From contig CAVYNY010000010.1 in the NCBI GenBank assembly GCA_963769935.1, forward strand, positions 224,001-288,000: DNA of 64,000 nt. Direction: 5' to 3'. Source of the DNA: an uncultured delta proteobacterium (GTDB taxonomy: Bacteria > Desulfobacterota > Desulfobacteria > Desulfobacterales > JAFDCJ01). Numbering within the stretch: the first letter of the stretch is position 1; every line of letters begins with the position of its first letter. Of the stretch, positions 1 through 64,000 are shown one piece after another. The translations under genes and the position numbers were made by a program. Below the pieces are notes generated by a model. It was not told where the DNA came from. It saw only the letters and a list, made by a program, of their open reading frames with translations, and ran no database searches.

Positions 1-179
1 ACACCAAAATCCTCAGGAGTCACCAATCCGCAGACATCGCCCGGCCAGCTTGCAAACATCGGATCAACGGATATAAACGCCTCCAGGCGCTGCCTTTCTA
101 CCGGAATCGTGCACTCCCTGTCCGGTATTACAATGACATCCTTTTCCTTTTTAGTGTCATGCACATAATATGCAATCAT
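1..179 (-). CDS. Hypothetical protein, N-terminal part (runs off window edge)
   Basis: Minus-strand ATG at 179 preceded by AGGGAGG RBS; open frame MIAYYVHDTKKEKDVIVIPDRECTIPVERQRLEAF... to the edge. Confidence 0.6.
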   Translation of the reverse strand, partial: MIAYYVHDTKKEKDVIVIPDRECTIPVERQRLEAFISVDPMFASWPGDVCGLVTPEDFG

Positions 180-190
180 CGTTCCTCCCT

Positions 191-232
191 TTCTTATTCT
201 CAAGACTCAGGTTCTTATTCTCAAGACTCAGG
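191..232. repeat. Perfect 21-bp tandem duplication TTCTTATTCTCAAGACTCAGG x2
   Basis: Read directly: 191-211 equals 212-232. Confidence 0.9.
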
Positions 233-494
233 CAGATTAGGTCTTATTCGGGATAATATAAAACAACTTTTACAGCATTTCGAGAAATATTTAATATGAG
301 ATCAGCTAAGCTGATTTCATATTGATTAACCTTAACGATTATGCAAATAAATAAATTAATTCCGGCTCCGAAAGGGCTTCGTCATTTAAAGATTTTTTGT
401 CTTATAAAACTTTCCAATGCAACTGGTCTAGAATTCAATTTGACGGTGGCATGGCTCCGGATTTGAATTCTTTACTTCTAAGGAGGCTGATATT

Positions 495-1664
495 ATGCCG
501 ATTGCTGAAAAAATGGCAGAGATGATCGAAAGATCAACCATGATCAAAAATATGTTTGAAGAAGGCGCCCGTCTCAAAGCGGTTCACGGACCGGAGAATG
601 TCTTCGATTTTTCCCTGGGCAACCCGGATGTCCCGCCGCCGCCTGAATTTAAAAAAGTGCTTCGGGAGCTGATCAACGACGACGCTTTGTATCACGGATA
701 CACACCGAGTGCGGGGTATCCCCAAGTACGCCAGGCCGTTGCCGACTACCTGAGCAGCGAGCACGGGTTTAATTTTACACCGGATTTGATCATTATGACC
801 GTCGGGGCAGCCGGCGCCTTAAATGATATTCTCATGACGCTGACCAACACCGGCGAGGAAATATTGACTCCTTCACCTTATTTTGTCGGCTACCTGCAAT
901 ATTCATCCGTCGCCGGCGCCGCCCTTCGGACGGTGCCGACGGACGCCGATTTCCACCTGGACCTGGCGGCCATCGAAAAGGCCATCACCGCCGGCACCCG
1001 CGTGATGCTGATCAACTCCCCCAACAATCCGACCGGTGCCATCTACTCGGCCGGGGAATTATCCGGCTTAGGTGAGATATTGGAAAGGGCCAGTCAAAAA
1101 TTCGGCAAGCGGGTTTATCTCGTCTCGGATGAACCCTATCGCAAGGTCGCCTATGAGGTGGAAGTACCGTCGGTGTTTCAGGCCTATGACCACACGATTA
1201 TGGTCAGCTCCTACTCCAAGGAACTTTCCCTGGCCGGCGAACGCATCGGCTATCTGGCGATTCATCCCGATGCCGAAGACGTGCAACTGGTGGCCGGAGC
1301 CGCCACAGTTGCCAACACCATGCTGTGCGTAAATGCCCCCAGCATGATCCAGCTGGCAGTTGCCCGGTTGCAAGGCATTACGGTGGATGTTTCGATTTAC
1401 AGGCGGCGACGGGATATGCTTTGCAAAGGGCTTTCTGAAGCCGGCTACGAATTTAAAGTCCCCGAAGGCGCATTTTACCTGTTCCCCAAAAGCCCGATTC
1501 CCGATGACGTTAAATTCATTGACCGGTTGAAGGAGGAGCTTATCCTGGCGGTGCCGGGGGTCGGCTTCGGCGCACCGGGCTATTTTCGCCTGTCCTATGC
1601 CGTGCCGGACTCAACAATTACCGGTTCTTTCAAAGGCTTCAAGCGGGCGCTGGAGAAAATTTGA
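495..1664 (+). CDS. PLP-dependent aminotransferase class I/II (aspartate aminotransferase-like)
   Basis: DFSLGNPD, NSPNNPTG, SDEPY and SYSKELSLAGERIGY motifs; AGGAGG RBS. Confidence 0.92.
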   Translation: MPIAEKMAEMIERSTMIKNMFEEGARLKAVHGPENVFDFSLGNPDVPPPPEFKKVLRELINDDALYHGYTPSAGYPQVRQAVADYLSSEHGFNFTPDLIIMTVGAAGALNDILMTLTNTGEEILTPSPYFVGYLQYSSVAGAALRTVPTDADFHLDLAAIEKAITAGTRVMLINSPNNPTGAIYSAGELSGLGEILERASQKFGKRVYLVSDEPYRKVAYEVEVPSVFQAYDHTIMVSSYSKELSLAGERIGYLAIHPDAEDVQLVAGAATVANTMLCVNAPSMIQLAVARLQGITVDVSIYRRRRDMLCKGLSEAGYEFKVPEGAFYLFPKSPIPDDVKFIDRLKEELILAVPGVGFGAPGYFRLSYAVPDSTITGSFKGFKRALEKI

Positions 1665-1986
1665 CTTGCGACGTCCAGAATTATCCTAAGCGCATTGGGA
1701 TTCAGGTTAAAGCGAGAGCTTTCGGTTTGGCCGCTGCCCGCATGACTGGGAGAGTCAATCAATTTCGAGTGCTTTGAATTCCTGCAAGCAGGTTTCGGTT
1801 TGACCCCGGATTACCGACTAACGGTCCAGCAGGCGATAAGTAAATGTGATGTCAAAGACCAAGGCCTTTAATTCGCTGAATTAGGTATTAAATTGTAAGC
1901 ATATTATTTTAATACCCTAACCCGCACACGCCGGGATTGAAGATTGCAAATTCAATTTCCAATCGAAAATATTCAATTATGCTGCA

Positions 1987-3183
1987 ATGCCGTATCAAAA
2001 CGAGTATAACACGCAGCGCAATGTCGCCCTGCTTTCATTAAGCCAGGCAACGCTCATAACGGGCACGTCCCTGCTGCTGGCGTCCTCGGCAATCGTCGGC
2101 CTGGCTTTAGCCGGTCATAAATTGCTGGCGACCCTGCCGCTGGCGCTGTTATATTTAGCCCAGATGGCGACCACCATTCCGGCTTCCCTGTATATGGCAA
2201 GAGTGGGTCGCCGGCTGGGCTTCATGACCAGTTCCATGTTTGGTCTGGCCGGCGCCGCAGTGGCAACCGGTGCGGTTTTCAAAGGCGAATTCAGCATATT
2301 TTGCATCGGCACCACTTTAATCGGCGTGTTCAACGGGTTTGGGCAGTACTATCGGTTTACCGCTGCCGAAGTTGCCGCAGATGACTATCGCAGCCGCGCT
2401 ATCTCGTATGTGCTGGCCGGCGGAATTATTGCTGCATTTGCGGGACCGAATTTGGCCAATTGGTCCAGGCATTTGCTGCCTGAAAATTTTGCCGGCAGCT
2501 ATGCCAGTCTGATAGGCCTTTATCTGCTGGCCTTCGGGTTGGCATTTTTTCTGCGAATTCCAAAGCCGGCGGCGGTTTCCATGTCACAGGGCAGGCGGCC
2601 GTTAAGCGTTATCGCCCGCCAACCCGCCTATCTGGTGGCCGTTGCCAGCGCCATGGTCGGATATGGTGTCATGAATTTCATCATGATCGCCACGCCGCTT
2701 GCCATGCAGGGGTATGCCTATGCGTTTTCAGACACGGCGTTTGTTATCCAGTGGCATGTATTCGGGATGTTTGTTCCGTCTTTTTTCACCGGCCATTTGA
2801 TCAGGCGGTTCGGCATATCCAATATCATGCTGACGGGGGTTTTGCTGCTGGGTTTATGTGTCTGGATAAATTTTACCGGAACAACCGTCGCCCATTTCTG
2901 GGGGGCCCTTATTTTACTGGGCCTGGGCTGGAATTTTCTGTTTGTCGGCGCAACCACCCTGCTGACCGAAACCTATACCCCGGTTGAAAAGGCAAAAGCT
3001 CAAGCCCTGAACGACTTTTTGGTGTTTGGAACCGTCACCCTCACCTCCTTCAGTTCCGGTGCGGTCCAGCAGGCCCTGGGATGGCAAAGCATCAACATGG
3101 CGGTCATCCCCTTCCTGGTTCTGGTTGTAATTGCCAATTTGTGGCTGCGAACCAAACCGCAATTGCAGTCTTCATATCAATAA
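1987..3183 (+). CDS. MFS transporter
   Basis: About 12 hydrophobic segments; YRFTAAE and VIQWHVFGMFVPSFFTG motifs. Confidence 0.88.
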   Translation: MPYQNEYNTQRNVALLSLSQATLITGTSLLLASSAIVGLALAGHKLLATLPLALLYLAQMATTIPASLYMARVGRRLGFMTSSMFGLAGAAVATGAVFKGEFSIFCIGTTLIGVFNGFGQYYRFTAAEVAADDYRSRAISYVLAGGIIAAFAGPNLANWSRHLLPENFAGSYASLIGLYLLAFGLAFFLRIPKPAAVSMSQGRRPLSVIARQPAYLVAVASAMVGYGVMNFIMIATPLAMQGYAYAFSDTAFVIQWHVFGMFVPSFFTGHLIRRFGISNIMLTGVLLLGLCVWINFTGTTVAHFWGALILLGLGWNFLFVGATTLLTETYTPVEKAKAQALNDFLVFGTVTLTSFSSGAVQQALGWQSINMAVIPFLVLVVIANLWLRTKPQLQSSYQ

Positions 3184-3374
3184 ACAGCGCAAAAAATAAA
3201 TAAAATCACGAAAACACGAAAAAAAAGAAAAATGTACCCGTTTAGCCCTTTGAGAAACCAGGAAGGCATCTGGAGGAGATTCGCTTTTTAAAGCGGTAAC
3301 CTGTTTGCAACAAAAAAATGTATATGGCCCAGACTCGTTGAGCCTAGTCAAAAATTCTAAACAAGGAGCAATAT

Positions 3375-4388
3375 ATGAATACACATGTAAGCCGCGAGAT
3401 ACGACTGAAAAACCGTCCTGCCGGACTGCCGAGTGAAAGTGATTTTGAACTTGCCGAAGTAACACTGCCGCCAGTCGGCAACAGACAGGTTCTCGTTCAG
3501 AATATCTATATGTCGGTGGATCCTTACATGCGCGGACGCATGGTGGATCGCAAAAGCTATGTGCCGCCGTTTCAACTAAATCAGCCCCTGGAAGGCGGCT
3601 GTGTCGGCCGCGTGGTCGAATCCAAAAACGACCAATTTCAGGCCGGCGATTTTGTTCTGGGAATGTCGGGATGGCGGGAGTATTTTATTTCCGGCGGCTC
3701 AGGACTCACCAAAATAGACCCCAAAGTCGCCCCTATCCAGGCCTATCTGGGCACCGTCGGGATGCCGGGACTCACGGCTTACTACGGTCTGCTCGAGGTC
3801 GGCAAACCTAAAGCAGGGGAAACGGTGTTTGTTTCGGCGGCCTCCGGTGCGGTGGGGTCGATTGTCTGCCAGATCGCCAGGATCAAAGGCTGTCGGGTGG
3901 TCGGAAGCGCTGGATCGGATGAAAAAGCTGCCTGGCTCCTGGAAGAAGCCGGGGTGGATGCGGCCTTCAACTATAAAAAAGCCGGCAACGTTATGGCCGA
4001 AGTCGGCAAGCTCTGTCCCAAAGGCATCGATGTTTATTATGAAAATGTAGGTGGGGTTCATCTGGAAGCTGCCTTGGAGCACATGAACAAATTCGGCCGC
4101 ATCGTCATGTGCGGCATGATCGCCATATACAATGCCGTGGGCCCGGTTCCCGGACCTTCGAATCTTTTTTATATAATCGGCAAGCAACTGACGATGCAGG
4201 GCTTTATAGTCTCCGATCACTTCGACAAGTTGGCGCAGTTTTACGCCGATATGGGAAAATGGATTGCCGAAGGTAAAATCAAATGGCAAGAAACCATCAT
4301 CGAGGGTCTGGAAAATGCACCCCGGGCTTTTATCGGTCTTTTCAAAGGTGAAAATTCAGGTAAAATGATTGTCAAAATCGGCGAATAG
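3375..4388 (+). CDS. NADP-dependent oxidoreductase (CurA/prostaglandin reductase-like MDR family)
   Basis: SVDPYMRGRM, GMPGLTAYYGL, VSAASGAVGS and GENSGKMIV motifs. Confidence 0.92.
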   Translation: MNTHVSREIRLKNRPAGLPSESDFELAEVTLPPVGNRQVLVQNIYMSVDPYMRGRMVDRKSYVPPFQLNQPLEGGCVGRVVESKNDQFQAGDFVLGMSGWREYFISGGSGLTKIDPKVAPIQAYLGTVGMPGLTAYYGLLEVGKPKAGETVFVSAASGAVGSIVCQIARIKGCRVVGSAGSDEKAAWLLEEAGVDAAFNYKKAGNVMAEVGKLCPKGIDVYYENVGGVHLEAALEHMNKFGRIVMCGMIAIYNAVGPVPGPSNLFYIIGKQLTMQGFIVSDHFDKLAQFYADMGKWIAEGKIKWQETIIEGLENAPRAFIGLFKGENSGKMIVKIGE

Positions 4389-4487
4389 GATTGGTTGAAC
4401 TGTTGACTGGTTGCATGGTTTATTAGTATATAAGGGCTTGAACCTTTATTGATTTAACTATTTGACTATTCAGCGAAAGCGTAAGCC

Positions 4488-5498
4488 ATGCGACCGAAGC
4501 CGGTGGTTGTTGCCATATTGGGCCTTATTCTATCGACAGCCATGATTTATCCGGAAGACTCACCCGGTGGTTTAAACCCGAAGGAGGAAAAAAGCTTTTC
4601 GGGTTCACCGGGCACAGCAGCTGTTTCCGAAGCCGCGATTGGTGAAATCATAAAGGAGCAATCCGAAGACCAATCAACGTGCTGGTTTTATAGTGATCCC
4701 CGGGGAAAACTCAAGGGCGTTGCTTTGGTGATTCACGGTCTTAATTTGCGGCCCGACAGGATGCAGCCCATTATTTCAAGGCTGACCGCATCCGGAATCG
4801 ATGTCCTGGGTTTGTCCCTGCGCGGGCATGGCGAAAACTATACCCACGGCAATGGTCCGGCTGAAATTCAAGCGAGATTGGAGGCTTTCAAAAAAGTATC
4901 TTATCAGTTGTGGATGAATGAAGCCTACCTGGCTTATTTGCAGCTTAAGGAAAGAGCCGAAGAAAAAGGGGTTCCAATGTTTCTTACTGCATTTTCTTTA
5001 GGCGGTTTGATCGGATTGGACCTGTTTGCTTGCAATCCGGACGTCCGGTTTGACAAGTTAGTCCTGTTTGCGCCGGCCATAAGACTGCACGCTTCTATTT
5101 ATCTCGAACGGGTGTTGTCTCCTTTCCCGCGATTGGTGATACCGAGCATGGCGCCTAAAAATTACCTTGCCAATAAAAAGGGAACTCCCATTGCAGCCTA
5201 TAATGCCTTGTTCGACGGGATTGACCGATTCAACAAAAATGCCGATCAAAAATTAAACGTGCCCACCCTGATTTTCATCGACCGGCAGGACGAATTTATT
5301 CCACTTCCGAAGCTAAAGGAGTTGGTAAAAAAACAAGGCTGGAATCAATGGCAATTTTACATTGTCCAAAAAGATAAGTCCGCCCGGGATGAAACTTTTT
5401 ATCACCACATCATCGATGCGTCTGCCACAGGAGAAACTGTCTGGCAGGATATGATGAAGGCCGCTTTGAATCATTTGATGAAGCCAACATCGAATTAA
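4488..5498 (+). CDS. Secreted alpha/beta hydrolase
   Basis: Hydrophobic N-terminus; IHGLN, LRGHG and A-F-S-L-G nucleophile elbow. Confidence 0.75.
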   Translation: MRPKPVVVAILGLILSTAMIYPEDSPGGLNPKEEKSFSGSPGTAAVSEAAIGEIIKEQSEDQSTCWFYSDPRGKLKGVALVIHGLNLRPDRMQPIISRLTASGIDVLGLSLRGHGENYTHGNGPAEIQARLEAFKKVSYQLWMNEAYLAYLQLKERAEEKGVPMFLTAFSLGGLIGLDLFACNPDVRFDKLVLFAPAIRLHASIYLERVLSPFPRLVIPSMAPKNYLANKKGTPIAAYNALFDGIDRFNKNADQKLNVPTLIFIDRQDEFIPLPKLKELVKKQGWNQWQFYIVQKDKSARDETFYHHIIDASATGETVWQDMMKAALNHLMKPTSN

Positions 5499-6213
5499 TC
5501 CGCTCTAAAAACCGGCACATCCAGGGTTCTGAATTGTTTTTTGATATCTGAACGAAGCCCTAAACCCAATATGTTTTTTTGTTGTCCTGCTCGCTGCTGC
5601 GCCAGCGGTAGAATCAATATTGTTTCCATGAAAACGTCAAAAAATTGTCGAATTTACCACAACGACAGCTTGCCAATTAGCATAAACGGGCAGCCTTTCA
5701 CTTCGGCAATTCGATCTTCATAAAGCAGCACTCATTGCTTATACCTCACCGCGGATAGATCCGGAACCGGCATTTCATTCATCTATGATCTCGTGAAGCC
5801 TTAATTCGTATGCACTATTCGGATGCACTGCTTACCAGTCGCCCGAATAATGAGGATCTGGCTTGGGAAAAATATTATTTTTTTACGAAGCCGCCACTAT
5901 ATATTTCAAGCAGCTCCGATCCATTTGACGCTGAATGGCACAAATATTGCTGACTATAAATGTAGAAAACAGCATGCCTGGTTCCACGAAAGGCATAGCT
6001 ATTGTAGGAGGTAATCATCGTGCAGATCAGTGAACTATGTTTTTGTAAGCGGGATATAATTTCCGTCTGCACAGCCGGCGGCAAAGAGCAGCAAAAAAAT
6101 TGCTGTTTCTATCAAAAGTCAACCTATAAAAACGCCTGCATGTATTTCGTTTTTGACACATACTGCGATTGTGTAGAAGCGCAGCGCAACACCCAATATG
6201 TTATTTGATTACG

Positions 6214-7452
6214 CTACTCTTTCCAATCCGCCGGGCAGGTGAGCTGACCCAGCACCGCCCGTCTGATCCAATCCAAACCCTGGATTGCAAGCCAGCTGCG
6301 GATATAATCTGAATCCTGGTAGTTGCGGCCCTGCTTGAGGACCTGCATAGCGCGCGGTCCGCATAGGGCAATGAAGGTCGAATTGTCGTTGAAAGGGCCG
6401 ATCAGCGCCAAGCCGACCCCGCCGGGCGGTGCGGCGAACTGTGCCAGGCCCATGGCAAGCGTGCTGTAATCCCCGTCCGGCTCACCTGCTTGAGACGCCA
6501 GGCCGGCCTTTTGCAATGCCGCCGCCACATCGACGGCATGCAGGTCGGTTGTGATCAGATCACCGAATCCGGCATCGATCAGCTCACGGGCCAGAAGACC
6601 TCCGGTAAGGGTATCGATCACGCCTAAGTGTAAATTCTTTTTTGACAACAACTGTCCGATCACTCCAGGAACGGTTTCTTTTTCCACGCCGTAAACGGCC
6701 ACGCCCAGCCGCCGCCGAACTTCGGCTTCAAGGGGCGCGATGAGGGCATCGGCCTGCGTCTCGGTGTCGGCCTTGGCCGTGATACGGACATCGGTTTGAC
6801 CCGCATGGGCAGCCAACCCGATGGTCGGATTTTGCTGAGTCATCAAATCGCCGATCACCCGATCGACGTTGCTTTCGCCCACAGCGCAGGTTCTCAAGAC
6901 CCTGATCTTAGTGACCTTGGCTCCCCCCATTCTTTCGATCAGCAGCGGAATCACTTTTTTGCTCAGCATATACTCCAGCTCGCGCGGCACTCCGGGCAGG
7001 GAGATAACAATCCCGCGTCCCCGGATATCTTCACAAAGAAAGCAGGGCGCCGTCCCCACCGGATTGGACAGCGGCAAGGCGTTTTCCGGAATATACGCCT
7101 GGCGCTTATTGTTTTCCGCCATCGCACGGCCGAAACTTCGAAAACGGGCTGCGATTTGCGCTTCCAGATCGGTGCTGTAAATTAGTTTACGGCCGGTCGC
7201 ATTGGCGACGGCCTGGCGCGTCATGTCATCGACGGTCGGCCCGATACCGCCCGAGGTTATGATGACATCCGAGCGATCCAATGCCAGATTGAGGACTTGT
7301 GTTATCCGGCCTTCGTTGTCGCCGACGGTCGTTTTGTAATAAAGGTCAAGTCCGATCTCGCGCAAGGCTTTGGCCAATCTGTTGGCGTTGGTGTCAACCA
7401 GTTCGCCCAGCAAAAGCTCCGTGCCGATCATCACAATTTCTGCGTGCATCAC
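6214..7452 (-). CDS. cinA: CinA-family protein (MocF-like N-domain plus degenerate PncC-like C-domain)
   Basis: IGTELLLGELVDTN, TVGDN, SGGIGPTVDDMT, NPVGTAP and LPGVPRE motifs. Confidence 0.85.
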   Translation of the reverse strand: MMHAEIVMIGTELLLGELVDTNANRLAKALREIGLDLYYKTTVGDNEGRITQVLNLALDRSDVIITSGGIGPTVDDMTRQAVANATGRKLIYSTDLEAQIAARFRSFGRAMAENNKRQAYIPENALPLSNPVGTAPCFLCEDIRGRGIVISLPGVPRELEYMLSKKVIPLLIERMGGAKVTKIRVLRTCAVGESNVDRVIGDLMTQQNPTIGLAAHAGQTDVRITAKADTETQADALIAPLEAEVRRRLGVAVYGVEKETVPGVIGQLLSKKNLHLGVIDTLTGGLLARELIDAGFGDLITTDLHAVDVAAALQKAGLASQAGEPDGDYSTLAMGLAQFAAPPGGVGLALIGPFNDNSTFIALCGPRAMQVLKQGRNYQDSDYIRSWLAIQGLDWIRRAVLGQLTCPADWKE

Positions 7453-7768
7453 AGGTCTCCATAATTGCTGCGTATTTTTATGCGGTTTTTATCTTTTCAA
7501 TTTCATTTCTGATCCTGATGTCAAATAATAGACACGAACTAATTCCTGTAAAATAATTCATGAGGATATGAATGTCTATGACTCGTCCCGAATACAGGTG
7601 TTGGCAAGTTTCATTTAAGAAACTATGTCAGTCGAAATTATTTTACCAGTGAAAACCGCTACAAGTCAATTCTCTGTCAGGAAGAAGTCTCTCTCAAGGA
7701 ACTGGTCCGTTACATCCATCTCAACCCATTGCGTGCAGGAATTAAGGAGACTGTTCAAGCTGGAGAAA

Positions 7769-8734
7769 TTAAAGGTTGATCTGCCAGCAGCGGTGGCTGG
7801 CTTTTTTCTTGCTGCGGTAGTCTTCGGGAATCGTGAGATCGGTTATATCCTTCACAGCGGCAACCTTCAGATCGTCGGTGCGCAGCGTGAAGTCCTGGTG
7901 GTTGGTGGAAAAAAAGATGACTGCCCCTGCTCTCATCACGTCGATCACGGCGCGCAGCAGGGTGGGGTGATCCCGGACGATGTCGAAGGCCGCATTATGG
8001 ATCCGGGTGGTGGAATAGGACGGGGGGTCCACCACGGCAAGGTCGAAGGCCTGGCCCCGACGTTTGGCGGTTTTTAAAAAATCCACCGTGTCTGCCTGCA
8101 CCAGACGGTTTGTGACAACAGAAATCCGGTTGAGTTGCATGTTCTGCCGGGCCCACTGAATCGCGGTTTTCGACCGGTCCACCGACAGGGTCGTCCGGGC
8201 TCCGCCCGTCGCGGCATAACACGAAAAGGTCGCGGTGTAACAGTAGAGGTTGAGAAAGTCTTTGCCCGCGGCCATTTCCCGGACCATCTGCCGGGTGTTG
8301 CGGTGGTCGGCAAACAGCCCGGTGTCCACGAAATCGTAAGGGTTGACGTAGAACTTGAGGTCCCGTTCGGCCACCACGAACTTCCGGTTGGTGTGATCGA
8401 TGCGTTCGTAGCGTTTGCCGTCCTGCTTGCCGGCGCGCCGTCGCTTGAGGTGAACTTTATCCGGAGGCACGCCGAGAGCTTCAGCCACGGCCTGCCCCAT
8501 GGCCGGCAGCCATTCCGGCACAGATTGCCGCCGCATGTATTCCCCGATCACGAGGTGGCCGCCGTACCAGTCAACCACTGCACGAATTTCCGGGATGTCC
8601 CAATCGTAGAGCCGAAAAACTTCGATGCGCTGCCTGTCAAACCGCTTGTACAGATGGTTGAAGCGCTTCTTTACCCGGTTGGCAAGCATCTGGCCCTGGC
8701 TCCGGAGGGGTTCCGGAATGTCGTGTTCCGCCAT
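7769..8734 (-). CDS. SAM-dependent rRNA methyltransferase, stand-alone RlmK/RlmI-like
   Basis: FRLYDWDIPE, DTGLFADHR, FLNLYCYTATFS and VVDPPSYS motifs; start placed at MAEHDIPE. Confidence 0.85.
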   Translation of the reverse strand: MAEHDIPEPLRSQGQMLANRVKKRFNHLYKRFDRQRIEVFRLYDWDIPEIRAVVDWYGGHLVIGEYMRRQSVPEWLPAMGQAVAEALGVPPDKVHLKRRRAGKQDGKRYERIDHTNRKFVVAERDLKFYVNPYDFVDTGLFADHRNTRQMVREMAAGKDFLNLYCYTATFSCYAATGGARTTLSVDRSKTAIQWARQNMQLNRISVVTNRLVQADTVDFLKTAKRRGQAFDLAVVDPPSYSTTRIHNAAFDIVRDHPTLLRAVIDVMRAGAVIFFSTNHQDFTLRTDDLKVAAVKDITDLTIPEDYRSKKKASHRCWQINL

Positions 8735-8905
8735 GTCGAAAGTGTCTCTTAAATCTTTTTGAAAAAAAGTATGATCAATACAATCCGTGTCTTGCGCATA
8801 ACACTTGGGACGCAACACTAGCAGGATTGGGAGGTCCTGTCAATTAAACTCGCCGATCGGCGTGCCGACACAGCCGGCTTGCAACCTGCCGAAACGTGAT
8901 CCATA

Positions 8906-8934
8906 TTGACACACAGCCACCTTCCTGGCATATT
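8906..8934 (+). promoter_or_regulatory. Putative sigma70 promoter of ettA
   Basis: TTGACA-17 bp-CATATT about 75 bp upstream of the ATG. Confidence 0.4.
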
Positions 8935-9009
8935 CAGACCTTCAAAAAAAAGACGATCTTTTAACTTTGAAAGACACGGTACCCGTCAATGGTACCGGGG
9001 AGGCGCATC

Positions 9010-10695
9010 ATGAGTCAGCAACCGGACAAAATCATCTGCTCCATGGTACGGGTGAGCAAATATTACAACAAAAAGCCCGTCTTGCAGGATATATCACTGT
9101 CGTACTTTTACGGCGCCAAAATCGGGGTGCTGGGGCTTAACGGGTCGGGCAAAACTTCGTTTCTGCGCATCATGGCCGGCGTGGATACCGAATTCAACGG
9201 CGAAATGATCATGGCCCCCGGATACACGGTCGGGTACCTTGAGCAGGAACCGGTCCTGGACGAAAGCAAGACCGTGCGGGAGATCGTGGAGCAAGGGGTC
9301 CAGGAATCCGTAGACTTGCTGGAAGAATTCAACCGGATCAACACCCAATTTGCCGAGCCCATGTCCGAGGAAGAGATGAACCGTTTGATCGAACGGCAGG
9401 GTGAAGTCCAGGAGAAACTGGACGCCCTGGATGCATGGGATTTGGACGCCCGGCTGGAGATGGCCATGGATGCCCTGCGCTGCCCGGAGGGCGACACACC
9501 GGTCAAAATTCTCTCCGGCGGTGAACGGCGCCGGGCGGCGCTGTGCCGCCTGCTGCTGCGGCGACCCGACATTCTGTTGCTGGACGAACCCACCAACCAT
9601 CTGGACGCCGAAACGGTTGCCTGGCTCGAGCATCATTTGCAGCAGTACCCGGGGACGGTCATTGCCGTCACCCATGACCGCTATTTCCTCGACAATGTGG
9701 CCGGATGGATCCTGGAACTTGACCAGGGGCGGGGCATCCCATGGAAAGGCAACTACTCTTCCTGGCTGGCACAAAAACAGGAGCGTCTGCGCCAGGAAGA
9801 AAGCGCGGAGAGCCAGCGCCGCAAAACGCTGCAGCGGGAGCTGGAGTGGATCCACATGACCCCGCAGGCGCGGCAGACCAAGTCCCGCGCCCGCATCAAG
9901 GCCTATGAACGACTGCTGTCCCATGAAAGCGCGGCCCGGGCCAAAGAACTCGAGATCTACATTCCCCCCGGACCGCGCCTCGGTGACGTGGTGGTTGAGG
10001 CCCGGACCGTAGCCAAGGGCTATGGAAACCAGCTGCTGATGGAAAACCTGAACTTTTCGCTGCCGCCGGGCGGGATCGTCGGCGTGATCGGACCCAACGG
10101 CGCCGGCAAGACCACGCTGTTTCGTATGATCACCGGACAAGAGACCCCGGATTCAGGCCGGTTCAGAACCGGAGACACCGTGCGCTTGGCTTATGTCGAC
10201 CAGTCCCGGCAAAGCCTGGATCCCGCAAAAACCCTCTGGGAGGTCATATCCGGGGGCGACGACATGGTTGTGCTCGGGGGAATCACCGTCAAGTCCCGGG
10301 CCTATGCGGCCCGCTTCAATTTCACCGGGCCGGACCAGCAGAAAAAAGTGAGCATGCTCTCCGGGGGCGAGCGCAACCGTGTGCATCTGGCCTGTATGCT
10401 CAAAGAAGGCGCCAACGTCATTCTGCTGGACGAACCCACCAACGATCTCGACGTCAACACCATGCGGGCCCTGGAAGAGGCCCTGGAAAACTTTGCGGGC
10501 TGTGCCGTGGTGATCAGCCACGACCGATGGTTTCTGGATCGCATTGCCAGCCACATCCTGGCCTTCGAGGGGGAAAGTCGCGTGGTCTGGTTCGAAGGGA
10601 ATTATTCGGATTACGAGGCGGACCGCAAACGGAGGCTGGGCGCCGAAGCAGATCGCCCCCACCGGATCAAATACCGCCAGTTGACGCGGGGTTGA
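9010..10695 (+). CDS. ettA: Energy-dependent translational throttle ABC-F ATPase
   Basis: Two ABC domains (GLNGSGKT, GPNGAGKT), GIPWKGNYSSWL, C-terminal PHRIKYRQL. Confidence 0.95.
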   Translation: MSQQPDKIICSMVRVSKYYNKKPVLQDISLSYFYGAKIGVLGLNGSGKTSFLRIMAGVDTEFNGEMIMAPGYTVGYLEQEPVLDESKTVREIVEQGVQESVDLLEEFNRINTQFAEPMSEEEMNRLIERQGEVQEKLDALDAWDLDARLEMAMDALRCPEGDTPVKILSGGERRRAALCRLLLRRPDILLLDEPTNHLDAETVAWLEHHLQQYPGTVIAVTHDRYFLDNVAGWILELDQGRGIPWKGNYSSWLAQKQERLRQEESAESQRRKTLQRELEWIHMTPQARQTKSRARIKAYERLLSHESAARAKELEIYIPPGPRLGDVVVEARTVAKGYGNQLLMENLNFSLPPGGIVGVIGPNGAGKTTLFRMITGQETPDSGRFRTGDTVRLAYVDQSRQSLDPAKTLWEVISGGDDMVVLGGITVKSRAYAARFNFTGPDQQKKVSMLSGGERNRVHLACMLKEGANVILLDEPTNDLDVNTMRALEEALENFAGCAVVISHDRWFLDRIASHILAFEGESRVVWFEGNYSDYEADRKRRLGAEADRPHRIKYRQLTRG

Positions 10696-10744
10696 CCTGA
10701 ATCACCTCCCAGCCTTGCTTGGCAATGAATTCGCGAAATACGAT

Positions 10745-11068
10745 TCAGCGCTGCGCCGATCGCGGCGCTTTGCCGGCCAGCGGATTGTAGAGCTTCATAA
10801 TGGCGAATTTCATCACGTCCAGGGTTTTCATGTCCGTGATGATGCCCAGCAGCTTGTCTTCGGCTTCAGGCGGAAGCACACAGGCGTTCTTCGAATCGAA
10901 ATTCAACCCGGGAAAACCCTTGACGAGCTTCCTCTGGTCCTTCTGGCTCATCGCCACTTGCACAGCTTTTTTTCCGTCAATCTCGACGATCTTGTCCGCC
11001 ATGCCGGCGTCCTCAATTTTCTTTAGTTTGTCGTCTTTCAGAAACACGTTGATAGTGAAGTCTCCCAT
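10745..11068 (-). CDS. Small hypothetical protein
   Basis: 107 aa ORF with GGGAGG RBS and natural composition; family not recognised. Confidence 0.7.
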   Translation of the reverse strand: MGDFTINVFLKDDKLKKIEDAGMADKIVEIDGKKAVQVAMSQKDQRKLVKGFPGLNFDSKNACVLPPEAEDKLLGIITDMKTLDVMKFAIMKLYNPLAGKAPRSAQR

Positions 11069-11207
11069 GTGACGGCCTCCCTTTCGAGTTTTATTTTTTC
11101 TTATGACTCCTAAACACGTCGCTGCGAAATGAGTTGATACTTATTCGAGACCAAGGCGCAAGTCAAGTGCCAAGTCAAACAAAAGAGCAGGACGCGCTAT
11201 TTCCTTT

Positions 11208-12194
11208 TCAAGCCAGATAGTCTTGTCTGTGCAGTCGTCCCCGAATTTCATGGCCCATCAAAAAGTTTTTCACGTTTACCAAAGCGCTTCGGGTTGCGTG
11301 TGACATGGCCCCCGGCACGTGATCGGCGCAATGCGGCGAACCGATGATGTTCGGCAATTCGAAAAATGGAAATTCAGGCTTGAATGGCCCCGGCTCGACG
11401 GGTTCCGACCACCAGGTATCGATGCCGGCCCGGAATTCCGGATGTGTTTTCAGGTGATCGTAAAGCGCCTTTTGATTGACAACATCTCCCCGGCCGACAT
11501 TGATCAAAATGGCATCTTCCTTCATCCAGTTCAGTTCTTTTTTTCCGATCATATCCCGGGTGGCGCGGGTCAGCGGCGTAGCCAAGACTACCACGTCGGA
11601 TGCTTCCAAAACCTTTCTCAGATCATCCTCCGTGCCGATAAAATCAACCGGGGCCTCGGTTTGGCCGCTGCGGTTTAAGCCGTAAATGTGCATGCCCATC
11701 GCCTGCATGGCTCCGGCAATCTTTCTTCCGTTGCCGCCGAATCCGACAATGCCGCAGATGCCGCCTCTAAGCTCCTGGTTAAAACCGGTTCGATCGAATT
11801 TGCCATCCTGCAATAATTTATTTTTGGGTACCAGCTTTTTGGCCAGAGCCAGGGTCAGGGCCAAAACATGCTCGGCAATGGGTCCGGCGAACGCCCCGAC
11901 ATTGCCGGCCAAAATAATACCGGCCGGGATATGCTCAAATGGGATCTTGTCTGCGCCGGCATAGATAAGCTGAATGAAGCGTGTGTTTTGAAGCATCGGT
12001 ATTTCTTCGGAAGTAATCTCATTTCCAGAAAAACTTAAGGCAACAACAATCTCTGCGGCTTTAAGCAGTCGGTTTCGATTGCTCTCGGATTCTTCCTTGA
12101 GATAATAAACTGGTGCCAGATTTTCTAATACTTCCCGATAAATATCCCTCTCTTCGGCACCAGGTTGGTAAATCACTAAAATGTTTTTGCTCAT
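11208..12194 (-). CDS. D-isomer-specific 2-hydroxyacid dehydrogenase
   Basis: GIVGFGGNG, LINVGRG and IGSPHCA motifs. Confidence 0.9.
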   Translation of the reverse strand: MSKNILVIYQPGAEERDIYREVLENLAPVYYLKEESESNRNRLLKAAEIVVALSFSGNEITSEEIPMLQNTRFIQLIYAGADKIPFEHIPAGIILAGNVGAFAGPIAEHVLALTLALAKKLVPKNKLLQDGKFDRTGFNQELRGGICGIVGFGGNGRKIAGAMQAMGMHIYGLNRSGQTEAPVDFIGTEDDLRKVLEASDVVVLATPLTRATRDMIGKKELNWMKEDAILINVGRGDVVNQKALYDHLKTHPEFRAGIDTWWSEPVEPGPFKPEFPFFELPNIIGSPHCADHVPGAMSHATRSALVNVKNFLMGHEIRGRLHRQDYLA

Positions 12195-12370
12195 AACACT
12201 GCTTATTATGCTTTACTAACCTATTTGCTGTTTAACCCCTTCAATCGACTTCAGCGATTCCAAATGTCTAAATTTATCCCGTGAAATACATGGTCATGTC
12301 AGCGAAGCGGATTTCACTGGGACCATCCAAACTCTCTAAACCATCTAAACGATCACAACGAACTAAATCC

Positions 12371-13681
12371 TCATTTTAGATTGCAAAGTCTTTTAACAAT
12401 ATCCCCAAAGACCTCTGTTCCCTTTATCATGTTGGCTACCGATATTCTTTCATCGATGCCGTGAATCCGGTTGAGGTCCTCGCTGCTGATCAACATTGGG
12501 CACACGCCGTAGCAGGAAATTCCTTTGTTTCTGAAAAACCGGGAATCGGAGGCACCAAGCAGAAGCGAGGCCACAGTCAGAGCACCCGGAAAGTGATCCA
12601 GATAAGCATTTTTTATGATCGAAAACTCTTCGGTATCCGTCACAGATTCGCTGGCCCAGTCTTTATTGACCGTTTCGACCTTGATGTTATCATCCGCCAG
12701 CATTTTCTTGATAGCGGCAATGACGGCATCCGGATTCGTGCCGGGCAATAATCGAATGTCAAATTCGGCTTCTGCCGAACTGGGTATCACATTAATTTTA
12801 TCCCCGGCGCGCATCCTGTTTAAACTGAACGTATTTCTCAGCATAGCAGATATTTGAGGGACATTGATCATGCCGCTCTGGGTTAAAACCTCGATGAGTG
12901 TTTCCTGTTTTCCATCCTCTAAAAAGGGTTTCAGAAACTCCCACTCGGTCCCCAGCTGTTTAATAAACTCAGCGATCAGGGGGGTGACGACAAGCGGATT
13001 CACTTCTGTCAGAACCCGGTTCAAAGCCTGGACCATCTTTTCCAGGGCATTATCACCATGCGGCGTGCTGCCGTGTCCGGCTGGTCCGGTGCAGGTCAGT
13101 TTAACCTGGCATACGCCTTTTTCGGCAGTTGCAATCATGAGAAGTGGCCGATTGGGAAACATATTATCGATTCCAAATCCGCCTTCATTAAGGACCAGGT
13201 CAGCCTGAAATTCATCGGCATAATTGTCCAATAGATATTGCGCGCCTCGTCCCCCGCCGCTCTCCTCATCCGCCACCGCCAGAAACATAATATCACGGCA
13301 GGGGGTAAGTCTTCTTCTCTTTCACCTCCAGAAAAGCAAGCAACTCCAGGATGCCGAGGCTTTTCATATCCAGGGCGCCCCGGCCGTAAATAAAGCCGTC
13401 TTTTATCTCACCGCTGAATGGATCAACACTCCACTCCTCAGCCCTGGCCGGTACGACATCGATGTGATTCAGTAGAATACCAGCGCTCCTTTTTCTCCGG
13501 TCCCGGGTAACACCGCCTTGATCGAACGGCGCCCGGGGGATGCTTCATAAACTTTGTAGTCAATCCCTTCTTTTTTGAATATCCCGGCAAAAAAATCGAC
13601 CCCTTTATCCTCATTGCCGGGGGGGTTCGTCGTGTCAATTTGCAGATACTGTGACAGCAATTCAACGGCTTCGTGTTTCAT
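12371..13681 (-). pseudogene. M20/M25/M40 metallopeptidase interrupted by two compensating frameshifts (pseudogene or sequencing error)
   Basis: IDTTNPPGNE in frame [10 protein letters not shown]...GRGALDMK in frame B (about 13315-13478); ADEESGG...HGIDE back in frame A. Confidence 0.8.
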
Positions 13682-13939
13682 AGCAATTTCTTAGCTTAAG
13701 GTGATCCGGTTGCAATATGGCGTCGTCAAAGAGGTATCGGCAACAGTTAACATATGACTAAAATGATCTAAGATGCCTAAAATGAACGATGTTGATCATT
13801 TTTATGAATGAGCCCCCAATTCCTATCACTATGAGCTACGAACTATCAGCTATGAGCTCATATCATCCAGCATCAAGGATCTTTCATTATGGTAAAAAAA
13901 ATATCAACCACCGACAACCAGAGTGAATATCTGAAGTCA

Positions 13940-14835
13940 CTATCCGTTCAGAAGACTCGCCTTTACCAATATCTCCCTGATTTCCGACTTTTCCTTTTCG
14001 GACGCCGGCAGAAGCGGCGGGCGGGGTTCTCCGCCGAAATAGCCCAGCATATCCATGGCGGCCTTCAGGCCGGGGACGCCATAGGTGGCCGTTATGGCCT
14101 GATTGACCGGGATCATTTTAAGCTGCAGTTTTTTAGCCGCTTCAAAATTACCTTCTTTTACCAGCTCATATATTTCGACACACTGCCGCGGTGCGACATT
14201 GGCCAGGGCCAGCACGCCCCCGACACAGCCCAAAGCGAGGGCGCCGAATAAAGCGCCGGCGGTGCCGACCAGCAAATCGAAATTCGCATGGACATGATTT
14301 GCAAATTCACCCAGCTGAATCACATTGCCGGTGCTGTCTTTGATACCGACAATGTTGGCATGGCCCGATAACTCGGCGACCAGTTTGCAGGACATGTTCA
14401 CATGGGTAAATTTGGGAACATTGTACAACAAAATCGGGATCGGGGAATGATCGGCAACGGCTGTGAAGTAAGCCAGTAGCGCCGTTTCATTCATTCGACC
14501 GCCGAAATAGTGCGGCGTAACCACCAGCGCCGCATGGGCACCGAGCCCGGCACAATCACAGGTCAGATCAATGGTTTCTTTAGTTGATTCACAACCGGTG
14601 CCGGCAATAACCAGCATATGGTCCGGCGTCAATTCAACAGTCTTTTCAACGAGTTTTCTTTTTTCATCTGCCGCTAAGTAAACATACTCCCCGTTGGAAC
14701 CCATCACAACCAGGCCCTTAAGTCCGGTCCTGCTCCATTTTTCAATGTTGGCTGCCAGCCCATCATAGGCGATATTGCCGTTTATAAAAGGTGTGGGGAT
14801 GGGGGGAAAATTCCGTGTAAATCAATTTTGGACAT
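13940..14835 (-). CDS. DapA-family aldolase, 4-hydroxy-2-oxoglutarate aldolase-like; -1 frameshift in the homopolymer at 14801-14806
   Basis: Adding one C restores MSKIDLHGIFPPIPTPF...; GSNGE, YNVPKFT and GIKDS Schiff-base motif. Confidence 0.82.
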
Positions 14836-15133
14836 TCTAAAATTCCTTTGTTGAATTCCGAGAGTAACTTGCCATACTCAAAAATAGAGATAAAAAAACA
14901 CAAGGTGAAAAAATAGTGTCAGGTGTCGGTCCTTCGCCGCGCCGCAGCGGTTTCGGCCGCGCAGGCGGGTGTCTGAGTGAAAAAACGCAACTAATTTAAC
15001 CAAGGCAGTTTCCCGTGAAAATCCGGGACAAGAATGGCAGATGGTTCAGGGTCGAACTCCGCTTTGTGAAAAATGAGCAAATTTCATGATGACCATCTCA
15101 ACCATCTTAACGCCGACAGACTTCCCAAACGTC

Positions 15134-16393
15134 TTAACCAACCTGGTGATTCAAACCGGCCACCACCTGGGAAATATGACAGACTTTGGTCTTCAGCTCA
15201 TGCCGGCGAATGCCGTAGGACAACTGAATCATGCATGCCGGACAGGAAGTCACCAGCAAATCCGCATCGGTTTTTTTGAGATTTTCCATTTTCCGATCCA
15301 GCACCCTCTGGGACAGCTCATAATGGGAGAGTGCATAGGAGCCGGCTCCGCCGCAGCACCAATCCGCTTCGGGAAGCTCTCTATACTCAACACCTTCAAT
15401 TTTTTTAAGAATCTCTCGCGGTTCTTTGGTGATCTTTTGCCCGCGCGATGCATGGCAGGGATCATGATAGGTGACGACCACCGGAGCCTGCTTTTTTGCC
15501 GCCAGGTTGTCATTTGAAAATATCAACTCCACCGCATCCCGAAAACGCGGGGCTATATTTTCCGCCTGCGCCTGGCGTTCGTCGCCGGCAAAGATAGCCG
15601 GATATTTTTTCAAAAAGGATGCACAGCTTGAGCAATCCGTAACAATGACATCAAAATTATCGGAGGATAAGACATCCAGGTTTTTTGCGGCCAGCTTTTT
15701 GGCAGCGTCCAGGTCGCCATAGGAATGGGCCGGCAAACCGCAACAGCAATTATTCAGCAGAGTAACCGTTTTACCGATTTTTTTCAATAGCTGCAGCGTG
15801 GCTTCACCGGCTTCCTGTTGAATGACATCGACACCGCAGCCCACAAAGTAGCCGATGTGCTGCGTCTCTCCGCTGCCTTCGTAAACTCCGGGTTTGATGC
15901 GATCCCTAAACGGCAAGGGCGGAAGCTTTTCAATGATGCCTTCGGCCCGGGCAAAATCGCGGCCGAAAACCCGCAGCAGGCCCAGGGCGCGGGCCAGGCT
16001 GGATACGCCCGTGTTTTTCCCCAGCGCAACGGCGCGCGCCGCCAGATGCAACCGGCGGGGATAGGGTAGCAGATAATCAAAGAGCATCTTGTGAATAGGT
16101 TTGCGGTCAACCTTTTCAAGATATTCTGACCGGGCTTTAATCACCAGATCGGATGTGGGAACGGCCGGAAAGCAATTGGCCGTGCAGGCCCCACAACCCA
16201 GACAGTCAAAGAGCGGATCTTCGAGCTCTTTGTTCCAATCCAAACGCCCTTCGATGAGGGCCCGCAAAAGGGCCAGCCGGCCGCGGGCAACGCCGGATTC
16301 ATGACCGGTGGATCGAAATATCGGACAGGCAACCTGGCAGAAACCGCACTTGTTGCACTGTGAAATTTCATCATAGTATTTAGATATGTCCAT
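15134..16393 (-). CDS. glcF: Glycolate/D-lactate oxidase iron-sulfur subunit (two 4Fe-4S plus two CCG domains)
   Basis: CNKCGFCQVACP, CLGCGACTANC, CCGLP, YHDPCH and CCGGAGSY motifs. Confidence 0.88.
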   Translation of the reverse strand: MDISKYYDEISQCNKCGFCQVACPIFRSTGHESGVARGRLALLRALIEGRLDWNKELEDPLFDCLGCGACTANCFPAVPTSDLVIKARSEYLEKVDRKPIHKMLFDYLLPYPRRLHLAARAVALGKNTGVSSLARALGLLRVFGRDFARAEGIIEKLPPLPFRDRIKPGVYEGSGETQHIGYFVGCGVDVIQQEAGEATLQLLKKIGKTVTLLNNCCCGLPAHSYGDLDAAKKLAAKNLDVLSSDNFDVIVTDCSSCASFLKKYPAIFAGDERQAQAENIAPRFRDAVELIFSNDNLAAKKQAPVVVTYHDPCHASRGQKITKEPREILKKIEGVEYRELPEADWCCGGAGSYALSHYELSQRVLDRKMENLKKTDADLLVTSCPACMIQLSYGIRRHELKTKVCHISQVVAGLNHQVG

Positions 16394-16430
16394 TAAGAAT
16401 CCATTCCTTATTTCAAAATCAGCAAGCTTA

Positions 16431-16585
16431 GGGTTCACGAAAAAATTAATTCACAGTTTTGGCGTTGAGGCGCCCGCCCGGCAAGGCGCGAAAACGCAGG
16501 AATATCTGGATATTCCGAGCTTTCGCAACGCAGCCGGGCGGGATGCAGCGGCGTATAAAATGTGAAGTTATTTTTGAGTGAGCCC
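16431..16585. mobile_element. MITE-like non-autonomous element
   Basis: 25-bp imperfect terminal inverted repeats (20/25 match), TTA on both flanks, internal GC-rich hairpin, no transposase. Confidence 0.7.
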
Positions 16586-16643
16586 TTAGCCGGCTTAACT
16601 CTCAATCCGATACCCTTCGCGCTATGCTCTTTGCGCTATGCGC

Positions 16644-19235
16644 TTATACTTTCCCGGGCAGTCGACCGGGTGCAAAGATATTATCAGGATCAAGCTCAGC
16701 CTTTATCTTGTGAATAATCTTCCAAGCTGCTTGGGGCCGCCCGAACACGTCGCTGCGCTTTCTAAAATCATCGGGAGCCTTTTCCAACAGCAAATGTCCG
16801 TCATTTTCCGAGGCGAGACTGCATATCCTGTTCCATTGCTCTTCGCTCAGCTCCTCAAGACCGGCCAGTATCCTGCCGCAGCCGGAATCTAAAAATACAT
16901 TCGACAGCGACAGATTGTCATCAAGTGTCCTGAGGAAGCCGGCACACCGGTTCAATAGAAAATCACCCCGCAGGATGAAGGATGATCGTGCCAGTTTTTC
17001 GTAAATTTCACCAAAGGCGCCCTCGTGCACCGGATAGTCGGATTGCTGCATCACCTTCAGCCGGCCTTTCTGCAGCATGCTGCTGCATTTTTCGAGCTGA
17101 TAGTCGACGGTTTGGGAAAACCCTTCAAAACCGACGACGATATTCCAGATGCTGCGGTCAGCTTCGGCTCCCGGAGGATTTCCGGGCAGGCAGGTCACAA
17201 AAACCGGCTGGCAGTTGGACTTAAGAACCTCAAGGGCCGCGGCGGTGCATGCATCCAGCGAACCTTCGGCGGTTATCGCGGCACAGCGCTGCGGCAGAGT
17301 CGATACCCGCCAGGTGGCTTGCGTGATAAAACCGAGTGTTCCGGCCGAGCCGGTGATCAGACGGGTGATATCGTAACCGGCGACATTTTTAACCACCCTG
17401 CCGCCCGCAGATATCAAATTGCCGGCACTGTTGATGAAACGCAGACCCAGCAGAAGATCGCGCGGTGCGCCGTAGAGCAGACGTTCCGGTCCGCAGGCTG
17501 CCAGTGCAACCAGCCGGCCGATGGTGGAATTTTCTTTGAAAAAGGGCGGTCGAATCGGCAGCCACTGCTTGTGCTCCTGTAATTTTTCCTGCAGCGCTTT
17601 TAAAGTCATGCCCGTCCCTGTGGTAATCACCTGATTGGGCGGATCATACTCGATGACATCTGACAGGGAAGCACTTGCAAGATGCAGGGCATCGGGGGCC
17701 GACAGATTGCCGTATTGACTGTAGGTTCCGCCGCCCACGGGAATCACCTTCTGTCTCCGGGAGGCTGCGCTCTTGATCTGGGCCACAATTTCGGCGTCGG
17801 CGCCGTTGCCGGAAACGCCGCGGACCGCTTCTTCTTTATCGTCTTCTTTGGGCGGGGGAATCACCTTGCCGGGGTTGAGAATATTTGAGGGATCGAACGC
17901 ACGTTTCAATGCGCGCTGAACCATGAAATCATTTTCCGAAAAAACCATGCGCATGGCTTCCCGTTTCTCCAGCCCGATTCCGTGCTCACCGGATATGGTA
18001 CCACCCAGATCCACACAGGCTTGCATAATTTCCCAGCCGGCTTTTTCGACCCGGTGCAGCTGATCCTTGTCTCTGGAATCAAACAGCAGCAGCGGATGCA
18101 GATTGCCGTCGCCGGCATGAAAGACATTGCCGTGTTGACAGCCGTATTTTTTGGTAATCTCGGCCACCTTGGCCAGAGCCTCCGGCAATTTCGTGCGGGG
18201 CACGGTGGCATCGTTGACCAGATAATTCGGCGCCAGGCGGGCAACGGCACCGAAAGCACCTCGTCTGCCCTGCCATAGCCGGTTGCGCTCCGCATTGTCC
18301 TTGGCTTCCTGGATGTTGCGGCAATTGGTTTGCATGCAGATTTCCTGGATGCGCAGCGCCTGTTCCTTCAGGCCGGCTGCCGGACCTTCCACTTCAATGA
18401 TCAGAACGGCAGCGGCATCCCGCGGATAGCCGCAGGCATAGCTGTCCTCCACAGCTTTTATAATTGTGGCGTCCATCATTTCCAGCGTGTTGGGCAGGAT
18501 GCCGGCGGAAATGATGCCGGATACGGATTTTGCTGCATCGGCAATCGATTCGTAGATTGCCAGCATCGTGATGACCTTCTCTGCTTGGGGCAAAATGCGC
18601 ACTGTGATCTCCGTGACGATAGCCAGGGTGCCCTCGCTGCCGACCATGGCGCCGCGCAAATCCAGACCCGGCGGGTCAAGCGCGGCACCACCGATTCGCA
18701 TAATTTCACCATCCGACAGGATCATTTCCATTCCCAGGATATGATTGGTGGTTACCCCGTATTTCAGACAGCGCGGGCCACCCGAATTTTCACCGATGTT
18801 TCCGCCAATGGTCGAGACTTTCTGACTGGCGGGATCCGGTGCATAAAAATACCCCAAGGCTGCTGTAGCATCCTGCAGTTCCAGGTTGGTCACCGCCGGT
18901 TGAACCACCGCATAGCGGCTTTCGGGATAGATCCCCAGAATTCGATTCAGACGGGAAAGACAGATGATCAATCCCTGATCAGCCATAATCGTGCCGCCCG
19001 ATAGGTTGGTTCCAAATCCGCGGGGCACAAAGGCGACGGCTGCCCGGCGTGCGGCCCGCACGATCCGGGCGACCTGATCGCCATTGGCGGGAAAAACCAC
19101 AACACCGGGTTTTCCTTTGGCCAAAGAAGCATCATAAGAGTATAGTTCAGAGATAGTTCGAGACTTCGAAACCTGCTCTTTGCCGACAATGCTTTCCATC
19201 TCACGAATAAAAGTATCCGATATCATTTGGCTCAC
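16644..19235 (-). CDS. glcD: FAD-linked glycolate oxidase GlcD-GlcE fusion
   Basis: N-half PRGFGTNLSGG, PDPASQ, FHAGDGNLHP, GEHGIG; C-half GGRVVKNVAGYD and C-terminal LDPDNIFAPGR. Confidence 0.88.
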   Translation of the reverse strand: MSQMISDTFIREMESIVGKEQVSKSRTISELYSYDASLAKGKPGVVVFPANGDQVARIVRAARRAAVAFVPRGFGTNLSGGTIMADQGLIICLSRLNRILGIYPESRYAVVQPAVTNLELQDATAALGYFYAPDPASQKVSTIGGNIGENSGGPRCLKYGVTTNHILGMEMILSDGEIMRIGGAALDPPGLDLRGAMVGSEGTLAIVTEITVRILPQAEKVITMLAIYESIADAAKSVSGIISAGILPNTLEMMDATIIKAVEDSYACGYPRDAAAVLIIEVEGPAAGLKEQALRIQEICMQTNCRNIQEAKDNAERNRLWQGRRGAFGAVARLAPNYLVNDATVPRTKLPEALAKVAEITKKYGCQHGNVFHAGDGNLHPLLLFDSRDKDQLHRVEKAGWEIMQACVDLGGTISGEHGIGLEKREAMRMVFSENDFMVQRALKRAFDPSNILNPGKVIPPPKEDDKEEAVRGVSGNGADAEIVAQIKSAASRRQKVIPVGGGTYSQYGNLSAPDALHLASASLSDVIEYDPPNQVITTGTGMTLKALQEKLQEHKQWLPIRPPFFKENSTIGRLVALAACGPERLLYGAPRDLLLGLRFINSAGNLISAGGRVVKNVAGYDITRLITGSAGTLGFITQATWRVSTLPQRCAAITAEGSLDACTAAALEVLKSNCQPVFVTCLPGNPPGAEADRSIWNIVVGFEGFSQTVDYQLEKCSSMLQKGRLKVMQQSDYPVHEGAFGEIYEKLARSSFILRGDFLLNRCAGFLRTLDDNLSLSNVFLDSGCGRILAGLEELSEEQWNRICSLASENDGHLLLEKAPDDFRKRSDVFGRPQAAWKIIHKIKAELDPDNIFAPGRLPGKV

Positions 19236-19260
19236 TCGGTTTTATTTTTGTTTGTTCGAA

Positions 19261-19953
19261 TCAGGGTTTCACCCACCTGACAGCCAGAAAGGCGCCTGTC
19301 GCCAGGTTTCTTTTTTGCCCTGCCAGTTCAATTTCAGAAGCCCGACCGGGATCTTCGTCCTTTTGAAAATGGATCGCCGTCTTCACCTCGGCAGCGGCGC
19401 ACGCAAGGGCCCGCATATCATCCGGTGACCTGAAAATCATTTTCTGAAACAGGCGATGACCTTCTTTAGCTTTGTGCTTCCGGCGGGTGGCCCAGGGACT
19501 CAGGCTGTTTAAGGTTGTAACAACGATGGTGCCGCGCTTTTTGGTCACGCGAAATAATTCCCCGACAGCAGCCTGTCCGTCCTCGATAAACTCCAGGGCG
19601 GTCATCGAAAAGACCCTGTCAAAGCATTCCCCGGCAAAAGGCAGGGATATCATATCACCGGCAACGGCCTGGAAAGCATATCCCTTGGCCTTTTGATTGG
19701 CCCGCCGCAGCATCGGACTTGATATATCGAGTCCTATAACACGCGGTCCGCAGGAAAGGATATCGCCGGTAAACACCCCGGTTCCACAACCGACGTCCAG
19801 TATCACCTCTCCGCCCCCTGGCTTCAAAAAATCGAGGAGAAGCTCGCTTTCGTATCTCCTCACCAGGGCCCCGACCGGTGTTTCAAACCACTTATCATAT
19901 CGGTCGGGCCATTCGTCGAAAAGTCTTCCCGGGGTGTCAAGCTGAACAGACAT
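19261..19953 (-). CDS. Class I SAM-dependent methyltransferase
   Basis: ILDVGCGTG, GLDISSPML and LPFAGECFD motifs; start approximate. Confidence 0.85.
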   Translation of the reverse strand: MSVQLDTPGRLFDEWPDRYDKWFETPVGALVRRYESELLLDFLKPGGGEVILDVGCGTGVFTGDILSCGPRVIGLDISSPMLRRANQKAKGYAFQAVAGDMISLPFAGECFDRVFSMTALEFIEDGQAAVGELFRVTKKRGTIVVTTLNSLSPWATRRKHKAKEGHRLFQKMIFRSPDDMRALACAAAEVKTAIHFQKDEDPGRASEIELAGQKRNLATGAFLAVRWVKP

Positions 19954-20051
19954 ACAATTCTGCCATCCTGCCTTGCTGCAATAGTTGATAAAAAACAACG
20001 ATTTTGCATGCCGTGGGCGGCTGTCTTTAATCGGCCGGATGGGCCTTGCCG

Positions 20052-20264
20052 CTATTCCATTACAATCAGAACAGCCTCTGCTTCCACTGCATCACCTTTT
20101 TTGCAGTTCACTTCTTTTACCGTACCGGAGGCCTCGGCCACTATGGGCAATTCCATTTTCATTGCCTCGATGATGACAACTTCTTCACCTTCCTGGACAC
20201 TGTCACCTACCTTTACCTTAACCTCAATAACCTTTCCTCCCATCGGCGATTTAACTTCACTCAC
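20052..20264 (-). CDS. Stand-alone biotin carboxyl carrier protein (70 aa)
   Basis: EAMKM biotinylation motif; GTG start after GGAGG RBS. Confidence 0.92.
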   Translation of the reverse strand: MSEVKSPMGGKVIEVKVKVGDSVQEGEEVVIIEAMKMELPIVAEASGTVKEVNCKKGDAVEAEAVLIVME

Positions 20265-20397
20265 GGCTGATTCCTCCTCTATCTTTATTTGCATTTAACA
20301 GCAAAGCAATTGCGGCTGGCCGCAAATTGCCCACCCTAACACTTTACATTCTTAGAACCGGCTGATTCATGATCGAGCCAATTCAAAATTAACCTCT

Positions 20398-20877
20398 TTA
20401 GGCTTTGGCGGGCGCCCTTTTCCCTTCCATTTTTTTGACGGATCGCGAAATGATCGCGCCGGAAACGGACATGCCGACCAGAAGAACAAGAAGCACGATA
20501 AAAACGCCGAAAAATCGTAAAATAAGGGTCCCGATGATCCAGGTCCAGTTGTCCTTCGTAATCACAACCAGGGCGCCCTTCGCATCATCCTTGGAGATTG
20601 TGATGGAATGCCATTTCAGATTTCCATCATCCTCGATGTAAGTGGCATCCTTCCAATTGCGATATTTGATATCTTTAAATTGTTCCAGTGCCTTTTTATA
20701 GTACTGGAGAACCTCGTCATGGGTTTTCCCGGAGTTCAGCTCCAATCTTTCCTTGGTTTTACTGATTTGCACGGCTCCCGGGATCACCGGCGCACCTAAA
20801 AAGTCATCGGCCCGGGACCATCCGGATACAGACACAATCCAACACACAATGAGCGTTAACAATATGATCTTTTTCAT
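20398..20877 (-). CDS. OadG-like membrane subunit with signal peptide and extracytoplasmic domain
   Basis: MKKIILL signal peptide, soluble domain, C-terminal TM RFFGVFIVLLVLL; lies between oadB and the biotin carrier gene. Confidence 0.6.
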   Translation of the reverse strand: MKKIILLTLIVCWIVSVSGWSRADDFLGAPVIPGAVQISKTKERLELNSGKTHDEVLQYYKKALEQFKDIKYRNWKDATYIEDDGNLKWHSITISKDDAKGALVVITKDNWTWIIGTLILRFFGVFIVLLVLLVGMSVSGAIISRSVKKMEGKRAPAKA

Positions 20878-20926
20878 TTTCCGTCCATTCAAATTTCGAT
20901 GAGTGGTTGAACTTTTAAAACGGCTA

Positions 20927-22072
20927 TCAATCAAACATGGCGATAAACATACCGGCTGCGGCCGCCGACCCGATAACACCGGCGAGATTGGGTCCCATGG
21001 CGTGCATCAGCAGATGGTTTGTCTTATCGTATTTCGTACCCTGAACCTGGGATACCCGGGCCGCCATGGGAACGGCGGAAACCCCGGCCGAACCGATCAA
21101 GGGGTTGATCTTTTCTTTTAAAAAGAGATTCATGATCTTCACCGTGGCAATACCGCCGACGGTGCAGACACCAAAGTCAATCAGCCCCAGACCGAAAATG
21201 AAAAGCGGTTTCCAGCTCAGGAAGTTGTCGGCACTCATGGTTGCGCCGACCGAAACCCCCAGAAAAATGGTCACGATGTTCATCAATGCGCCCTGGGCAG
21301 TCTCGGTGAGCCGGCCGACAACCCCGCTTTCCTTCATCAGGTTGCCCAGCATGAACATGCCCATCAACGGCATGACAGACGGCACCAGCAGTGCGATAAT
21401 AGCGGCCGTAACCAGGGGAAACAGTATCTTTTCCTGCCGTGAGACGGGCCGCAGCTGGCGCATTCGTATCTTGCGCTCCGCGGGGGTGGTCATCCACTTC
21501 ATGATGGCCGGTTGGATCAGCGGCACCATGGCCATGTAGGAATAGGCCGCCAGCGCATTCGGACCGAGCAGCTGCGGCGCCAGGTGCTGGGTCAGATAGA
21601 TGGTCGTCGGACCGTCGGCCCCGCCGATGATGCCCACCGACGCCGCCTCCTTGAGGGTGAAGCCGGCCAGCACGGTGCCCGTAAAGGTGACGAAAACGCC
21701 CAATTGCGCTCCGGCTCCGACGAGCAGCGTTTTGGGATTGGCTATCAGCGGACCGAAATCGGTCATGGCGCCCAACCCCAGGAAGATGACACAGGGAATC
21801 ACCTCCCATTGCAGTCCGTAGTGATAAAATATCTCCAACAGATGGCGGTTGCCATCGGCTGATATTCCCATCATGGGCACCAAGGGAAAATTGACGATAA
21901 AAATCCCGAATCCAATGGGCAGAAGCAACAGGGGTTCAAATTTTTTGGCGATGGCCAAATAGATGAAAAACGAGGCAACCCCCCACATGATGATGACGTT
22001 CCAGTGGAAATTGAACACTCCGGTAGTATAGAGGATACCCCTCAGCATATCCAAAATTTCATTCGCAGTCAT
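20927..22072 (-). CDS. oadB: Na+-translocating decarboxylase beta subunit
   Basis: FEPLLLLPIGFG, GIIGGADGPT, AAYSYMAMVP, GVSAVPMAARV and HAMGPN motifs. Confidence 0.95.
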   Translation of the reverse strand: MTANEILDMLRGILYTTGVFNFHWNVIIMWGVASFFIYLAIAKKFEPLLLLPIGFGIFIVNFPLVPMMGISADGNRHLLEIFYHYGLQWEVIPCVIFLGLGAMTDFGPLIANPKTLLVGAGAQLGVFVTFTGTVLAGFTLKEAASVGIIGGADGPTTIYLTQHLAPQLLGPNALAAYSYMAMVPLIQPAIMKWMTTPAERKIRMRQLRPVSRQEKILFPLVTAAIIALLVPSVMPLMGMFMLGNLMKESGVVGRLTETAQGALMNIVTIFLGVSVGATMSADNFLSWKPLFIFGLGLIDFGVCTVGGIATVKIMNLFLKEKINPLIGSAGVSAVPMAARVSQVQGTKYDKTNHLLMHAMGPNLAGVIGSAAAAGMFIAMFD

Positions 22073-22087
22073 TTCGCAACCATCTCC

Positions 22088-23584
22088 TTATTGCATTGTC
22101 ATGCACGCCTGTTCGATAGCGGCTGCCATCGCCGCATCCTCTTTACGGATGTCTTCCAGGGTTTTGGGTTTAACCGCCTGCGGCCTTTCTTCCAGGCCAT
22201 ATTTCCACTTAAGGTACTGCTCGCCGGTGCTGGGATAAAGCGCATAGATAAGCAGGTCAAAATCGTCTTTGGCCAAGTCGCCGATCTTCTTTTTATCGGC
22301 TGCCAGCTCCGGTTCCAGGTAATCGGCCGCCCGGCCCGTGACCGGTGTCTCGCCCCGTTTGTAGCCTTTTAGCACCTTTTTGCGTACTTCGGGATCCACC
22401 GGCGTGGGCGTATCGCCATATAGGCCATACACCAGGTCCTTAACCTCGTTGGTCACCATTTTATACCTGCCGAAGAGCACGTTTAGCACCGCCTGAACCC
22501 CGACAATTTGGCTGGTCGGTGTGACCAGCGGCGGGTTTCCCAGTTCTTTGCGCGTCACCGCCACTTCTTTGAAAACCTCCGGCAGCCGATCCAGGGCTTT
22601 GGCTTCTTTCATTTGGTTGACCAGATTGGAGAGCATCCCGCCCGGAACCTGATGCGCCAGAACCCCGGTGTCGATGACCGACATTTTGTGCTTGGACAAA
22701 TAATCCCGATACTTGGGAGCAACGGTTTCAATATAGTCGCCCAGTTCAAGCAGCAGGCCGAGGTCAAATCCCGGATCGCGTTTGGTCCCGTATAAAGTCG
22801 CCACAATCGGCTCGACGGCAGGCTGGGAGGTCCGCAAAGCAAAGGGCGCCAGGCAGGTGTCTACAATGTCCACTCCGGCTTTGATGGCCTCCAGATAGAT
22901 CATGGAAGCCATACCGCTGGTGTAGTGGGTATGCAGATGGATTGGAATCGTGATCTCTTTTTTCAATTCCGTTATAATTTTGGCGATATCGAACGGCGAC
23001 ATGATACCGGCCATATCCTTAAGGCAAAGCGAATCGGCTCCCATGGCCTGTATCTCTTTGGCCTTGGTCTTGTAATAGTTCAGATTGAACACCTCGCCGC
23101 CCATGCGCCTCTCGGTCAGCGAATAGCAGATGGTGCCCTGAAAATGCTTGCCATTGGCCTTGATCCGCTCCACCACGGTCTCAAAATTACGAAAATCATT
23201 GAGGGCGTCAAATACCCGAAAAACGTCTATGCCGACCTCGCTGGATTTGTCCACGAACAACCTGGCGACATCATCGGCATAATTACGATAACCCACCAGA
23301 TTTTGTCCTCTCAAAAGCATGGAAAACGGGGTCTTTTTGATATGCTGCTTCAAAGTCCGCACCCGCTCAAACGGGTCCTCGCCGAGAAACCGATGCATGG
23401 TATCAAAAGTGGCTCCGCCCCATACCTCCATGGCCCAAAATCCCACGCTGTCCATCTTCTCCGCAATGGGGAGCATATCTTCGGTCCTCATCCTTGTCGC
23501 CAGCAAGGACTGATGGCCGTCTCTAAAGGTGTTGTCTTGAATCTTAATGGGATTTTGGGGTCCCTCTTCTAAATAATCATTCAT
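22088..23584 (-). CDS. oadA: Oxaloacetate decarboxylase alpha / pyruvate carboxyltransferase subunit without a biotin domain
   Basis: RDGHQSLLATR, WGGATFD, LKDMAG, HLHTH, QVPGGM and LVTPTSQIVG motifs; no MKM. Confidence 0.88.
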   Translation of the reverse strand: MNDYLEEGPQNPIKIQDNTFRDGHQSLLATRMRTEDMLPIAEKMDSVGFWAMEVWGGATFDTMHRFLGEDPFERVRTLKQHIKKTPFSMLLRGQNLVGYRNYADDVARLFVDKSSEVGIDVFRVFDALNDFRNFETVVERIKANGKHFQGTICYSLTERRMGGEVFNLNYYKTKAKEIQAMGADSLCLKDMAGIMSPFDIAKIITELKKEITIPIHLHTHYTSGMASMIYLEAIKAGVDIVDTCLAPFALRTSQPAVEPIVATLYGTKRDPGFDLGLLLELGDYIETVAPKYRDYLSKHKMSVIDTGVLAHQVPGGMLSNLVNQMKEAKALDRLPEVFKEVAVTRKELGNPPLVTPTSQIVGVQAVLNVLFGRYKMVTNEVKDLVYGLYGDTPTPVDPEVRKKVLKGYKRGETPVTGRAADYLEPELAADKKKIGDLAKDDFDLLIYALYPSTGEQYLKWKYGLEERPQAVKPKTLEDIRKEDAAMAAAIEQACMTMQ

Positions 23585-23645
23585 GGTGTAACCTCCCGTA
23601 TATTCTATTACGTATCAAAATTCTTTGAAAAAATGACGCATGCGT

Positions 23646-23933
23646 CTATTTCACCGACTTTCGCTTGGACTGGATGGTCGCGTCTTTATCTCGGCGGTCA
23701 TCCACCTTCAGGTCGATGGAAATCCTCCGGGCACCTGCATCCAGGTGGGCCTGATGCACTTTCTTTACCAGAAGGAACAAAGCGTCTAAATCCGGCACTT
23801 CAATACAGGTAGACATCCCGCCGATCTCATAATGATAACCGGACTCTTTGATGATCTCGATGCCCTTTTTGACGTAACGGCTCAAGCTGGTGCCCTCCCC
23901 GATGGGATATACCGATAGTTGTGCGAGGATCAT
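23646..23933 (-). CDS. MTH1187/YkoF-family thiamine-binding protein
   Basis: LSVYPIGEGTSLSRYV, GMSTCIE and LKVDDRRDK pattern. Confidence 0.85.
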   Translation of the reverse strand: MILAQLSVYPIGEGTSLSRYVKKGIEIIKESGYHYEIGGMSTCIEVPDLDALFLLVKKVHQAHLDAGARRISIDLKVDDRRDKDATIQSKRKSVK

Positions 23934-24036
23934 AATTGCGCTCCCAAAATTTTATAACTTATCATGTCGATAATATTCTGTCTTTATTTAATTGCGTTTA
24001 ATTGCGAAAAAATTTATCCATTGTAGGCATTTATCT

Positions 24037-24952
24037 TTACATGCCAAACCGCATGCCTGCTTTCAGACCCGCCTGCCTGGCAAATTCATCGGCATCCAGT
24101 TTAGCGCCCTTCTCCGCCTTCTTCATCTTGCCGACTTTCAACGCCCCGCCGTTGAGGGCAACGACTACTTCACCGCCCTCGATACCGACGATCTGTCCAG
24201 GCTCACTTCTCCTGGTCCGTCTCGATCAACTGCGCTTGGTAAAATTTAACTTTCTCGCCTGCGAGGGTCGAATGTGCACCCGGCTGAGGATCGCAGCCCC
24301 GGATCAGATTGTAAACCTCCCGGGCCGGTTTTGACCAGTCAATTTCGGCATACCGGTCGTCGCAGGGCGGCTCGTAAGTGGCCAGCGCGTGATCCTGAGG
24401 TATTTTGGGGGCCTTGCCGCTTTTAATAAGATCGACTGCCTCGACAAGGGCGTCGATGCCCATCGGGAGAAGCCTGTTGAAATAAATCGATCCGGTCGTG
24501 TCATCCGGTGCAATTTCTACTTCCTTCTGCAAAAGAATGGGTCCGGTATCAATACCTTTGTCTACCCACAGAATAGTCAGCCCGGTGCGGGTGTCTCCCT
24601 GGATAATGGCCCAGTTTATGCCGCTGGCCCCGCGGTGTTTCGGCAGCAGGGAGGGATGATAGCATATGGTGCCGATGGAAGGAATTTCGAGAAGACTCTC
24701 CGGTATGATATCGGTTACGAAGGCAAGCATCACCAGATCCGGTTTTAATTCCAGGAATGCTTGCCGCACCTCGGCATCCTGCATGCGGTTGGGCTGAAAA
24801 AGAGCTTTGCCTGAATTTTCGGCCAGAGTTTTCATCGCCTGACCCCGTTTGTCGTTAGGGCAAAAGACCGCGACAATTTCTTCGCCCCTTTGGATAAGAG
24901 CATCCAATGTCTTCTCTCCAAAAGGGCCTTGGCCGACCAAAATTGTTCTCAT
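24037..24952 (-). CDS. Formyltransferase-family protein resembling the 10-formyl-THF hydrolase domain of ALDH1L; frameshift near 24205-24212
   Basis: ILVGQGPFG, YHPSLLPKHRGAS and WVDKGIDTG motifs; C-terminus (EPGQIVGIEGG...GMRFGM) continues in another frame. Confidence 0.8.
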
Positions 24953-25051
24953 CGTCCACACCTGCTCTATTAATGGGTGCCGGGAGTCTTAATCGTGGCT
25001 TATTTGGTTCTCTCCGAGCCGGAGGCCGGCTTTTCAGGATCAGGTAGTAGC

Positions 25052-25089
25052 AAAAAGAGGCACAAAGAAATTCCTCATCTTTATGCCTC
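25052..25089 (-). terminator. Rho-independent terminator after the CoA-ester lyase gene
   Basis: Minus strand GAGGCATAAAGA-loop-TCTTTGTGCCTC followed by TTTTT. Confidence 0.7.
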
Positions 25090-25182
25090 CTGATCAAAGA
25101 CTTCTGATTCCCGGAACGCATCCGACTTAAGCGGTTTATACGGTCCACCAGAAACCTGACAGGTTGACAGCCTGCACCTGTA

Positions 25183-26079
25183 TTACTTTGCCTTGGATTC
25201 TGCTGCTTTAATTTCCGCCATGGTTCGCAGAATCTGCAGGGCATTCTCATAAACCGGGGTATCCACCATTTTACCTTTGTAGGAAACCGCGGCGGACCCC
25301 TTGGCGATACCCTCCTCTTCAAAAACCTTCTTGACCCCCTCGGCCCACTCGACATCGGCGGCGGAAGGGGTGTAGATCTCATGGGAAGGTCCAATCTGGC
25401 TGGGGTGAATCAGCATCCGGCCTTCGTAGCCCATCTGACGGCCTTCGCGGGTGCTCTTTTTGAATGCCTCCACGTCACTGATGTTCACAAAGGGACAATC
25501 AATGGCCACACACCCGGCCGCGCGGGCGGCAACAGCCGTGTGGTATCTGGCGTACAGCTGCTCCTGACCTTCCGAGGTGAGGGTCACACGCATATCCTTG
25601 GTATAATCCACCGCCCCGAATATAAGGGAGTTGACCCGCGGACTGGCACTGGCAGCAGGGTAAGCGTTCATCACACCTTTGGCGGTTTCAATCAGCAACT
25701 GGATGCCCACACTGCCTACCTTCATGCCTCTTCTCTGCTCCAGTTCCTCCAGCTTCCAGTCCAGACGTTTGACATTATCGGCGCTACCGCATTTTGCCAG
25801 ACATACTCCGTCAAGGCCGGGATGCACAATGGCTTCCAGGTCATCGTTGGTCATCTGGGTTTCCCAGTTGTTAACCCGAACATAAAGGGAAGGGGCCAGC
25901 TGTTTTCCCCGGCTGGCTTTCAGATACTCTTGTACCATGACCCGGCCTCTGGGCTTTTCCGCCGGCGGTACCGAATCCTCCAAATCCAAGGTCAGAATAT
26001 CACACACGATTTCCGGGGCCTTGCCGACCATCTTCTCATTGTTGCTGGGTGTGTAAAACACCGATCTCATAACTGGCAT
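25183..26079 (-). CDS. CoA-ester lyase, CitE/malyl-CoA lyase family
   Basis: RSVFYTP, LDLEDSVP, YVRVN, LIETAKG, FGAVDY, IHPSQI and GKMVDTP motifs. Confidence 0.9.
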   Translation of the reverse strand: MPVMRSVFYTPSNNEKMVGKAPEIVCDILTLDLEDSVPPAEKPRGRVMVQEYLKASRGKQLAPSLYVRVNNWETQMTNDDLEAIVHPGLDGVCLAKCGSADNVKRLDWKLEELEQRRGMKVGSVGIQLLIETAKGVMNAYPAASASPRVNSLIFGAVDYTKDMRVTLTSEGQEQLYARYHTAVAARAAGCVAIDCPFVNISDVEAFKKSTREGRQMGYEGRMLIHPSQIGPSHEIYTPSAADVEWAEGVKKVFEEEGIAKGSAAVSYKGKMVDTPVYENALQILRTMAEIKAAESKAK

Positions 26080-26147
26080 GATTGTATCCTCCTCCTTCTA
26101 GGTTGGGAAGTTTTCTATTGTAGTGAATAGCTGCCTGAATATCAACC

Positions 26148-27044
26148 CTATAGATTAATGAGCTCTTTAATTTTGGGGGCAATTTCCTCGGGACTTTCGA
26201 CGACATGCGCCTTGGCCTCGGTCAGGGCCTTGATTTTACCCTGAGCGGTGCCCCGCCCGCGCTCTACGATGCTGCTGGCATGGGAAAACCGCATTCCCTC
26301 CGGTGCCCACGCGCCCGCGATATAGACAACCAGCGGCTTGGTGAACTCACCTTTGGCAACCGTCTCGGCCGCTTCCTCTTCCAGGGTTCCGCCGATTTCA
26401 CCAAAAATAGCCACTGCTTTGGTCTGTTCATCTTTTTCGAACAGCTTGAGCACATCGGACATGGTCAGGCCTAATACCGGCTCCGTTCCGATATGCAGGG
26501 CCGTGCTGATACCAAGGCCGGCCACCTTCAGGGCCCAGGGCACCGTTCCCGACTGACCGCCGCTGCGGGAGATGACCCCGACCGGACCCGGTTCGAATAG
26601 CATGCTGGCCCAATCCACGCTGCCGCCCAGCCAACCCATGGCGGCTTTGCCGGGACTGATGATTCCGAGGCTGCCGGGGCCCAGTATTTTGCCGCCGTTT
26701 TTCATCGCATAGTGGACCATGGCAATCACATCATGAACCGGGATGCGTTCCACCGGCGACACCACAAATTTGATGCCCGCGTCGATGGCTTCGTAAACCG
26801 CACTTTTTAACGCCGGGCCGGGAATGAAAGTCACGCTGGCATCCACCATCCCTTCATTATCGATGGCTTGCTGAACCGTGTCGTACACCGGCAGACCATG
26901 CACCTCTCCGCCGCCGCGCCCCGGAGTCACGCCGGCGACCACCTTGGTTCCATATTCTTTCATAAATTGGGTCCGCAGGGATCCTTCCCTGCCGGTCATT
27001 CCCTGGACAATGACCCTGGTATTTTCATCTAACAGTATTGACAT
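26148..27044 (-). CDS. Acid-CoA ligase (ADP-forming) alpha subunit, divergent SucD/MtkB/Ccs-like
   Basis: VIVQGMTG, VAGVTPGRGG, ISRSGG, FGEIGG; phospho-His motif RFSHASSIV. Confidence 0.88.
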   Translation of the reverse strand: MSILLDENTRVIVQGMTGREGSLRTQFMKEYGTKVVAGVTPGRGGGEVHGLPVYDTVQQAIDNEGMVDASVTFIPGPALKSAVYEAIDAGIKFVVSPVERIPVHDVIAMVHYAMKNGGKILGPGSLGIISPGKAAMGWLGGSVDWASMLFEPGPVGVISRSGGQSGTVPWALKVAGLGISTALHIGTEPVLGLTMSDVLKLFEKDEQTKAVAIFGEIGGTLEEEAAETVAKGEFTKPLVVYIAGAWAPEGMRFSHASSIVERGRGTAQGKIKALTEAKAHVVESPEEIAPKIKELINL

Positions 27045-27056
27045 ATCATCCCCCTG

Positions 27057-27341
27057 CTATGCTGTTCCGTGCTTTTTCCTGTACTCTGCCAGCCCCTCAA
27101 TGGGGACCTCGATGGTGATGGCCGCATTGCCCCTGAACCAACATTCGTATTCACAGGCAAGGCATTCGGTGCCTTTGCGCGCCAGTTCCTCGGCGGAACC
27201 TTCAACCGCCGGCTTGCCGTCTTTCAAAATCAGGATGCCGCGACTATATGTCTTGCAGGCCTCAACGCAGACATGGGTTTTGCAGCCTTTGCATTTTTCT
27301 TCATCAATGATGACTTTGATCGTTCTCTCGTTAAATTCCAT
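27057..27341 (-). CDS. Ferredoxin-like Fe-S protein
   Basis: CKGCKTHVCVEAC and TECLACEYEC Cys motifs; GAGGAG RBS. Confidence 0.82.
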   Translation of the reverse strand: MEFNERTIKVIIDEEKCKGCKTHVCVEACKTYSRGILILKDGKPAVEGSAEELARKGTECLACEYECWFRGNAAITIEVPIEGLAEYRKKHGTA

Positions 27342-27358
27342 AAGACGCTCCTCATGTT

Positions 27359-27486
27359 ATTGAATATTTTCCATTGAATATTGAATATTTATGGCCCGCC
27401 TCCGGCGGACCAATTTTAAAAAAATTAAAAACGACGGAGCGCAGCAACGTCCACAAATATTCAATCTCCAATATTCAATTTTCAAT
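27359..27486. repeat. Dispersed palindromic repeat, copy 1 (ATTGAAT/ATTCAAT arms, GC core)
   Basis: Homologous in inverted orientation to 59596-59714. Confidence 0.8.
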
Positions 27487-28732
27487 GTTTTTCCTTCCGG
27501 TATTCATCGACCAGGGCTCGCACCCTGCCGCCGATGAATTTGGCATCGTAAACATGCTCCCGATCATAGATCTCAATCCTGGCATCAAGACCCGCTAAAC
27601 CCTCTTTTAGAATCTGCTGGGATTCGGATTCCTTGTTGCCGCAAAGCAGAAGAACCACCGGAAAACCCGGACGTTTGGGGAGTTCCTCCCGCAAAGCCTT
27701 GACAATGCCATGGGCATGATGCCACTGTTCCTGATTCGCCATCATAAACCCGGCCAAAAAATAGCCTTCAATGCCCGGTATCGACATGATAAGCTTGACG
27801 ACCCGATAAACTTTGGAAGCCGTCGGGTTGCCGCTGGTGTCGGCATAATCGGCGACTTTCAAATTCACCTTGTTGAGGGCATCCATACCGAGCATGGCCG
27901 CGCCGCCGCCGATGCCGTGGTAACCGACATAACCGCCCTTGGCTACCTCCTGCGGTTCGGCCATCTGGGCCACATAACTGGTGCCGCGGAAATCGCTCTC
28001 TTCAAACGACCAGGCGGTGAGATCAAAGTCGGTGGGCTCTTTGAGAAACTCACGGCCGATTTTGATCCCCAGATCGGGGTGTCTGAATAGGGCTTGGTCA
28101 TCGATCGCCATACGGCAATCGGCTGCCAGAACCTTGCCGTCGCGGGTCAGCACGAGGGGGTTGATTTCCAATGTCCGGCAGTCCATCTGCTGGAAGGCTT
28201 TGAAAAGTTTGAAAACGACATCGGCAATCGGCCTGAGCGTCTTACCCTTTACGCCCATTGAAGAGACCAGATTCAAGGTGTCATAGGGCATGAGTCCCTT
28301 GATGACATCCACATTCATGACAGCGATCTTATCCGCCGGCACCGACTCGATGTCCATGCCTCCCTCGGGGCTGAACATCAGCACCGGACCTCTGACCTCC
28401 TGGGCGGAGTTGATAATCACACCGGCATAAAATTCCTGGGCGATATCCAGCTTTTCTTCGACAAGGACCTGTTTGACTTCAAGCCCTTTGACCTGCATCC
28501 CCAGAATCGCTCGGGCGGCCGCTTCGGCCTCATCAGGCGTGTCGGCAAATTTCACCGCTCCGGATTTCCCCCTGCCGCCAGCCCAAACTTGCGCTTTAAC
28601 CACGACGGGCTTGGCCAGCTTTTCTGCCGCCTGCCTGGCCTCCTGGGGGGATTTCACTACCATCCCTTCAGGGATCGGAATACCGGATTTCTTAAAAACT
28701 TCCTTTCCCTGATACTCAAAAAATTTTGCCAT
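27482..28732 (-). CDS. Acid-CoA ligase (ADP-forming) beta subunit, ATP-grasp, ACL/Ccs-like substrate domain
   Basis: EYQGKE, VVKAQVWAGGRGKSG, EGGMDIE and LEINPL motifs; C-domain IGGGAAM...ADTSGNPT...MAN. Confidence 0.88.
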   Translation of the reverse strand: MAKFFEYQGKEVFKKSGIPIPEGMVVKSPQEARQAAEKLAKPVVVKAQVWAGGRGKSGAVKFADTPDEAEAAARAILGMQVKGLEVKQVLVEEKLDIAQEFYAGVIINSAQEVRGPVLMFSPEGGMDIESVPADKIAVMNVDVIKGLMPYDTLNLVSSMGVKGKTLRPIADVVFKLFKAFQQMDCRTLEINPLVLTRDGKVLAADCRMAIDDQALFRHPDLGIKIGREFLKEPTDFDLTAWSFEESDFRGTSYVAQMAEPQEVAKGGYVGYHGIGGGAAMLGMDALNKVNLKVADYADTSGNPTASKVYRVVKLIMSIPGIEGYFLAGFMMANQEQWHHAHGIVKALREELPKRPGFPVVLLLCGNKESESQQILKEGLAGLDARIEIYDREHVYDAKFIGGRVRALVDEYRKEKH

Positions 28733-28780
28733 CTTGCCTCCAAGAACATCGCTTAACGTTTATTTATTTCAATTTGACAT

Positions 28781-28791
28781 TGGTAGGACCA
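28781..28791. promoter_or_regulatory. FadR/GlcC/LldR-type operator TGGTAGGACCA upstream of the ligase operon
   Basis: TGGT-N3-ACCA palindrome, downstream of a minus-strand TTGACA at 28821-28826. Confidence 0.7.
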
Positions 28792-29011
28792 TCCATCCAT
28801 AAACCATAAATGCCCTGGGCTGTCAAGCATATTTTTCTTCACCAGCAATGTAAATCGATAAACGACCCCGCGTCGCAATTTTTAAATATACATTCAATTA
28901 CAGATAGTTGTCGGATAGTTTACGTGTCTGATTTTTATAGGTTGACAAACAGCATTGATTCCTGTTACCTCACACAGCAGCAAACAACCAGATATAACTT
29001 GTTGAGGTAAT

Positions 29012-29782
29012 ATGGTCAGACCAACTTTCCAACCCATTAAACAGGAAAAAATCTCGGCGAAAATCGCAGAACAAATAAAATCGCTCATCACAAAGGGTGA
29101 ATTGAAACCCGGTGATGTTCTACCCCCCGAAAGAGAACTCGTCAAGATTTTTAAAGTGAGTCGTGCCTCCCTGCGTGAAGCACTGAAATCACTGACGGGG
29201 ATGGGTTTTCTGGAGATTACCCAGACGCATCGGACCATTGTAAAATCACTGGCCGCCGGCCGGATTACCGAACCTCTGGACTATCTTATCAGGGAGGACA
29301 TTCACACCGTCCTTGAGCTGATCGAAGTCCGAAAGGCAATCGAGATATGGAATGCATATTATGCAGCAGAAAGGGCTAAGGATGAGGATGTTGCCCGACT
29401 CGAAAACAGCGTGGCATCAATGCGGAAAAAAATTGAACAGCACAGCAGTGCGGTGGAAGAAGACGCCAATTTTCATATCGCCGTCTCCCAGGCCGCGCAC
29501 AACAAAATACAGACCCATTTGATGTTCTCCATATATGACCTACTTAAAGAATCCATCGCCAACTACTTCGATAACTTTAAACTGAATTATATACTTGATC
29601 AGCACTCGCGGGTGGTTGAAGCCATTAGAAAAAAAGATCCGGTGCTGGCCAGCAGAAGAATGCGGGAACACCTAGACTACGTCGAGTCTGTGGTAAAGGA
29701 ACATGCCGCTTCCCAAATTACTGAGTCCGACTGGCAAAGTTCAGCCAATGCGATAGTCGGACGAAGCTACGGCAGCAACTAA
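29012..29782 (+). CDS. GntR/FadR-family transcriptional regulator
   Basis: LKPGDVLPPEREL...VSRASLREAL HTH; FCD domain with DANFH and QHSRVVEAI. Confidence 0.93.
   Translation: MVRPTFQPIKQEKISAKIAEQIKSLITKGELKPGDVLPPERELVKIFKVSRASLREALKSLTGMGFLEITQTHRTIVKSLAAGRITEPLDYLIREDIHTVLELIEVRKAIEIWNAYYAAERAKDEDVARLENSVASMRKKIEQHSSAVEEDANFHIAVSQAAHNKIQTHLMFSIYDLLKESIANYFDNFKLNYILDQHSRVVEAIRKKDPVLASRRMREHLDYVESVVKEHAASQITESDWQSSANAIVGRSYGSN
29013..29023. promoter_or_regulatory. FadR-type operator TGGTCAGACCA overlapping the regulator start (autoregulation)
   Basis: TGGT-N3-ACCA palindrome matching the site at 28781. Confidence 0.65.
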
Positions 29783-29876
29783 CCCCCATAGCGAAGTCCG
29801 GGCTGTCGATTATCGCGTTGACTTAATGTTGGGATAGTAAAGAAGCCGTCCCCGAAAGCCGGGCTTTCAATACTAA

Positions 29877-29915
29877 ACTAAAAAGGGGTTGCCGCCGGGC
29901 AAGCCCCTTTTTAGT
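29877..29915. terminator. Bidirectional terminator hairpin
   Basis: ACTAAAAAGGGGTTGCC-GCCG-GGCAAGCCCCTTTTTAGT between convergent genes. Confidence 0.8.
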
Positions 29916-30042
29916 CTTATTGGTTCGTTTTATATGTTTAGCAAAAAAATATATTTTAAAGATGAGGCTGCTGTGAGCCCCTTTGCAGCGGGCCTAAAAT
30001 TACAAAATTTTTAAAAGGCCTAAAGCACCGCATACGACTTGT

Positions 30043-30162
30043 TCAATCGTTTGGAAACGTGTTTTCGAATCCTTTAATAAGCCCATAGATGATGAAACCA
30101 ATCACCCCGCCCACAAGCGCAAGACAAATTAGAGTAATAATATTTGGCCAGAGTACAAACAT
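30043..30162 (-). CDS. 39-aa single-pass membrane protein (absent from the ORF track)
   Basis: GGGAGG RBS; MFVLWPNIITLICLALVGGVIGFIIYGLIKGFENTFPND. Confidence 0.65.
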   Translation of the reverse strand: MFVLWPNIITLICLALVGGVIGFIIYGLIKGFENTFPND

Positions 30163-30275
30163 ATGATTCCTCCCTCATACAATTATGCAAGGTTGTATTC
30201 CCGATAGTACTTTAAATTAAATTACAGCACTGCACCGAATTCGTCAACTTAAAATTTGTTGCTGCCGGCAGATGC

Positions 30276-30734
30276 TCACACCCCTTTGAACTTCATTTCC
30301 CGGTTGGTTAACCGCATCTTCTTCAGTACCTGCTGGAGTTGATCGTCAGTGATACGGCAAAACAGGTAGGCTTTTTCACGCTCCAGGCGAAACCGGATAA
30401 AACTGTACGGCATAAAGGCCAACCGCGGACCTTCCACCAGAGAAACCGCGTCGGCCTTGAAGCTGAGCACCCGCCTGAAACTGGTGAATTCAATCGTTCC
30501 CTTCTCATTAATGGAGACCCTGTATGAAATTCCCAGTGAAAAAAACCAGGTATACCCCAGCACAAATGCGATCATGAGCAGCTGAAACAACGGCCATCCG
30601 GCGCGGAGCGTTTTTGATCCGATCATCACAACGCAAACGACGGTCCATACCAGCAAAAGCATATAAAAAAGCCCCACAAAGATGATTGGGGCCTGATAAA
30701 GGTAGTCTTTTTTAGGCAACTTTTCTTTTTTCAT
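30276..30734 (-). CDS. Hypothetical membrane protein (2 TM plus soluble C-domain)
   Basis: Two hydrophobic helices; directly downstream of dctM. Confidence 0.65.
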   Translation of the reverse strand: MKKEKLPKKDYLYQAPIIFVGLFYMLLLVWTVVCVVMIGSKTLRAGWPLFQLLMIAFVLGYTWFFSLGISYRVSINEKGTIEFTSFRRVLSFKADAVSLVEGPRLAFMPYSFIRFRLEREKAYLFCRITDDQLQQVLKKMRLTNREMKFKGV

Positions 30735-30758
30735 GATTCCATCGCTTCGGCGCTCAAA

Positions 30759-30787
30759 CAGGCGTCCCGCCATCAGCGGGACGCCTG
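30759..30787 (-). terminator. Hairpin after dctM
   Basis: CAGGCGTCCCGC-CATCA-GCGGGACGCCTG perfect stem. Confidence 0.55.
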
Positions 30788-30820
30788 CCGTATATTAATC
30801 ATCGGACGCAATGCAATCAT

Positions 30821-32131
30821 CTAGTACAGGAGGCTGGGCAGCCACAGTATGATTTCCGGGAAGAACATGACCAGAACCACCCCAAAAATCTGCAGGCACA
30901 TGAAAGGGGCCGCAGACTTCCAGATATCCGTCGTTGAGATCTCGGGCGGTGCCACCCCCTTTAAATAGAAAAGCGCATAACCGAAAGGCGGCGAAAGAAA
31001 GGAAATCTGCAAATTGGTGGCAAAGAGCACGCCGAACCAAACCGGATCAAAACCCAGGTGCCGCACAATGGGACCGAAAATGGGGACACACAGCATGATG
31101 ATGCCGACCCAGTCAATGAAACATCCCAGGAACATCAGAATAAACTGCATGACAATGATGATGCCCCATCTTCCCAAACCGGAGCCTAGCAGCATCTGGG
31201 TCACAAATTCGCCGCCGCCCACCATGACGTATAAACCCACAAATATATTGGCGCCAAAAATGGTCCACATAACCATGGCCGAAGATTTAAGCGTATTTTC
31301 AGCGGCCTGCACGACGCCTTTCCATTTCAGCTTGCCCTGTATGGCGGTCATTATGATAGCACCGGCGGCTCCCACGCCGGCCGCCTCGGTGGGCGCCGCG
31401 ATACCGGTAAATATGGTGCCCAGCACCAGAAATATGAGAATGGCAGGCGCGACGATCCGCGCCAGGAGTTTCAGTCTGGCCTTAAGGGGCAGGCGATCTT
31501 CCGGCGGAACCGGCGGCCCCAGGGTGGGATTAATATAACATCGGATCGTAACATAAGCTATGAACAACGACGACAGCATTATCCCGGGCATAATGGCCCC
31601 GGCATAAAGCTGGCCGATGGAGCTGTTATCCACCAGGCCGTAGACGATCAGCATGACGCTGGGAGGAATCAGGATTCCCAGCGTGCCGCCGGCCAAGATG
31701 GAGCCGCAGGCAATATATTTGTCATATTGTCGCCTGAGCATTTGCGGCAGTGCGATAACGCCCATGGTAACTTCGCTGGCGCCGATGACGCCCACCATGG
31801 CCGCCAGCATCGTACAGGCCATTACCGTCGCTGTTGCCACGCCGCCTTTAATGGCCCCCATCCACTGGTATACCAGTTCATAGAGCTCCTCGATAATACC
31901 CGATCTTTCCAGAATGCAGGCCATGAAGATAAACAGGGGGATGGCTGCCAGCAGATAATTCATCATAAGCCCGAAAATTCTGGTGGAAACCAGGTTTACA
32001 GCGGCCGGGCCCTGAAGCAGGGCGGTAAAAATCACGCCCACCGAGCCGCAGGCAAATGCCACGGGCAGTCCCAGTCCCAACAGGAAGAACAAGGATCCGA
32101 ACATCAATACGGTAATCCATTCAATACTCAT
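30821..32131 (-). CDS. dctM: TRAP transporter large permease
   Basis: LAAIPLFIFM, GTLGILIPPS, PTEAAGVG and SFLSPPFG motifs. Confidence 0.93.
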   Translation of the reverse strand: MSIEWITVLMFGSLFFLLGLGLPVAFACGSVGVIFTALLQGPAAVNLVSTRIFGLMMNYLLAAIPLFIFMACILERSGIIEELYELVYQWMGAIKGGVATATVMACTMLAAMVGVIGASEVTMGVIALPQMLRRQYDKYIACGSILAGGTLGILIPPSVMLIVYGLVDNSSIGQLYAGAIMPGIMLSSLFIAYVTIRCYINPTLGPPVPPEDRLPLKARLKLLARIVAPAILIFLVLGTIFTGIAAPTEAAGVGAAGAIIMTAIQGKLKWKGVVQAAENTLKSSAMVMWTIFGANIFVGLYVMVGGGEFVTQMLLGSGLGRWGIIIVMQFILMFLGCFIDWVGIIMLCVPIFGPIVRHLGFDPVWFGVLFATNLQISFLSPPFGYALFYLKGVAPPEISTTDIWKSAAPFMCLQIFGVVLVMFFPEIILWLPSLLY

Positions 32132-32676
32132 GTCATTTCCCTCCCTGTTATCGCTACATGTAAATCCCGAATCCACCAGACGATACCCTGCAGTAACAGC
32201 ATCAGAGCCCCGAACGGCATCATGAATTTAACCGGATAATAGGGAGGGGACCAGTCGGTCAGAGACAGTTCTCCCGGAACCGTTATGCCCAGGAAGGTTC
32301 CGCCCCCATGCATGGTTTGAGAACTCCAGTAAAAGGTCCAGCAGGTCCAGAGCAGCACCCCGTTGAAAATAAAGAAAAAAATGCTGGTGAAAAGATCCAG
32401 AAAGGCCCGTGTCCTTCTTGAACGGGTGGCATAGAAGACGTCCACCCTCACATGCGCGCGGTGATAGTGACAATAACCCGCTACAAACATGTACTGAATG
32501 GCAAATAAAATGGTCATGGTTTCATGACCCCAGTTGGTCGGCAATCCGAAAACATAGCGCATCACAACTTCAAATGTGATCACTGAAACCGCCGCCAGTG
32601 TTACCCCGACCATCATCTTGCCGATAAAGATGTTGGTTTTCTCGATGGCGATCATGAATTTTCTCAAACGTTTCAT
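32128..32676 (-). CDS. dctQ: TRAP transporter small permease
   Basis: EVVMRYVF and HVRVDVF motifs, 4 TM; overlaps the dctM start by 4 bp. Confidence 0.92.
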   Translation of the reverse strand: MKRLRKFMIAIEKTNIFIGKMMVGVTLAAVSVITFEVVMRYVFGLPTNWGHETMTILFAIQYMFVAGYCHYHRAHVRVDVFYATRSRRTRAFLDLFTSIFFFIFNGVLLWTCWTFYWSSQTMHGGGTFLGITVPGELSLTDWSPPYYPVKFMMPFGALMLLLQGIVWWIRDLHVAITGREMT

Positions 32677-32767
32677 GGAATATCCTCACACTGCCCGAAA
32701 TTCCGATATCAAGTGCCTTAGGAATCCATTCCATTTCTGGATTCAGAACTGGAATATCTCCCCCCTA

Positions 32768-32804
32768 TAAAAAGATAGGGAAGGGATGCGAGCACCCCTT
32801 CCCG
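32768..32804 (-). terminator. Terminator/stabilising hairpin after dctP
   Basis: GGGAAGGG...CCCTTCCC stem followed by a T-rich tract on the minus strand. Confidence 0.55.
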
Positions 32805-32816
32805 TTAAAATTCGAA

Positions 32817-33968
32817 TTAAAATTCCAGTTTTTTACCGTCGTAATCGACCATATCCGCATCTGTAATATAGTCCATCTTGACGGATTTCATGTATGCCAG
32901 CTGGGACTTGAAGGCCTTCATCGCCCGCGGCGACTTCTTGGCCCACTTGACCCACATCGCCGGCGCAAACCGCCGGAACTTGGCAATGTCTTCTTCGGTC
33001 AGGCGGATGACCTCCACGCCCTGTTCTTTCTGAAACTTTTCAAAGGCCACGATATCGGCCGCCTGAATCGCCGTGTATTGGTCCCTGGAATGTTCGACCA
33101 TGGCCGCTTCCAGCAGCGCCTGCAGATGCGGCGGAATTTTCTTCCAGGAATTCATATTGATGGCAATTCCCATCAGGTCGACGGGCTGATGCAGGCACGG
33201 CGTCGACGGCGGACCCATGATGATGTACTTGGCGATTTCGCCGAATCCCAGGTTGTAGTTGATGGCGGCCCCCACGTAGTCGGCACCGTCGATAACGCCT
33301 TTTTCCAGGGCCGGGTAGACCTCGCCGCCCGGCAGCAGTACCGTGGCCACACCGGCGGCCCGGTAAATATCGGCGATGATACCGCCCGGGTAGCGGATCT
33401 TTTTGCCCTTGAAATCCTCAAAGTGCCGGATCGGCACCTTGGAGTGGATCAGGTTGTCGTCGTGCTGGATGGGGCCGATCCAGTACATGTTTTGTTCGCC
33501 ATAGGCCTCGCGGGCAAGTTCTTTGCCGCCCAGCACGGTATACCAGGTATCCCATTGATCCGGCCGGTCCATCCCAAAGGGATAGGACGACAGAAAGGTT
33601 GCCACCGGAATCTTGCCCGGCCAGTAAACCTCGAAGCAGTGCATGGAGTCGAAAACACCGGCCTTGACGGCATCAAACATCTCGAACGTGCCCACGATGG
33701 CGCCGGCCGGAAACCCCTCGACTACCAGTTTGCCCTCGGTCATATTGCCGACATTGGCACAAAACTCCTTGAATTTCGTAAAACCCAGGGTCCCGGCATC
33801 CCAGGCCGTCTGCATCTTGATGGTAATGGTTTCGGCAGCCGAAAGACGCATCACGGCCGGAAAACCGATCGAGCCTGCGGCAGCGCCGGCCACGGCGGCT
33901 GTCTTCAGGAATTTCCGGCGGGACAGTTTCTGGTTCTTTGTCTTGTCTTGCTTTACTTTTTCTGACAT
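32817..33968 (-). CDS. dctP: TRAP substrate-binding protein with Tat signal (TakP-like, 2-oxo/2-hydroxy monocarboxylate type)
   Basis: SRRKFLK Tat motif; KMQTAW, YWPGK, KIRYPGG and EVYPALEKGVID motifs. Confidence 0.9.
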   Translation of the reverse strand: MSEKVKQDKTKNQKLSRRKFLKTAAVAGAAAGSIGFPAVMRLSAAETITIKMQTAWDAGTLGFTKFKEFCANVGNMTEGKLVVEGFPAGAIVGTFEMFDAVKAGVFDSMHCFEVYWPGKIPVATFLSSYPFGMDRPDQWDTWYTVLGGKELAREAYGEQNMYWIGPIQHDDNLIHSKVPIRHFEDFKGKKIRYPGGIIADIYRAAGVATVLLPGGEVYPALEKGVIDGADYVGAAINYNLGFGEIAKYIIMGPPSTPCLHQPVDLMGIAINMNSWKKIPPHLQALLEAAMVEHSRDQYTAIQAADIVAFEKFQKEQGVEVIRLTEEDIAKFRRFAPAMWVKWAKKSPRAMKAFKSQLAYMKSVKMDYITDADMVDYDGKKLEF

Positions 33969-34117
33969 TAGCTACCTCCTTGGCACAATAGGGTTTAGAG
34001 AATTTTTCGGACCTTAGCAATGCTCGCAACCGTGGTCCTTTCCACTATAAAACGCGATCGCCTGCGATTGATCTATGCCCTGAATCCAAACAGGAAGATG
34101 ACGCATTTAGACCAATA

Positions 34118-34132
34118 TTCCACAATATGGAA
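34118..34132. promoter_or_regulatory. IclR-type operator TTCCACAATATGGAA upstream of dctP
   Basis: Exact reverse complement of the site at 34390-34404. Confidence 0.7.
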
Positions 34133-34389
34133 CACGATTCTACATTTTCGTCCGCACGTGTAGCAGATGAAACATTTCTGTGTCAAGCAAAATTTATTTT
34201 TTCCGTTATTCCTTTTAAGGTAGAAGCCCGCAGCTACAGCATCTGTTCAAACAATGGTGGATCCAAACAGGGATATCCATCCTTGAACACTGCTGCCGTC
34301 AACCGTCCGGCTGCCGGACTGCCATTTAACGAAAGTTGCTTGACAGCGCTTTGAGGATGCGGTAGGTAGCTCCATATTATAAAAACGAA

Positions 34390-34404
34390 TTCCATATTGT
34401 GGAA
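34390..34404. promoter_or_regulatory. IclR-type operator TTCCATATTGTGGAA just before the iclR start
   Basis: 15-bp imperfect palindrome 5 bp upstream of the ATG. Confidence 0.7.
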
Positions 34405-34409
34405 CATCC

Positions 34410-35168
34410 ATGAAATCACTTTTGAAGGCAATCGATACCATTGAGGCCGTTGGGCGGGCAGGGAGCGTGGGAATTCGTGAGCTCTCGTCAATGACCGGCT
34501 TTCCTCCGTCGACCATCCATCGAATCGTCGCTACCCTGATGGCAAAGCATTACTTGCGCCAGGATCCTTTTACCAAACGCTATTCACTTTCATTCCGGTT
34601 TTTAGAACTCGGTTCCCAGGTCCAAAAACAGTTTCATCTGGTCTCCATCGCACGGCCTCATTTGGAGGGGCTTATGGCTGATGCGAAGGAAAGCGTCAAT
34701 CTCGCTGTTCAGGACGGAGACGGCGTCGTATACCTGGATTGCGTGCAAAGCAACTATTCCATGCTTCAGCTATTCACCAAACCGGGGGCCCGGGTGCCGC
34801 TATATGCCACAGCGGTAGGTAAAATGTTTCTCAGCCAGATGACGGAATCCGACCTCAATGGGTATCTGGATCGGACCCGCCTCACCCTCAATACCCCGTA
34901 TACTCGCATTGAACCCGGTGAAATCATCGAAGATCTGAAACAGATCCGGCTCCAGGGATATTCGGTAGACGATGAGGAAATGGAAGAAGGCGTGCGGTGT
35001 GTGGCGGCGCTCATCTACGACCACACCAAAAAACCCGCCGCAGCCATTTCAATTTCCGGCGCTTCCATGCGGGTTGCCCCCGCCCGGATATCGTATTTTG
35101 GAGAGTTAACCAAATCCTGCGCTGCTGCCATATCCAGCGAACTGGGATTTAATCACAGCATCAAATGA
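34410..35168 (+). CDS. IclR-family transcriptional regulator
   Basis: HTH ...STIHRIVATL; PLYATAVGK and GYSVDDEEMEEGVRCVA motifs. Confidence 0.94.
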   Translation: MKSLLKAIDTIEAVGRAGSVGIRELSSMTGFPPSTIHRIVATLMAKHYLRQDPFTKRYSLSFRFLELGSQVQKQFHLVSIARPHLEGLMADAKESVNLAVQDGDGVVYLDCVQSNYSMLQLFTKPGARVPLYATAVGKMFLSQMTESDLNGYLDRTRLTLNTPYTRIEPGEIIEDLKQIRLQGYSVDDEEMEEGVRCVAALIYDHTKKPAAAISISGASMRVAPARISYFGELTKSCAAAISSELGFNHSIK

Positions 35169-35436
35169 CCCGCCTCTAAAAATTGTTTATTAAGATGATT
35201 CCTGTTTACCGGTTGACTTTTGGGCCGCGATAATTTAGTTTGCTGACCCGTCTCATATTATATTGATGTTTTTAAAAGGAGCAAGAGAAAAAGGTTAATG
35301 CCCTCCCCTGCAGCGCCCTTAAAGGAATATCCTCTGAAATCAGGCATGCAAATCAAAAAGCGATGCCTTATGTTGTTGGGCGTCTAGGACGCTAAGCCAT
35401 TAATATCAAACCAAATAGATCTCTTTAAGTTGACAA

Positions 35437-36549
35437 ATGGCGGACCCGGCCGATAAAAATTCCATGCATAATGATTACAAAGCGCCGCAGTTGTGGGGTT
35501 GGCCCACCTATTTGAGCATTTTTATCGCGGTTGTAATTCTGGTATTCGCTGCAACCATGGTGAATCTCAAAGAAATCTGGCACGAAATCGAAAATTGCGA
35601 CAAGCGCTTAGTCCTGTGCGGGGCCCTGGCGCATTACGCGACCTATTTGATGCGCGGCATGCGCTGGCGGTGCTGCCTGACCCATTTGCCGGTGAAAGCC
35701 GGGACTGCTAAATTCGGCCTGCTCGTATTTTTTTATAATTTTGTGGACAATCTGGTACCTGCCAAACTGGGCGATGTATACGCCGCGCACCTGGCCCGCA
35801 TCAACTTCAAAATCCGGCGATCGGCAGCTTTAGGTTCGATCGTATTTTTGCGCATGATTGATGCATGGATCATTCTATTGCTGGCGACAATGGCATCCTG
35901 GGCACTGTTTGCCGACCGGCTTCCCGGCGCAGTCCTCTGGAGCCTGATCGGCGGTGCAATTATAGCCGTGGGGGCGACGTCCATCATGCTGGTGTTTTTC
36001 TTATTCAAAAAGAAACTTCCCGCCTGGCTACCCGAAAAAATTCAGCAGATGATTCAATCCTTTCACACCGGTATGTGGCCCAGACCCAAACAATTATTCC
36101 CGATCGCCGTTCTAACACTAATTATCTGGGCGCTGGAGACGGTCTGGATTCTCTCGCTGGCTCTGGCTTTTGACCTGCACATCGGTGCGGTTGAAGCTGT
36201 TTTTCTGACGATGATACCGCTGCTGGCCTCGGGCTTTCCGTTCACGCCCTCCGGGGCCGGTGTCGTGGAAATCACCCTTTTCAGCTGTTTGCGGGTGATG
36301 GGAATATCATCACCGGTTGCCGGCTCGTTGACAGTCGTCAATCGATTCATAGACTACTGGCTTCACATTGCACTGGGAGTGGTGATTTGGGCCGTCAGGC
36401 GTGTAATTGGCCTGCGAACCTGGCGCGACGTCCCCCTTACGGATTTGAAAAAAAACGGTTCGACTGAAATTCCTTTAACCTTGAATCCCGCCTGCAGCGG
36501 GAAACCCTGCCTCCGGCCGGATGGCCGACGGCCCGGAGGGAACCTTTGA
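35437..36549 (+). CDS. Lysylphosphatidylglycerol-synthase TM domain / flippase-like protein
   Basis: RGMRW, NLVPAKLGD and PFTPSGAGVVE motifs; multi-TM. Confidence 0.82.
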   Translation: MADPADKNSMHNDYKAPQLWGWPTYLSIFIAVVILVFAATMVNLKEIWHEIENCDKRLVLCGALAHYATYLMRGMRWRCCLTHLPVKAGTAKFGLLVFFYNFVDNLVPAKLGDVYAAHLARINFKIRRSAALGSIVFLRMIDAWIILLLATMASWALFADRLPGAVLWSLIGGAIIAVGATSIMLVFFLFKKKLPAWLPEKIQQMIQSFHTGMWPRPKQLFPIAVLTLIIWALETVWILSLALAFDLHIGAVEAVFLTMIPLLASGFPFTPSGAGVVEITLFSCLRVMGISSPVAGSLTVVNRFIDYWLHIALGVVIWAVRRVIGLRTWRDVPLTDLKKNGSTEIPLTLNPACSGKPCLRPDGRRPGGNL

Positions 36550-36574
36550 ACCCTAAAACACGAGGAAACATCGC

Positions 36575-37837
36575 ATGGCACTCATCGGATCGATACCCCG
36601 CAGGTGCGTGAATCTTCCGCCGGGAAGCTTAAAGACCCTGGCAAGTTGTGTAATCGGTCAAAAAGTGCAACACGGTTCGGCAATTGAGGAATTCTCCCGG
36701 AAGTTCGCCGATTGGCTCGGGGCATCCCACGTATTCGGTACATCTTCGGGCCGCTCGGCGTTTCAGCTTGCCCTGGAAGCATTAGGGATAGAAAAGGGTG
36801 CCGAAATCATTTTCCCGGTTTTCACTTTTCCGGTAATGCCCCTGGTGGCAAAGCTGCTCGGTTATCGGCCGGTATTTTGCGAAGTTGATCCCAAAACCTA
36901 CAATTCCGGTCCCGAACACATTGCCCCCAAAATTACCGACAGAACGGGTGCCGTCCTGGCCACGCATCTTTTCGGTCAGCCCTGTCCCATCGGTCAGATA
37001 GCGGATCTGACCCGTCAGCGCAATATTCGCCTCTTGGAGGACTGCGCCCATGCCTGCGGAGTCAGGGTCGCCGGCAGGCAGGTCGGCACTTTCGGCGACA
37101 TAGGCGTTTTCAGTTTTGCCGAAGGTAAAAATATGCCCTGCCTCGGCGGAGGAGCAATAGCAACCTCCGATGATGAGATAGCTGCCAGAGCCGCACAAAT
37201 ATTGAATGAGACTCCCCTGCCGGCCAAAGATGCGATTACAAGAAAGGCTTTCTCGGTCTGGCTCAAATGGCTTTTGACGCGCCCAATTGTCTTCGGTCTT
37301 ACGGCATACCCGGCTTTGCGGTTGAAGCTGATAATGGGGCAGCCGCTGATGGATTCCGCGGTCGGTGATGAGCTGCTCGAAGAGTTTGAAAACTCCAACC
37401 CGCAGATCAGACCTTTGTCTAATCTGCAGGCCGCCATCGGATTGCTCCAGCTCAATCATATCGATGCGTTTAATGAAGGCGCCCGTCGCAACGCCGCAAT
37501 CCTGACAAAAATGCTGCATGACGTGCCGGGTATTGAAGCGCCGGCTGTGGTCGAGGGGGACCATATTTACGTCTACTATCCCCTGACGGTGGATCCGTCA
37601 AAACGCGATGATCTGCGACACCATCTATTAAAACATGGATTCGATACCAAAACCTCCGATATGTCGGATTGTACGGCCCTTGCGCCTTTCAAGAAAACCG
37701 CAGCAACCGGCAATGATCAAGGTCCGCCGAAAGAAGCTTCCATTCTGGAAATCTGTGTGTATCCGGTAATCCCGGAATCCGAAATGCGCCGGTTGGGCAA
37801 CACCGTCCGAGGCTGGGCGGGGTTGACGGCAAAATAG
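36575..37837 (+). CDS. DegT/DnrJ/EryC1/StrS-family PLP aminotransferase
   Basis: SSGRSA, THLFGQP, EDCAHACG and FSFAEGKN motifs. Confidence 0.9.
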   Translation: MALIGSIPRRCVNLPPGSLKTLASCVIGQKVQHGSAIEEFSRKFADWLGASHVFGTSSGRSAFQLALEALGIEKGAEIIFPVFTFPVMPLVAKLLGYRPVFCEVDPKTYNSGPEHIAPKITDRTGAVLATHLFGQPCPIGQIADLTRQRNIRLLEDCAHACGVRVAGRQVGTFGDIGVFSFAEGKNMPCLGGGAIATSDDEIAARAAQILNETPLPAKDAITRKAFSVWLKWLLTRPIVFGLTAYPALRLKLIMGQPLMDSAVGDELLEEFENSNPQIRPLSNLQAAIGLLQLNHIDAFNEGARRNAAILTKMLHDVPGIEAPAVVEGDHIYVYYPLTVDPSKRDDLRHHLLKHGFDTKTSDMSDCTALAPFKKTAATGNDQGPPKEASILEICVYPVIPESEMRRLGNTVRGWAGLTAK

Positions 37838-37988
37838 TCAGCGTCAGATCCCCCCGGACACCCGTGGCATATTTACCGACGACGTGTTAAATGGACTTGA
37901 TTGAATATTTTCGATTGAATATTGAATATTTAAGGTATTCTTTCTATTATAAAAATCGATCTAAAATGGTGAAAGAAACTATAATCTC

Positions 37989-38672
37989 ATGACAATTCTA
38001 GATAACATCCAAATTCAGTTAGACCTTGAGGCAGTTCGTAGGAGGCTTCATCTGAAGCGGGATAACGACTTGAAAGTTCTTCAGGACCTGGTAGCTATTG
38101 CGCAGCCCCTGGTTGAGCCCAAAGTGCTCTATAAAGTCTGCTTTATTGAAGAAAAGCGCGAGCAGGGCGTCATTATTGAGAGTCTGTACTTTAGCAGCAA
38201 GGTATTACGTAAAAACCTGGATAAAATAGAACGCGTTTTTCCGTTTGTGATTACCATCGGAAGCAGATTCAGTGAGCAACTTGAAGCCTGCAGCGATTTA
38301 CTGGAAAAATTTTATCTTGATACGATCGGCAATGTCGCTTTGAACCAGGTGCGGCTGGAGTTAAAAAATCATCTAAAATCTGATTATGCTATTGAAAAAA
38401 CCGCTTTCATGGCCCCCGGCTCCCTGCCGGACTGGCCGATAAACGAGCAAATGCCTCTCTTTAAACTTCTCGGGGATGTGGAGGCGTCCGTCGGAGTCAA
38501 ATTAACGGAAAGCCTCTTGATGCTTCCGGCCAAGTCCGTATCCGGAATATATTTCCCCACCGAAACGTCTTTTTTCAGCTGTCAACTGTGCCCGCGCGAA
38601 CGCTGCGATTCACGCAAAGCAGGATACAACGAGAAACTGGCCCAAGAATACGGAATTAAAAAGTTAGGATAA
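37989..38672 (+). CDS. B12-dependent methionine synthase activation-domain-like protein
   Basis: FVITIG, MAPGSLPDW, LMLPAKSVSG and C-terminal CQLCPRERCDSRKA. Confidence 0.8.
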   Translation: MTILDNIQIQLDLEAVRRRLHLKRDNDLKVLQDLVAIAQPLVEPKVLYKVCFIEEKREQGVIIESLYFSSKVLRKNLDKIERVFPFVITIGSRFSEQLEACSDLLEKFYLDTIGNVALNQVRLELKNHLKSDYAIEKTAFMAPGSLPDWPINEQMPLFKLLGDVEASVGVKLTESLLMLPAKSVSGIYFPTETSFFSCQLCPRERCDSRKAGYNEKLAQEYGIKKLG

Positions 38673-38676
38673 CCCT

Positions 38677-38884
38677 AGTTTGAAACTACATTTAGTTTCT
38701 TCCACGATCAGACTGGACGCTCGCGGCCAGAGGCGGCGCTTATATGAAACTTCATCAGTTTCTTTTTTGATCCGACCGACCATTTGGCCGGCGGCTGGGC
38801 CGAACTGTGAACCCTGCTTGTGGGGTCGACTTGGGGAGCCGGAGCCCGAAGGACGGAACCCCACGGAGCCCAAGCCTCTGAACT
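38677..38884. repeat. Intergenic REP-like composite repeat
   Basis: Two related units TGAAACT...GTTTC...GATC(A/C)GAC...GGCC..(A/C)GGC followed by a GC-rich hairpin segment. Confidence 0.5.
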
Positions 38885-38885
38885 C

Positions 38886-40133
38886 ATGATAAATAACTTG
38901 TCCAACCGCTGGCTGATTTTTGCGCTGGCCGCATCCCTTTTTCTTCTCTCTCAATTTTATCGGGTCTCCAATGCCGTTATCGCCCCCAGGTTGATTGCGG
39001 ATCTGTCCCTGGACACAGAGGCGATCGGTTTGATGTCGGCCTCCTTTTTCTACGCCTTTGCGCTCACTCAAGTACCCATCAGTCTGTTGCTTGATAAACT
39101 CGGACCCCGAAGCATGATGACCGTTCTCTCGGCGATAGGCGTGTTCGGCGCGGTTATCTTTTCCTGGGCGGATTCATTGGCGATGGGGGTGGCGGGACGT
39201 GTTCTGCTTGGGGTGGGCATGGCCTGCAATCTAATGGGATCATACAAACTTTTAACTATGTGGTTCAGCCCGCGGGCCTTTGGCTCCGTGGCGGGAATCT
39301 TGGCGGCGGTTGGAACCCTGGGGAATATGGTGGCCGCAACGCCCCTGGTGTTAATGGTCGAACAAATGGGCTGGCGTCCGAGCTTCCAACTGATTGCGAT
39401 AATCAACCTATTGCTGACAATATCCTTTTATATCATCGTGCGGGACCGACCCCGGCATCGTGCTTCCGATTCAGAATCTGCCGCCGCATCCATGAATATT
39501 AAGCAGGCCTGTGACAATTTGAAAAGCCTCTTCAAACAAAAAGAATATTGGATCATCTCATTTGCAACCTTTGCCCGCTATGGAATCTTTGCAGCTTTCC
39601 AGGCCCTGTGGGCCGGGCCTTATCTGATGGAAGTCATCGGTCTTTCTGCTCTGGCTACCGGCAATCTCATTCTGCTTTTAAATGTGGGCATGATTTTAGG
39701 CTCACCGTTCTGGGGCGCATTGTCCGACCGGCTGTTTAAAACGCGCAAGTGGGTGATTGTTGCCGGCTGCCTCGGCACAGCCATGTCCGTTATTTTCCTG
39801 GCGGCAATATCGACCCAAACACCCTTCTCCGTGCTGGCCCTTCTTTTTTTCTGCTTCGGCTTTTTTAATGCCACCGGCTTATTAATGTATCCCCACATCA
39901 AAGAGCTGATGCCTTCAGAGATGTCGGGCGCCGCCATGACCGGCATTAACTTTTTTACCATGATCGGGCCGGCCGTTTTTTTACAGGGATTGGGAACGCT
40001 GATGCAGACGCTTTATCCGGAAGCTTCCCGGGGACCGAATGCTTTCAAGGCCGTGTTTGTAGTTTGTCTTTTTTTCCTGCTGATGGTGGCGCTATTATAT
40101 AGTTTTACAGGAGAAAAACGTTTGGAAGGTTGA
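38886..40133 (+). CDS. MFS transporter
   Basis: SQFYRVSNAVIA, LLDKLGPR and LSDRL motifs; about 12 TM. Confidence 0.9.
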   Translation: MINNLSNRWLIFALAASLFLLSQFYRVSNAVIAPRLIADLSLDTEAIGLMSASFFYAFALTQVPISLLLDKLGPRSMMTVLSAIGVFGAVIFSWADSLAMGVAGRVLLGVGMACNLMGSYKLLTMWFSPRAFGSVAGILAAVGTLGNMVAATPLVLMVEQMGWRPSFQLIAIINLLLTISFYIIVRDRPRHRASDSESAAASMNIKQACDNLKSLFKQKEYWIISFATFARYGIFAAFQALWAGPYLMEVIGLSALATGNLILLLNVGMILGSPFWGALSDRLFKTRKWVIVAGCLGTAMSVIFLAAISTQTPFSVLALLFFCFGFFNATGLLMYPHIKELMPSEMSGAAMTGINFFTMIGPAVFLQGLGTLMQTLYPEASRGPNAFKAVFVVCLFFLLMVALLYSFTGEKRLEG

Positions 40134-40412
40134 GATCGTTAAGTTCGTTGGGATCGTTGAGACCGTTGTAATTGATTTGGGTAGGAATCGCTTGACTTGG
40201 TGAAGTTGAGTCGCCCCGCCGTGTCGATTATGCTTAAAACTCCGTCAACTGCAGGAATGGGCTGCCCCAAAAACAATTCACCCGTTCGAATGCTTACATT
40301 AATAACTTATTAATATAAAATATAAAAAATAGTTTCCAAAACGTTTCGATTCCAACCCGCAACAGTTGATATTTTGAAAAATTTCAAAGTTAGAAGGTTG
40401 TTGTAACGGACA

Positions 40413-40688
40413 TTATACGAACTCAATAGTAAGATCGGGAAATTCATTTTGAAATTCAGTTTCGAGCTTTTTGAGAATAGATGCTGAAAGTACCATGGCG
40501 ATTCCCGCGCAGGCTGAACATCTTGGTTGACGGCTCACAAAATCCGTAAAGATATAGAGCAAATCATGATCCTCGCTATAACGGACTTTTTTAACCAGTC
40601 CGAGTTGCGCGACGGACAGGTCGCTTTCGGGGTCTTTTACCCGGTCTAGAACCGATTCTATTTTTTCTTGCATCATGCGGTTCATCAT
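40413..40688 (-). CDS. DUF59/SufT-like metal-sulfur cluster assembly protein
   Basis: LDRVKDPE...SVAQLGLV pattern with a CxxC (CSAC). Confidence 0.7.
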   Translation of the reverse strand: MMNRMMQEKIESVLDRVKDPESDLSVAQLGLVKKVRYSEDHDLLYIFTDFVSRQPRCSACAGIAMVLSASILKKLETEFQNEFPDLTIEFV

Positions 40689-40731
40689 ATCTCGTTCCTT
40701 TTTGCTTTATCCTAATCGATATTATACCAAA

Positions 40732-40873
40732 GAAATAGATTCGCAATCTTTTTGGAATGCTGAACACCCATTGCCGATGCGGCACATATTTTAGCACTTC
40801 TGTGCATAACCATTCGCCGAATTCCACCACTCGCTTCGGATGGCAGGAGGGACAAAAAAATAAAATGCCGGCG
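40732..40873 (-). mobile_element. IS91-like transposase zinc-binding domain remnant
   Basis: RRHF[7-nt insertion]CPSCHPKRVVEFGEWLCTEVLKYVPHRQWVFSIPKRLRIYF; truncated at both ends. Confidence 0.78.
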
Positions 40874-41545
40874 GGTGAACAAGGGGCCTCACCGATTGTA
40901 GTTCTGTAAAACGGCTGATAAGAACAGCGATTCGTCCATCTATAGGTCTTGAGAAGTGCATGTCGTAAATAAGCCAGCGAGGACCTGATTGCGGCGGTTT
41001 GAGCAGGTTCCTCTGCCGGTCAGGCCCTTGCTGGGATCGACGATACTTAAGCCGAGGATGATACTCGGAATCAAAACCGTTTTCATTTTTGTATTCATGC
41101 TACACCTCAATCAAATTATTTTTTTATATATTGTGGCTATTTCTGTTTATAGCTCGCTATAAGAATAATCATACCGGCTCGATTTGTGTATGGGTGAAAG
41201 GTTGTATTTTTCTTCGAAATATGTAGTATGGGAGTCCCCATTGGAAGGCCCCCGTGGTATCATTATCGGGGATATACGATGGAATTATTTGCCATACAAT
41301 GGAATCGTGCCGTTATCACCGGTGAATACAAAATATGCGTTTCAGGCTTTCCGCGCAAATAATGAATCCTTTGACGACATAACTGCTTTCGATTATCGGA
41401 TAACCATCGTTGTTTTCCGTTTAAGCCTTTTGCAAGTCGGCGATTTTCTTTAAATCCGGGCAGGGTCGCGGACAGGCGGCGGGGTTGGAATGCGTGTCCC
41501 GATCTCTGCGGCCGTTGCGACCTTGTTGCGGAGAAGGCTATTAGC

Positions 41546-42775
41546 TTGAAAAAACTCAGCTCAGCGAGTATCGGTTTAAACCGCACTGTTGCGGCATTGT
41601 CGGTGGCGCGCCTGGCGGATGCGTTGGGCAACAGCCTGCTTTTCGTCGTGATTCCCCTCTATGTTGCGAAGTTGCCGGCCCCGTGGTTCCCATGGTCGGA
41701 TGAGATGCGGGCCGGATTTCTCATCTCCCTGTATGGATTCGTGAATGCCTTGATTCAGCCGGTCGCAGGGGCGCTCAGCGACCGGCTGAACAAGCGCAAA
41801 CCCTTCATCCTGGCCGGCTTGGTTCTGATGGGTCTCGGCACGCTGCTTTTCGTTTTGGCCGGTCGATTTGCAGATCTGGTGGTGCTGCGCGCGATCCAGG
41901 GCTTCGGCGTTGCCCTGACGATTCCCGCCTCGATGGCGCTGATGGCTACTGCAAGTAACCGCAAGACCCGCGGCGGCTCGATGGGGATCTACAGCACTTC
42001 GCGCATGGCGGGCTTTGCCACCGGCCCTTTGATCGGCGGGTTTCTCTACGATCGGTTCGGCTTTGATCCGGCTTTCTACATTGGGGCCGCATTGATCGCC
42101 GTGGCCTTGATCCTGGTGCAGCTGATGGTGAGAGACATCCCCCAACAAGACGCAGGCCGGCCGGTCCGCCGCTTCCAAGTGTTGGACCGTCGGCTTTTGA
42201 GTGCCGGGATTCTTGGAGCAGCTCTTTCCACTTTTATGATGGCTGCAGCGTTTGCGATGATGACCCCTCTGGAAGCCCGGTTCAACGCGCGGCTGCATGA
42301 AACGGCCCTGGATTTCGGTATTGCTTTCAGCGCACTGCTGGTCAGCAGACTCGTGCTCCAGATTCCGATCGGCCGGCTCTCCGATCGTTTTGGGCGCAAA
42401 CCTTTTATTATTGGCGGGCTGCTGCTGATGGGGGTTTCGACTGCCGTGCTGGGCGAAGCCAGGAGCAGCCTTGAACTCATCTGGCTGCGGGTGATTCAGG
42501 GAGCCGGGGCGGCCGGAATCGCAGCCCCGGCATTTGCGCTGGCAGCAGATCTGACCTACCGGGGAGGTGAGGCTCGGCAGATGAGCGTTATCACGATGGG
42601 ATTCGGGCTCGGTATCGCCACGGGGCCATTCCTGGCGGGTCTGCTGGCCGGAGCGAATTTCGACCTGCCCTTTGTTTTGGTCGGAGCCTTGCTGGTGATC
42701 AGTGCCTGGGTTATCTACCGCAAGGTTCCGGAGACGGTCGGGCAAAAATCCGATATCACGGCAAAGCCGAATTGA
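41546..42775 (+). CDS. MFS transporter (DHA1-like)
   Basis: GALSDRLNKRKP and GRLSDRFGRKP motif A, RAIQGFG; TTG start. Confidence 0.9.
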   Translation: MKKLSSASIGLNRTVAALSVARLADALGNSLLFVVIPLYVAKLPAPWFPWSDEMRAGFLISLYGFVNALIQPVAGALSDRLNKRKPFILAGLVLMGLGTLLFVLAGRFADLVVLRAIQGFGVALTIPASMALMATASNRKTRGGSMGIYSTSRMAGFATGPLIGGFLYDRFGFDPAFYIGAALIAVALILVQLMVRDIPQQDAGRPVRRFQVLDRRLLSAGILGAALSTFMMAAAFAMMTPLEARFNARLHETALDFGIAFSALLVSRLVLQIPIGRLSDRFGRKPFIIGGLLLMGVSTAVLGEARSSLELIWLRVIQGAGAAGIAAPAFALAADLTYRGGEARQMSVITMGFGLGIATGPFLAGLLAGANFDLPFVLVGALLVISAWVIYRKVPETVGQKSDITAKPN

Positions 42776-42925
42776 GGCAGCTTTCGAGATCGCCCGCAGC
42801 CTGGTTTGGGCAAACTAAAAAAGCCGCTGGAAAAAATCTGCAGATAGACGGGTGACAGGAGATCTGCACAGATGTTGAGAACCTGAGGATGTTCCCGGGT
42901 TCCAGTTTGTCTTAAGGATGTCGCG

Positions 42926-43822
42926 ATGATAAATCCCAGCGAGACGCAGGGGCAGGTGCGGCTGGATGTGACCCTGGCGGGGCCGCTTTTCATGCTGTCG
43001 GCCGCACTGTTGTTTACGTTGTTCAATGTTATCATCAAGCTGTTGAACCCGCAGTTCAGGGTCTGGGACATCGGATTTTACAGGTTTTGCGGCGGCGCGT
43101 TGGTGTTGCTGGCTGTTTTCGGGCGCCGCCGAAATCCATTCCGGGGTCACAACATTCCCCTGCTCGTCATACGGGGGTGCACCGGGTCGGTGGCATTCGT
43201 GCTGGTGGTGACGGCGATCCGGCTGCTGCCCGTATCCACGGCGCTGGTCATCTTTTATTCCTTCCCGATCTTTTCTGCCCTTTTTTCCTTTCTGATCTAT
43301 GGCGAGCGCGTTGGAGCGTCGGAGATCGCCTGTATCGTCGCGGTCGTGATCGGCATCGGAATTCTCTTTGATTTACAGCTCGCAGAAGGCCTGTTCGGCC
43401 AGATTGTCGCGCTGGCGGGGGGCGTGTTTGCCGGGCTTACTGTGACCTTGATTCGCTCGCTGCGTGAGAAAAACGGCCCGGTCATCATCTACCTCTATTT
43501 TTGCACGATCGGCACTCTGGTGACGTTGCCCAAGTTCCTGCAGCATCCGGTTGTACCGTCGACCCCGGTGGAATGGGTGATGGTTTTGGGAATCATCCTT
43601 ATTTCAGTGGCTGCTCAGCTGTTGATGAACCAGGGCTATTTTTACTGCCGGGGATGGGAAGGCGGGGTATTCATGTCCAGCGAAGCCGTCTTCACCGCGA
43701 TCGTCGGCATCGTCTTTCTGGGCGACCCTGCCACGTGGCGTTTCTGGATCGGTGGACTCATCATCCTGTTCAGCAGCGTTGCGTTGAATCGGCTCAGGGC
43801 CAGCCGCAACAGTCAAGGATAA
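42926..43822 (+). CDS. DMT/EamA family transporter
   Basis: About 10 TM in two EamA repeats (PIFSALFSFLIYGER; AIVGIVFLGD). Confidence 0.88.
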   Translation: MINPSETQGQVRLDVTLAGPLFMLSAALLFTLFNVIIKLLNPQFRVWDIGFYRFCGGALVLLAVFGRRRNPFRGHNIPLLVIRGCTGSVAFVLVVTAIRLLPVSTALVIFYSFPIFSALFSFLIYGERVGASEIACIVAVVIGIGILFDLQLAEGLFGQIVALAGGVFAGLTVTLIRSLREKNGPVIIYLYFCTIGTLVTLPKFLQHPVVPSTPVEWVMVLGIILISVAAQLLMNQGYFYCRGWEGGVFMSSEAVFTAIVGIVFLGDPATWRFWIGGLIILFSSVALNRLRASRNSQG

Positions 43823-43878
43823 ATTACCCTGAAGCAGCGGGGTGAAACCATCGTCGATTTAGGGTTCACGAACAAAAA

Positions 43879-44982
43879 TTACAAGTCGCTGATTCTCAGC
43901 ACGGGCTTGATGGTTTCGCCCTGCCTCGCATCGGCGATGGCCCGGTTGATGTCGCTGAAGCGATAGAACTTCACAAGACGGTCAAAGGGAAACTGGCCGG
44001 CCTGGAAAAGTTCGATCAGCTTTGGGATAAAGCGCTGCGGCACAGCGTCGCCCTGAATGATGTGAACGGTTTTGCGTCCCTGTGCAAGAGCGTCCGTGCC
44101 GCGGCCGCCGGCCAGAAGCGCTGCGGTGCCATGCGAATTCAACACCTCGATGGTGAGCCGGTCCATTTTCGGGCTGCCGGTATTTTCCACCACGTAGTCG
44201 ACGCCGCTGCCGGTGATAGCGGTAATGCGGGCGGCGACGTCATTATGGCGGTTGTCGATTGCATGCGTGGCGCCCAACGTCAATGCCAGCTCAAGCCGTT
44301 TGGGTTTAAGGTCGACAGCGATGATCGGGCCGGCGCAGACGATGCGGGCCGCCATGACCGCCGCCAGGCCGACCGCTCCCGCACCGAAGATGGCGATACT
44401 TGCGCCGCGCGGGACCTTCAGTGAATTCATGACCGTACCGGCTCCCGTCTGCAGGCCGCAGCCAAGCGGGGCCAGGACTTCCAGCGGCAGTTCCCTGGAT
44501 ACCTTGACGAGGTTGCGTTCGGTCGCCAGGGTGCGGGTGGCAAACGAAGACTGGCCGAAGAAGTGCCCGCGTACGTTGCTGCGCTGCAGCGCATTGCTGC
44601 CGTCCAAGCGCATGAAACCGAAATTGGCCTCGTAAAAGTACTCACAGTCCGCCGGGCGTCCGTTCCGGCATTCACGGCAGCCTCCGCAAGATTGGTAGGA
44701 GAGCACGACATGATCGCCACGCCGGACGCTCTTCACCCTCTTGCCGACCCGCTCCACCACCCCCGCACCTTCATGTCCCAGCACCACCGCGCCGTCGGTC
44801 CGGTCCCAGTGGTCGCAGAAGTCTATATCGGTGCGGCAGATTCCCGTGGCGACAAGGCGCACCAGCACTTCGTCGTCCCGGGGACCCTCCAGATACAAAG
44901 ATTCGATCTTCAAGGGGCCGCCCTTGTTGCGCAAAACAGCCGCCAGAATTTTGTGTGCCTGCATGTTGGAAGGAGTATTCAA
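43879..44982 (-). CDS. Zn-dependent NAD(P) alcohol dehydrogenase, aryl-alcohol dehydrogenase-like
   Basis: GICRTD, LGHEGAG, CGGCREC, FFGQSSFA and PLGCGLQTGAG motifs. Confidence 0.9.
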   Translation of the reverse strand: MNTPSNMQAHKILAAVLRNKGGPLKIESLYLEGPRDDEVLVRLVATGICRTDIDFCDHWDRTDGAVVLGHEGAGVVERVGKRVKSVRRGDHVVLSYQSCGGCRECRNGRPADCEYFYEANFGFMRLDGSNALQRSNVRGHFFGQSSFATRTLATERNLVKVSRELPLEVLAPLGCGLQTGAGTVMNSLKVPRGASIAIFGAGAVGLAAVMAARIVCAGPIIAVDLKPKRLELALTLGATHAIDNRHNDVAARITAITGSGVDYVVENTGSPKMDRLTIEVLNSHGTAALLAGGRGTDALAQGRKTVHIIQGDAVPQRFIPKLIELFQAGQFPFDRLVKFYRFSDINRAIADARQGETIKPVLRISDL

Positions 44983-45426
44983 CGCTGCACCCCCCGGGCT
45001 CTGATCACCGGCCGTCCTTCAAAAGGAAATTCGCATTTAATTCGGTCACATAAGGCCGCCAAAAGCTGAAGCGGCGCCGATGACGTTCGTCCCGGACAGC
45101 TACCAACTGTTCAAAATGATCCTCGCCGCATCGGCAATAGGCACTTGCTTTGGGATTGCGCGCTTGATAAAAATCAAAATTAATTATTATGACACTAAGT
45201 GGATCCCAGCTATTCGGATCGCTGCCACGCTTTAGGCTGCCGACAAGTATAGCCTAATTCCTCTTGCCAAGGGAGGAGCTAGAGTGACGCAGATACAGCC
45301 TGATTCCGTGCTTTACTTATTCCGCCTGGGGAGCTAAATTTTAAGCCGTTGAACCGAGGTGTCTTGTAAATCGCTTCTGATTTTCTTGCAACCAATTTCA
45401 GGCAGCAAAGACGGAGAACCGCCGTA

Positions 45427-46860
45427 ATGGAAAAGAGTCATATCCTTGTTATCGATGATGAACCTGTAATTTGCCAAGGCTGTCGTCTGACGCTTTCAGA
45501 GCAGGGTCTTGTGGTGGAAACCTGCCGCAGAGGCAAAGATGCCCTTGAAATGCTGCTTGGGGGAGACTACGATCTGGCTCTGCTGGACATGAAGCTCCCG
45601 GATATGGACGGAATGGAGATTTTACGGAACCTCAAAAACGAAAGACCCGAAGTATATGTAATTGTCATGACCGGCTATTCCAGCGTCAGAAATGCCGTGG
45701 AAGCTATGAAATTGGGGGCTTTTGACTATCTCTCCAAGCCGTTTTCGGATGAAGAACTGCTGATCGCTGTGGAAAGGGCCATGGAGAACAAACGCCTGAA
45801 AGAAGAAAATCTTGCCCTCCGCCATCAGCTCAGCGAGCGGTATGATTTTGGCAATATAATCGGCGAAGACCCCAAAATAATTGAAGTATTTGATCAAATA
45901 CGAAAGGTCGCCCCCACCGACAGCACGGTGTTGCTGAGTGGTGATAGCGGCACGGGCAAAGAGCTTTTCGCTCGCGCTATTCACGCCCACAGCAAAAGGG
46001 CTGCACGACAATTCATAGCGGTGGATTGCAGTACGTTCTCGGCATCTTTGTTGGAAAGTGAGCTGTTCGGGCATGTTAAAGGCGCTTTTACCGGTGCGGT
46101 TAAAGATAAAGCCGGCATCTTCGAAGTGGCCGACCACGGCTCCCTTTTTCTGGACGAGGTGGCCAACTTGGACGTGGATATTCAGGCCAAACTACTGCGA
46201 TCCATGGAAACCCAGGAATTCAAACCAGTGGGCGCCAGTCACCTGAAAAGATCGGATATGCGCATCATTGCCGCCACCAACCGGGATTTGAAAACCATGG
46301 TGGATGAGGGCAATTTCCGGGAAGATCTCTTTTACCGCTTAAACGTATTTCCCATCTTAATCCCCCCGCTCAGAGAGAGAAGGGATGATATTCCGAGGTT
46401 GCTTTACCATTTCTTGAAGCTATACTGTCGCCAGACCGGCAAGCGAATCGACGGTTTTTCTGACGATGCCCTCAGAATGCTGATAAACTATGATTGGCCG
46501 GGAAATGTTCGTGAACTCAAAAATGTGGTCGAACGGCTGGTTATCCTCGCCGATGAACAAATTCTGGATCACCAAAGCTTGTCCGACCATTGGGGGATAA
46601 AGCGTAATCACCTCCCGGACGTCGTCCCAAAAACGTTGACAGCGCTCAAAGCAGTGAAGCAGCACCTGCTGGAAAACCAATTCGGTCAAATCGAAAAGGC
46701 TTTCGTTCAAGAGGCCCTTTCCGCTGAAAACGGCAATATCAGCCAAGCAGCCAAGCGAGTGGGCATGCAGCGATCAAATTTTTCCGCGCTCGTGAAAAAG
46801 CATGGCTTGTCTGCAAATCCCGCCAAAATGGCTTCGAAGGAGGGGCAGCATCTGAAATAA
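45427..46860 (+). CDS. Sigma54-dependent response regulator (NtrC family)
   Basis: REC domain, GDSGTGKE, ESELFGHVKGAFTGA, WPGNVREL and Fis-type HTH. Confidence 0.95.
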   Translation: MEKSHILVIDDEPVICQGCRLTLSEQGLVVETCRRGKDALEMLLGGDYDLALLDMKLPDMDGMEILRNLKNERPEVYVIVMTGYSSVRNAVEAMKLGAFDYLSKPFSDEELLIAVERAMENKRLKEENLALRHQLSERYDFGNIIGEDPKIIEVFDQIRKVAPTDSTVLLSGDSGTGKELFARAIHAHSKRAARQFIAVDCSTFSASLLESELFGHVKGAFTGAVKDKAGIFEVADHGSLFLDEVANLDVDIQAKLLRSMETQEFKPVGASHLKRSDMRIIAATNRDLKTMVDEGNFREDLFYRLNVFPILIPPLRERRDDIPRLLYHFLKLYCRQTGKRIDGFSDDALRMLINYDWPGNVRELKNVVERLVILADEQILDHQSLSDHWGIKRNHLPDVVPKTLTALKAVKQHLLENQFGQIEKAFVQEALSAENGNISQAAKRVGMQRSNFSALVKKHGLSANPAKMASKEGQHLK

Positions 46861-47093
46861 CGATTGCCTGTGCCGGGTTCCGTATAGAAGCCCATATGTG
46901 CGTATAACAGTTTATACAAACTTAACGTTTTTAGATTATTACAAAAAATATCAATCCGGCCATTCTGCTCATATAAAGAAATATACGCTGCCTCAATTCA
47001 AGGGCCAAGTGGATTGTCGCCTGCTGGCATACAACATCCCGATATAAAACACAATCCGATCTATATGATTTTCTTGCGGGTTTGCCTTGTTTT

Positions 47094-47108
47094 TGGCACA
47101 GCCTTTGC
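47094..47108 (+). promoter_or_regulatory. Sigma54 (-24/-12) promoter
   Basis: TGGCAC-AGCCT-TTGC exact consensus spacing, about 85 bp upstream of the ATG at 47195. Confidence 0.8.
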
Positions 47109-47194
47109 TCAGTAAAATATCGAATGTCGAGCAAAGTTCGGGAAAAATCAGGCTTGGAATTTTATCTGAAACATTAGTGAGAGGAGGTATTTAC

Positions 47195-47884
47195 ATGACA
47201 CGCCTACATGAAAATGCAGCAGTCGATTATGCTCCGCCCCCCCATATTTTAGTGATGGAAGATGATCAGAGTGTGGCCAAGGGGCTGGAGATGGTTTTGA
47301 GCGAGGAAGGCTATTTTGTAAATCTTGCAGATACGGGCGAGCTTGCCCTGGAAGCTTTTAAGCAAAAACGCTTTGATCTACTGGTGGCGGACTTGCGGCT
47401 GCCGGGTATCGGCGGGATGGAAGTCATCAAACAGGTCAAAGAAGCAACACCCGAAACCCAGATCATCGTGATTACAGGATATGGCACCACTGCCACAGCT
47501 GTGGAAGCCATGAGGCTCGGAGTTCATGATTTTCTGCCCAAACCCTTTACCGAAGATCAAATTAAGGCGGCCATCGGTGAAGCGCTTCAGAAGCAGGCGG
47601 AAAAACCTGCTGAAGCCGTTGTCAATAGGGCTGAAACAGAAGAACAAAAACTCATCCAGAAGCGGGAGATCCTTGCGGTATTAGGCCGGACTGCCGAAGA
47701 CATGGATTTCTGGACCGATTTGATGGAAAACGGATCTTCAGCCCTGACGGGCTATCAGCTTTCCAGCGAAGCCCAAGCGGCCATCGTATCCGGCGACTTG
47801 AGATGGATTAATGAAAATGTGGGAGAGCTTACCCAGAAACAACTGATGTTCATCTATAAGCGCCTGGAGCGGGAGGCCTGGTAA
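47195..47884 (+). CDS. Response regulator: REC domain plus small C-terminal helical domain
   Basis: ILVMEDD, DLRLPG and FLPKPF motifs; GGAGG RBS. Confidence 0.85.
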   Translation: MTRLHENAAVDYAPPPHILVMEDDQSVAKGLEMVLSEEGYFVNLADTGELALEAFKQKRFDLLVADLRLPGIGGMEVIKQVKEATPETQIIVITGYGTTATAVEAMRLGVHDFLPKPFTEDQIKAAIGEALQKQAEKPAEAVVNRAETEEQKLIQKREILAVLGRTAEDMDFWTDLMENGSSALTGYQLSSEAQAAIVSGDLRWINENVGELTQKQLMFIYKRLEREAW

Positions 47885-48171
47885 TACCACTCGGACTTTC
47901 CGTACGGACAGTTGAATCACCGGCGAGTCCTCGAAAGAAGTCGAAAGCCCGGCTTGCGAAGCAGCGCCGGGCCTCCTGGTGCTCGGGTCGATCAGAGCCT
48001 GACGGCTGGCCTTGAGCAAACAGGAATTTATCTTGCGGCGGCAGATGGGATAACACAATTAAAGCAGTTTAGGATGATGTTGACGGCAGAAACCGTTTTT
48101 TCTAACTTTATTTATTTTGGGTGCAAGTCACACCTTGCAATACGTGGTGGGGTTTGCGCGGTAGGTACCCC

Positions 48172-49410
48172 ATGACTTCCTCGACGGAATTTGAAAATTA
48201 TTTCCACGTCTTCAGAGATATCATTCGAGCCATGCACTCCAGCAGCAGCCTGAAGGACGTGCTGAATGTGGTCGTGACCAAATCCGCTGATGTTCTGAAT
48301 GCGAAAGGCACGTTACTCAGAATTCGCAACAAAGAAACCAACCAGTTCGAAGTCAGGGCCGCCTACGGGCTGGGCGAACACTATCTGTTCAAGGGCCCGG
48401 TCACCACGGAAAAGTTGCTGTCGAACCCAAGCCAACTGCACAAGGTGCAGATCATCACGGACATCTGGCAAGCTCCCCGGGTTGAGTACCCGCAGCAAGC
48501 GTGGGATGAAGGTGTCCGCATGATGGTTGATGTACCGCTGGCCATCAAAGATGAGATGGTAGGTCTGATTCGCATCTACCTCACACAGCCGCGCGAGTTT
48601 TCCAGGGATGAGTTGGATTTTCTCGTCACGGTCGCCGAGCAATGCGCCTGTGTCATTGAACGGGTCCAGCTGATGGAAAACCGGCAGGCTCAGTTCACTC
48701 ATCTGGCAGGCCAGATGGAAAAACTGTCCGCGCTGGGCCGCATGGCCGCGGGAATCGCCCACGAAATCAACAACCCGCTGACCGGAATCCTGCTTTACAG
48801 TTCAAACATGAGCAAGAAGGTTCCCCCAGGCGGATATCTGGAAGAAGGCCTGAAGATCATCATGCGGGAAACCCAGCGCTGCAAAACCATTATCCAGGGA
48901 TTGCTCGAATTTGCGCGCCATAGAGAACCGCAGAAGGTCTTGGCCGATATCAACGATATTATGGAAAACGCCCTCAGCATCGTGAGCAATGAGTTTCACC
49001 TGCGGCATGTGCAACTTGAAAAACAGCTGGCCGAAAACATGGCCAAAACGATGCTGGATAAAACCCAAATCGAACAGGTATTTGTCAACTTACTGCTCAA
49101 TGCATTGCAGGCGGTCACAGAAAACGGTCGGATCACCGTCCGAAGTGCCATGGACCGGGGGCAAGAAAGAATCGAGGTCGAAGTTGCCGATAATGGCTGT
49201 GGCATTACCGTGGAGGATATCAAGAAAATTTTCGATCCGTTCTACTCTACAAGGAACGACGGAACCGGGCTGGGCTTGTCGGTCAGCTACGGGATCATTA
49301 AGAGTCATGAGGGTGACATCCAAGTGTACAGTGAACCGCGCCGGGATACAAGTTTTAAGGTTGTGCTTCCTATCCTGGTTGAAGAATCCGAGAAAAAAGG
49401 GGGCGCATGA
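48172..49410 (+). CDS. Cytoplasmic GAF-domain histidine kinase
   Basis: GAF N-domain, AHEINNPL H-box, NLLLNA, DNGCG and GTGLGL; no TM segment. Confidence 0.92.
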   Translation: MTSSTEFENYFHVFRDIIRAMHSSSSLKDVLNVVVTKSADVLNAKGTLLRIRNKETNQFEVRAAYGLGEHYLFKGPVTTEKLLSNPSQLHKVQIITDIWQAPRVEYPQQAWDEGVRMMVDVPLAIKDEMVGLIRIYLTQPREFSRDELDFLVTVAEQCACVIERVQLMENRQAQFTHLAGQMEKLSALGRMAAGIAHEINNPLTGILLYSSNMSKKVPPGGYLEEGLKIIMRETQRCKTIIQGLLEFARHREPQKVLADINDIMENALSIVSNEFHLRHVQLEKQLAENMAKTMLDKTQIEQVFVNLLLNALQAVTENGRITVRSAMDRGQERIEVEVADNGCGITVEDIKKIFDPFYSTRNDGTGLGLSVSYGIIKSHEGDIQVYSEPRRDTSFKVVLPILVEESEKKGGA

Positions 49411-49775
49411 AACCGCTCAGAATACTGATCATCGACGATGAAAGCGTCATCTGTGATGCCTGCCGGCTGGTTCTATCGGAAAAAGGATATGGGGTCGATC
49501 ATTGCCTGACCGGCAAAGCCGGTTTGTTGGCCATCGAAAGGGGCAGATATGACGTGATCCTGCTGGATATGAAGCTGCCCGACATAGACGGCACGGAGAT
49601 TCTGAAGGCTGTTAAAGAGAAAGCGCTTGGACCGTGTATGGTTGTCATGACAGGCTATGCCACCATGTCGAATGCGGTGAAAGCCATGAAACTGGGGGCG
49701 GTCGATTATCTGGCCAAGCCGTTTAGCGATGATGAACTGATCGAAGCCGTCGAAAAATGCCGTGCCAACCGTTGA
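49407..49775 (+). CDS. Single-domain response regulator
   Basis: ILIIDDE, LLDMKLP and YLAKPF motifs. Confidence 0.9.
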   Translation: MKPLRILIIDDESVICDACRLVLSEKGYGVDHCLTGKAGLLAIERGRYDVILLDMKLPDIDGTEILKAVKEKALGPCMVVMTGYATMSNAVKAMKLGAVDYLAKPFSDDELIEAVEKCRANR

Positions 49776-49850
49776 GCTCGGGAAGAAATAGGCGGCAGAA
49801 CACTTATTGTGGTCCTATTGCTGAAAATTGAATGAGTAGGGAGTTGTGTA

Positions 49851-52800
49851 ATGGAAAACAGGCAATTGAATACGGCAGTGCAGGGCGCCGTCATGGTCGT
49901 CGGCGGAGGGATTGCCGGCATGCAGGCGGCTCTGGACGTCGCAAATTCAGGCTACTATGTATATCTGGTGGAAAAATCTCCGGCCATCGGGGGGGCAATG
50001 GCCCAGCTGGATAAAACCTTCCCCACCAATGATTGTTCGATGTGAATCATCTCTCCCAAACTGGTCGAGGTCGGCCGGCACATCAACATCGAGTTGCTCA
50101 CCCTGTCGGAAGTGACGTCAATTGCGGGAGAAGAAGGCAATTTTGCGGTCACCGTTTTGCAGCAGCCACGCTACGTGGATCTGGAAAAATGCATTGCTTG
50201 CGGCCTTTGCGCCCAAAAATGCCCGAAAAAAGTTGATGACAAATACAATGAAAACTTGATTAAACGCAAAGCAATTTACGTTCCCTATCCCCAGGCGGTG
50301 CCCCTGAAATACGCCATTGACGCCGAAAACTGCATTTATCTTACCAAAGGGAAATGTGGCGCCTGTCAAAAGCTCTGCCCGGCGGGGGCTATCAATTTTA
50401 ACGACACCCAAAAGGAGATCAGGCTGCAGGTGGGCTCTGTCATCCTGGCGCCGGGATTTACCGCATTTGATCCGGCTCGCTTTGACTACTATTCCTATCT
50501 AAGCTCGCCGGATGTGGTAACCTCCCTCGAATTTGAACGGATTCTTTCGGCTACCGGGCCCTATTCCGGCCATCTGTTGCGCCCTTCCGGCATGCGTGGC
50601 CGGAGTCCGGCGGAACACCAGCCGCAAAAAATCGCCTGGCTGCAATGTGTGGGCTCCCGCGACCTCAACCGCTGTGACAACGGGTATTGTTCTGCGGTCT
50701 GCTGCATGTATGCCGTCAAGCAGGCTGTTATGGCAAAAGATCACAGCCGCACCGGCTTGGATTGCGCGATCTTTTACATGGACATGCGCACCCAGGGCAA
50801 GGATTTTGACCGCTACTACGAAAATGCCCAAAAAAGGGGCGTGCGCTTTATACCTGCCCGGATACACACCGTCCTGCCAATAGCGGGAAGCAACGACCTT
50901 CTGCTGCGCTATGTGGACGATAACGGCCGGCCGCAGGAAGAGGCCTTCGACATGGTGGTTCTTTCAACCGGCCTTGAAATCAGCCGGGATGCCATCGAAC
51001 TTTCGAATACCCTGGGTATAGAGCTGGACAAGTATCATTTTACCCGCTCGGACAGCTTTCATCCGGTGGCCACCTCAAGGCCGGGGATCTATGCCTGCGG
51101 GGCATTTACCGGGCCCAAAGACATCCCCCAATCGGTGATGGAAGCCAGTGCCGCGGCCTGCGCGGCCACCGAAAGCCTGGCTGCAGTCCGCAACACCCAA
51201 ACAAAAGCGGTTACAATACCGACGCAGCGCGACGTGAGCCGTGAGGTGCCCCGCATTGGGGTGTTCGTATGCAACTGCGGCATCAATATCGGCGGAATCG
51301 TCCGGGTACCGGAAGTCGCTGAATATGCCGGGACCCTGCCCGGTGTGGTGTACGTGGAAGAAAACCTTTTTACCTGTTCCCAGGACACCCAGGACAAAAT
51401 GACGGAAGTGATCCGCGAAAAGGCTCTAAACCGGGTGGTCGTGGCCGCCTGCACCCCCAGAACGCATGAAGGCTTGTTCCAGGAAACGCTGATTAATGCA
51501 GGGTTAAACAAGTATCTGATCGAAATGGCCAACATTCGCAACCAGGATTCATGGGTTCACTCCGATAATCCGGATGCGGCCACGAAAAAAGCCAAGGATC
51601 TTGTGCGCATGGCCGTGGCCAAGACCCTGTTTTCCAGCCCCCTGCAGGAGACCGCTCTGCCGGTGAGCCGGTCTGCGCTGGTGGTCGGTGCCGGTGTGGC
51701 CGGCATGACGGCCGCGTTGTCGCTGGCCCGGCAGGGATATCCGGTACATCTGGTGGAAAAATCCGACTTTTTAGGCGGCAACGCCCGCAACCTTCATAAA
51801 ACCTATCAGGATGAAGATATCGCGAGCTTTTTAGCGGATTTGATTCGACAAGTTGAAGCTGAACCACGCCTCAGCGTGCACCTGGGGACAACTATCAGCG
51901 CGGTTGAGGGGTTTGTCGGAAATTTTAGGATTGGGCTTTCAAACGGGTCTTCCCAGGAGACACTGAACTGCGGGGTTGCGATTCTGGCCATTGGCGCCGA
52001 AGAGTCCAAGCCGAAAGAATACTTGTACGGCGAGCATGCCGCCGTTGTCACTCACCTGGAAATGGATGAAATGCTCAGAAATGATGATCTGAGGATCCAG
52101 CGCGGCGGCGATGTGGTTTTCATCCAGTGTGTCGGCTCCAGAAACGAAGAACATCCCTATTGCTCGAAGGTGTGCTGTACCCACGCCATCAAGAGTGCTC
52201 TGGAACTGAAAAAGCGAAATCCTGAAATCAACGCTTACATTCTGTATCGCGATATCAGGACCTACGGAGAAAGAGAGGACCTCTACCGGGAAGCAAGAAG
52301 CCGGGGGATTCTTTTTTTCCGTTACCGGCCTGATGAAAGGCCGGAGGTCGCTGCGAGCGGCGACCGCGTGGCCGTCAGGTTTAACGATCCCATCCTCGGA
52401 CGCCGGCTGAGCGTCGATGCGGACATTCTTTGTCTGGCGGCGGCCATTGTGCCCCATGAAGATCTTGGTCTTGCCCGGTCTTTCAAGGTCCCCGTTGATG
52501 CCGATGGCTGGCTGCTGGAAGCCCACCAGAAGCTCAGGCCGGTAGAGTTCGCAACCGAGGGGGTTTTTCTGTGCGGAATGGGACACTATCCCAAACCGAT
52601 CGAAGAGAGCATCGCCCAGGCCCGGGCGGCCGCAGCCAAGGCGCTGACGATCCTGGCCTGCGAAAATATCATGGTCGGCGGGATTGTCGCTCACATCGAG
52701 CCCGGATTGTGCTCCGGGTGCCTGGGATGCATCAATGTTTGTCCCTATGCGGCCATCACGTTCAATGCTGAAAAAAGAATTGCCGAAGTTAATCAGGCCC

Positions 52801-52913
52801 TGTGCAAAGGATGTGGGGCCTGCGCGGCGGCATGCCCGTCGGAAGCGCCGGTTCTGGCCGGATTCAGCAACAGGCAGATTTATGCCCAGATCAAGAGTGC
52901 AATGAGCGCGTAA
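49851..52913 (+). CDS. hdrA: Heterodisulfide reductase subunit A-like selenoprotein (1020 aa, tandem FAD modules; Sec65 at TGA 50043-50045)
   Basis: [19 protein letters not shown] read in frame; GGGIAG and GAGVAG Rossmann motifs; two QCVGSR/CSxVCC motifs; several 4Fe-4S motifs. Confidence 0.92.
50061..50078 (+). promoter_or_regulatory. Bacterial SECIS-like hairpin of hdrA
   Basis: CTGGTCG-AGGT-CGGCCGG stem-loop 15 nt after the TGA. Confidence 0.7.
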
Positions 52914-53075
52914 GCCTGCTGGTGCCGGTTGTTTGAAATTATTTGAGTGTTTTTGGGGCCCCAATTGGCAATGTTGAAAAAACGGGAAGGGAAACAGCCC
53001 CGTTGCCGGCCGGACCCACCTCAAACTTTAGTTCCCGGAAAGGCTTTCCGGCTTTATCCGGGGTCAGGAGAAGAT

Positions 53076-53561
53076 GTGAATCAAGAACAGTTCGAACCGA
53101 AAATTCTGGCTTTTATATGTAACTGGTGTGCATACGGCGCCGCGGATCTGGCCGGCGTCAGCCGCCTGCAGTATCCCCCCAATGTGCGCGCGATTCGGGT
53201 CATGTGCTCGGCCACTGTATCGCCGCATCATATTTTAAGGGCGCTGCAGGATGGCGCCGACGGTGTTTTGGTCGGCGGGTGACACATCGGCGACTGCCAT
53301 TACCTGTATGGTAATCACATGACGATTAAACGAATCACGTTTGTGCAGGAACTGCTGCGCTTTATGGGTCTTGAGGCGCGTCTCCACCTGGCATGGATAT
53401 CTTCAGCCGAAGCCCAGAAATTCGTCCAGGTGGTCACCGATTTTACGGCAAAAATCAGAGCGCTCGGACCGAATCCCCTGAAAGGGTATAGCGGATTCGT
53501 AAAAGCGGCCGGGTTGGAACCTGCTGCCGGTTTTGCAGAAAGCCATCCCGCCCGGCAGTAG
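53076..53561 (+). CDS. mvhD: MvhD/FlpD [2Fe-2S] selenoprotein (Sec69 at TGA 53280-53282)
   Basis: [36 protein letters not shown] and WISSAE in one frame; GTG start after AGGAG. Confidence 0.92.
53295..53313 (+). promoter_or_regulatory. Candidate SECIS hairpin of mvhD
   Basis: TGCCAT...ATGGTA stem 12 nt after the TGA; loop less canonical. Confidence 0.5.
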
Positions 53562-53610
53562 AATCCAAGCGGCCGAATACCGGTGCGTCGACTTGGTAGT
53601 GGAGAAGGAT

Positions 53611-54429
53611 ATGCATACTGAAATAAAACGCTGGCTTGAAAACGGAATCGTGGACGTTTTTCTGGGTTACAAAATGGTGATGAAACACCCCTTGCCGTAT
53701 TGTTTTGTCAAAGAAAAAATTGAGGAGGTGGATGAGCTGATCGTCGGGCCGGCCCGTTATTCCCTCGAAAAGATCGCCACGCATATTGCCGCCGCAAAGC
53801 CCGACATTAAGATCGGAATGCTGGCCCGCGACTGCAACCAGCGGGCATTAAACGTTTTGGCTATCTGGAATCAACTCAACCCGGAGCATATCAAAACCGT
53901 CAACGTGAATTGCTGCCCGTCCAATCTCAAAAAACATGGGGATTGCTCTTACCTGGACTCGGAAACGCCGGGATCCTACAAACAGAAGGTGGGAGTGGAC
54001 AATACCCTTGGCCCGCCGGACGTTGAGCGATTCAGTCAAGAGGAGCGGCTATCCAGGTGGATGTATGAATTTCAGAAATGCATCAAGTGTTACGGATGCC
54101 GGAATGTCTGCCCGGTCTGTTTCTGTAAAGAGTGCAGTCTGGAACACCGGGATTTGATCGCAACCGGTGCGCTGCCGCCGGAAGTGCCGGTCTTCCATCT
54201 GATCCGGGCCGTGCACATGGCCGGCCGGTGCATCGACTGCGGGCTGTGTGAGGATGCCTGTCCGGTGGATATCCCGCTGCGGCTGCTCTACCGCAAGGTC
54301 AATGAAATCGTCGTCAATGTTTTTAATTATGAAACCGGATCCGGTCCCGGCCAGTCGCCTTTCAGCATTTTGGGTGATACGGTAACCTTGGAACCGAAAC
54401 CGATCGAACTCGCAAAAACGGAAAGCTAA
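53611..54429 (+). CDS. FdhB-like 4Fe-4S protein (methanogen formate dehydrogenase beta-like, shortened)
   Basis: CIKCYGCRNVCPVCFC and RAVHMAGRCIDCGLCEDACP motifs. Confidence 0.82.
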   Translation: MHTEIKRWLENGIVDVFLGYKMVMKHPLPYCFVKEKIEEVDELIVGPARYSLEKIATHIAAAKPDIKIGMLARDCNQRALNVLAIWNQLNPEHIKTVNVNCCPSNLKKHGDCSYLDSETPGSYKQKVGVDNTLGPPDVERFSQEERLSRWMYEFQKCIKCYGCRNVCPVCFCKECSLEHRDLIATGALPPEVPVFHLIRAVHMAGRCIDCGLCEDACPVDIPLRLLYRKVNEIVVNVFNYETGSGPGQSPFSILGDTVTLEPKPIELAKTES

Positions 54430-54443
54430 ACAAGGAGTAAGCA

Positions 54444-56489
54444 ATGCAGTGCAAGTTAGTGCCCTCGATCTGTTCATACTGCGGAACCGGTTGCGGAATC
54501 CTCTTTGAAGTGATTGATGGCAAAATCAACAGCACCCTGCCGATGAAAACCCATCCGGTCAATGAGGGCAAGCTGTGCATCAAAGGCTGGAACCTGCATG
54601 AGCATGTGAACAGCTTCATGCGCCTGAAGCAACCGCTGGTTAAGACGTTTGGCAGATTCATCAAGGCCGAATGGGACGAAGCCATTCAGATAACGGCGGA
54701 GCGTTTCCGCGAAATCATCGAAAAGTACGGCCCGGATGCCGTCGGCGTGCTGGTATCGGCCAAAATAACCAATGAAGAAAATTATCTGGCTCAAAAATTT
54801 GCCAGAGCTGTGATCGGCACCAACAACGTCGATCACTGCGCCCGTCTCTGACACTCTTCGACGGTGGCCGGTCTGGCCGCCGCTTTCGGCAGCGGTGCCA
54901 TGACGAATTCCATTGCGGATATCGAAGAGGCCGGCTGCATATTTGTAATCGGGTCCAATACCACGGCCTGCCACCCGCTGATCGCCCGGCGTATCTTCCG
55001 GGCCAAGGAAAAAGGTGCCAAACTGATCGTGGCGGATCCGAGAAACATCCAGCTTTCCCGCTTTGCGGATGTGGCGGTCAATCATCGGCTGGGCAGCGAT
55101 GTGGCCCTGCTGAACGGCATGATGCACATTATCATCAAAAACGGCTGGCATGCCAAAGACTACATTGCGCAGCGGACCGAGGACTACGGCGCTCTGGAAA
55201 AGGCCGTCAGCGAATACACCCCGGACAGGGTCGCCGGCCTGACCGGGGTTGACCGCAAGCACCTGGAACGCATGGCCGAACTCTACGCTACGCATCCGCC
55301 GGCCAGCCTTTTGTATGCCATGGGCATTACCCAGCACACCACGGGTGTAGATAATGTCAAGTCCTGCTGCAATCTGGCGATGCTGTGCGGCAATGTAGGG
55401 GTTCGCGGTGGCGGCGTGAATCCATTGAGAGGCCAGAACAATGTTCAAGGGGCCTGTGACATGGGAGGATTGCCCAACGTGCTGACCGGCTATCAGCCCG
55501 TGGCTGACCCGGGCGTCCGCAAAAAATTTTCCGAGGCATGGGGGAAACCGCTTCCCGAGCGCCCCGGTCTAACCATAACGGACATGATCCCCGCCATGCT
55601 GGAAGGAAAACTCAAGGCTTTGTATGTGATCGGGGAGAATCCCAAACTGAGCGACCCGGACTGGAACCACCTGAATCATGCCCTTAAAAAACTTGATTTT
55701 CTGGTTGTTCAGGAGCTGTTTTTATCGGAAACCGCCCAGGTGGCCGATGTGGTGTTGGCGGCCGCATCGGTGGCTGAAAAAGAAGGCACGTTTACCAATA
55801 CGGAACGCCGCTGTATGAGGATTCACAAGGCAATTGAGCCCATCGGCAACACTCTGGCTGACTGGGAAATCATCTGCCGGCTTTCAAACGCCATGGGCTA
55901 CGGGATGAATTACGAAACCCCTGAAGAAATATTCAACGAAATGGTATCCCTGACCCCCAAAAGCTATGCCGGCATGACGTACGAGCGGTTGGGCTTAGAC
56001 GGTCTGCAGTGGCCGTGTCCGGACGGCGATCACCCGGGAACTCCCTACTTGCACAAAGATCAATTTACCCGGGGCAAGGGCAAATTTCACGCCATCGAAT
56101 ATCAGGATCCAGCGGAAATGCCTGATGAAAATTACCCTTATTTTCTGACCACCGGCCGAATGTTTGCCCATTTTCACACCGGCACAATGACCAGAATTTC
56201 GCCGCATCTGGATGTCGAGCAGACAACCGGCTATGTTTCCATCAACCCGAAGGACGCCGAGGCCTTGGTAGTCAAAGAGGGAGATGTGCTGGTTCTTTCG
56301 TCGCGCAGAGGCCGGTTGGAAGCTCCGGCAAAAATAAGCCCTGCGGTAGAACCCGGCACCCTTTTTCTGCCCATCCACTTTGGCGAAAACCCGACCAATG
56401 TGCTGACGAGCGCCGAGGCGGTTGACCCCCTGGCCAAAATCCCGGAATTTAAGGTGAGCGCTGTTAAAGTTGAAAAATTGTCGGTCTAG
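54444..56489 (+). CDS. fdhF: Cytoplasmic Mo/W formate dehydrogenase alpha subunit, selenoprotein (Sec136 at TGA 54849-54851)
   Basis: CSYCGTGC, NNVDHCARL-U-HSSTVAGL, LRGQNNVQG and KIPEFK motifs; no Tat signal. Confidence 0.95.
54862..54882 (+). promoter_or_regulatory. SECIS hairpin of the fdh alpha gene
   Basis: CGGTGGCC-GGTCT-GGCCGCCG stem-loop 10 nt after the TGA. Confidence 0.78.
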
Positions 56490-56674
56490 GCGAGACGGCC
56501 GGCATTGATGGCTCTCCATTGGCGGGTCGGGCAACCGTGCCCCAGTGAGCTTGCCCGAGTGTTTCTTGAGGATAACATTGAATAAATAAGCTCTGATAAA
56601 AAAGGTTGGTATAATAGCGCAACAGGATAAAAAACGAAGGCATGATCCAAGATATTTGAAGGTTATGCAGTTCT

Positions 56675-57415
56675 CTACCCTTGATCCCCGGCCCAATGGT
56701 AAAGAAAATCAACTATATCCTCAATATACTTATTACCGGCGGCGGCTGTTGCCGGCCGTGGGTCCCCCAGGACACCGTTTTCATCCAGATTTTGAATGCC
56801 GTCGAAGACCCGGGACATGATCTCCGATAACTCCCCGACAAATCCCGCGACCGCCTGATCCATTTTTACCTGCTCCGGCCGCAAAGCCAGCAGAAGCGAC
56901 GTTTCCCACTCGCCCGAATGGGCGCCGGATTGAGCGGCATTTACGCCAAAATTCCCTGAGCTTTCAAAGGCTGCTTTCACAAACCCTTCCAAATCCGTAA
57001 AGGCCAGTACCTTTACATTATCAACCGGTTTCAATTTCGCCAATGTCTCCGCCAGAGGCTTGAAATTTCCCCCGTGGGTCGGCAAGAGCACAATGCGCCG
57101 GAAACCATGGCGGGACAGGCTTTTTACCACATCGATCACCACCCGCTGAAATGTCTCCCGGCTCAAAGATATGGTTCCGGGAAAGGACAAATGATGCTCG
57201 GAGCAGCCGAAGCGCACCGTTGGTGCCAGAAATGCCTCCAGCCGCTCGGCCAATCCCCAGCCGATTTCATCGCCCAACACGGCATCCGTACCCAGGGGCA
57301 AATGCCTGCCGTGCTGCTCGGTGGAGCCAAGCGGCACGACCACCGTGTCCCTTCCATTTTCGATCTCTGCTTTTACTTCGGCCCAGGTCATTCGATCAAG
57401 ATGCAATGCCGTCAT
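56675..57415 (-). CDS. Creatininase/MftE-family amidohydrolase
   Basis: PLGSTEQHGRHLPLGTD, SEHH, HGGN, HSGEWETS and GVLGDP motifs. Confidence 0.9.
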   Translation of the reverse strand: MTALHLDRMTWAEVKAEIENGRDTVVVPLGSTEQHGRHLPLGTDAVLGDEIGWGLAERLEAFLAPTVRFGCSEHHLSFPGTISLSRETFQRVVIDVVKSLSRHGFRRIVLLPTHGGNFKPLAETLAKLKPVDNVKVLAFTDLEGFVKAAFESSGNFGVNAAQSGAHSGEWETSLLLALRPEQVKMDQAVAGFVGELSEIMSRVFDGIQNLDENGVLGDPRPATAAAGNKYIEDIVDFLYHWAGDQG

Positions 57416-57517
57416 TGGAGGTCTCCCCGCAGGTTAAAATTCGATAGATCTTTCGTGCTTTCGTGATAAATTTCTTTTTTGCTTCCGGCTCTTCCAAATT
57501 ATGTTTTAGAAGTCAGA

Positions 57518-59569
57518 TCAGGCTTCAGCTGCCCTGCGGGTACGATTGATCCGGGGATCATGAAATTTTTGCCTCAGGACCACCACCACAAACGCGGCCC
57601 AACCGAGCAGGTCCGCCCACAGGTCGGTCCAGAACAATCCGGCCGCCGCCACCGCAAACAAGGCCGTTTCCAGCCAGGTCGCCGGCCGTATGAAATAGCG
57701 CTCCAACGCCGAGGTAAAGGCCACCAGTCCCACCGTGGTGGTAAGCATGGTATAGATGACCTCCCAGTGGAGCAGTTCATAGTTGGGGCCCATCCCGAGC
57801 AGCGGACGGTAGGCCATGATAATGGGAATGACATACAGTCCTTTGGCCAGTTTCCAGGAAGTAAACGCGGTTCGCATGGGATTGGCGCCGGCCACGCCGG
57901 CTGCGGCAAAACTCGCCAGGCTTACCGGCGGCGTGACGTTGGCATCCTGGGAATACCAGAACACGATCATATGGGATACCAGCAGGGGCACGCCCATATC
58001 CAGCAAGGCCGGGCCGGCCAGGGTTGCCAGCACGATGTAGCTGGCCGTTACCGGCAGCCCCATGCCCAGGACCAGCGACGCAGCGCCGATCAGCAGTATC
58101 GCCAGGGCCTCGATGCCGAAACTGAGATCCAAAACCAGGCTGGAAAACTTGAGGCCCATGCCGGTCAGTGTGACCATGCCGACAATGATGCCGGCGGCCG
58201 CACAGGCCACCGAGACCATAATCGCGTTGCGGGCGCCCTTCTCCAACGAGCCCATTATCTGTTTGAATTCATTGCGGCCGAAATCATACAGGCTCCTGCG
58301 GGCCGGATCGCCGTTCGGTAGTTGATTGGCGGACACCGCCCAACGCACGGCATTGGCAATCAGACTGGCGGCAAATGTGCTCAAAACAGCCACAAAACCC
58401 GCCATCATGGGCGAATAGTTGGCCATCAGAACATAAATCAGAATGGCCAGAGGAATGATAAAGTGCAGTCCTTTACGCAAAACAATGGGGATTTTGGGCA
58501 GATTTTCCTTGGGCTGTCCTCTCAGGTTTTGTTTCTGGGCCTCGAAGTGCACGAAAAACAGCACGGTCAGGTAGTACATGATCGCCGGGACCAGGGCCAC
58601 CTTGATGATGGTCAGATAGCTGGTGTTGGTGAATTCCGCCATCAAAAAGGCCCCGGCACCCATAATCGGCGGCATGAGCTGGCCGCCGGTAGAGGCGGCC
58701 GCCTCGATCGCACCGGCCACATGGGGACGGTAGCCGACGCGCTTCATCATGGGAATGGTGAAGGTACCGGTGGCCACCACATTGCCGACGGCGGAACCGG
58801 AAACCGAGCCCATGAAACCCGAGGCCACCACAGCGGTTTTGGCCGGTCCGCCTGAAAAACGGCCGGTCAGGGCGTACGCCAGATCGATGAAAAAGTTGCC
58901 GCCGCCGGTTGCTTCCAGCACGGCTCCGAAAAGCACGAATACATAGACAAAAGTGGCGGCCACGCCGATGGGCAGGCCGAAAATGCCCTCGGTGGTCAGC
59001 CACAGGGTGGTGGCAATCCGCTCGATGCTGTAACCTTTGTGAATGATCAGTTCGGGCATGTAGGGACCGTATAAGGCATAGGCAATCGCCGCTATGCAAA
59101 TGCCGGTCATGAAGAGCCCGATCACCCTGCGGCAGGCCTCCAGCACGAGAATCGTGCCGATGATACTGATTACCAAATCGCTGGGCAGCCAGTCTCCCTG
59201 CCGCTCAAAAATCGCATCGAGATTATAGCAGATGTAGATGACACAGACGGCGGACAGCAACACCAGGGCCCAGTCCAGAATCAACCAGAAGTTGAATTTA
59301 TCCTTGCGCACCCCTTTAAACGGCGGTTTTAGTAGAAAGGTCAGCGACAGGATCGCACCCAGATGAATGGAGCGTTGCACCAGGGCCGTCAAGGCGGCAA
59401 TCCCGGCAGTGTACAGCTGATACAGGCTTAAACTAATGGAGAGCACCATTACGATTGCGGCTGTCGCCTGCACCAAAGACAGATTGCGATCGGCGGGTGG
59501 GCGGCTCCCGGCCGCTATTCCACTTGCAGGTTGGTTGAATTTTGCGTTTGAAGTTTCCCCTGGCATCAA
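57518..59569 (-). CDS. TRAP transporter fused 4TM/12TM permease (TAXI type)
   Basis: EGIFGLP, GGPAKTAV, ASTGGQLMPPIMGA, GMGLP and VTPPV motifs. Confidence 0.92.
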   Translation of the reverse strand: MMPGETSNAKFNQPASGIAAGSRPPADRNLSLVQATAAIVMVLSISLSLYQLYTAGIAALTALVQRSIHLGAILSLTFLLKPPFKGVRKDKFNFWLILDWALVLLSAVCVIYICYNLDAIFERQGDWLPSDLVISIIGTILVLEACRRVIGLFMTGICIAAIAYALYGPYMPELIIHKGYSIERIATTLWLTTEGIFGLPIGVAATFVYVFVLFGAVLEATGGGNFFIDLAYALTGRFSGGPAKTAVVASGFMGSVSGSAVGNVVATGTFTIPMMKRVGYRPHVAGAIEAAASTGGQLMPPIMGAGAFLMAEFTNTSYLTIIKVALVPAIMYYLTVLFFVHFEAQKQNLRGQPKENLPKIPIVLRKGLHFIIPLAILIYVLMANYSPMMAGFVAVLSTFAASLIANAVRWAVSANQLPNGDPARRSLYDFGRNEFKQIMGSLEKGARNAIMVSVACAAAGIIVGMVTLTGMGLKFSSLVLDLSFGIEALAILLIGAASLVLGMGLPVTASYIVLATLAGPALLDMGVPLLVSHMIVFWYSQDANVTPPVSLASFAAAGVAGANPMRTAFTSWKLAKGLYVIPIIMAYRPLLGMGPNYELLHWEVIYTMLTTTVGLVAFTSALERYFIRPATWLETALFAVAAAGLFWTDLWADLLGWAAFVVVVLRQKFHDPRINRTRRAAEA

Positions 59570-59595
59570 TCAATTTCTAACCCGGACAAGCCGGA

Positions 59596-59714
59596 ATTGA
59601 AAATTTAATATTGCATATTGAATATTTGTTGATGTCGCTCCACTCCGTCCTTATTAATATGGCCCCGCCGGAGGCGGGCCTTAAATATTCAATTTTCAGT
59701 CGAAAAAATTCAAT
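59596..59714. repeat. Dispersed palindromic repeat, copy 2
   Basis: Aligns end to end with the reverse complement of 27359-27486. Confidence 0.8.
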
Positions 59715-59722
59715 CATTTAAA

Positions 59723-60265
59723 CTATGGGCCTAGTACCGGCGTAGCCGGATGCGGAAAAAAACGGCGCCACCAACTGTAGAGCAGACTTACCGGTCGTGC
59801 CGAAAAACGCACGGCCTGATGCGGAGCCACAGCCGACAGGTTCGTGGCGGTTCCCCGCCAGATGATGGTGTGGTCCACCCCGGGGCTGCCGATTCGCAGG
59901 ACAAAGTTTCCGGTCGGCATATGCATGTTCTCGATGGCCTCATAGGGTCCCCGCTGAACCATATGTCCTACGCCCGGCATGCGCCCCATCCCGGCACCAA
60001 ATTTCAGATATCGCTCTTCTTCAATATAAATGCGCCCCGTTTCATCCAGGCTGTGCTCTTCCCAGATGGGGGCGTTTTCAACCGAGTGGTAATAGTGCAG
60101 GGTAAAGCGCTCGCCCGGCTCCAGGGGTAAGACCAGCAGCGGCGGTCCGCCTTTTACCGGAACAACCCGCAGTTCCAGTCCGCCGCGGGCAAGCAAACCC
60201 GCCGCAATAAAAATTAAACCGACGCCGACTGCCCACAATAAGGGCCGCCGGCTGAAATTCGTCAA
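59723..60265 (-). CDS. DUF1850-domain protein
   Basis: FTLHYYHSVE and FGAGMG motifs; sits between the TAXI and permease genes. Confidence 0.8.
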   Translation of the reverse strand: MTNFSRRPLLWAVGVGLIFIAAGLLARGGLELRVVPVKGGPPLLVLPLEPGERFTLHYYHSVENAPIWEEHSLDETGRIYIEEERYLKFGAGMGRMPGVGHMVQRGPYEAIENMHMPTGNFVLRIGSPGVDHTIIWRGTATNLSAVAPHQAVRFSARPVSLLYSWWRRFFPHPATPVLGP

Positions 60266-60275
60266 GACATCTCTC

Positions 60276-61260
60276 CTATGGCATCAGCGCGGCCGGCACG
60301 GAAATACCTTTTTCTTTCAAATACTTGACTGTCCCCGGATGCAACGGAATGGGTGAGTATTTTACCGCGTTTTCCGGTGTCGTGTAGGAAGCCGAAGGAT
60401 GAATTTTAAGCAAATAGTCCTGATGATCGTAAAGGGCTTTCACCAGATTGTATACCAGGTCCGTATCCAGCGACTTCTGACAAATCATCACGTTCCAAAC
60501 ACCGATGGTCGGAACCGGTTTGTCGACTCCCCGGTAAACGCCGCCGGCCAGATCGACAGCCGAATATTCCTGATTGGCGGCCAGAATCCTTTTTTGCTGC
60601 TCGGGCGTAATGGCAATAATCTGGATATCATGGGTAGTTGCCAAGATCCAGAATGGAGCTGGTGCCGGGTCCCACCGACCAGAATCCCACATCGATTGTG
60701 CCGTCCCGCAATGCGTTGGCCGTTTCGGTAAATGACAGCCGGCTGTCGCTGTAAGAATCCAATGGAATCCCAAGGGCTTTGAACACCGTCTCGGACATAA
60801 AATTGGTTCCGCTGCCGGGGCTGCCCGAGCTGATTTTTTTTCCTTTGATCTGTTCAATGTCGGTGATTCCGCTTTTTTTCAGCACGACCACCTGCAGCAG
60901 GTTGGGATACATGACGGCCATCGACAGGATATTGTATTTCTTGCCCTGAAACTTGGACAGTCCGCTGAAACCGGCCACCGCCACATCCCCCATGACCTCA
61001 CCGACCACGGTTTCCCCCTTGTCGGCCAGTTTAACATTCTCCACGCTCGCGCCGGTGACCTCGGCCACCGCCTTAACGCCTTTGACGTACTTGGTCCAGA
61101 TCTCAGCCACGCCGCCGCCGTAGGGGTAGTAAATGCCGCCCGTGCCGCCCGTGCCGATGGAAATAAATTGCGTCTTGGCCGACGCGGGCCCCGCCAATAT
61201 GAGAACGGAGCACAATATCACAACGCCGGTCAGGAAAATTTTAAGATTCAATTTTTTCAT
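60276..61260 (-). CDS. TAXI-family TRAP solute-binding protein; +1 frameshift near 60640
   Basis: IGTGGTGGIYYPYGG, TGASVEN, GSPGSGT; C-half (LATTHDIQ...PLHPG) lies in another frame. Confidence 0.85.
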
Positions 61261-61310
61261 GGTAGCACCCTCCTTTTTGTCTTAGAGATAAATGACGCGA
61301 TCGGAGCAGC

Positions 61311-61748
61311 TTACTCACTGCTGATAATTTTAACCACCACCAGGATTTTCTTCGATTCTTTATCGGTCCCGATAAACGGCAGTTTAACGGTCTGGGACTT
61401 GCCGGGCTCTAATACCGGTGGTTTGCCCTTGGTCGGCACCAATGATCCAAAGGCCTTGTCCATGTCTTCCAAGAAAATATTAAGCCGATACCGCAGTGGT
61501 GTGGCGGTAGTATTTTCCAGACCGACCGTAAATATGAGCGCCGGCTGCCCGCCCTCTTGACCTACCGCGCAGTCGAACTGGGTTATTTTCGCTTCTTTGA
61601 CCACTTCCCAAGTGATCTTGGCGTCACAATTGGATTTCTCCGGTGCACCTTTTCCGGTTCCGGCGCACCCTGCCAATAAAAACGCCCCTGCCAGACTCAA
61701 AACAAGGACTGCCATCATGGATGCCCTTTTCAATCGCTTCATCCGCAT
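61311..61748 (-). CDS. Hypothetical lipoprotein
   Basis: Lipobox LLAGC; GGAGG RBS; beta-rich mature domain. Confidence 0.75.
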   Translation of the reverse strand: MRMKRLKRASMMAVLVLSLAGAFLLAGCAGTGKGAPEKSNCDAKITWEVVKEAKITQFDCAVGQEGGQPALIFTVGLENTTATPLRYRLNIFLEDMDKAFGSLVPTKGKPPVLEPGKSQTVKLPFIGTDKESKKILVVVKIISSE

Positions 61749-62077
61749 ACCTCCTTTTTTGATGTTTAAAACACATTGCAGCGTTAACAGGTTCTTTCCT
61801 GACCCCACGCTTTCGAACCGAAAGCAGATTTCAACATTCAGAGTCAGCTGTCTTCGATAGATGTCTAACCGTTCAGCCTCCCCTCTGAATTTCCTGAAGG
61901 GTATCCTGATATGATCATTTACCGCTTGAAAAAGAACCGCCGGTTATTGCATACAATTTAGCTGGGGATGAAAGTCCAATAGCAGGGTATTGTTTTAGAA
62001 GTCAAGGGATAGATGAGACGTCCATTCAGCGCAGCCGTATTGGTAACATGGCAGGAGCCATCGGGAAGAGAGGCAGC

Positions 62078-62465
62078 GCGTTGCGTTTCGGGTTGTCGGT
62101 TGGGGATGGCCGGTTGTCGGTTGCGAGGTTCCAGTGATGCGATTTGAGTTACGAAGCAATGTGTTACAGGTTAATAGTTCCGATAAAAGAGTTAAGGTTT
62201 GTCGACCTTAGAAAAATAAGGTGTTTACCGATAGCCATACGATTAACACGAAACGCGGAACCGGCTTCAAAAAATGCTTCAACCCCCTCTCAGCCGAAAC
62301 CCGTATCCCATACCTCGCACCTCGCAACCCGCTCCTCGCAACGCGCAACCCGCAACTAGCATCTAAAATCATTCCGATTCCAATTGTTTCTGTTTTCTCC
62401 TTCTGACACCTGACACCAGACACCTGAAAACAAAGTTCTGCCTTCTGTCTCCTGTTCTCTGTCTC
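62078..62465. repeat. Degenerate 7-mer tandem tracts (GGTTGCG/CGCAACC, CTGACAC, TCTGTCT)
   Basis: Visible periodicity; the 62080-62130 and 62310-62355 tracts are roughly inverted copies. Confidence 0.6.
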
Positions 62466-63453
62466 AATCCCCCATCGCCGCCGCCGGCCACATGTAGTAG
62501 AAACCGGTGTGAACCTGGTTGAGGGATTCAAGAAATTGCAGGGAAATGACTGACAGATCGCCCCCGCCGTAGCGGGTGGAAGTGTTGTAAATATTGTCAT
62601 CCGGATATTCGGTGCGGCGGTAAACCACCACTTTTGCATCTTCGGGGAGATTCGCCAGCTTTTTAGCCGCGGCAAGCGCCTGGTCCAGATAGCCGACCCC
62701 ATCCACCATCCCCAGCTCAAGGGCGTCATTGGCCAGATACACGCGGGCCGTTGAAATTTCAGCCATTGCGGCCGGATCAAGTTTGCGATGTTTGGCAACC
62801 AAATCAATAAATCGTTTTCCCAGACGATCGGTCATGGCCTGCAGCATCTTGTTTTCTTCCGGAGTGGTCCGGCGGAAAGGAGCCCCCATGTCTTTATTGA
62901 TGCCGGATTTATTCACCTCAACGCCCACGCCGACTTTCTGCATCAGATCGATCACCTTGGGTCGTATGAAAATGACACCCACCGACCCGGTTAACGTCGT
63001 GGGATGGGCCATGATATAATCCGCCGGCAGAGAAATATAGTAGCCACCTGAAGCCGCGACATCCATCATGGCGGCAACTACCTTTGCTCCCGTACGTTTC
63101 TTGAAGGCAATGATTTCGTTATAAAGAATATCACTGGCTGTCACGGAACCACCCGGTGAATCAATTTTTAACAGCACCGCTTTAACGTTTTTATCCTTTT
63201 CCGCCAGCTGGAGCTGAGATACAACTTCCTGCACCAGACTTGGTTTGGTGCGAAAAAACTCCTCGTGGGGGGCATCTGAGATGATGCCTCTTATTGGAAT
63301 GATCAGAACCTTTTGTTCCGTTTTACCCTCTAGCTTGAATTCTTTGAGAGGATCCGCCTGGCTTGGGAAAAGTCTGATTTTGGGGGTTGCGCAACCGCTA
63401 AAGACAAGGGCAATTACCATAAGCAGAAATAACATTGTTTTTCGCATATTCAT
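62464..63453 (-). CDS. sppA: Signal peptide peptidase SppA (short type, lipoprotein)
   Basis: VFSGC lipobox; IDSPGGS, AASGGYY, TGSVGV and LGMVD motifs. Confidence 0.92.
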   Translation of the reverse strand: MNMRKTMLFLLMVIALVFSGCATPKIRLFPSQADPLKEFKLEGKTEQKVLIIPIRGIISDAPHEEFFRTKPSLVQEVVSQLQLAEKDKNVKAVLLKIDSPGGSVTASDILYNEIIAFKKRTGAKVVAAMMDVAASGGYYISLPADYIMAHPTTLTGSVGVIFIRPKVIDLMQKVGVGVEVNKSGINKDMGAPFRRTTPEENKMLQAMTDRLGKRFIDLVAKHRKLDPAAMAEISTARVYLANDALELGMVDGVGYLDQALAAAKKLANLPEDAKVVVYRRTEYPDDNIYNTSTRYGGGDLSVISLQFLESLNQVHTGFYYMWPAAAMGD

Positions 63454-63494
63454 CCACCTTGGCCTTTTTTTGTTGATTTGTTTATTGGATTTAT

Positions 63495-63540
63495 TGAGTT
63501 GGTTGATTTGGTTGAGCTGGTTGATTTGGTTGAGCTGAGC
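63495..63540. repeat. 9-mer tandem repeat (TTGA[G/T][C/T]TGG)
   Basis: About five consecutive units upstream of sppA. Confidence 0.7.
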
Positions 63541-63901
63541 TAACAGTTTAGCAAGCAATATAATGAAGGCATTATGAAGTGTCAAGAAACGGCAATGATC
63601 CGTCTTCAGTCTTGCTCAACGGCATCAACAACTCCAGACCCGGGTTTGCAGAACGAATCGCTGTAATTGAGGCGAATGTTTTGGTCATTGAATATTGAGA
63701 TTTGGGATTTACCTGCCCTGTTAAATCTTCTTGTAAGGATTTGCGAAGTGGTTCAATAATATAATCTTCATTCCGAAAAAGGTCATGCCAATTATCCAAT
63801 TATTTAACGGGGTAAATAATTTGGTGCTTGCGATTTGGGTTTTTAATGTCATATAAGAACTACTTCTCCCGGAGTCTATCAAGATCATATACACACAGCA
63901 A

Positions 63902-64000
63902 TCAGGGTCCTATCACAACGGATCGGAGAATATCAGGACGGTTGGTGATGATGCCGTCCACACCCATCTCCATTAGACGGACCATATCACGGCGAGAATC
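63902..64000 (-). CDS. Glycerophosphodiester phosphodiesterase, C-terminal fragment
   Basis: DMVRLMEMGVDGIITNRPD motif followed by a stop. Confidence 0.8.
   Translation of the reverse strand, partial: DSRRDMVRLMEMGVDGIITNRPDILRSVVIGP

Follow-up and report, generated by a model that had tools for sequence, protein, structure and literature searches.

What does a sulfate reducer gain by placing an acid-CoA ligase and a CitE-type lyase beside the genes of a glycolate dehydrogenase? We examined this question in an uncultured delta proteobacterium, using a 64,000-nucleotide stretch of its DNA (the window). A sequence-only reading had proposed that positions 13,940 to 35,168 encode an energy-conserving system running from glycolate through glyoxylate and malyl-CoA to malate, with ATP formation and Na+ export, or alternatively a citrate catabolic system. 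As set out below, gene sequences and their comparison among relatives suggest that the core of the locus is quite probably an ATP-conserving substitute for malate synthase within a glycolate route.

Gene content and regulation

All of the genes listed in that reading are present (Table 1), with the correction that the FadR-type regulator is a + strand gene and points away from ligase beta. A YkoF/MTH1187 thiamine-binding protein, a methyltransferase and a 152-residue membrane protein were added. Two genes are interrupted by frameshifts, the formyltransferase-like one near 24208 and the HOGA-like one near 14810; both are probably assembly errors, since further genes of this assembly are split. 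The formyltransferase orthologues of more than 60% identity are intact (14 of 14), and one base is missing at 24208 from a near-identical contig of run X4.

Table 1. Features of the locus. Counts out of 80 refer to the best 80 of 163 confirmed relatives.
Feature	Position	Strand	Remarks
IclR-family regulator	34410..35168	+	Weak linkage, 1/80 related loci
TRAP DctP with Tat signal	32817..33968	-	Likely binds a 2-hydroxy-monocarboxylate (glycolate/lactate)
TRAP DctQ	32128..32676	-	
TRAP DctM	30821..32128	-	Exceeds TIGR00786 cut-off
152-aa membrane protein, without family	30276..30734	-	Goes with TRAP genes, 12/80 loci
FadR-subfamily GntR regulator	29012..29782	+	PdhR/LldR/GlcC-like, under those families' cut-offs; divergent from cassette
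TGGT-N3-ACCA box	29013..29023		Overlaps the regulator's own start codon
TGGT-N3-ACCA putative operator	28781..28791		Upstream of ligase beta
ADP-forming acid-CoA ligase beta, distinct clade	27482..28732	-	Core; motifs DTSGNP, MANQEQWHHA, LLCGNK
Ferredoxin-like protein, 94 aa	27057..27341	-	Core; 7 invariant Cys
Ligase alpha subunit	26148..27044	-	Core; phospho-His motif FSHAS (H255), E216
CitE-superfamily acyl-CoA lyase, predicted malyl-CoA lyase	25183..26079	-	Core
Terminator-like hairpin with U run	25052..25091	-	3' of lyase
Formyltransferase-fold protein	24037..24949	-	Nearest to 10-formyl-THF hydrolase domain of ALDH1L1; 32/80 loci
MTH1187/YkoF thiamine-binding protein	23646..23933	-	35/80 loci
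OadA/PycB carboxyltransferase without biotin domain	22088..23584	-	Accessory
OadB Na+-translocating decarboxylase beta	20927..22072	-	Exceeds TIGR01109 cut-off
OadG-like membrane protein	20398..20877	-	Faint PF04277 match, E 0.06
Stand-alone biotin carrier	20052..20264	-	
SAM-dependent methyltransferase	19261..19953	-	34/80 loci
GlcD-GlcE fusion	16644..19226	-	Predicted glycolate (or D-lactate) dehydrogenase
GlcF-type Fe-S/CCG subunit	15134..16399	-	
DapA-family aldolase, HOGA1-like	13940..14835	-	Genus-level neighbour

The TGGT-N3-ACCA boxes reported near the FadR gene were found again, and the window holds three exact copies where 0.74 would be expected. Of 76 related loci, 51 carry an exact box in the 300 bp that precede ligase beta, compared with 3.0% of 5000 random 300-bp windows. 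The box over the regulator's start codon likely mediates autoregulation. The terminator placed at about 25052-25089 is a real hairpin, mapped to 25055-25091, that has 14 pairs and a short stretch of U (z -2.4; equally stable in 3 of 200 shuffles), which the terminator scan missed because its loop is 9 nt. DctP matches the lactate-binding protein TTHA0766 (2ZZV) with 451 bits, and its next match other than TTHA0766 scores 142 bits.

GlcD scores 597.5 bits as a two-domain sum (cut-off 567.9; the GlcD stretch by itself 503.9), GlcE 236 (cut-off 284) and GlcF 148 (cut-off 333), and all three domains are present. That only the GlcD sum passes its cut-off, and that GlcD-type enzymes oxidise D-lactate too, count against the glycolate route. 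The aldolase scores 215 bits against human HOGA1 and 126 against DHDPS. With HOGA near the cassette at 2 and IclR at 1 of the best 80 of 163 loci, both are lineage-level neighbours outside the conserved unit.

A conserved four-gene core and its replacements

Synteny was compared among the best 80 of 163 confirmed relatives, many of them akin to one another, and neighbour labels were verified on examples. The order beta-ferredoxin-alpha occurs in 72 of these 80 loci, the other 8 stopping at contig ends, and CitE follows in 67 of the 72, so that all four genes are found in 67/80; the ligase is without a nearby CitE at four loci (L005, L068, L069, L077). The invariant core consists of ligase beta, the ferredoxin-like protein, ligase alpha and the CitE lyase, four genes that keep their order across phyla. 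As to the linkage with glcDEF and oad, GlcD-like genes lie within 10 kb in 46/80 and Oad in 12/80. Other neighbours within 10 kb in the same 80 loci are PFOR (25), malic enzyme (16), a glyoxylate-type aminotransferase (10), malate dehydrogenase (MDH; 5) and LctP permease (4). At least one of GlcD, malic enzyme, MDH and PFOR accompanies 52 of the 60 loci that span at least 12 kb, and LarA-family racemases are near 6 loci.

In Desulfofustis glycolicus (L018) the four core genes are 79-84% identical and adjoin a GlcDE fusion, GlcF and PFOR. The lyase is the sole PF03328 match of that genome, in which neither malate synthase nor CitF was found. Its glyoxylate carboligase scores over the cut-off and is an alternative route, which we count against the preferred reading. 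Moorella species carry the cassette with malic enzyme.

In one close relative (G012) the job of the core appears to have passed to a plain malate synthase. This enzyme, malate synthase A (818 bits, cut-off 594), is encoded 170 bp upstream of CitE (88% identical), which is followed by Fmt-TBP-MTase-GlcDE-GlcF-HOGA; only 139 bp of the contig precede it, and a search of this 82% complete genome gave no cassette ligase. In two others (G020, G016) a class V aminotransferase, whose best family is the aspartate-glyoxylate type BhcA (under cut-off), precedes the GlcDE run in place of the cassette. The present genome, 96.7% complete, encodes AceA and AceK over cut-off, as do 16 of the 23 genomes of its genus when it is included, and no malate synthase was found in it. 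Among 41 genomes, 17 have isocitrate lyase, of which 10 have the ligase without malate synthase, 4 malate synthase without the ligase and 3 neither; ligase and malate synthase occur together in 0 of the 41. The Fisher p of 0.015 makes this pattern look stronger than it is, since the counts come from related genomes, some of which are also behind the 80 loci.

The sodium pump is an accessory, optional add-on, and the proposal that Na+ export forms part of a single integrated system stands only in part: the 12 loci with Oad within 10 kb (of the best 80 of 163) use two non-orthologous OadA families, and here the hairpin separates OadA from the lyase. The window's OadA type was found in none of 40 relatives searched. 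OadA, which has no biotin domain, scores 594 (cut-off 756), OadB is over cut-off and the gamma-like protein reaches only E 0.06; an OadG-like protein follows OadB in 5 of 6 metagenome loci showing OadB. A metagenome locus, L190, reads CitE-Fmt-TBP-OadA-OadB-OadG-MDH. Malic enzyme and Oad never share a locus (16 and 12 loci, respectively), and 4 of the 5 MDH loci have Oad. Among close OadA homologues, just 6/80 have OadB, and many stand with MDH, fumarate reductase and fumarase genes. The Na+-translocating OadABG has the carboxyltransferase, biotin carrier and OadB in common with this set, but here the carrier is separate and the gamma-like protein enlarged.

Ligase, lyase and competing readings

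Judged by family scores and motifs, the ligase is none of MtkAB, SucCD and Ccs. It falls within the ADP-forming acid-CoA ligase superfamily (PF08442 in beta, PF02629 in alpha), the phospho-histidine H255 of alpha and its glutamate E216 are invariant, and beta scores 176.9 bits against the MtkA-type family NF010647 (cut-off 604). The ferredoxin-like gene always lies between beta and alpha, and in 13 of 150 homologues its domain is fused to beta; its product is likely a ligase subunit.

The lyase is predicted to be a malyl-CoA lyase (MCL). It has the catalytic Arg, lid Asp and Mg-binding Glu/Asp of MCLs (R68, D273, E131, D158, E34, D35; 42 rows), and these positions and D32 are invariant; as they are common to the whole CitE superfamily, they are not substrate-specific. 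The lid residue is Asp, in contrast to Glu in the thioesterase. A fold search returned MCLs as top matches, with only 25-29% identity to solved MCLs (29% to that of M. extorquens). Position 157 is Val, where CitE 1sgj and CLYBL have Glu; according to PMC3832036, MCLs have Ala at this site and haloarchaeal MCL/malate synthases have Val. The lyase departs from the MCLC/MCLR clusters in that Val157 replaces the Ala before the Mg-binding Asp and in lacking most of their 30-40 residue insertion after strand 6.

These enzymes could perform the same chemistry for another purpose, splitting malate to glyoxylate and acetyl-CoA at ATP cost (for glycine/C1 supply, or with glyoxylate as an electron sink) or working mainly in the glyoxylate shunt. 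Thiokinases are reversible. The MCL reaction is also described as reversible (PMC3832036). The core is not always glycolate catabolic, since a Dehalobacter genome (G004) has it with malic enzyme and no GlcD match, and the ferredoxin-like gene is near-core in the class of Dehalobacter (60/112 genomes). The aminotransferase and formyl-THF-hydrolase-like neighbours and the frequency of AceA/AceK in the genus fit as well. We consider such a purpose unlikely here: in this lineage GlcDE/GlcF, a hydroxyacid transporter and the core belong to one gene run, and the enzyme that takes the place of the core, malate synthase, can only consume glyoxylate. It is distinctly unlikely that the region serves lactate or another 2-hydroxyacid, with GlcDEF forming pyruvate and the ligase and lyase handling citramalyl-CoA or another acyl-CoA. 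That would suit the similarity of DctP to TTHA0766, the LldR/PdhR-like regulator, the PFOR, LctP and LarA-family neighbours and the ability of MCLs to cleave citramalyl-CoA (PMC3832036), but it leaves unexplained why malate synthase or a glyoxylate aminotransferase should stand in for the ligase, why 16 loci have malic enzyme immediately after the lyase or close to it, and why there is a GlcE domain, and the lyase is without the Glu157 of CLYBL and CitE 1sgj.

Citrate catabolism (citrate to citryl-CoA to acetyl-CoA and oxaloacetate, then Oad), the alternative offered initially, fared poorly and is very improbable. Citrate lyase operons are accompanied by Oad or malic-type decarboxylases, the second-best PDB match of beta is citryl-CoA synthetase 6HXQ (174 bits, with the xGNP loop in common), a faint citrate-binding Pfam match lies under cut-off, and the best NCBIfam family of the lyase is TIGR01588 citE, well under cut-off (194.5 against 443.4). 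However, the ATP-citrate lyase (ACL) type motif RR(N/G)GP, which according to PMC11365397 includes the ACLY citrate-site residue 379, is found in 0 of 71 cassette orthologues; all 71 read LL(C/A)GN, where 6HXQ has VRRNGP, and in the tree the cassette clade is separate from the homologues that bear RR(G/A)GP. CitF was found in none of five genomes (this one and four others), the transporter is of a monocarboxylate, lactate-like type, and the MDH that accompanies Oad implies malate, not oxaloacetate, as the product. That the ligase is an ordinary succinyl-CoA synthetase with unrelated neighbours is scarcely credible. SucC and SucD are its best families and succinyl-CoA synthetases its best PDB matches, yet both subunits are under cut-off (264 against 370 and 285 against 336 bits), the true SucCD lies in a methylmalonyl-CoA cluster on C19 (583 and 449 bits), the cassette beta forms a clade separate from that SucC, MANQEQWHHA replaces the succinate loop GGITR/GGIVR, and the invariant gene order argues against unrelated neighbours.

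Proposed route and significance

The preferred reading, in which the core replaces malate synthase, has good support from comparative genomics and agrees with a pathway that enzyme assays have revealed in other anaerobes. We infer its substrates and reaction direction from the gene content, conservation, motifs, replacement patterns and catalytic residues observed. The TRAP system likely imports glycolate, which GlcDE/GlcF would oxidise to glyoxylate; the lyase would condense glyoxylate with acetyl-CoA to malyl-CoA, and the ligase would convert malyl-CoA, ADP and phosphate to malate, CoA and ATP. Malate would reach pyruvate by malic enzyme or by MDH and the Na+-exporting Oad pump, whose use in this route we rate at about even odds, and PFOR would regenerate acetyl-CoA, for a net oxidation of glycolate to 2 CO2 with electrons passed to sulfate. 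The core probably also takes glyoxylate from the genome's isocitrate lyase. As had been pointed out, the window contains no MDH gene; one lies elsewhere in this genome (C4:37311-38236, frameshifted pieces), as do malic enzyme (C13), PFOR (C10:688715-692197), DsrA and ACS. The genome thus has candidate genes for every step (glycolate dehydrogenase, lyase, ligase, malic enzyme or MDH with Oad, PFOR).

The E. coli glc operon is laid out glcC-glcDEFG-glcB. It likewise has a FadR-type regulator divergent from the glycolate dehydrogenase genes and a glyoxylate-condensing step in the run; here GlcD and GlcE are fused, and lyase and ligase replace malate synthase G, which would keep the thioester energy as ATP. 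MtkAB and malyl-CoA lyase of the serine cycle (Methylorubrum) have the same predicted two reactions and folds, but the cassette differs in its acid-pocket loops, has a Fe-S-type protein in addition and likely works the other way round, forming ATP. CcsAB and ATP-citrate lyase (6HXQ, 6HXJ) have in common the ATP-grasp beta and CoA-binding alpha, the GGG/xGNP loops and the two-step ligase-plus-lyase logic; the cassette differs in lacking their arginines and in its CitE-type TIM-barrel lyase, as Ccl is citrate-synthase-like.

The anaerobic malyl-CoA pathway is described for Syntrophobotulus glycolicus FlGlyR and Moorella sp. HUC22-1 in PMC8092247 and PMC6313629. It has the same predicted sequence from glycolate through glyoxylate, malyl-CoA, malate and pyruvate to acetyl-CoA, and orthologues of the core occur in D. 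glycolicus and Moorella; S. glycolicus was absent from the named matches of the cassette search. That pathway is known from physiology and extract assays, and no gene assignment for it was found in the searchable literature; in the present locus a TRAP transporter, a FadR operator and an optional Oad come with it. Work on extracts has described how anaerobes use glycolate and glyoxylate via malyl-CoA since the 1990s, and the four core genes, which D. glycolicus DSM 9705 and Moorella carry as culturable strains, are direct candidates. The Na+ pump is of little added interest, being a general C4-dicarboxylate module that a few lineages have recruited.

At somewhat less than even odds, an unnamed three-subunit Fe-S malate-CoA ligase, evolved apart from MtkAB, and a new malyl-CoA lyase lineage replace malate synthase in anaerobes, supplying sulfate reducers of sediments with the missing anaerobic glycolate genes and with an AceA/AceK shunt that makes ATP where malyl-CoA would otherwise be hydrolysed, with the Fe-S subunit possibly redox-gating ATP formation. 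The core genes would be a marker for algal glycolate turnover in sediments, and designers of synthetic pathways for photorespiration and C2 assimilation would profit from an ATP-forming route that leads from glyoxylate and acetyl-CoA to malate. If true, two things would surprise specialists: that a CoA ligase has an obligatory domain of Fe-S type, and that a sulfate reducer runs a glyoxylate shunt without malate synthase.

Conservation and organization of the cassette

A ligase-beta scan of GTDB genomes confirmed 163 relatives, and the locus counts below use the best 80 of these 163. Among these 80, the cassette (ligase beta, a 7-Cys ferredoxin-like protein, ligase alpha, and a CitE-superfamily lyase) was found in Desulfobacterota (including D. 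glycolicus, Desulfospira, and Bilophila), Moorella, Dehalobacter, Desulfosporosinus, Desulfitobacterium, and Actinomycetota MAGs. The beta-ferredoxin-alpha order is intact in 72 of the 80 loci and the remaining 8 stop at contig ends; ligase alpha without the ferredoxin-like gene was never observed among the best 80 of 163. The lyase gene follows in 67 of the 72. Four loci (L005, L068, L069, and L077) have the three genes without an adjoining lyase gene; in L005 the three genes follow those for a HOGA-like aldolase and for a 2-oxoacid oxidoreductase, and a 2-hydroxy-3-oxopropionate-reductase-like gene lies downstream in L068 and L069, with a 569-aa oxidoreductase-like gene intervening in L068.

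The neighbours within 10 kb in the best 80 loci were GlcD-like (46), GlcF-like (42), YkoF/MTH1187 thiamine-binding protein (TBP, 35), DctP (34), methyltransferase (34), formyltransferase-like (32), PFOR (25), malic enzyme (16), Oad (12), aminotransferase (10), LarA-like (6), malate dehydrogenase (MDH, 5), LctP (4), and, at 2 and 1 of the 80 loci respectively, HOGA-like aldolase and IclR, which were rejected as core members; the labels were verified on examples, and many loci are close kin so the counts are not independent. In about 35 of the 80 loci, the methyltransferase and TBP separate GlcDE from the lyase.

In the class of Dehalobacter the ferredoxin-like gene occurs in 60 of 112 genomes, and it sits between beta and alpha in all 30 loci inspected. 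The cassette is common in this class (L075, L076, L088-L117), and malic enzyme lies behind it in the named loci. The core is present and GlcD is absent in the Dehalobacter genome G004. A housekeeping role in this class is possible.

Profile and homology searches of the window agreed with the 20 genes described in the sequence-only reading, apart from corrections: the regulator gene is divergent from the cassette. A terminator-like hairpin was found 3' of the lyase gene, as had been proposed. The operator box is kept upstream of ligase beta in 51 of 76 loci, versus a 3% background. A one-mismatch search gave counts at chance level (12 vs 11.3), the operator search found no box before the formyltransferase-like gene, oadA, glcDE, or dctP, and a promoter/terminator scan of the window gave output near background.

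One-base frameshifts were observed in two window genes and are probably assembly errors. Among sequencing-run contigs, the formyltransferase frameshift is corrected in a single related contig only, and X1, the run that covers the largest part of the stretch, has a one-base gap somewhere within the interval tabulated. The region is covered by RNA-library contigs of one study, which reveal neither transcription units nor levels and so do not count as expression evidence.

Coordinates of the features discussed
Feature	Location	Remark
Genes of the earlier description	window 13940-35168	20 genes
Methyltransferase	window 19261-19953
TBP (YkoF)	window 23646-23933
One-base gap in run X1	window, within 23107-24321
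Third TGGT-N3-ACCA match	window 47879-47889	at ORF end; probably chance
Repeated element, short, intergenic	window 16426-16590	at least 92 blastn matches in genome, counted over at most 50 contigs; absent from related contigs
Repeated element, short, intergenic	window 27359-27484	at least 85 blastn matches in genome, counted over at most 50 contigs
D-2-hydroxyacid dehydrogenase and split M20 peptidase	window 11208-13681	downstream of HOGA; order kept in relatives L125, L133
Second dctP, solitary	G000:C11:136594-137739	97.6% identical to window DctP
AceK and isocitrate lyase	G000:C10:694702-697901 (L085, L124)	transhydrogenase-like genes after; fumarase and PFOR before
Malate synthase A	L125:11985-13589 (G012:C131)	upstream of CitE orthologue
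Class V aminotransferase	L128:11440-12609; L126:1852-3021	ahead of formyltransferase-like/GlcDE run; cassette and TRAP genes absent there

The ligase, the ferredoxin-like protein, and the lyase

Both ligase subunits score below the cut-offs for SucC, SucD, and MtkA, and true SucCD is encoded in the methylmalonyl-CoA cluster of the host. The acid-pocket loops of the beta subunit are characteristic of the family and vary little: D(T/S)SGNP in 71 of 71 orthologues, MMANQEQWHHA in 68 of 71, and LL(C/A)GN in 71 of 71. None of the 71 has the ACL/CCS motif RR(G/A/N)G. Residue 379 of ACLY is one of the citrate-site residues according to PMC11365397; 6HXQ has VRRNGP at this place, whereas cassette beta has LL(C/A)GN. 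In a tree of 125 rows (111 of 150 representatives and 14 rows of our own; sequences shorter than 355 aa were left out, as were 11 partial rows), the cassette betas form a single clade (support 100) nested in a wider xSGNP clade (99) and separate from the SCS-like and RR(G/A)GP-bearing groups; the tree was built with FastTree only and contains no named MtkA or CcsA reference.

A ferredoxin-like domain is fused to the C-terminus of beta in 13 of the 150 best representatives, which together with the gene order argues that the 7-Cys protein is probably a ligase subunit. The structure model of this protein alone has a pLDDT of 83.6; no PDB match was found at an E of 0.001 or better, with weak ferredoxin-domain rows only, and an Atlas search gave unnamed clusters. 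Fusions of ligase beta and ferredoxin also make up a broader family (P0002, P0003, P0006, P0010, P0012, P0017, P0020, P0031, and others) with other acid loops, such as GSGVASQEQ, and these ligases probably act on other substrates.

Every catalytic residue of malyl-CoA lyase (MCL) is kept in the cassette lyase when compared with PMC3832036, and the lid residue is Asp, not the thioesterase Glu. Val157 corresponds to Ala in MCLs and to Val in the MCL and malate synthases of haloarchaea, whereas CitE 1sgj and CLYBL have Glu at this site. MCLs are the top structural matches, with an identity of only 25-29%.

Replacement of the cassette and the predicted step from malate to pyruvate

Natural REPLACEMENTS are the strongest new evidence. 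In the relative G012, the malate synthase A gene immediately precedes that of the CitE orthologue and so takes the place that ligase alpha occupies in other loci; after CitE come the formyltransferase-like gene, TBP, methyltransferase, GlcDE, GlcF, and HOGA. Neither ligase subunit was found in G012, a genome that is 82% complete and whose contig ends 139 bp upstream of malate synthase. A class V aminotransferase, which scores best (though below cut-off) against the aspartate-glyoxylate aminotransferase family, lies ahead of the GlcDE run in G020 and G016. It may account for the presence of a formyl-THF-hydrolase-like gene, with glyoxylate going to glycine and then to C1. Three modules (the ligase cassette, malate synthase A, and the aminotransferase) thus alternate ahead of the same dehydrogenase, and both of those that can be named would act on glyoxylate.

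The host (G000) encodes DsrA and acetyl-CoA synthase and is a sulfate reducer. No malate synthase was found in its genome (96.7% complete), though isocitrate lyase and AceK are encoded; across the genus, 15 of 22 further genomes also have isocitrate lyase. This enzyme is present in 17 of 41 genomes compared, where the ligase occurs without malate synthase in 10, malate synthase without the ligase in 4, both in none, and neither in 3, two of which have the lyase on short contigs.

The sequence-only reading had proposed an integrated system with Na+ export. The Na+-pumping decarboxylase (Oad) was rejected as a part of the conserved system: it occurs at the 12 loci counted among the 80, and the OadA type of the window was not found in 40 relatives, where the best matches reach at most ~70% over the full length and are mostly a longer paralogue. 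The OadG-like partner was found in 2 of 301 genomes. A biotin carrier alone remains between TBP and the methyltransferase in the close loci L002 and L008, which suggests that Oad was lost there. Ten other cassette loci have recruited a different Oad (with an OadA of ~30% identity, or with OadB at the end of a contig). Among 80 metagenome loci with an OadA 78-94% identical to that of the window, OadB was found in 6, MDH in 15, the gene order downstream in the window in 1 (L138), and a CitE orthologue in 1 (L190, with the order CitE, formyltransferase-like, TBP, OadA, OadB, OadG, MDH).

MDH is accompanied by Oad in 4 of 5 loci, and malic enzyme and Oad never occur together near the cassette, so malate would be converted to pyruvate by either malic enzyme or MDH plus Oad. 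The host genome encodes both routes, and the absence of MDH from the window was rejected as a pathway gap on genome and metagenome-locus evidence. Na+ export is an optional gain.

Probable assignment of the malyl-CoA pathway

The fate of glyoxylate was reportedly left unresolved in the original D. glycolicus paper. A GlcDE fusion, GlcF, and PFOR are the neighbours of the cassette in D. glycolicus, whose genome has no PF03328 match other than the lyase and lacks both malate synthase and CitF. Glyoxylate carboligase is present, so the cassette is not the only option of this organism. In Moorella loci, malic enzyme is directly 3' of the lyase. The malyl-CoA pathway is used by D. glycolicus, S. 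glycolicus, and Moorella according to PMC6313629, and PMC8092247 gives physiological and enzymatic evidence for S. glycolicus and Moorella HUC22-1; the physiology of S. glycolicus is described in PMC3156405.

Judged from sequence, we consider it likely that the cassette represents predicted genes, with an unusual ligase, for this known pathway (glyoxylate to malyl-CoA to malate and ATP). A search of the literature open to full-text searching found no paper that assigns the cassette genes; a prior assignment elsewhere, for example in Moorella genome papers, is possible. The genes of this known pathway are probably unassigned. GlcD membership of the window protein is borderline, the characterised relative of DctP binds lactate, and the Dehalobacter core occurs without GlcD; the direction and the main purpose of the cassette may therefore differ by lineage.

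Follow-up and report, generated by a model that had tools for sequence, protein, structure and literature searches.

The window, a stretch of 64,000 nucleotides, carries three genes in the order acid-CoA ligase beta, 94-aa small protein and ligase alpha (ORF calls, all on the minus strand; Table 1), each preceded by a purine-rich ribosome site. The stop of the small gene lies 12 bp from the start of alpha, and 140 bp separate beta from the small gene. An inverted-repeat element of 129 bp lies in the longer gap and has 109 blastn matches genome-wide, 34 of them at least 80 bp in length; the median gap in relatives is 12 bp on both sides of the small gene. A preliminary description of this DNA had placed the 94-aa gene between the subunits at 12 bp from alpha, which the ORF coordinates bear out, and the motifs that it quoted (IGGGAAM, YADTSGNPT and FMMANQEQWHHAHGIV in beta, RFSHASSIV in alpha) were recovered exactly.

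Table 1. Features of the ligase locus and surrounding genes, in window coordinates.
Feature	Position	Strand	Remarks
GlcF-like Fe-S subunit	15134-16438	-	
Glycolate-type 2-hydroxyacid dehydrogenase, GlcD-GlcE fusion + GlcF-like	15134..19235	-	
GlcD-GlcE fusion	16644-19235	-	TIGR00387 597.5 bits, cut-off 567.9
Decarboxylase module, biotin carrier	20052-20294	-	
Na+-translocating biotin decarboxylase module	20052..23584	-	variable accessory; profile matches
Decarboxylase module, membrane protein	20398-20874	-	
Decarboxylase module, beta	20927-22072	-	
Decarboxylase module, carboxyltransferase	22088-23584	-	
MTH1187-family thiamine-binding protein	23646..23933	-	over cut-off
Formyltransferase-like protein	24203..24961	-	252 aa (about 303 aa in relatives); in 36/56 loci
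CitE-family CoA-thioester C-C lyase, likely malyl-CoA lyase	25183..26079	-	genome's only strong CitE-type match
Ligase alpha (CoA-binding; phospho-His H255 in RFSHA; ACL-like SRSGG)	26148..27044	-	298 aa
Ferredoxin-like protein, 94 aa	27057..27341	-	7 invariant Cys; predicted third subunit on beta C-domain
Inverted-repeat element	27359..27487	.	inserted between beta and small gene; outside the system
Ligase beta (ATP-grasp + C-terminal acid-binding domain), DTSGNP clade	27482..28732	-	416 aa; profile and PDB scores
GntR/FadR regulator, divergent (PdhR/LldR/GlcC-like)	29012..29782	+	
TRAP transporter DctPQM	30821..33968	-	DctP nearest lactate-binding TTHA0766 (451 bits to 2ZZV)

Features of the SucCD/ACL superfamily are present (ATP-grasp beta, CoA-binding alpha and phospho-His loop). 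Residues G275-G277, D298-P303 and N333-H341 of beta and R252-S257 of alpha, with the phospho-His H255, were the same in all 61 aligned orthologues, so the quoted motifs are not private changes. Beta missed the cut-offs of the SucC profiles TIGR01016 (249 bits, cut-off 376) and NF001913 (264 bits, cut-off 370) and of the MtkA profile NF010647 (177 bits, cut-off 604), and alpha those of the SucD profiles TIGR01019 (283 bits, cut-off 353) and NF004230 (285 bits, cut-off 336); an ordinary canonical sucC is carried at another site of the genome. The preliminary description had called the ligase divergent and named phylogeny as a check. The betas formed their own clade outside SucC and MtkA (support 100/99), in trees that did not include authentic CcsA sequences and that held ACL on a long branch. 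An earlier beta tree lacked two thirds of the SucC-like and unclassified representatives, including the motif variants P0242 and P0256, both of which fall inside the clade in a later tree. Grouping of the subfamily with annotated MtkA was rejected (AU p 5.5e-44). An AU test tying the clade to SucC and MtkA references (p 3e-76) was set aside because four unlabelled SucC-like rows stood outside the constraint.

The fold, the CoA-binding alpha and the phospho-His are shared with SucCD, which also gave the best overall PDB matches, but the NGAGL, DVGGG (D-x-GGG) and FGGI motifs of SucCD are replaced. Shared with CcsAB of Hydrogenobacter thermophilus (PDB 6HXQ) are the ATP-grasp beta, phospho-His alpha, GGG loop, GNP loop and D-x-R-G linker, and the pairing of the ligase with a separate CoA-thioester lyase (Ccl for CcsAB). 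The CcsAB/ACL catalytic-centre residues are present (GGG, Ser-Gly-x-Pro and alpha SGG), and the beta GGG and S300 and the alpha SGG match those of ACLY (G281-283, S308 and S663-G665; PMC11365397). A closer relation to ACL/Ccs than to SucC, as originally proposed, is thus borne out by the active-site motifs, whereas the overall sequence does not clearly show it: full-length beta scored 247 bits to Thermus SucC vs 174 to CcsA, and the C-domain scores for the same comparison tie (42.1 vs 41.8 bits). The solved CcsAB chains differ further in having no Fe-S partner, and the partner lyase here is of the CitE type. In 60/60 sequences ANQE and LLCGN stand where CcsA/AclB have the A-N-[NF]-T loop (ANNT in CcsAB) and the second Arg in RR(G/N)GP (RRNGP in CcsAB). 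These positions (ACLY T348 and R379) we take to be citrate-binding.

In all 75 scorable GTDB loci the small gene lies directly after beta, and alpha directly follows the small gene in 74 of 74. Among 401 genomes sampled from the phylum, beta and the small protein were both present in the same 27 genomes; all 30 beta matches had the small protein (28 adjacent, 2 in frame), and no free copy was found away from beta. Its position, which the preliminary description had made a test of its proposal, is therefore conserved. In distant relatives the small protein is fused to the C-terminus of beta, as seen in 79 of 80 metagenome loci and in 13 of 150 library representatives, and the fused forms do not make up a single clade (AU p 5.8e-10). 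The ligase family carries the small protein as a separate gene or fused domain in Desulfobacterota, Chloroflexota and Bathyarchaeia records, where the database label is SucC, and one close Atlas cluster had Bacillota as its commonest known phylum. The best 40 of the 117 plasmid records, with identities no higher than 36.5%, included no clade member.

Complex formation was another check that had been named. With the small protein placed on the beta C-domain, the complex model scored 0.86 vs 0.01 for the best of three controls; the mark used is reached by 116 of 157 solved pairs and 2 of 215 mismatched pairs, and the self-made alignments and small molecules used here lie outside the calibration of the method. 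The runs share at least 97% of contacts, with partner pLDDT of at least 88. Conservation of the interface residues A305, Y309, R310 and K345 is 91-98% among 62 members of the clade but does not exceed 42% in 57 SucC-like rows. The small protein is accordingly predicted to be a third subunit that docks on the C-domain of beta, and linkage, fusion in many relatives and the predicted complex together lend support to the third Fe-S subunit first suggested. Together with the branching outside SucC and MtkA, every refuting condition named in the preliminary description thus went in favour of its proposal. No succinyl-, malyl- or citryl-CoA ligase with an Fe-S subunit was found among the solved structures searched, and literature searches gave no description of a CoA ligase of this kind. 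Passages of a survey of archaeal fusions in mSystems mention SucC/SucD and ACL fusions and no ferredoxin fusion, which its supplements may list.

The small protein has seven invariant Cys, not eight, in the pattern C17-x2-C20-x4-C25-x3-C29 and G57-x2-C60-x2-C63-x3-C67. Seven Cys with G57 were seen in 60 of 60 split forms and all eight in 79 of 79 fused forms. It is thus one Cys short of a standard 2[4Fe-4S] ferredoxin with two CxxCxxCxxxC motifs. Pfam Fer4 matches fall under the cut-off, so the Fe-S label is one that we infer, with clusters likely. Atlas neighbours of the small protein carry Fer4, and a PDB sequence search with it gave no match. In fold searches the top rows were ferredoxin domains, but with a weak model as query (pLDDT 63) none was significant (E at least 0.08, Z at most 3.9). 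His341 of beta was also considered as a replacement for the missing Cys57. Split forms have G57/H341 (60/60) and the main fused clade C57/R341 (79/79), but C57 and H341 occur together in three fused representatives, so a strict swap is rejected; because of these exceptions, and because the two groups are blocks of kin, the pairing serves as a lead only.

The ligase reaction includes no redox step, and the module would most likely stabilise or gate the beta C-domain beside the acid-binding loops rather than carry electrons. P0250 and P0251 have lost precisely C17, C20, C25 and C67, the ligands of one cluster, and P0257 most of its Cys, yet all three keep the domain, which counts for a role other than as an electron wire. 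Fe-S domains in non-redox enzymes have a structural or regulatory precedent in archaeal RNA polymerase subunit D and ABCE1; both were among the weak Foldseek rows for the small protein (E at least 0.08), in different host enzymes. Alternatively, the small protein could carry electrons in free form, for GlcDEF or, like KorD, for a 2-oxoacid oxidoreductase, and be merely co-transcribed with the ligase. A weak OorD match (25.8 bits, cut-off 93) and korABC genes adjoining some loci speak for this, but the korABC loci L062, L119, L150 and L151 have their own 8-Cys KorD, the small gene is kept where GlcD and CitE are absent, and the fusion to beta, the predicted interface and the lack of free copies in 401 genomes all weigh against it. 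A chance neighbour or KorD substitute is ruled out by the linkage in GTDB loci and phylum genomes and by the separate KorD, and we consider a free carrier very improbable.

The gene context points to malyl-CoA as substrate. In 70 of 74 loci the gene after alpha encodes a CitE lyase, the small gene being still in place in the four without it, and a GlcD orthologue lies downstream in 45 of 56 related loci (12 of 20 when loci were sampled evenly) and is absent from 11. Two loci lacking CitE (L005 and L062) adjoin 2-oxoacid oxidoreductase genes. Near the loci, genes resembling glyoxylate reductase and glyoxylate aminotransferase recur, with scores under the cut-offs. The window's genome (96.7% complete) shows no malate synthase, no glyoxylate carboligase over cut-off and no CitF; malic enzyme is present, and malate dehydrogenase is split in two pieces in this assembly. 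Metatranscriptome contigs (four sediment runs of one study) covered the cluster in 29-30 of 30 bins, but also a neighbouring control stretch in 20-30 of 30.

On balance, at little better than even confidence, we read the trio as a malate:CoA ligase (ADP-forming) that serves anaerobic glycolate oxidation, the 94-aa protein being its predicted third, likely Fe-S subunit in a structural or regulatory role. Glycolate would be taken up through the TRAP transporter and oxidised to glyoxylate by GlcDEF, and the CitE lyase would condense glyoxylate with acetyl-CoA to malyl-CoA. The ligase would release malate and CoA while phosphorylating ADP through alpha His255, and malate would pass to pyruvate and acetyl-CoA by malic enzyme, or by oxaloacetate and the Na+-pumping decarboxylase. 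The reaction pair is likely the same as that of MtkAB and Mcl in the serine cycle; MtkA nests inside SucC, whereas the subfamily here does not group with it, and a malate ligase function, if true, would have arisen separately. An anaerobic malyl-CoA route for glycolate and glyoxylate is known from physiology and enzyme assays (PMC6313629, PMC8092247), and the gene set fits that route as known in Syntrophobotulus glycolicus, Desulfofustis glycolicus and Moorella HUC22-1. No paper assigning genes to it was found in the literature. D. glycolicus, which uses the malyl-CoA pathway according to PMC6313629, has the whole cluster (L065); it also encodes glyoxylate carboligase, an alternative glyoxylate route.

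Further observations count against the favoured reading. The CitE protein scores no better to Mcl than to Deinococcus CitE (126 bits to the latter, 116 and 104 to solved malyl-CoA lyases), and the nearest solved relative of DctP binds lactate. GlcD-family enzymes also oxidise lactate. A ligase for citramalate or another 2-hydroxy-dicarboxylate, with a citramalyl-CoA-type lyase yielding pyruvate and acetyl-CoA and GlcDEF acting on lactate, would suit the DctP match and a lyase as similar to CLYBL (human, 113 bits) and RipC (147 bits to the RipC/Ccl HMM) as to Mcl; the lyase reached no cut-off among NCBIfam lyase models. GlcD, however, passes the glycolate oxidase cut-off, glyoxylate-handling genes recur nearby, and these loci encode no onward route for pyruvate-derived citramalate, which leaves this reading improbable. 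The malate pathway might also run in reverse, with malate activated by the three-subunit enzyme with ATP, malyl-CoA cleaved to acetyl-CoA and glyoxylate, and glyoxylate reduced to glycolate by GlcDEF or used in biosynthesis. Ligase and lyase steps are both reversible, S. glycolicus ties glyoxylate reduction to ATP synthesis (PMC3156405), and glyoxylate aminotransferase-like genes lie near some loci; but a TRAP importer of small 2-hydroxy acids together with a regulator of the GlcC/LldR type fits uptake and oxidation, and no other glyoxylate sink was seen in the window's genome. We give it the same small chance as the citramalate route.

The fused relatives have a citryl-CoA lyase (Ccl) neighbour in 44 of 47 loci and CitE or GlcD in none of 47, and the family is therefore not malate-specific. 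They also adjoin aconitase-like (20) and isocitrate-dehydrogenase-like (18) genes, fumarase and fumarate reductase. This neighbourhood, the ACLY-type catalytic-centre residues and the OadA/B module inside the window would suit a citryl-CoA synthetase that works with CitE in the role of citryl-CoA lyase, cleaving citrate to acetyl-CoA and oxaloacetate for the adjacent Na+-pumping decarboxylase. No CitF of classical citrate lyase (CitDEF) was matched over cut-off in genomes G000 or G004. The ANQE and LLCGN replacements argue against citrate, an argument weakened because the fused clade also lacks the CcsA/AclB loop residues, and an oadB-like gene occurs in just 7 of 56 related loci vs 45 of 56 for GlcD. 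For the window we regard citrate cleavage as unlikely, only marginally less so than the two preceding readings.

A bolder proposal, doubtful as a whole, would set a three-Cys cluster beside the acid-binding loops in this subfamily, with an open or His341-filled site acting as a redox or oxygen switch or in substrate binding. Substrate-level phosphorylation would then be redox-gated, in a widespread, old family of ATP-conserving hydroxy-acid CoA ligases with an Fe-S module of their own that would supply missing genes of anaerobic glycolate oxidation. Under the favoured malate ligase reading, the physiologically known malyl-CoA route gains candidate genes that a cultured type strain carries, and the operon with its adjoining lyase likely gives anaerobic sediment bacteria ATP from glycolate. 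The citryl-CoA lyase next to the fused members suggests that ATP-linked cleavage or formation of citrate has gone unrecognised in groups other than Aquificota and Leptospirillum; this would affect the calling of TCA-type carbon flow in genomes.

All three ORFs and every motif quoted in the preliminary description were found in the window. Beta matches ATP-grasp_2, both ACL domains matching below cut-off only, and alpha carries CoA_binding and Ligase_CoA domains; in profile scores neither reached the SucC/SucD (succinyl-CoA synthetase) cut-offs, and beta fell far below that of MtkA (malate-CoA ligase). On a different contig, the genome (G000, 96.7% complete) encodes a single sucC above cut-off; it also encodes a second divergent paralogue. 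For the 94-aa ferredoxin-like protein, 309 of 310 candidates were homologues, the best 120 sharing 72-91% identity; its 7 Cys are invariant, with Gly57 at the place of the second motif's first Cys.

Features of the window and of related loci
Feature	Location	Strand	Length	Remarks
Ligase beta	27482-28732	-	416 aa	
Small protein	27057-27341	-	94 aa	
Ligase alpha	26148-27044	-	298 aa	
Formyltransferase-like ORF	24203-24961		252 aa	about 303 aa in relatives
AT-rich inverted-repeat element	27359-27487			109 blastn matches in genome, in intergenic gaps
Further copies of element	near 59596-59714 and 37900-37935			
Malate dehydrogenase match	G000:C4:37423-38224			matched as two segments, through misassembly or a broken gene
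Second divergent SucCD-like pair	L001:6795-10835 (G000:C35)			outside SucC reference clade; beta looks frameshifted; neighbours 2-hydroxyacid dehydrogenase, HpcH aldolase, alanine-racemase-like protein
Three-gene ligases, no adjacent lyase	L005:4752-10068; L062:4715-10628; L201			beside 2-oxoacid:ferredoxin oxidoreductase genes; possibly re-purposed copies
Fused locus (example)	L122:8001-15582			

The small gene's position proved conserved in two samples. When GTDB was scanned using the beta alignment (best 80 of 196 relatives, a set biased toward close kin), the small gene lay directly after beta in 75/75 loci whose downstream sequence reached 700 bp or more, and its start was visible in 2 of 5 short-contig loci; alpha came next in 74/74, and CitE, a lyase gene, after alpha in 70/74. 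Intergenic gaps in relatives have a median of 12 bp either side of the small gene; the window's 140-bp gap after beta contains a genome-wide repeat. As an unbiased check, each alignment (E 1e-8 and 1e-95) was run against 401 genomes sampled evenly across the phylum. Beta and small-protein matches fell in the same 27 genomes, all 30 beta matches carried the small protein (28 directly behind, 2 in the same frame), and the single surplus small-protein match was a fragment at a contig start. Since kin are not independent, these counts are read as linkage and not as a statistic. In Desulfobacterota family f19 the module was present in 11/11 sampled genomes, often flanked by two GlcD/GlcF-type gene sets.

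A complex of the small protein with beta was predicted, scoring 0.86 in three runs against 0.01 for the best control; the input was alignments of 61 rows plus two 4Fe-4S ligands. The score mark was reached by 116/157 solved and 2/215 mismatched pairs, a calibration outside which this model, with its own alignments and ligands, lies. The runs have at least 97% of contacts in common, with partner pLDDT of at least 88. Listed contacts are to beta only (beta 235-249, 260, 304-319, 337-345 and 374-378; small-protein residues 6-8, 32, 58-69 and 77-93), and beta A305, Y309, R310 and K345 are clade-specific. Since the SGNP and ANQEQ loops mark the start of the contacting helices, the module would adjoin the acid site. 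Recall of a similar complex is unlikely, because sequence search returned no solved structure related to the small protein. The model supports binding to beta, and the small protein is very probably a third subunit of the ligase.

Under the established ferredoxin pairing, cluster I would use C17/C20/C25/C67 and cluster II C29/(57)/C60/C63. C57 is missing in the window's subfamily; among beta library representatives, P0250 and P0251 have lost exactly the cluster I set, Asp replaces C29 in P0271, and P0257 has lost most Cys. That the domain is retained while its clusters vary points less to an obligatory wire than to a structural or regulatory part. In the model the 3-Cys site lies at the interface, close to invariant H341, whose possible role as its ligand is a lead only.

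The betas branch outside SucC/MtkA, as had been anticipated: in a 46-row IQ-TREE phylogeny all 23 members that bear the [DE][TS]SG[NDS]P motif formed one clade (100/99), separate from a 13-row SucC clade including MtkA (100/100) and three rows of AclB type (ATP-citrate lyase). A 112-row quick tree agreed; authentic CcsA (citryl-CoA synthetase) is absent from the tree rows. Grouping the window's subfamily with MtkA was rejected (p 5.5e-44). The suggested closeness to ACL/Ccs held in part. GGG, S300 and alpha SGG match ACLY catalytic-centre residues named in PMC11365397, but by phmmer full-length beta was closest to Thermus SucC (247 bits; CcsA 174), and the C-domain gave a tie (CcsA 42.1, Thermus SucC 41.8, AclB 21.7, E. 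coli 13.1 bits). Unlike CcsA and AclB, the window's subfamily lacks their ANNT/ANFT and RR loops.

The small-protein domain is fused to the beta C-terminus in 13 of the 150 library representatives that scored best for beta, one truncated. All fused forms as one group were rejected (p 5.8e-10), so fusion or fission occurred more than once. In a metagenome scan with a fused protein as query (best 80 of 588 relatives), 79 of the 80 carried the fusion as a complete ORF retaining all 8 Cys, the other lacking a complete ORF; alpha lay within 900 bp after fused beta in 60/66 loci, a citrate-synthase-fold citryl-CoA lyase (Ccl) followed alpha in 44/47, and CitE and GlcD were found near 0/47. Two genomes carry split and fused copies, the fused copy adjoining fumarase and fumarate reductase genes. 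Across loci L089-L168 (e.g. L122, L160), L206 and L207, the beta-ferredoxin fusion, alpha and citryl-CoA lyase recur together; HD-domain-like, LeuC/D-type aconitase and isocitrate/homoisocitrate-dehydrogenase-like genes recur in the operon, or fumarase/fumarate reductase adjoin. The fused loci likely form an unrecognised ATP-linked citrate or homocitrate module without the usual citrate-binding loop residues.

A literature search for such an Fe-S subunit or gene cluster, covering listings and abstract openings, turned up no description, and the accessible portions of PMC11237513 and PMC13147460 mention no such subunit; the latter reports CCS/CCL in Aquificaceae and Leptospirillum among autotroph genomes surveyed. 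The three-part acid-CoA ligase is real and conserved, and apparently undescribed so far.

Gene order in the window's cluster is TRAP transporter, GntR, beta, small protein, alpha, CitE, formyltransferase-like, thiamine-binding protein, Na+ decarboxylase module, methyltransferase, GlcDE and GlcF (glycolate-type dehydrogenase). Among 56 scorable GTDB loci (best 80 of 196 relatives), 45 have a GlcD orthologue downstream, 7 have OadB (decarboxylase beta) and 36 have the formyltransferase-like gene. Near 24207 relatives' RNA-library contigs are one base short, which suggests a possible frameshift in the window's copy of that last ORF. In the even sample, 20 of 29 other matches were examined: CitE followed the ligase in 17, Ccl in 2 and neither in 1, with GlcD downstream in 12/20. 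The Olavius-associated Delta 1 symbiont record (L004) carries the cluster at 90-94% identity, only the biotin-carrier gene of the decarboxylase module remaining.

D. glycolicus carries the cluster at 79-85% identity and, according to PMC6313629 and PMC8092247, uses a malyl-CoA route, as do S. glycolicus and Moorella; the membrane-bound glycolate/glyoxylate step is described in PMC3156405. In G000 no malate synthase, no glyoxylate carboligase (Gcl) above cut-off and no CitF were found; malic enzyme is encoded. Against malyl-CoA, Gcl is also present in D. glycolicus, the CitE lyase is not diagnostic, and DctP is similar to a lactate binder. Malyl-CoA is the best candidate substrate, not a proven one; malyl-CoA chemistry in either direction is reasonably probable, and for the organism ATP-yielding glycolate oxidation would be favoured by a hair.

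Follow-up and report, generated by a model that had tools for sequence, protein, structure and literature searches.

HdrA, MvhD and FdhA are experimentally verified selenoprotein families (PMC13188914), and hdrA/hdrL-mvhD-fdhB-fdhA clusters were described in Desulfobacterium autotrophicum HRM2 as loci V and VI (Strittmatter 2009; PMC2702500), with selenocysteine (Sec) in hdrA1/A2, four mvhD and four cytoplasmic fdhA genes according to the accessible part of that paper. The same part names hdrB/C orthologues solely for locus VIII, reports no biochemistry, and lists response regulator and histidine kinase genes in a legend key. The methanogen FdhAB-MvhD(VhuD)-HdrABC complexes (7BKB, 9T1S; PMC13518236, PMC12350162, PMC5861303) are built from homologous FdhA, FdhB, MvhD and HdrA subunits. 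The BamE/BamF/BamD module of class II benzoyl-CoA reductase has, as far as the accessible text goes, an MvhD-type adaptor and an HdrA dimer that is fused and permuted, with a CxxC/U pair and two FADs, of which one bifurcates and the other does not (bioRxiv 10.64898/2026.04.10.717634). Archaeal type II hdrA-mvhD-fdhB-Molybdop clusters (PMC12054007, excerpts) and the HdrBCA-MvhD-FdhBA sets of Desulfobacula toluolica Tol2 and Chloroflexi DscP3 (PMC5736913, PMC6085437, excerpts) complete the closest described systems. As of 2018, the function of formate dehydrogenases linked to Hdr was called unknown for sulfate reducers (PMC6085437, excerpt), and a full-text literature search, with most subscription journals outside its coverage, returned no title or abstract describing a purified HdrBC-less Fdh-HdrA complex.

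The locus described here lies in a 64,000-nt stretch of contig CAVYNY010000010.1 (hereafter the window) from a likely sulfate-reducing bacterium whose genome carries dsrA, qmo/apr-like genes and ACS. Compared by description, its gene set and order are those of HRM2 loci V and VI, and response regulator and histidine kinase genes lie beside the operon as well. The operon is thus of a known type, common in relatives, and adds no new kind of system; the novelty implied by the original prediction does not survive, because the gene order with Sec-containing members is already in the accessible part of PMC2702500 and the families are verified in PMC13188914.

With the methanogen complexes (as accessible in the reports cited above) the locus likewise shares Sec at the HdrA CxxU motif and at the FdhA metal ligand, equivalents of K409/E356 and an identical N-terminal Cys spacing in FdhA; it differs in its fused-dimer HdrA, in an FdhB that is 110-140 residues shorter and probably has no FAD/F420 site, and in the absence of hdrBC from the operon. 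CoM-S-S-CoB would not be expected in a sulfate reducer. The Bam module differs in taking its input from BamGHI rather than FdhAB, and the present locus has neither a BamBC output nor BamD in cis and places Sec at an MvhD cysteine other than that of BamF Sec19; a BamE-like protein encoded in the genome shares 48% identity with the operon HdrA. The archaeal clusters, like this one, place MvhD, FdhB and an FdhA homologue after a type II HdrA, but, in the accessible excerpts, hdrBC is included, F420 is used via a full FdhB and the molybdopterin subunit is predicted to be dead, whereas Sec-His is kept and FdhB reduced in our locus. Tol2 and DscP3 also combine Sec-FdhA with MvhD and HdrA, but have hdrBC in cis. 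Judged from sequence, the details that appear to be new are a fused-dimer HdrA with a single bifurcation-type flavin, a shortened FdhB and a predicted conserved sigma-54 promoter. Together with three partner classes, these narrow the question of the route from formate to ferredoxin in sulfate reducers and syntrophs. The features of the locus are as follows.

45427..46860, + strand: NtrC-type sigma-54 activator (receiver, AAA+ and HTH domains; Pfam)
47094..47108, + strand: predicted sigma-54 -24/-12 promoter motif (no mismatch to the consensus)
47195..47884, + strand: response regulator with an 80-aa C-terminal helical domain (Pfam)
48121..49410, + strand: cytoplasmic GAF-histidine kinase (Pfam; the start may be an ATG ~50 nt downstream)
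49407..49775, + strand: single-domain response regulator (Pfam)
49851..52913, + strand: hdrA, 1020 aa, fused dimer (type II, BamE-like; domain and structure comparison)
50043..50045, + strand: UGA, putative Sec65 of HdrA (NDCSM-U; ORF reading, homologue alignment, conservation)
50061..50078, + strand: SECIS-like hairpin of hdrA (folding, cross-locus conservation)
53076..53561, + strand: mvhD, 161 aa, [2Fe-2S] adaptor (PF02662; 5odc_D, 7bkb_F)
53280..53282, + strand: UGA, putative Sec69 of MvhD (GG-U-HIGDCHY), at a conserved Cys of the GGCHxGDCHY motif (alignment, conservation)
53299..53315, + strand: SECIS-like hairpin of mvhD (folding, cross-locus conservation)
53611..54429, + strand: short fdhB-like Fe-S protein, 272 aa (FdhB fold of the model)
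54444..56489, + strand: fdhA, 681 aa, Mo/W-bisPGD formate dehydrogenase (TIGR01591 above cut-off; best PDB match 9t1s_L)
54849..54851, + strand: UGA, putative Sec136 of FdhA (CARL-U-H), metal ligand position (alignment, conservation)
54862..54882, + strand: SECIS-like hairpin of fdhA with a compensatory C-G/A-U pair (folding, covariation)

The four genes run in the order hdrA-mvhD-fdhB-fdhA on the + strand (49851..56489), with no hdrBC in the locus, and adjoin one another in 64 of 75 related loci. Eighty related loci, HRM2 not among them, were kept from 475 confirmed, and the distant matches L141-L145 were left out of the synteny counts. L107 (two stops) was excluded from the HdrA alignment, L081 from the FdhB alignment and C34 from the tree, a FastTree tree with long-branch warnings that was used solely for the nesting of L131/L132.

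Within the cluster, hdrA, mvhD and fdhA each contain exactly one internal in-frame stop, always TGA, and read-through yields proteins of 1020, 161 and 681 aa. The TGAs at 50043, 53280 and 54849 had been proposed to fall on Cys/Sec positions, and alignment and conservation confirm this: homologues align across all three codons, with Cys in 8rvu and X (Sec) in 9sfi for HdrA, Cys in 5odc for MvhD and X in 9t1s for FdhA, and TGA is kept at the motif in 59/60 hdrA, 71/72 mvhD and 74/74 fdhA sequences from the window and the 75 related loci. The two exceptions (one hdrA, one mvhD) are Cys codons with altered hairpins. HdrA Sec65 is the equivalent of Sec197 in M. maripaludis HdrA (PMC13518236, excerpt) and of the second Cys of the C59-C62 pair in BamE. 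The hairpins expected downstream are present and conserved, at a spacing of 10-16 nt instead of the 10-15 nt given originally, with stems starting at +16 (hdrA), +17 (mvhD) and +11 (fdhA) after the codon. Stems are intact in 51/51, 62/62 and 59/67 distinct 45-mers of hdrA, mvhD and fdhA, respectively, and one fdhA stem pair, either C-G (30) or A-U (37), is paired in 67/67. Synonymous recoding of the window sequence keeps all stem pairs in only 692, 712 and 1377 per 20000 trials, frequencies that are not p-values since the stems were picked after folding. Within this genome, a hairpin follows 5/5 TGA-type hdrA motifs and 0/2 Cys-type ones. The three operon genes likely encode selenoproteins. 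Table-11 ORF calling breaks three of the cluster's four genes apart, which makes operons of this kind prone to mis-annotation.

The genome also encodes tRNA-Sec (selC), selB and two selD copies; selA is present as three pieces across two frameshifts in the assembly. Were selA truly broken, the TGAs would be genuine stops in this strain and the operon silent or decaying, which we regard as highly improbable. Both EF-Tu genes are likewise frameshifted, indicating that the assembly carries indel errors, and of 15 genomes from the same genus, 14 have an intact selA, the gene not being found in the remaining one. Apart from the Sec TGAs the operon has no other lesion, short-read contigs over it contain no indels, and the presence of selB, two selD copies and tRNA-Sec also counts against this reading. 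The selA frameshift is probably an assembly error.

HdrA is arranged as TrxR1, an inserted 2x[4Fe-4S] domain, an N-type cluster domain, TrxR2 and a C-terminal 2x[4Fe-4S] domain; with two TrxR/FAD domains in permuted order and a [4Fe-4S] motif on each, it falls in type II. These domains fill the 1020 aa, and neither an inserted GltD-like NAD(P)H domain, the HdrL/type III trait, nor a Fer4_20 match was found. TrxR1 carries C62-x-x-U65, E229 and K290, the last two equivalent to E356 and K409 of 5ODC and present in 58/58 orthologues. TrxR2 has D739 and K781 and no CxxC, its lysine being kept in 28/58 orthologues and replaced in 30/58, and glutamate occurring in 0/58. In the group labelled partner-less, all cluster cysteines are kept wherever aligned (42 to 44 of 44), those of TrxR2 in 44/44. 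The non-bifurcating FAD of BamE has Gln at the lysine position and was assigned a structural role (bioRxiv 10.64898/2026.04.10.717634, excerpt); the drifting lysine and missing CxxC match FAD2 to it, and the FAD2 domain is probably structural. Only FAD1 keeps invariant bifurcation residues, pointing to one bifurcating flavin, not two. The idea of a formate-linked HdrA module is supported, its first flavin keeping the bifurcation residues, while the plain HdrA label gives way to a tandem fused-dimer type.

The FdhB-like protein has an FdhB fold, the best matches of its model being FdhB/ElpB subunits of Fdh-Hdr and Elp-Hdr complexes, but it is a shortened form, with 272 aa versus 380-414 aa in Fdh-Hdr complexes. 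It lacks ~27 N-terminal and ~110 internal residues, and its alignment with the solved chains begins near their residue 30. The protein is probably a wire without an FAD/F420 site, the loss of FAD being judged from an N-terminal motif. An MvhD-FdhB fusion protein also exists (P0105). FdhA keeps Sec-His and, as proposed, is cytoplasmic: it carries no twin-arginine leader and starts directly at the Fe-S motif. It resembles FdhF, the CO2 reductase subunit of HDCR (7qv7). Other cytoplasmic FdhA paralogues are seen by eye in the genome's ORF list, one of them beside nuoE/F-like genes.

Gene order, UGAs, hairpins and catalytic and cluster residues are read from the sequence, and the electron path is modelled by homology to the Fdh-MvhD-Hdr and BamE structures. 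The operon products likely assemble into the flavin core of an HdrA-type bifurcating enzyme together with the arm through which formate electrons enter, with the high-potential exit subunit, of HdrD, HdrBC or membrane HdrF type, likely coming from a gene elsewhere in the genome. We give the whole reading, formate-driven bifurcation to ferredoxin with such a partner in trans, a probability of about 0.5. FdhA would oxidise formate and hand the electrons to the short FdhB, from which they would reach the first FAD by way of the C-terminal HdrA clusters and the MvhD [2Fe-2S] cluster. From FAD1, one electron would go to ferredoxin via the C62-U65 pair and then the inserted ferredoxin domain, and the other would travel via the TrxR1 [4Fe-4S] cluster and the trans partner to DsrC, ETF or menaquinone. 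The rnfC match in the genome is below cut-off, which counts against this scheme as to a sink for reduced ferredoxin, and the frameshifted selA of the assembly also weighs against it.

The absence of hdrB and hdrC from the cluster holds in a search of the window, whose sole CCG-domain gene, a GlcF-like one ~34 kb upstream (15134-16438), was rejected as partner, as it lies beside its own FAD-oxidase gene and has no match in the 75 loci. The hdrBC/hdrD genes sought elsewhere do exist: 31 CCG-domain matches in the genome include HdrB, Sec-HdrD, BamD and HdrF-like proteins, and co-localisation of hdrABC with fdh has been stated to be dispensable (PMC6085437, excerpt), which makes the absence of adjoining hdrBC unremarkable. 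Sequence comparison thus offers several ordinary candidate partners in three classes (HdrD, HdrBC, HdrF). Counting against a partner in trans, the three HdrD-type genes, the hdrBC pair and BamD inspected here all lie beside their own hdrA; only HdrF-like and DsrK/TmcB-like genes do not adjoin one, and one HdrF-like copy neighbours glpAB. Partners in cis occur at 4 of 42 fully flanked sister loci, as an upstream HdrF-type membrane protein plus HdrB (three) or a downstream hdrC plus CCG gene (one), the latter locus nesting among partner-less loci in the FastTree tree. No CCG gene occurs in the fetched flanks of 37/42, and such persistence also fits a partner-free enzyme. At L064 the same arm, mvhD-fdhB-fdhA, stands downstream of bamE/bamD and upstream of etfBA, a position that suits an input module. 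Several HdrD homologues occur in all five further operon-bearing genomes tested, and 7 of 14 hdrD loci fetched from relatives have no hdrA within ~8 kb. HdrC/HdrD homologues are present in 14/14 relatives with the operon, which says little, as they are common to the whole group (52/61 genomes).

[quoted passage not shown] ACS in the genome, the likeness of FdhA to HDCR FdhF and the CO2-reducing role hypothesised for the fdhAB-hdrL-mvhD cluster of Desulfurivibrio dismutans (PMC12142623) speak for this direction, which we nevertheless consider unlikely given that no Wood-Ljungdahl gene is found among the annotated neighbours, the operon sits behind its own sigma-54 switch, other cytoplasmic FdhA paralogues exist and the Fdh-MvhD arm is the input side in solved homologues. 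We lend little credence to a formate:ferredoxin oxidoreductase, or a CO2 reductase driven by ferredoxin, that does not bifurcate and has HdrA as a mere Fe-S/selenenylsulfide wire with vestigial flavins: although the operon encodes no high-potential subunit, formate (-430 mV) lies near ferredoxin (-420 mV standard; PMC5861303, excerpt) and a Cys-Sec pair has been proposed as a relay by itself (PMC13518236, excerpt), full conservation of E229/K290 and the TrxR1 exit cluster is hard to square with an idle flavin, the same positions drifting in the second half.

A self-contained four-subunit selenoenzyme, using the second HdrA half ([4Fe-4S] plus FAD2) as high-potential exit to a diffusible acceptor in place of HdrB/C/D, would be the first HdrA-type bifurcation without a heterodisulfide-reductase-type subunit, and widespread in sediment Desulfobacterota. 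The invariant TrxR2 cluster cysteines, the many loci without a nearby CCG gene and K781 in the window HdrA favour it, as do seven fully flanked loci with NuoEF/NuoG-like domains plugged into a split HdrA, also without hdrBC. Against it stand the FAD2 lysine and glutamate replacements (the latter in 58/58), HdrB/HdrC in cis at close sister loci, and a cluster motif lying, by fold comparison, where an NAD(P)H site would be in both TrxR halves. The suggestion that type II HdrA may be active in both of its halves (PMC12054007, excerpt) also speaks for it, and the structural role assigned to the second FAD of BamE against it; on balance this arrangement seems improbable.

The adjacent sigma-54 two-component system probably switches the operon on. 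An NtrC-type activator lies upstream of the cluster in most related loci and likely regulates the operon. The sigma-54 motif recurs with at most one mismatch in 25 of 31 related intergenic regions versus 1 of 31 on the reverse strand; this cross-locus conservation alone counts, since a window-wide scan allowing two mismatches is at chance level, as are sigma-70 and terminator scans. The 80-aa helical domain of the first response regulator occurs once in the genome, tied to the operon, with a weak Os1348-family match below cut-off. Searching longer proteins for this domain, a weak test, yielded three hits, each of them a response regulator. RNA-library contigs X6 and X15 span the operon and neighbouring genes; as contigs, they show neither transcription nor its level. 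Cultured carriers of the operon are Desulfosarcina alkanivorans PL12 (locus L085), Desulfopila sp. IMCC35006 and Desulforhopalus sp. IMCC35007.

The operon consists of four co-oriented genes, each with a ribosome-binding site.

Genes of the operon in the window
49851-52913, forward strand: hdrA, one internal stop, TGA at 50043
53076-53561, forward strand: mvhD, one internal stop, TGA at 53280
53611-54429, forward strand: short fdhB-like gene
54444-56489, forward strand: fdhA, one internal stop, TGA at 54849

Reading the TGA codons as selenocysteine (Sec) yields full-length HdrA, MvhD and FdhA, and the read-through products match PF02662 and, above its cut-off, TIGR01591; HdrA models are matched below their cut-offs. 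Alignment with solved structures places the TGAs at 50043, 53280 and 54849 on Cys or Sec positions; the original prediction of open frames continuing past three such codons is borne out, as are the hairpins it had placed after them. An FdhB scan of genome contigs confirmed 475 stretches, of which 80 were kept and the 75 close ones (L066-L140) analysed. Motif matches across these loci and the window have TGA at this codon in 59/60 cases for hdrA, 71/72 for mvhD and 74/74 for fdhA, and the stem 3' of the TGA is intact in all 51 hdrA, all 62 mvhD and 59 of 67 fdhA distinct sequences; because kin are not independent, these counts indicate conservation rather than separate origins. Third codon positions are nearly frozen within the hdrA and mvhD stems whereas those flanking them vary, and one fdhA stem pair covaries, C-G (30) versus A-U (37). 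Among hdrA motifs of the source genome, the hairpin accompanies 5/5 of the TGA type and 0/2 of the Cys type.

The Sec machinery implied by the prediction is recovered in part: the source genome (96.7% complete) contains tRNA-Sec, selB and selD, the last in two copies that both carry a TGA of their own. Two frameshifts, however, interrupt selA; this weighs against a clean outcome and could be taken to mean that the operon is dead. Since both EF-Tu genes are also frameshifted and 14 of 15 genomes from the same genus have an undamaged selA, the damage is likely an assembly error, and a dead operon is hardly credible. Short-read contigs over the operon contain no indels, and one spans the mvhD TGA without differences. 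A TAXI-type TRAP receptor in the window (60276-61260) is split by frameshifts like selA and both tuf genes on contig C22, and the assembly appears indel-prone. ARAGORN calls a tRNA-Pyl on contig C11 (285724-285797) of the same genome, which may use both selenocysteine and pyrrolysine.

The cluster belongs to a known Desulfobacterota type that is real, common and already described. According to PMC2702500, loci V and VI of D. autotrophicum have the hdrA/L-mvhD-fdhB-fdhA arrangement, and Sec occurs in hdrA, mvhD and cytoplasmic fdhA genes of that organism, not necessarily all in one locus. D. multivorans carries Sec in the same three families, all verified selenoprotein families according to a 2026 review (PMC13188914). 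PMC6085437 had counted Hdr-linked Fdh in two sulfate reducers and described its role as unknown. Record titles of the nearest homologues name Desulfobacterales or Desulfobacteraceae; the source genome has dsrA and ACS, and inspection of ORFs around its HdrA matches revealed aprBA-qmoABC-sat and a bamBCDEF-like cluster. From dsrA, ACS and aprBA-qmoABC-sat, the organism probably reduces sulfate and possesses the Wood-Ljungdahl pathway.

HdrA joins two HdrA units in a permuted tandem; it is of the 'type II' described in PMC12054007 and has the architecture of BamE (2026 preprint, bioRxiv 10.64898/2026.04.10.717634). With residues placed against 5ODC numbering, unit 1 keeps E229 and K290 in 58/58 orthologues, together with C62-x-x-U65 and an inserted ferredoxin domain; in unit 2 the glutamate is D or Q in 58/58, the lysine is present in 28/58 and there is no CxxC. 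A matching contrast exists in the preprint's BamE, where one FAD bifurcates and the other does not. The HdrA Sec is equivalent to U197 of M. maripaludis HdrA, for which PMC13518236 records a selenium-sulfur bond and proposes a relay role. The FdhB model folds like FdhB/ElpB (pLDDT 77; Foldseek E 8e-10 and 3e-9); it starts near residue 30 of these proteins and misses ~110 internal residues, suggesting an Fe-S wire without FAD. The family is common, with 1529 proteins at E<=1e-10 when longer FdhB homologues are counted in. FdhA keeps the Sec-His pair and has no Tat leader, in agreement with the predicted cytoplasmic location.

In function the cluster would resemble the methanogen Fdh-MvhD-HdrA arm, but its short FdhB and the lack of hdrBC in cis keep it from full membership of that family. 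In the most likely reading, to which we assign a probability of about one half, formate would be oxidised at FdhA and electrons would pass through FdhB, HdrA and MvhD to the first flavin (FAD1), where they would bifurcate to ferredoxin and a trans-encoded HdrD, HdrBC or HdrF subunit. The search for such genes elsewhere was productive: 31 CCG-domain matches in the source genome include HdrB, BamD, HdrF-like genes and a Sec-containing HdrD, and several HdrD homologues occur in 5/5 other operon-holding genomes. Seven of the 14 HdrD loci fetched from the 27 listed there have no hdrA within ~8 kb, and hdrD thus frequently lies apart from hdrA in this group; at an eighth, nearby hdrA appears only as distant 23-30% matches. 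Against a trans partner, the inspected soluble HdrD, HdrBC and BamD genes of the source genome all adjoin another hdrA, and 52/61 genomes have HdrC/D homologues regardless of the operon.

A self-contained enzyme without an HdrB/C/D partner is improbable, as is, to the same degree, a wire that does not bifurcate, with which the residues kept in unit 1 would be hard to reconcile. The enzyme running in reverse is somewhat less remote, though still unlikely. For the preferred bifurcating reading, the final acceptor might be DsrC, a speculation made for a related complex (PMC5947623); ETF as acceptor has been shown for BamD.

The Sec-containing HdrD (TE-U-GH) lies at 7042-8361 of L001 (contig C9 of the source genome) in an hdrA-mvhD-hdrA-mvhD-hdrD-metF cluster, and an HdrA with an internal response-regulator receiver domain sits beside hdrC and hdrB in L006 (7323-10316; C11). 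Near the end of C16 (L146:12100-16200), hdrB and HdrF-like membrane Fe-S genes lacking an hdrA are present twice, as an inverted duplication with frameshifts that may be an assembly artefact. On the minus strand of the window (15134-19235), a GlcF-like CCG protein adjoins an 863-aa protein carrying FAD-oxidase (GlcD/lactate dehydrogenase-like) domains. In another genome (L064; G023:C7:146000-165900, ~2000-17300), a run of AOR/bamB, bamC-like, bamD, bamE-like and mvhD genes is followed directly by short fdhB, frameshifted fdhA, etfB, etfA and a membrane Fe-S oxidoreductase; the layout suggests a benzoyl-CoA reductase of class II with FdhAB replacing BamGHI as input, and so formate-driven ring reduction.

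All four genes are adjacent in 64/75 related loci; of the other 11, ten run into a contig end and one (L130) has no partner genes. Flanks of >=2.5 kb upstream and >=1 kb downstream are available for 42 loci: 28 share the window's upstream regulators, nine have nuoF-like genes upstream (seven with NuoEF inside a split hdrA), three an HdrF-type membrane protein and HdrB directly upstream, one hdrC and a CCG gene downstream, and one none of these; in L068 a fifth CCG match lies on the opposite strand. The sigma-54 motif at 47094 recurs in 25/31 comparable intergenic regions versus 1/31 on the reverse strand, suggesting one transcript from there through fdhA.

Split hdrA occurs in L088, L098, L099, L102, L103, L106, L109 and L113, and in L002 (C16:266000-276500) of the source genome. 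The break follows the Sec-bearing N-terminal piece, nuoE and nuoF are inserted there, a NuoG-like domain is fused at the inserted ferredoxin domain, and no hdrBC is nearby; with this layout, the low-potential exit would be occupied by an NAD-linked, HydABC-like module. In the tree, the seven split copies included group into a single clade.

The source genome has one copy of an 80-aa helical domain that travels with the operon. Its fusion partner is a receiver domain in the window and a GcvH-like protein in both L126 and L131; the domain has a weak Os1348-family match below cut-off.

Occurrences of the 80-aa helical domain
47600-47884, window
1277-1522, related locus L126
5966-6184, related locus L131
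2394-2600, related locus L132
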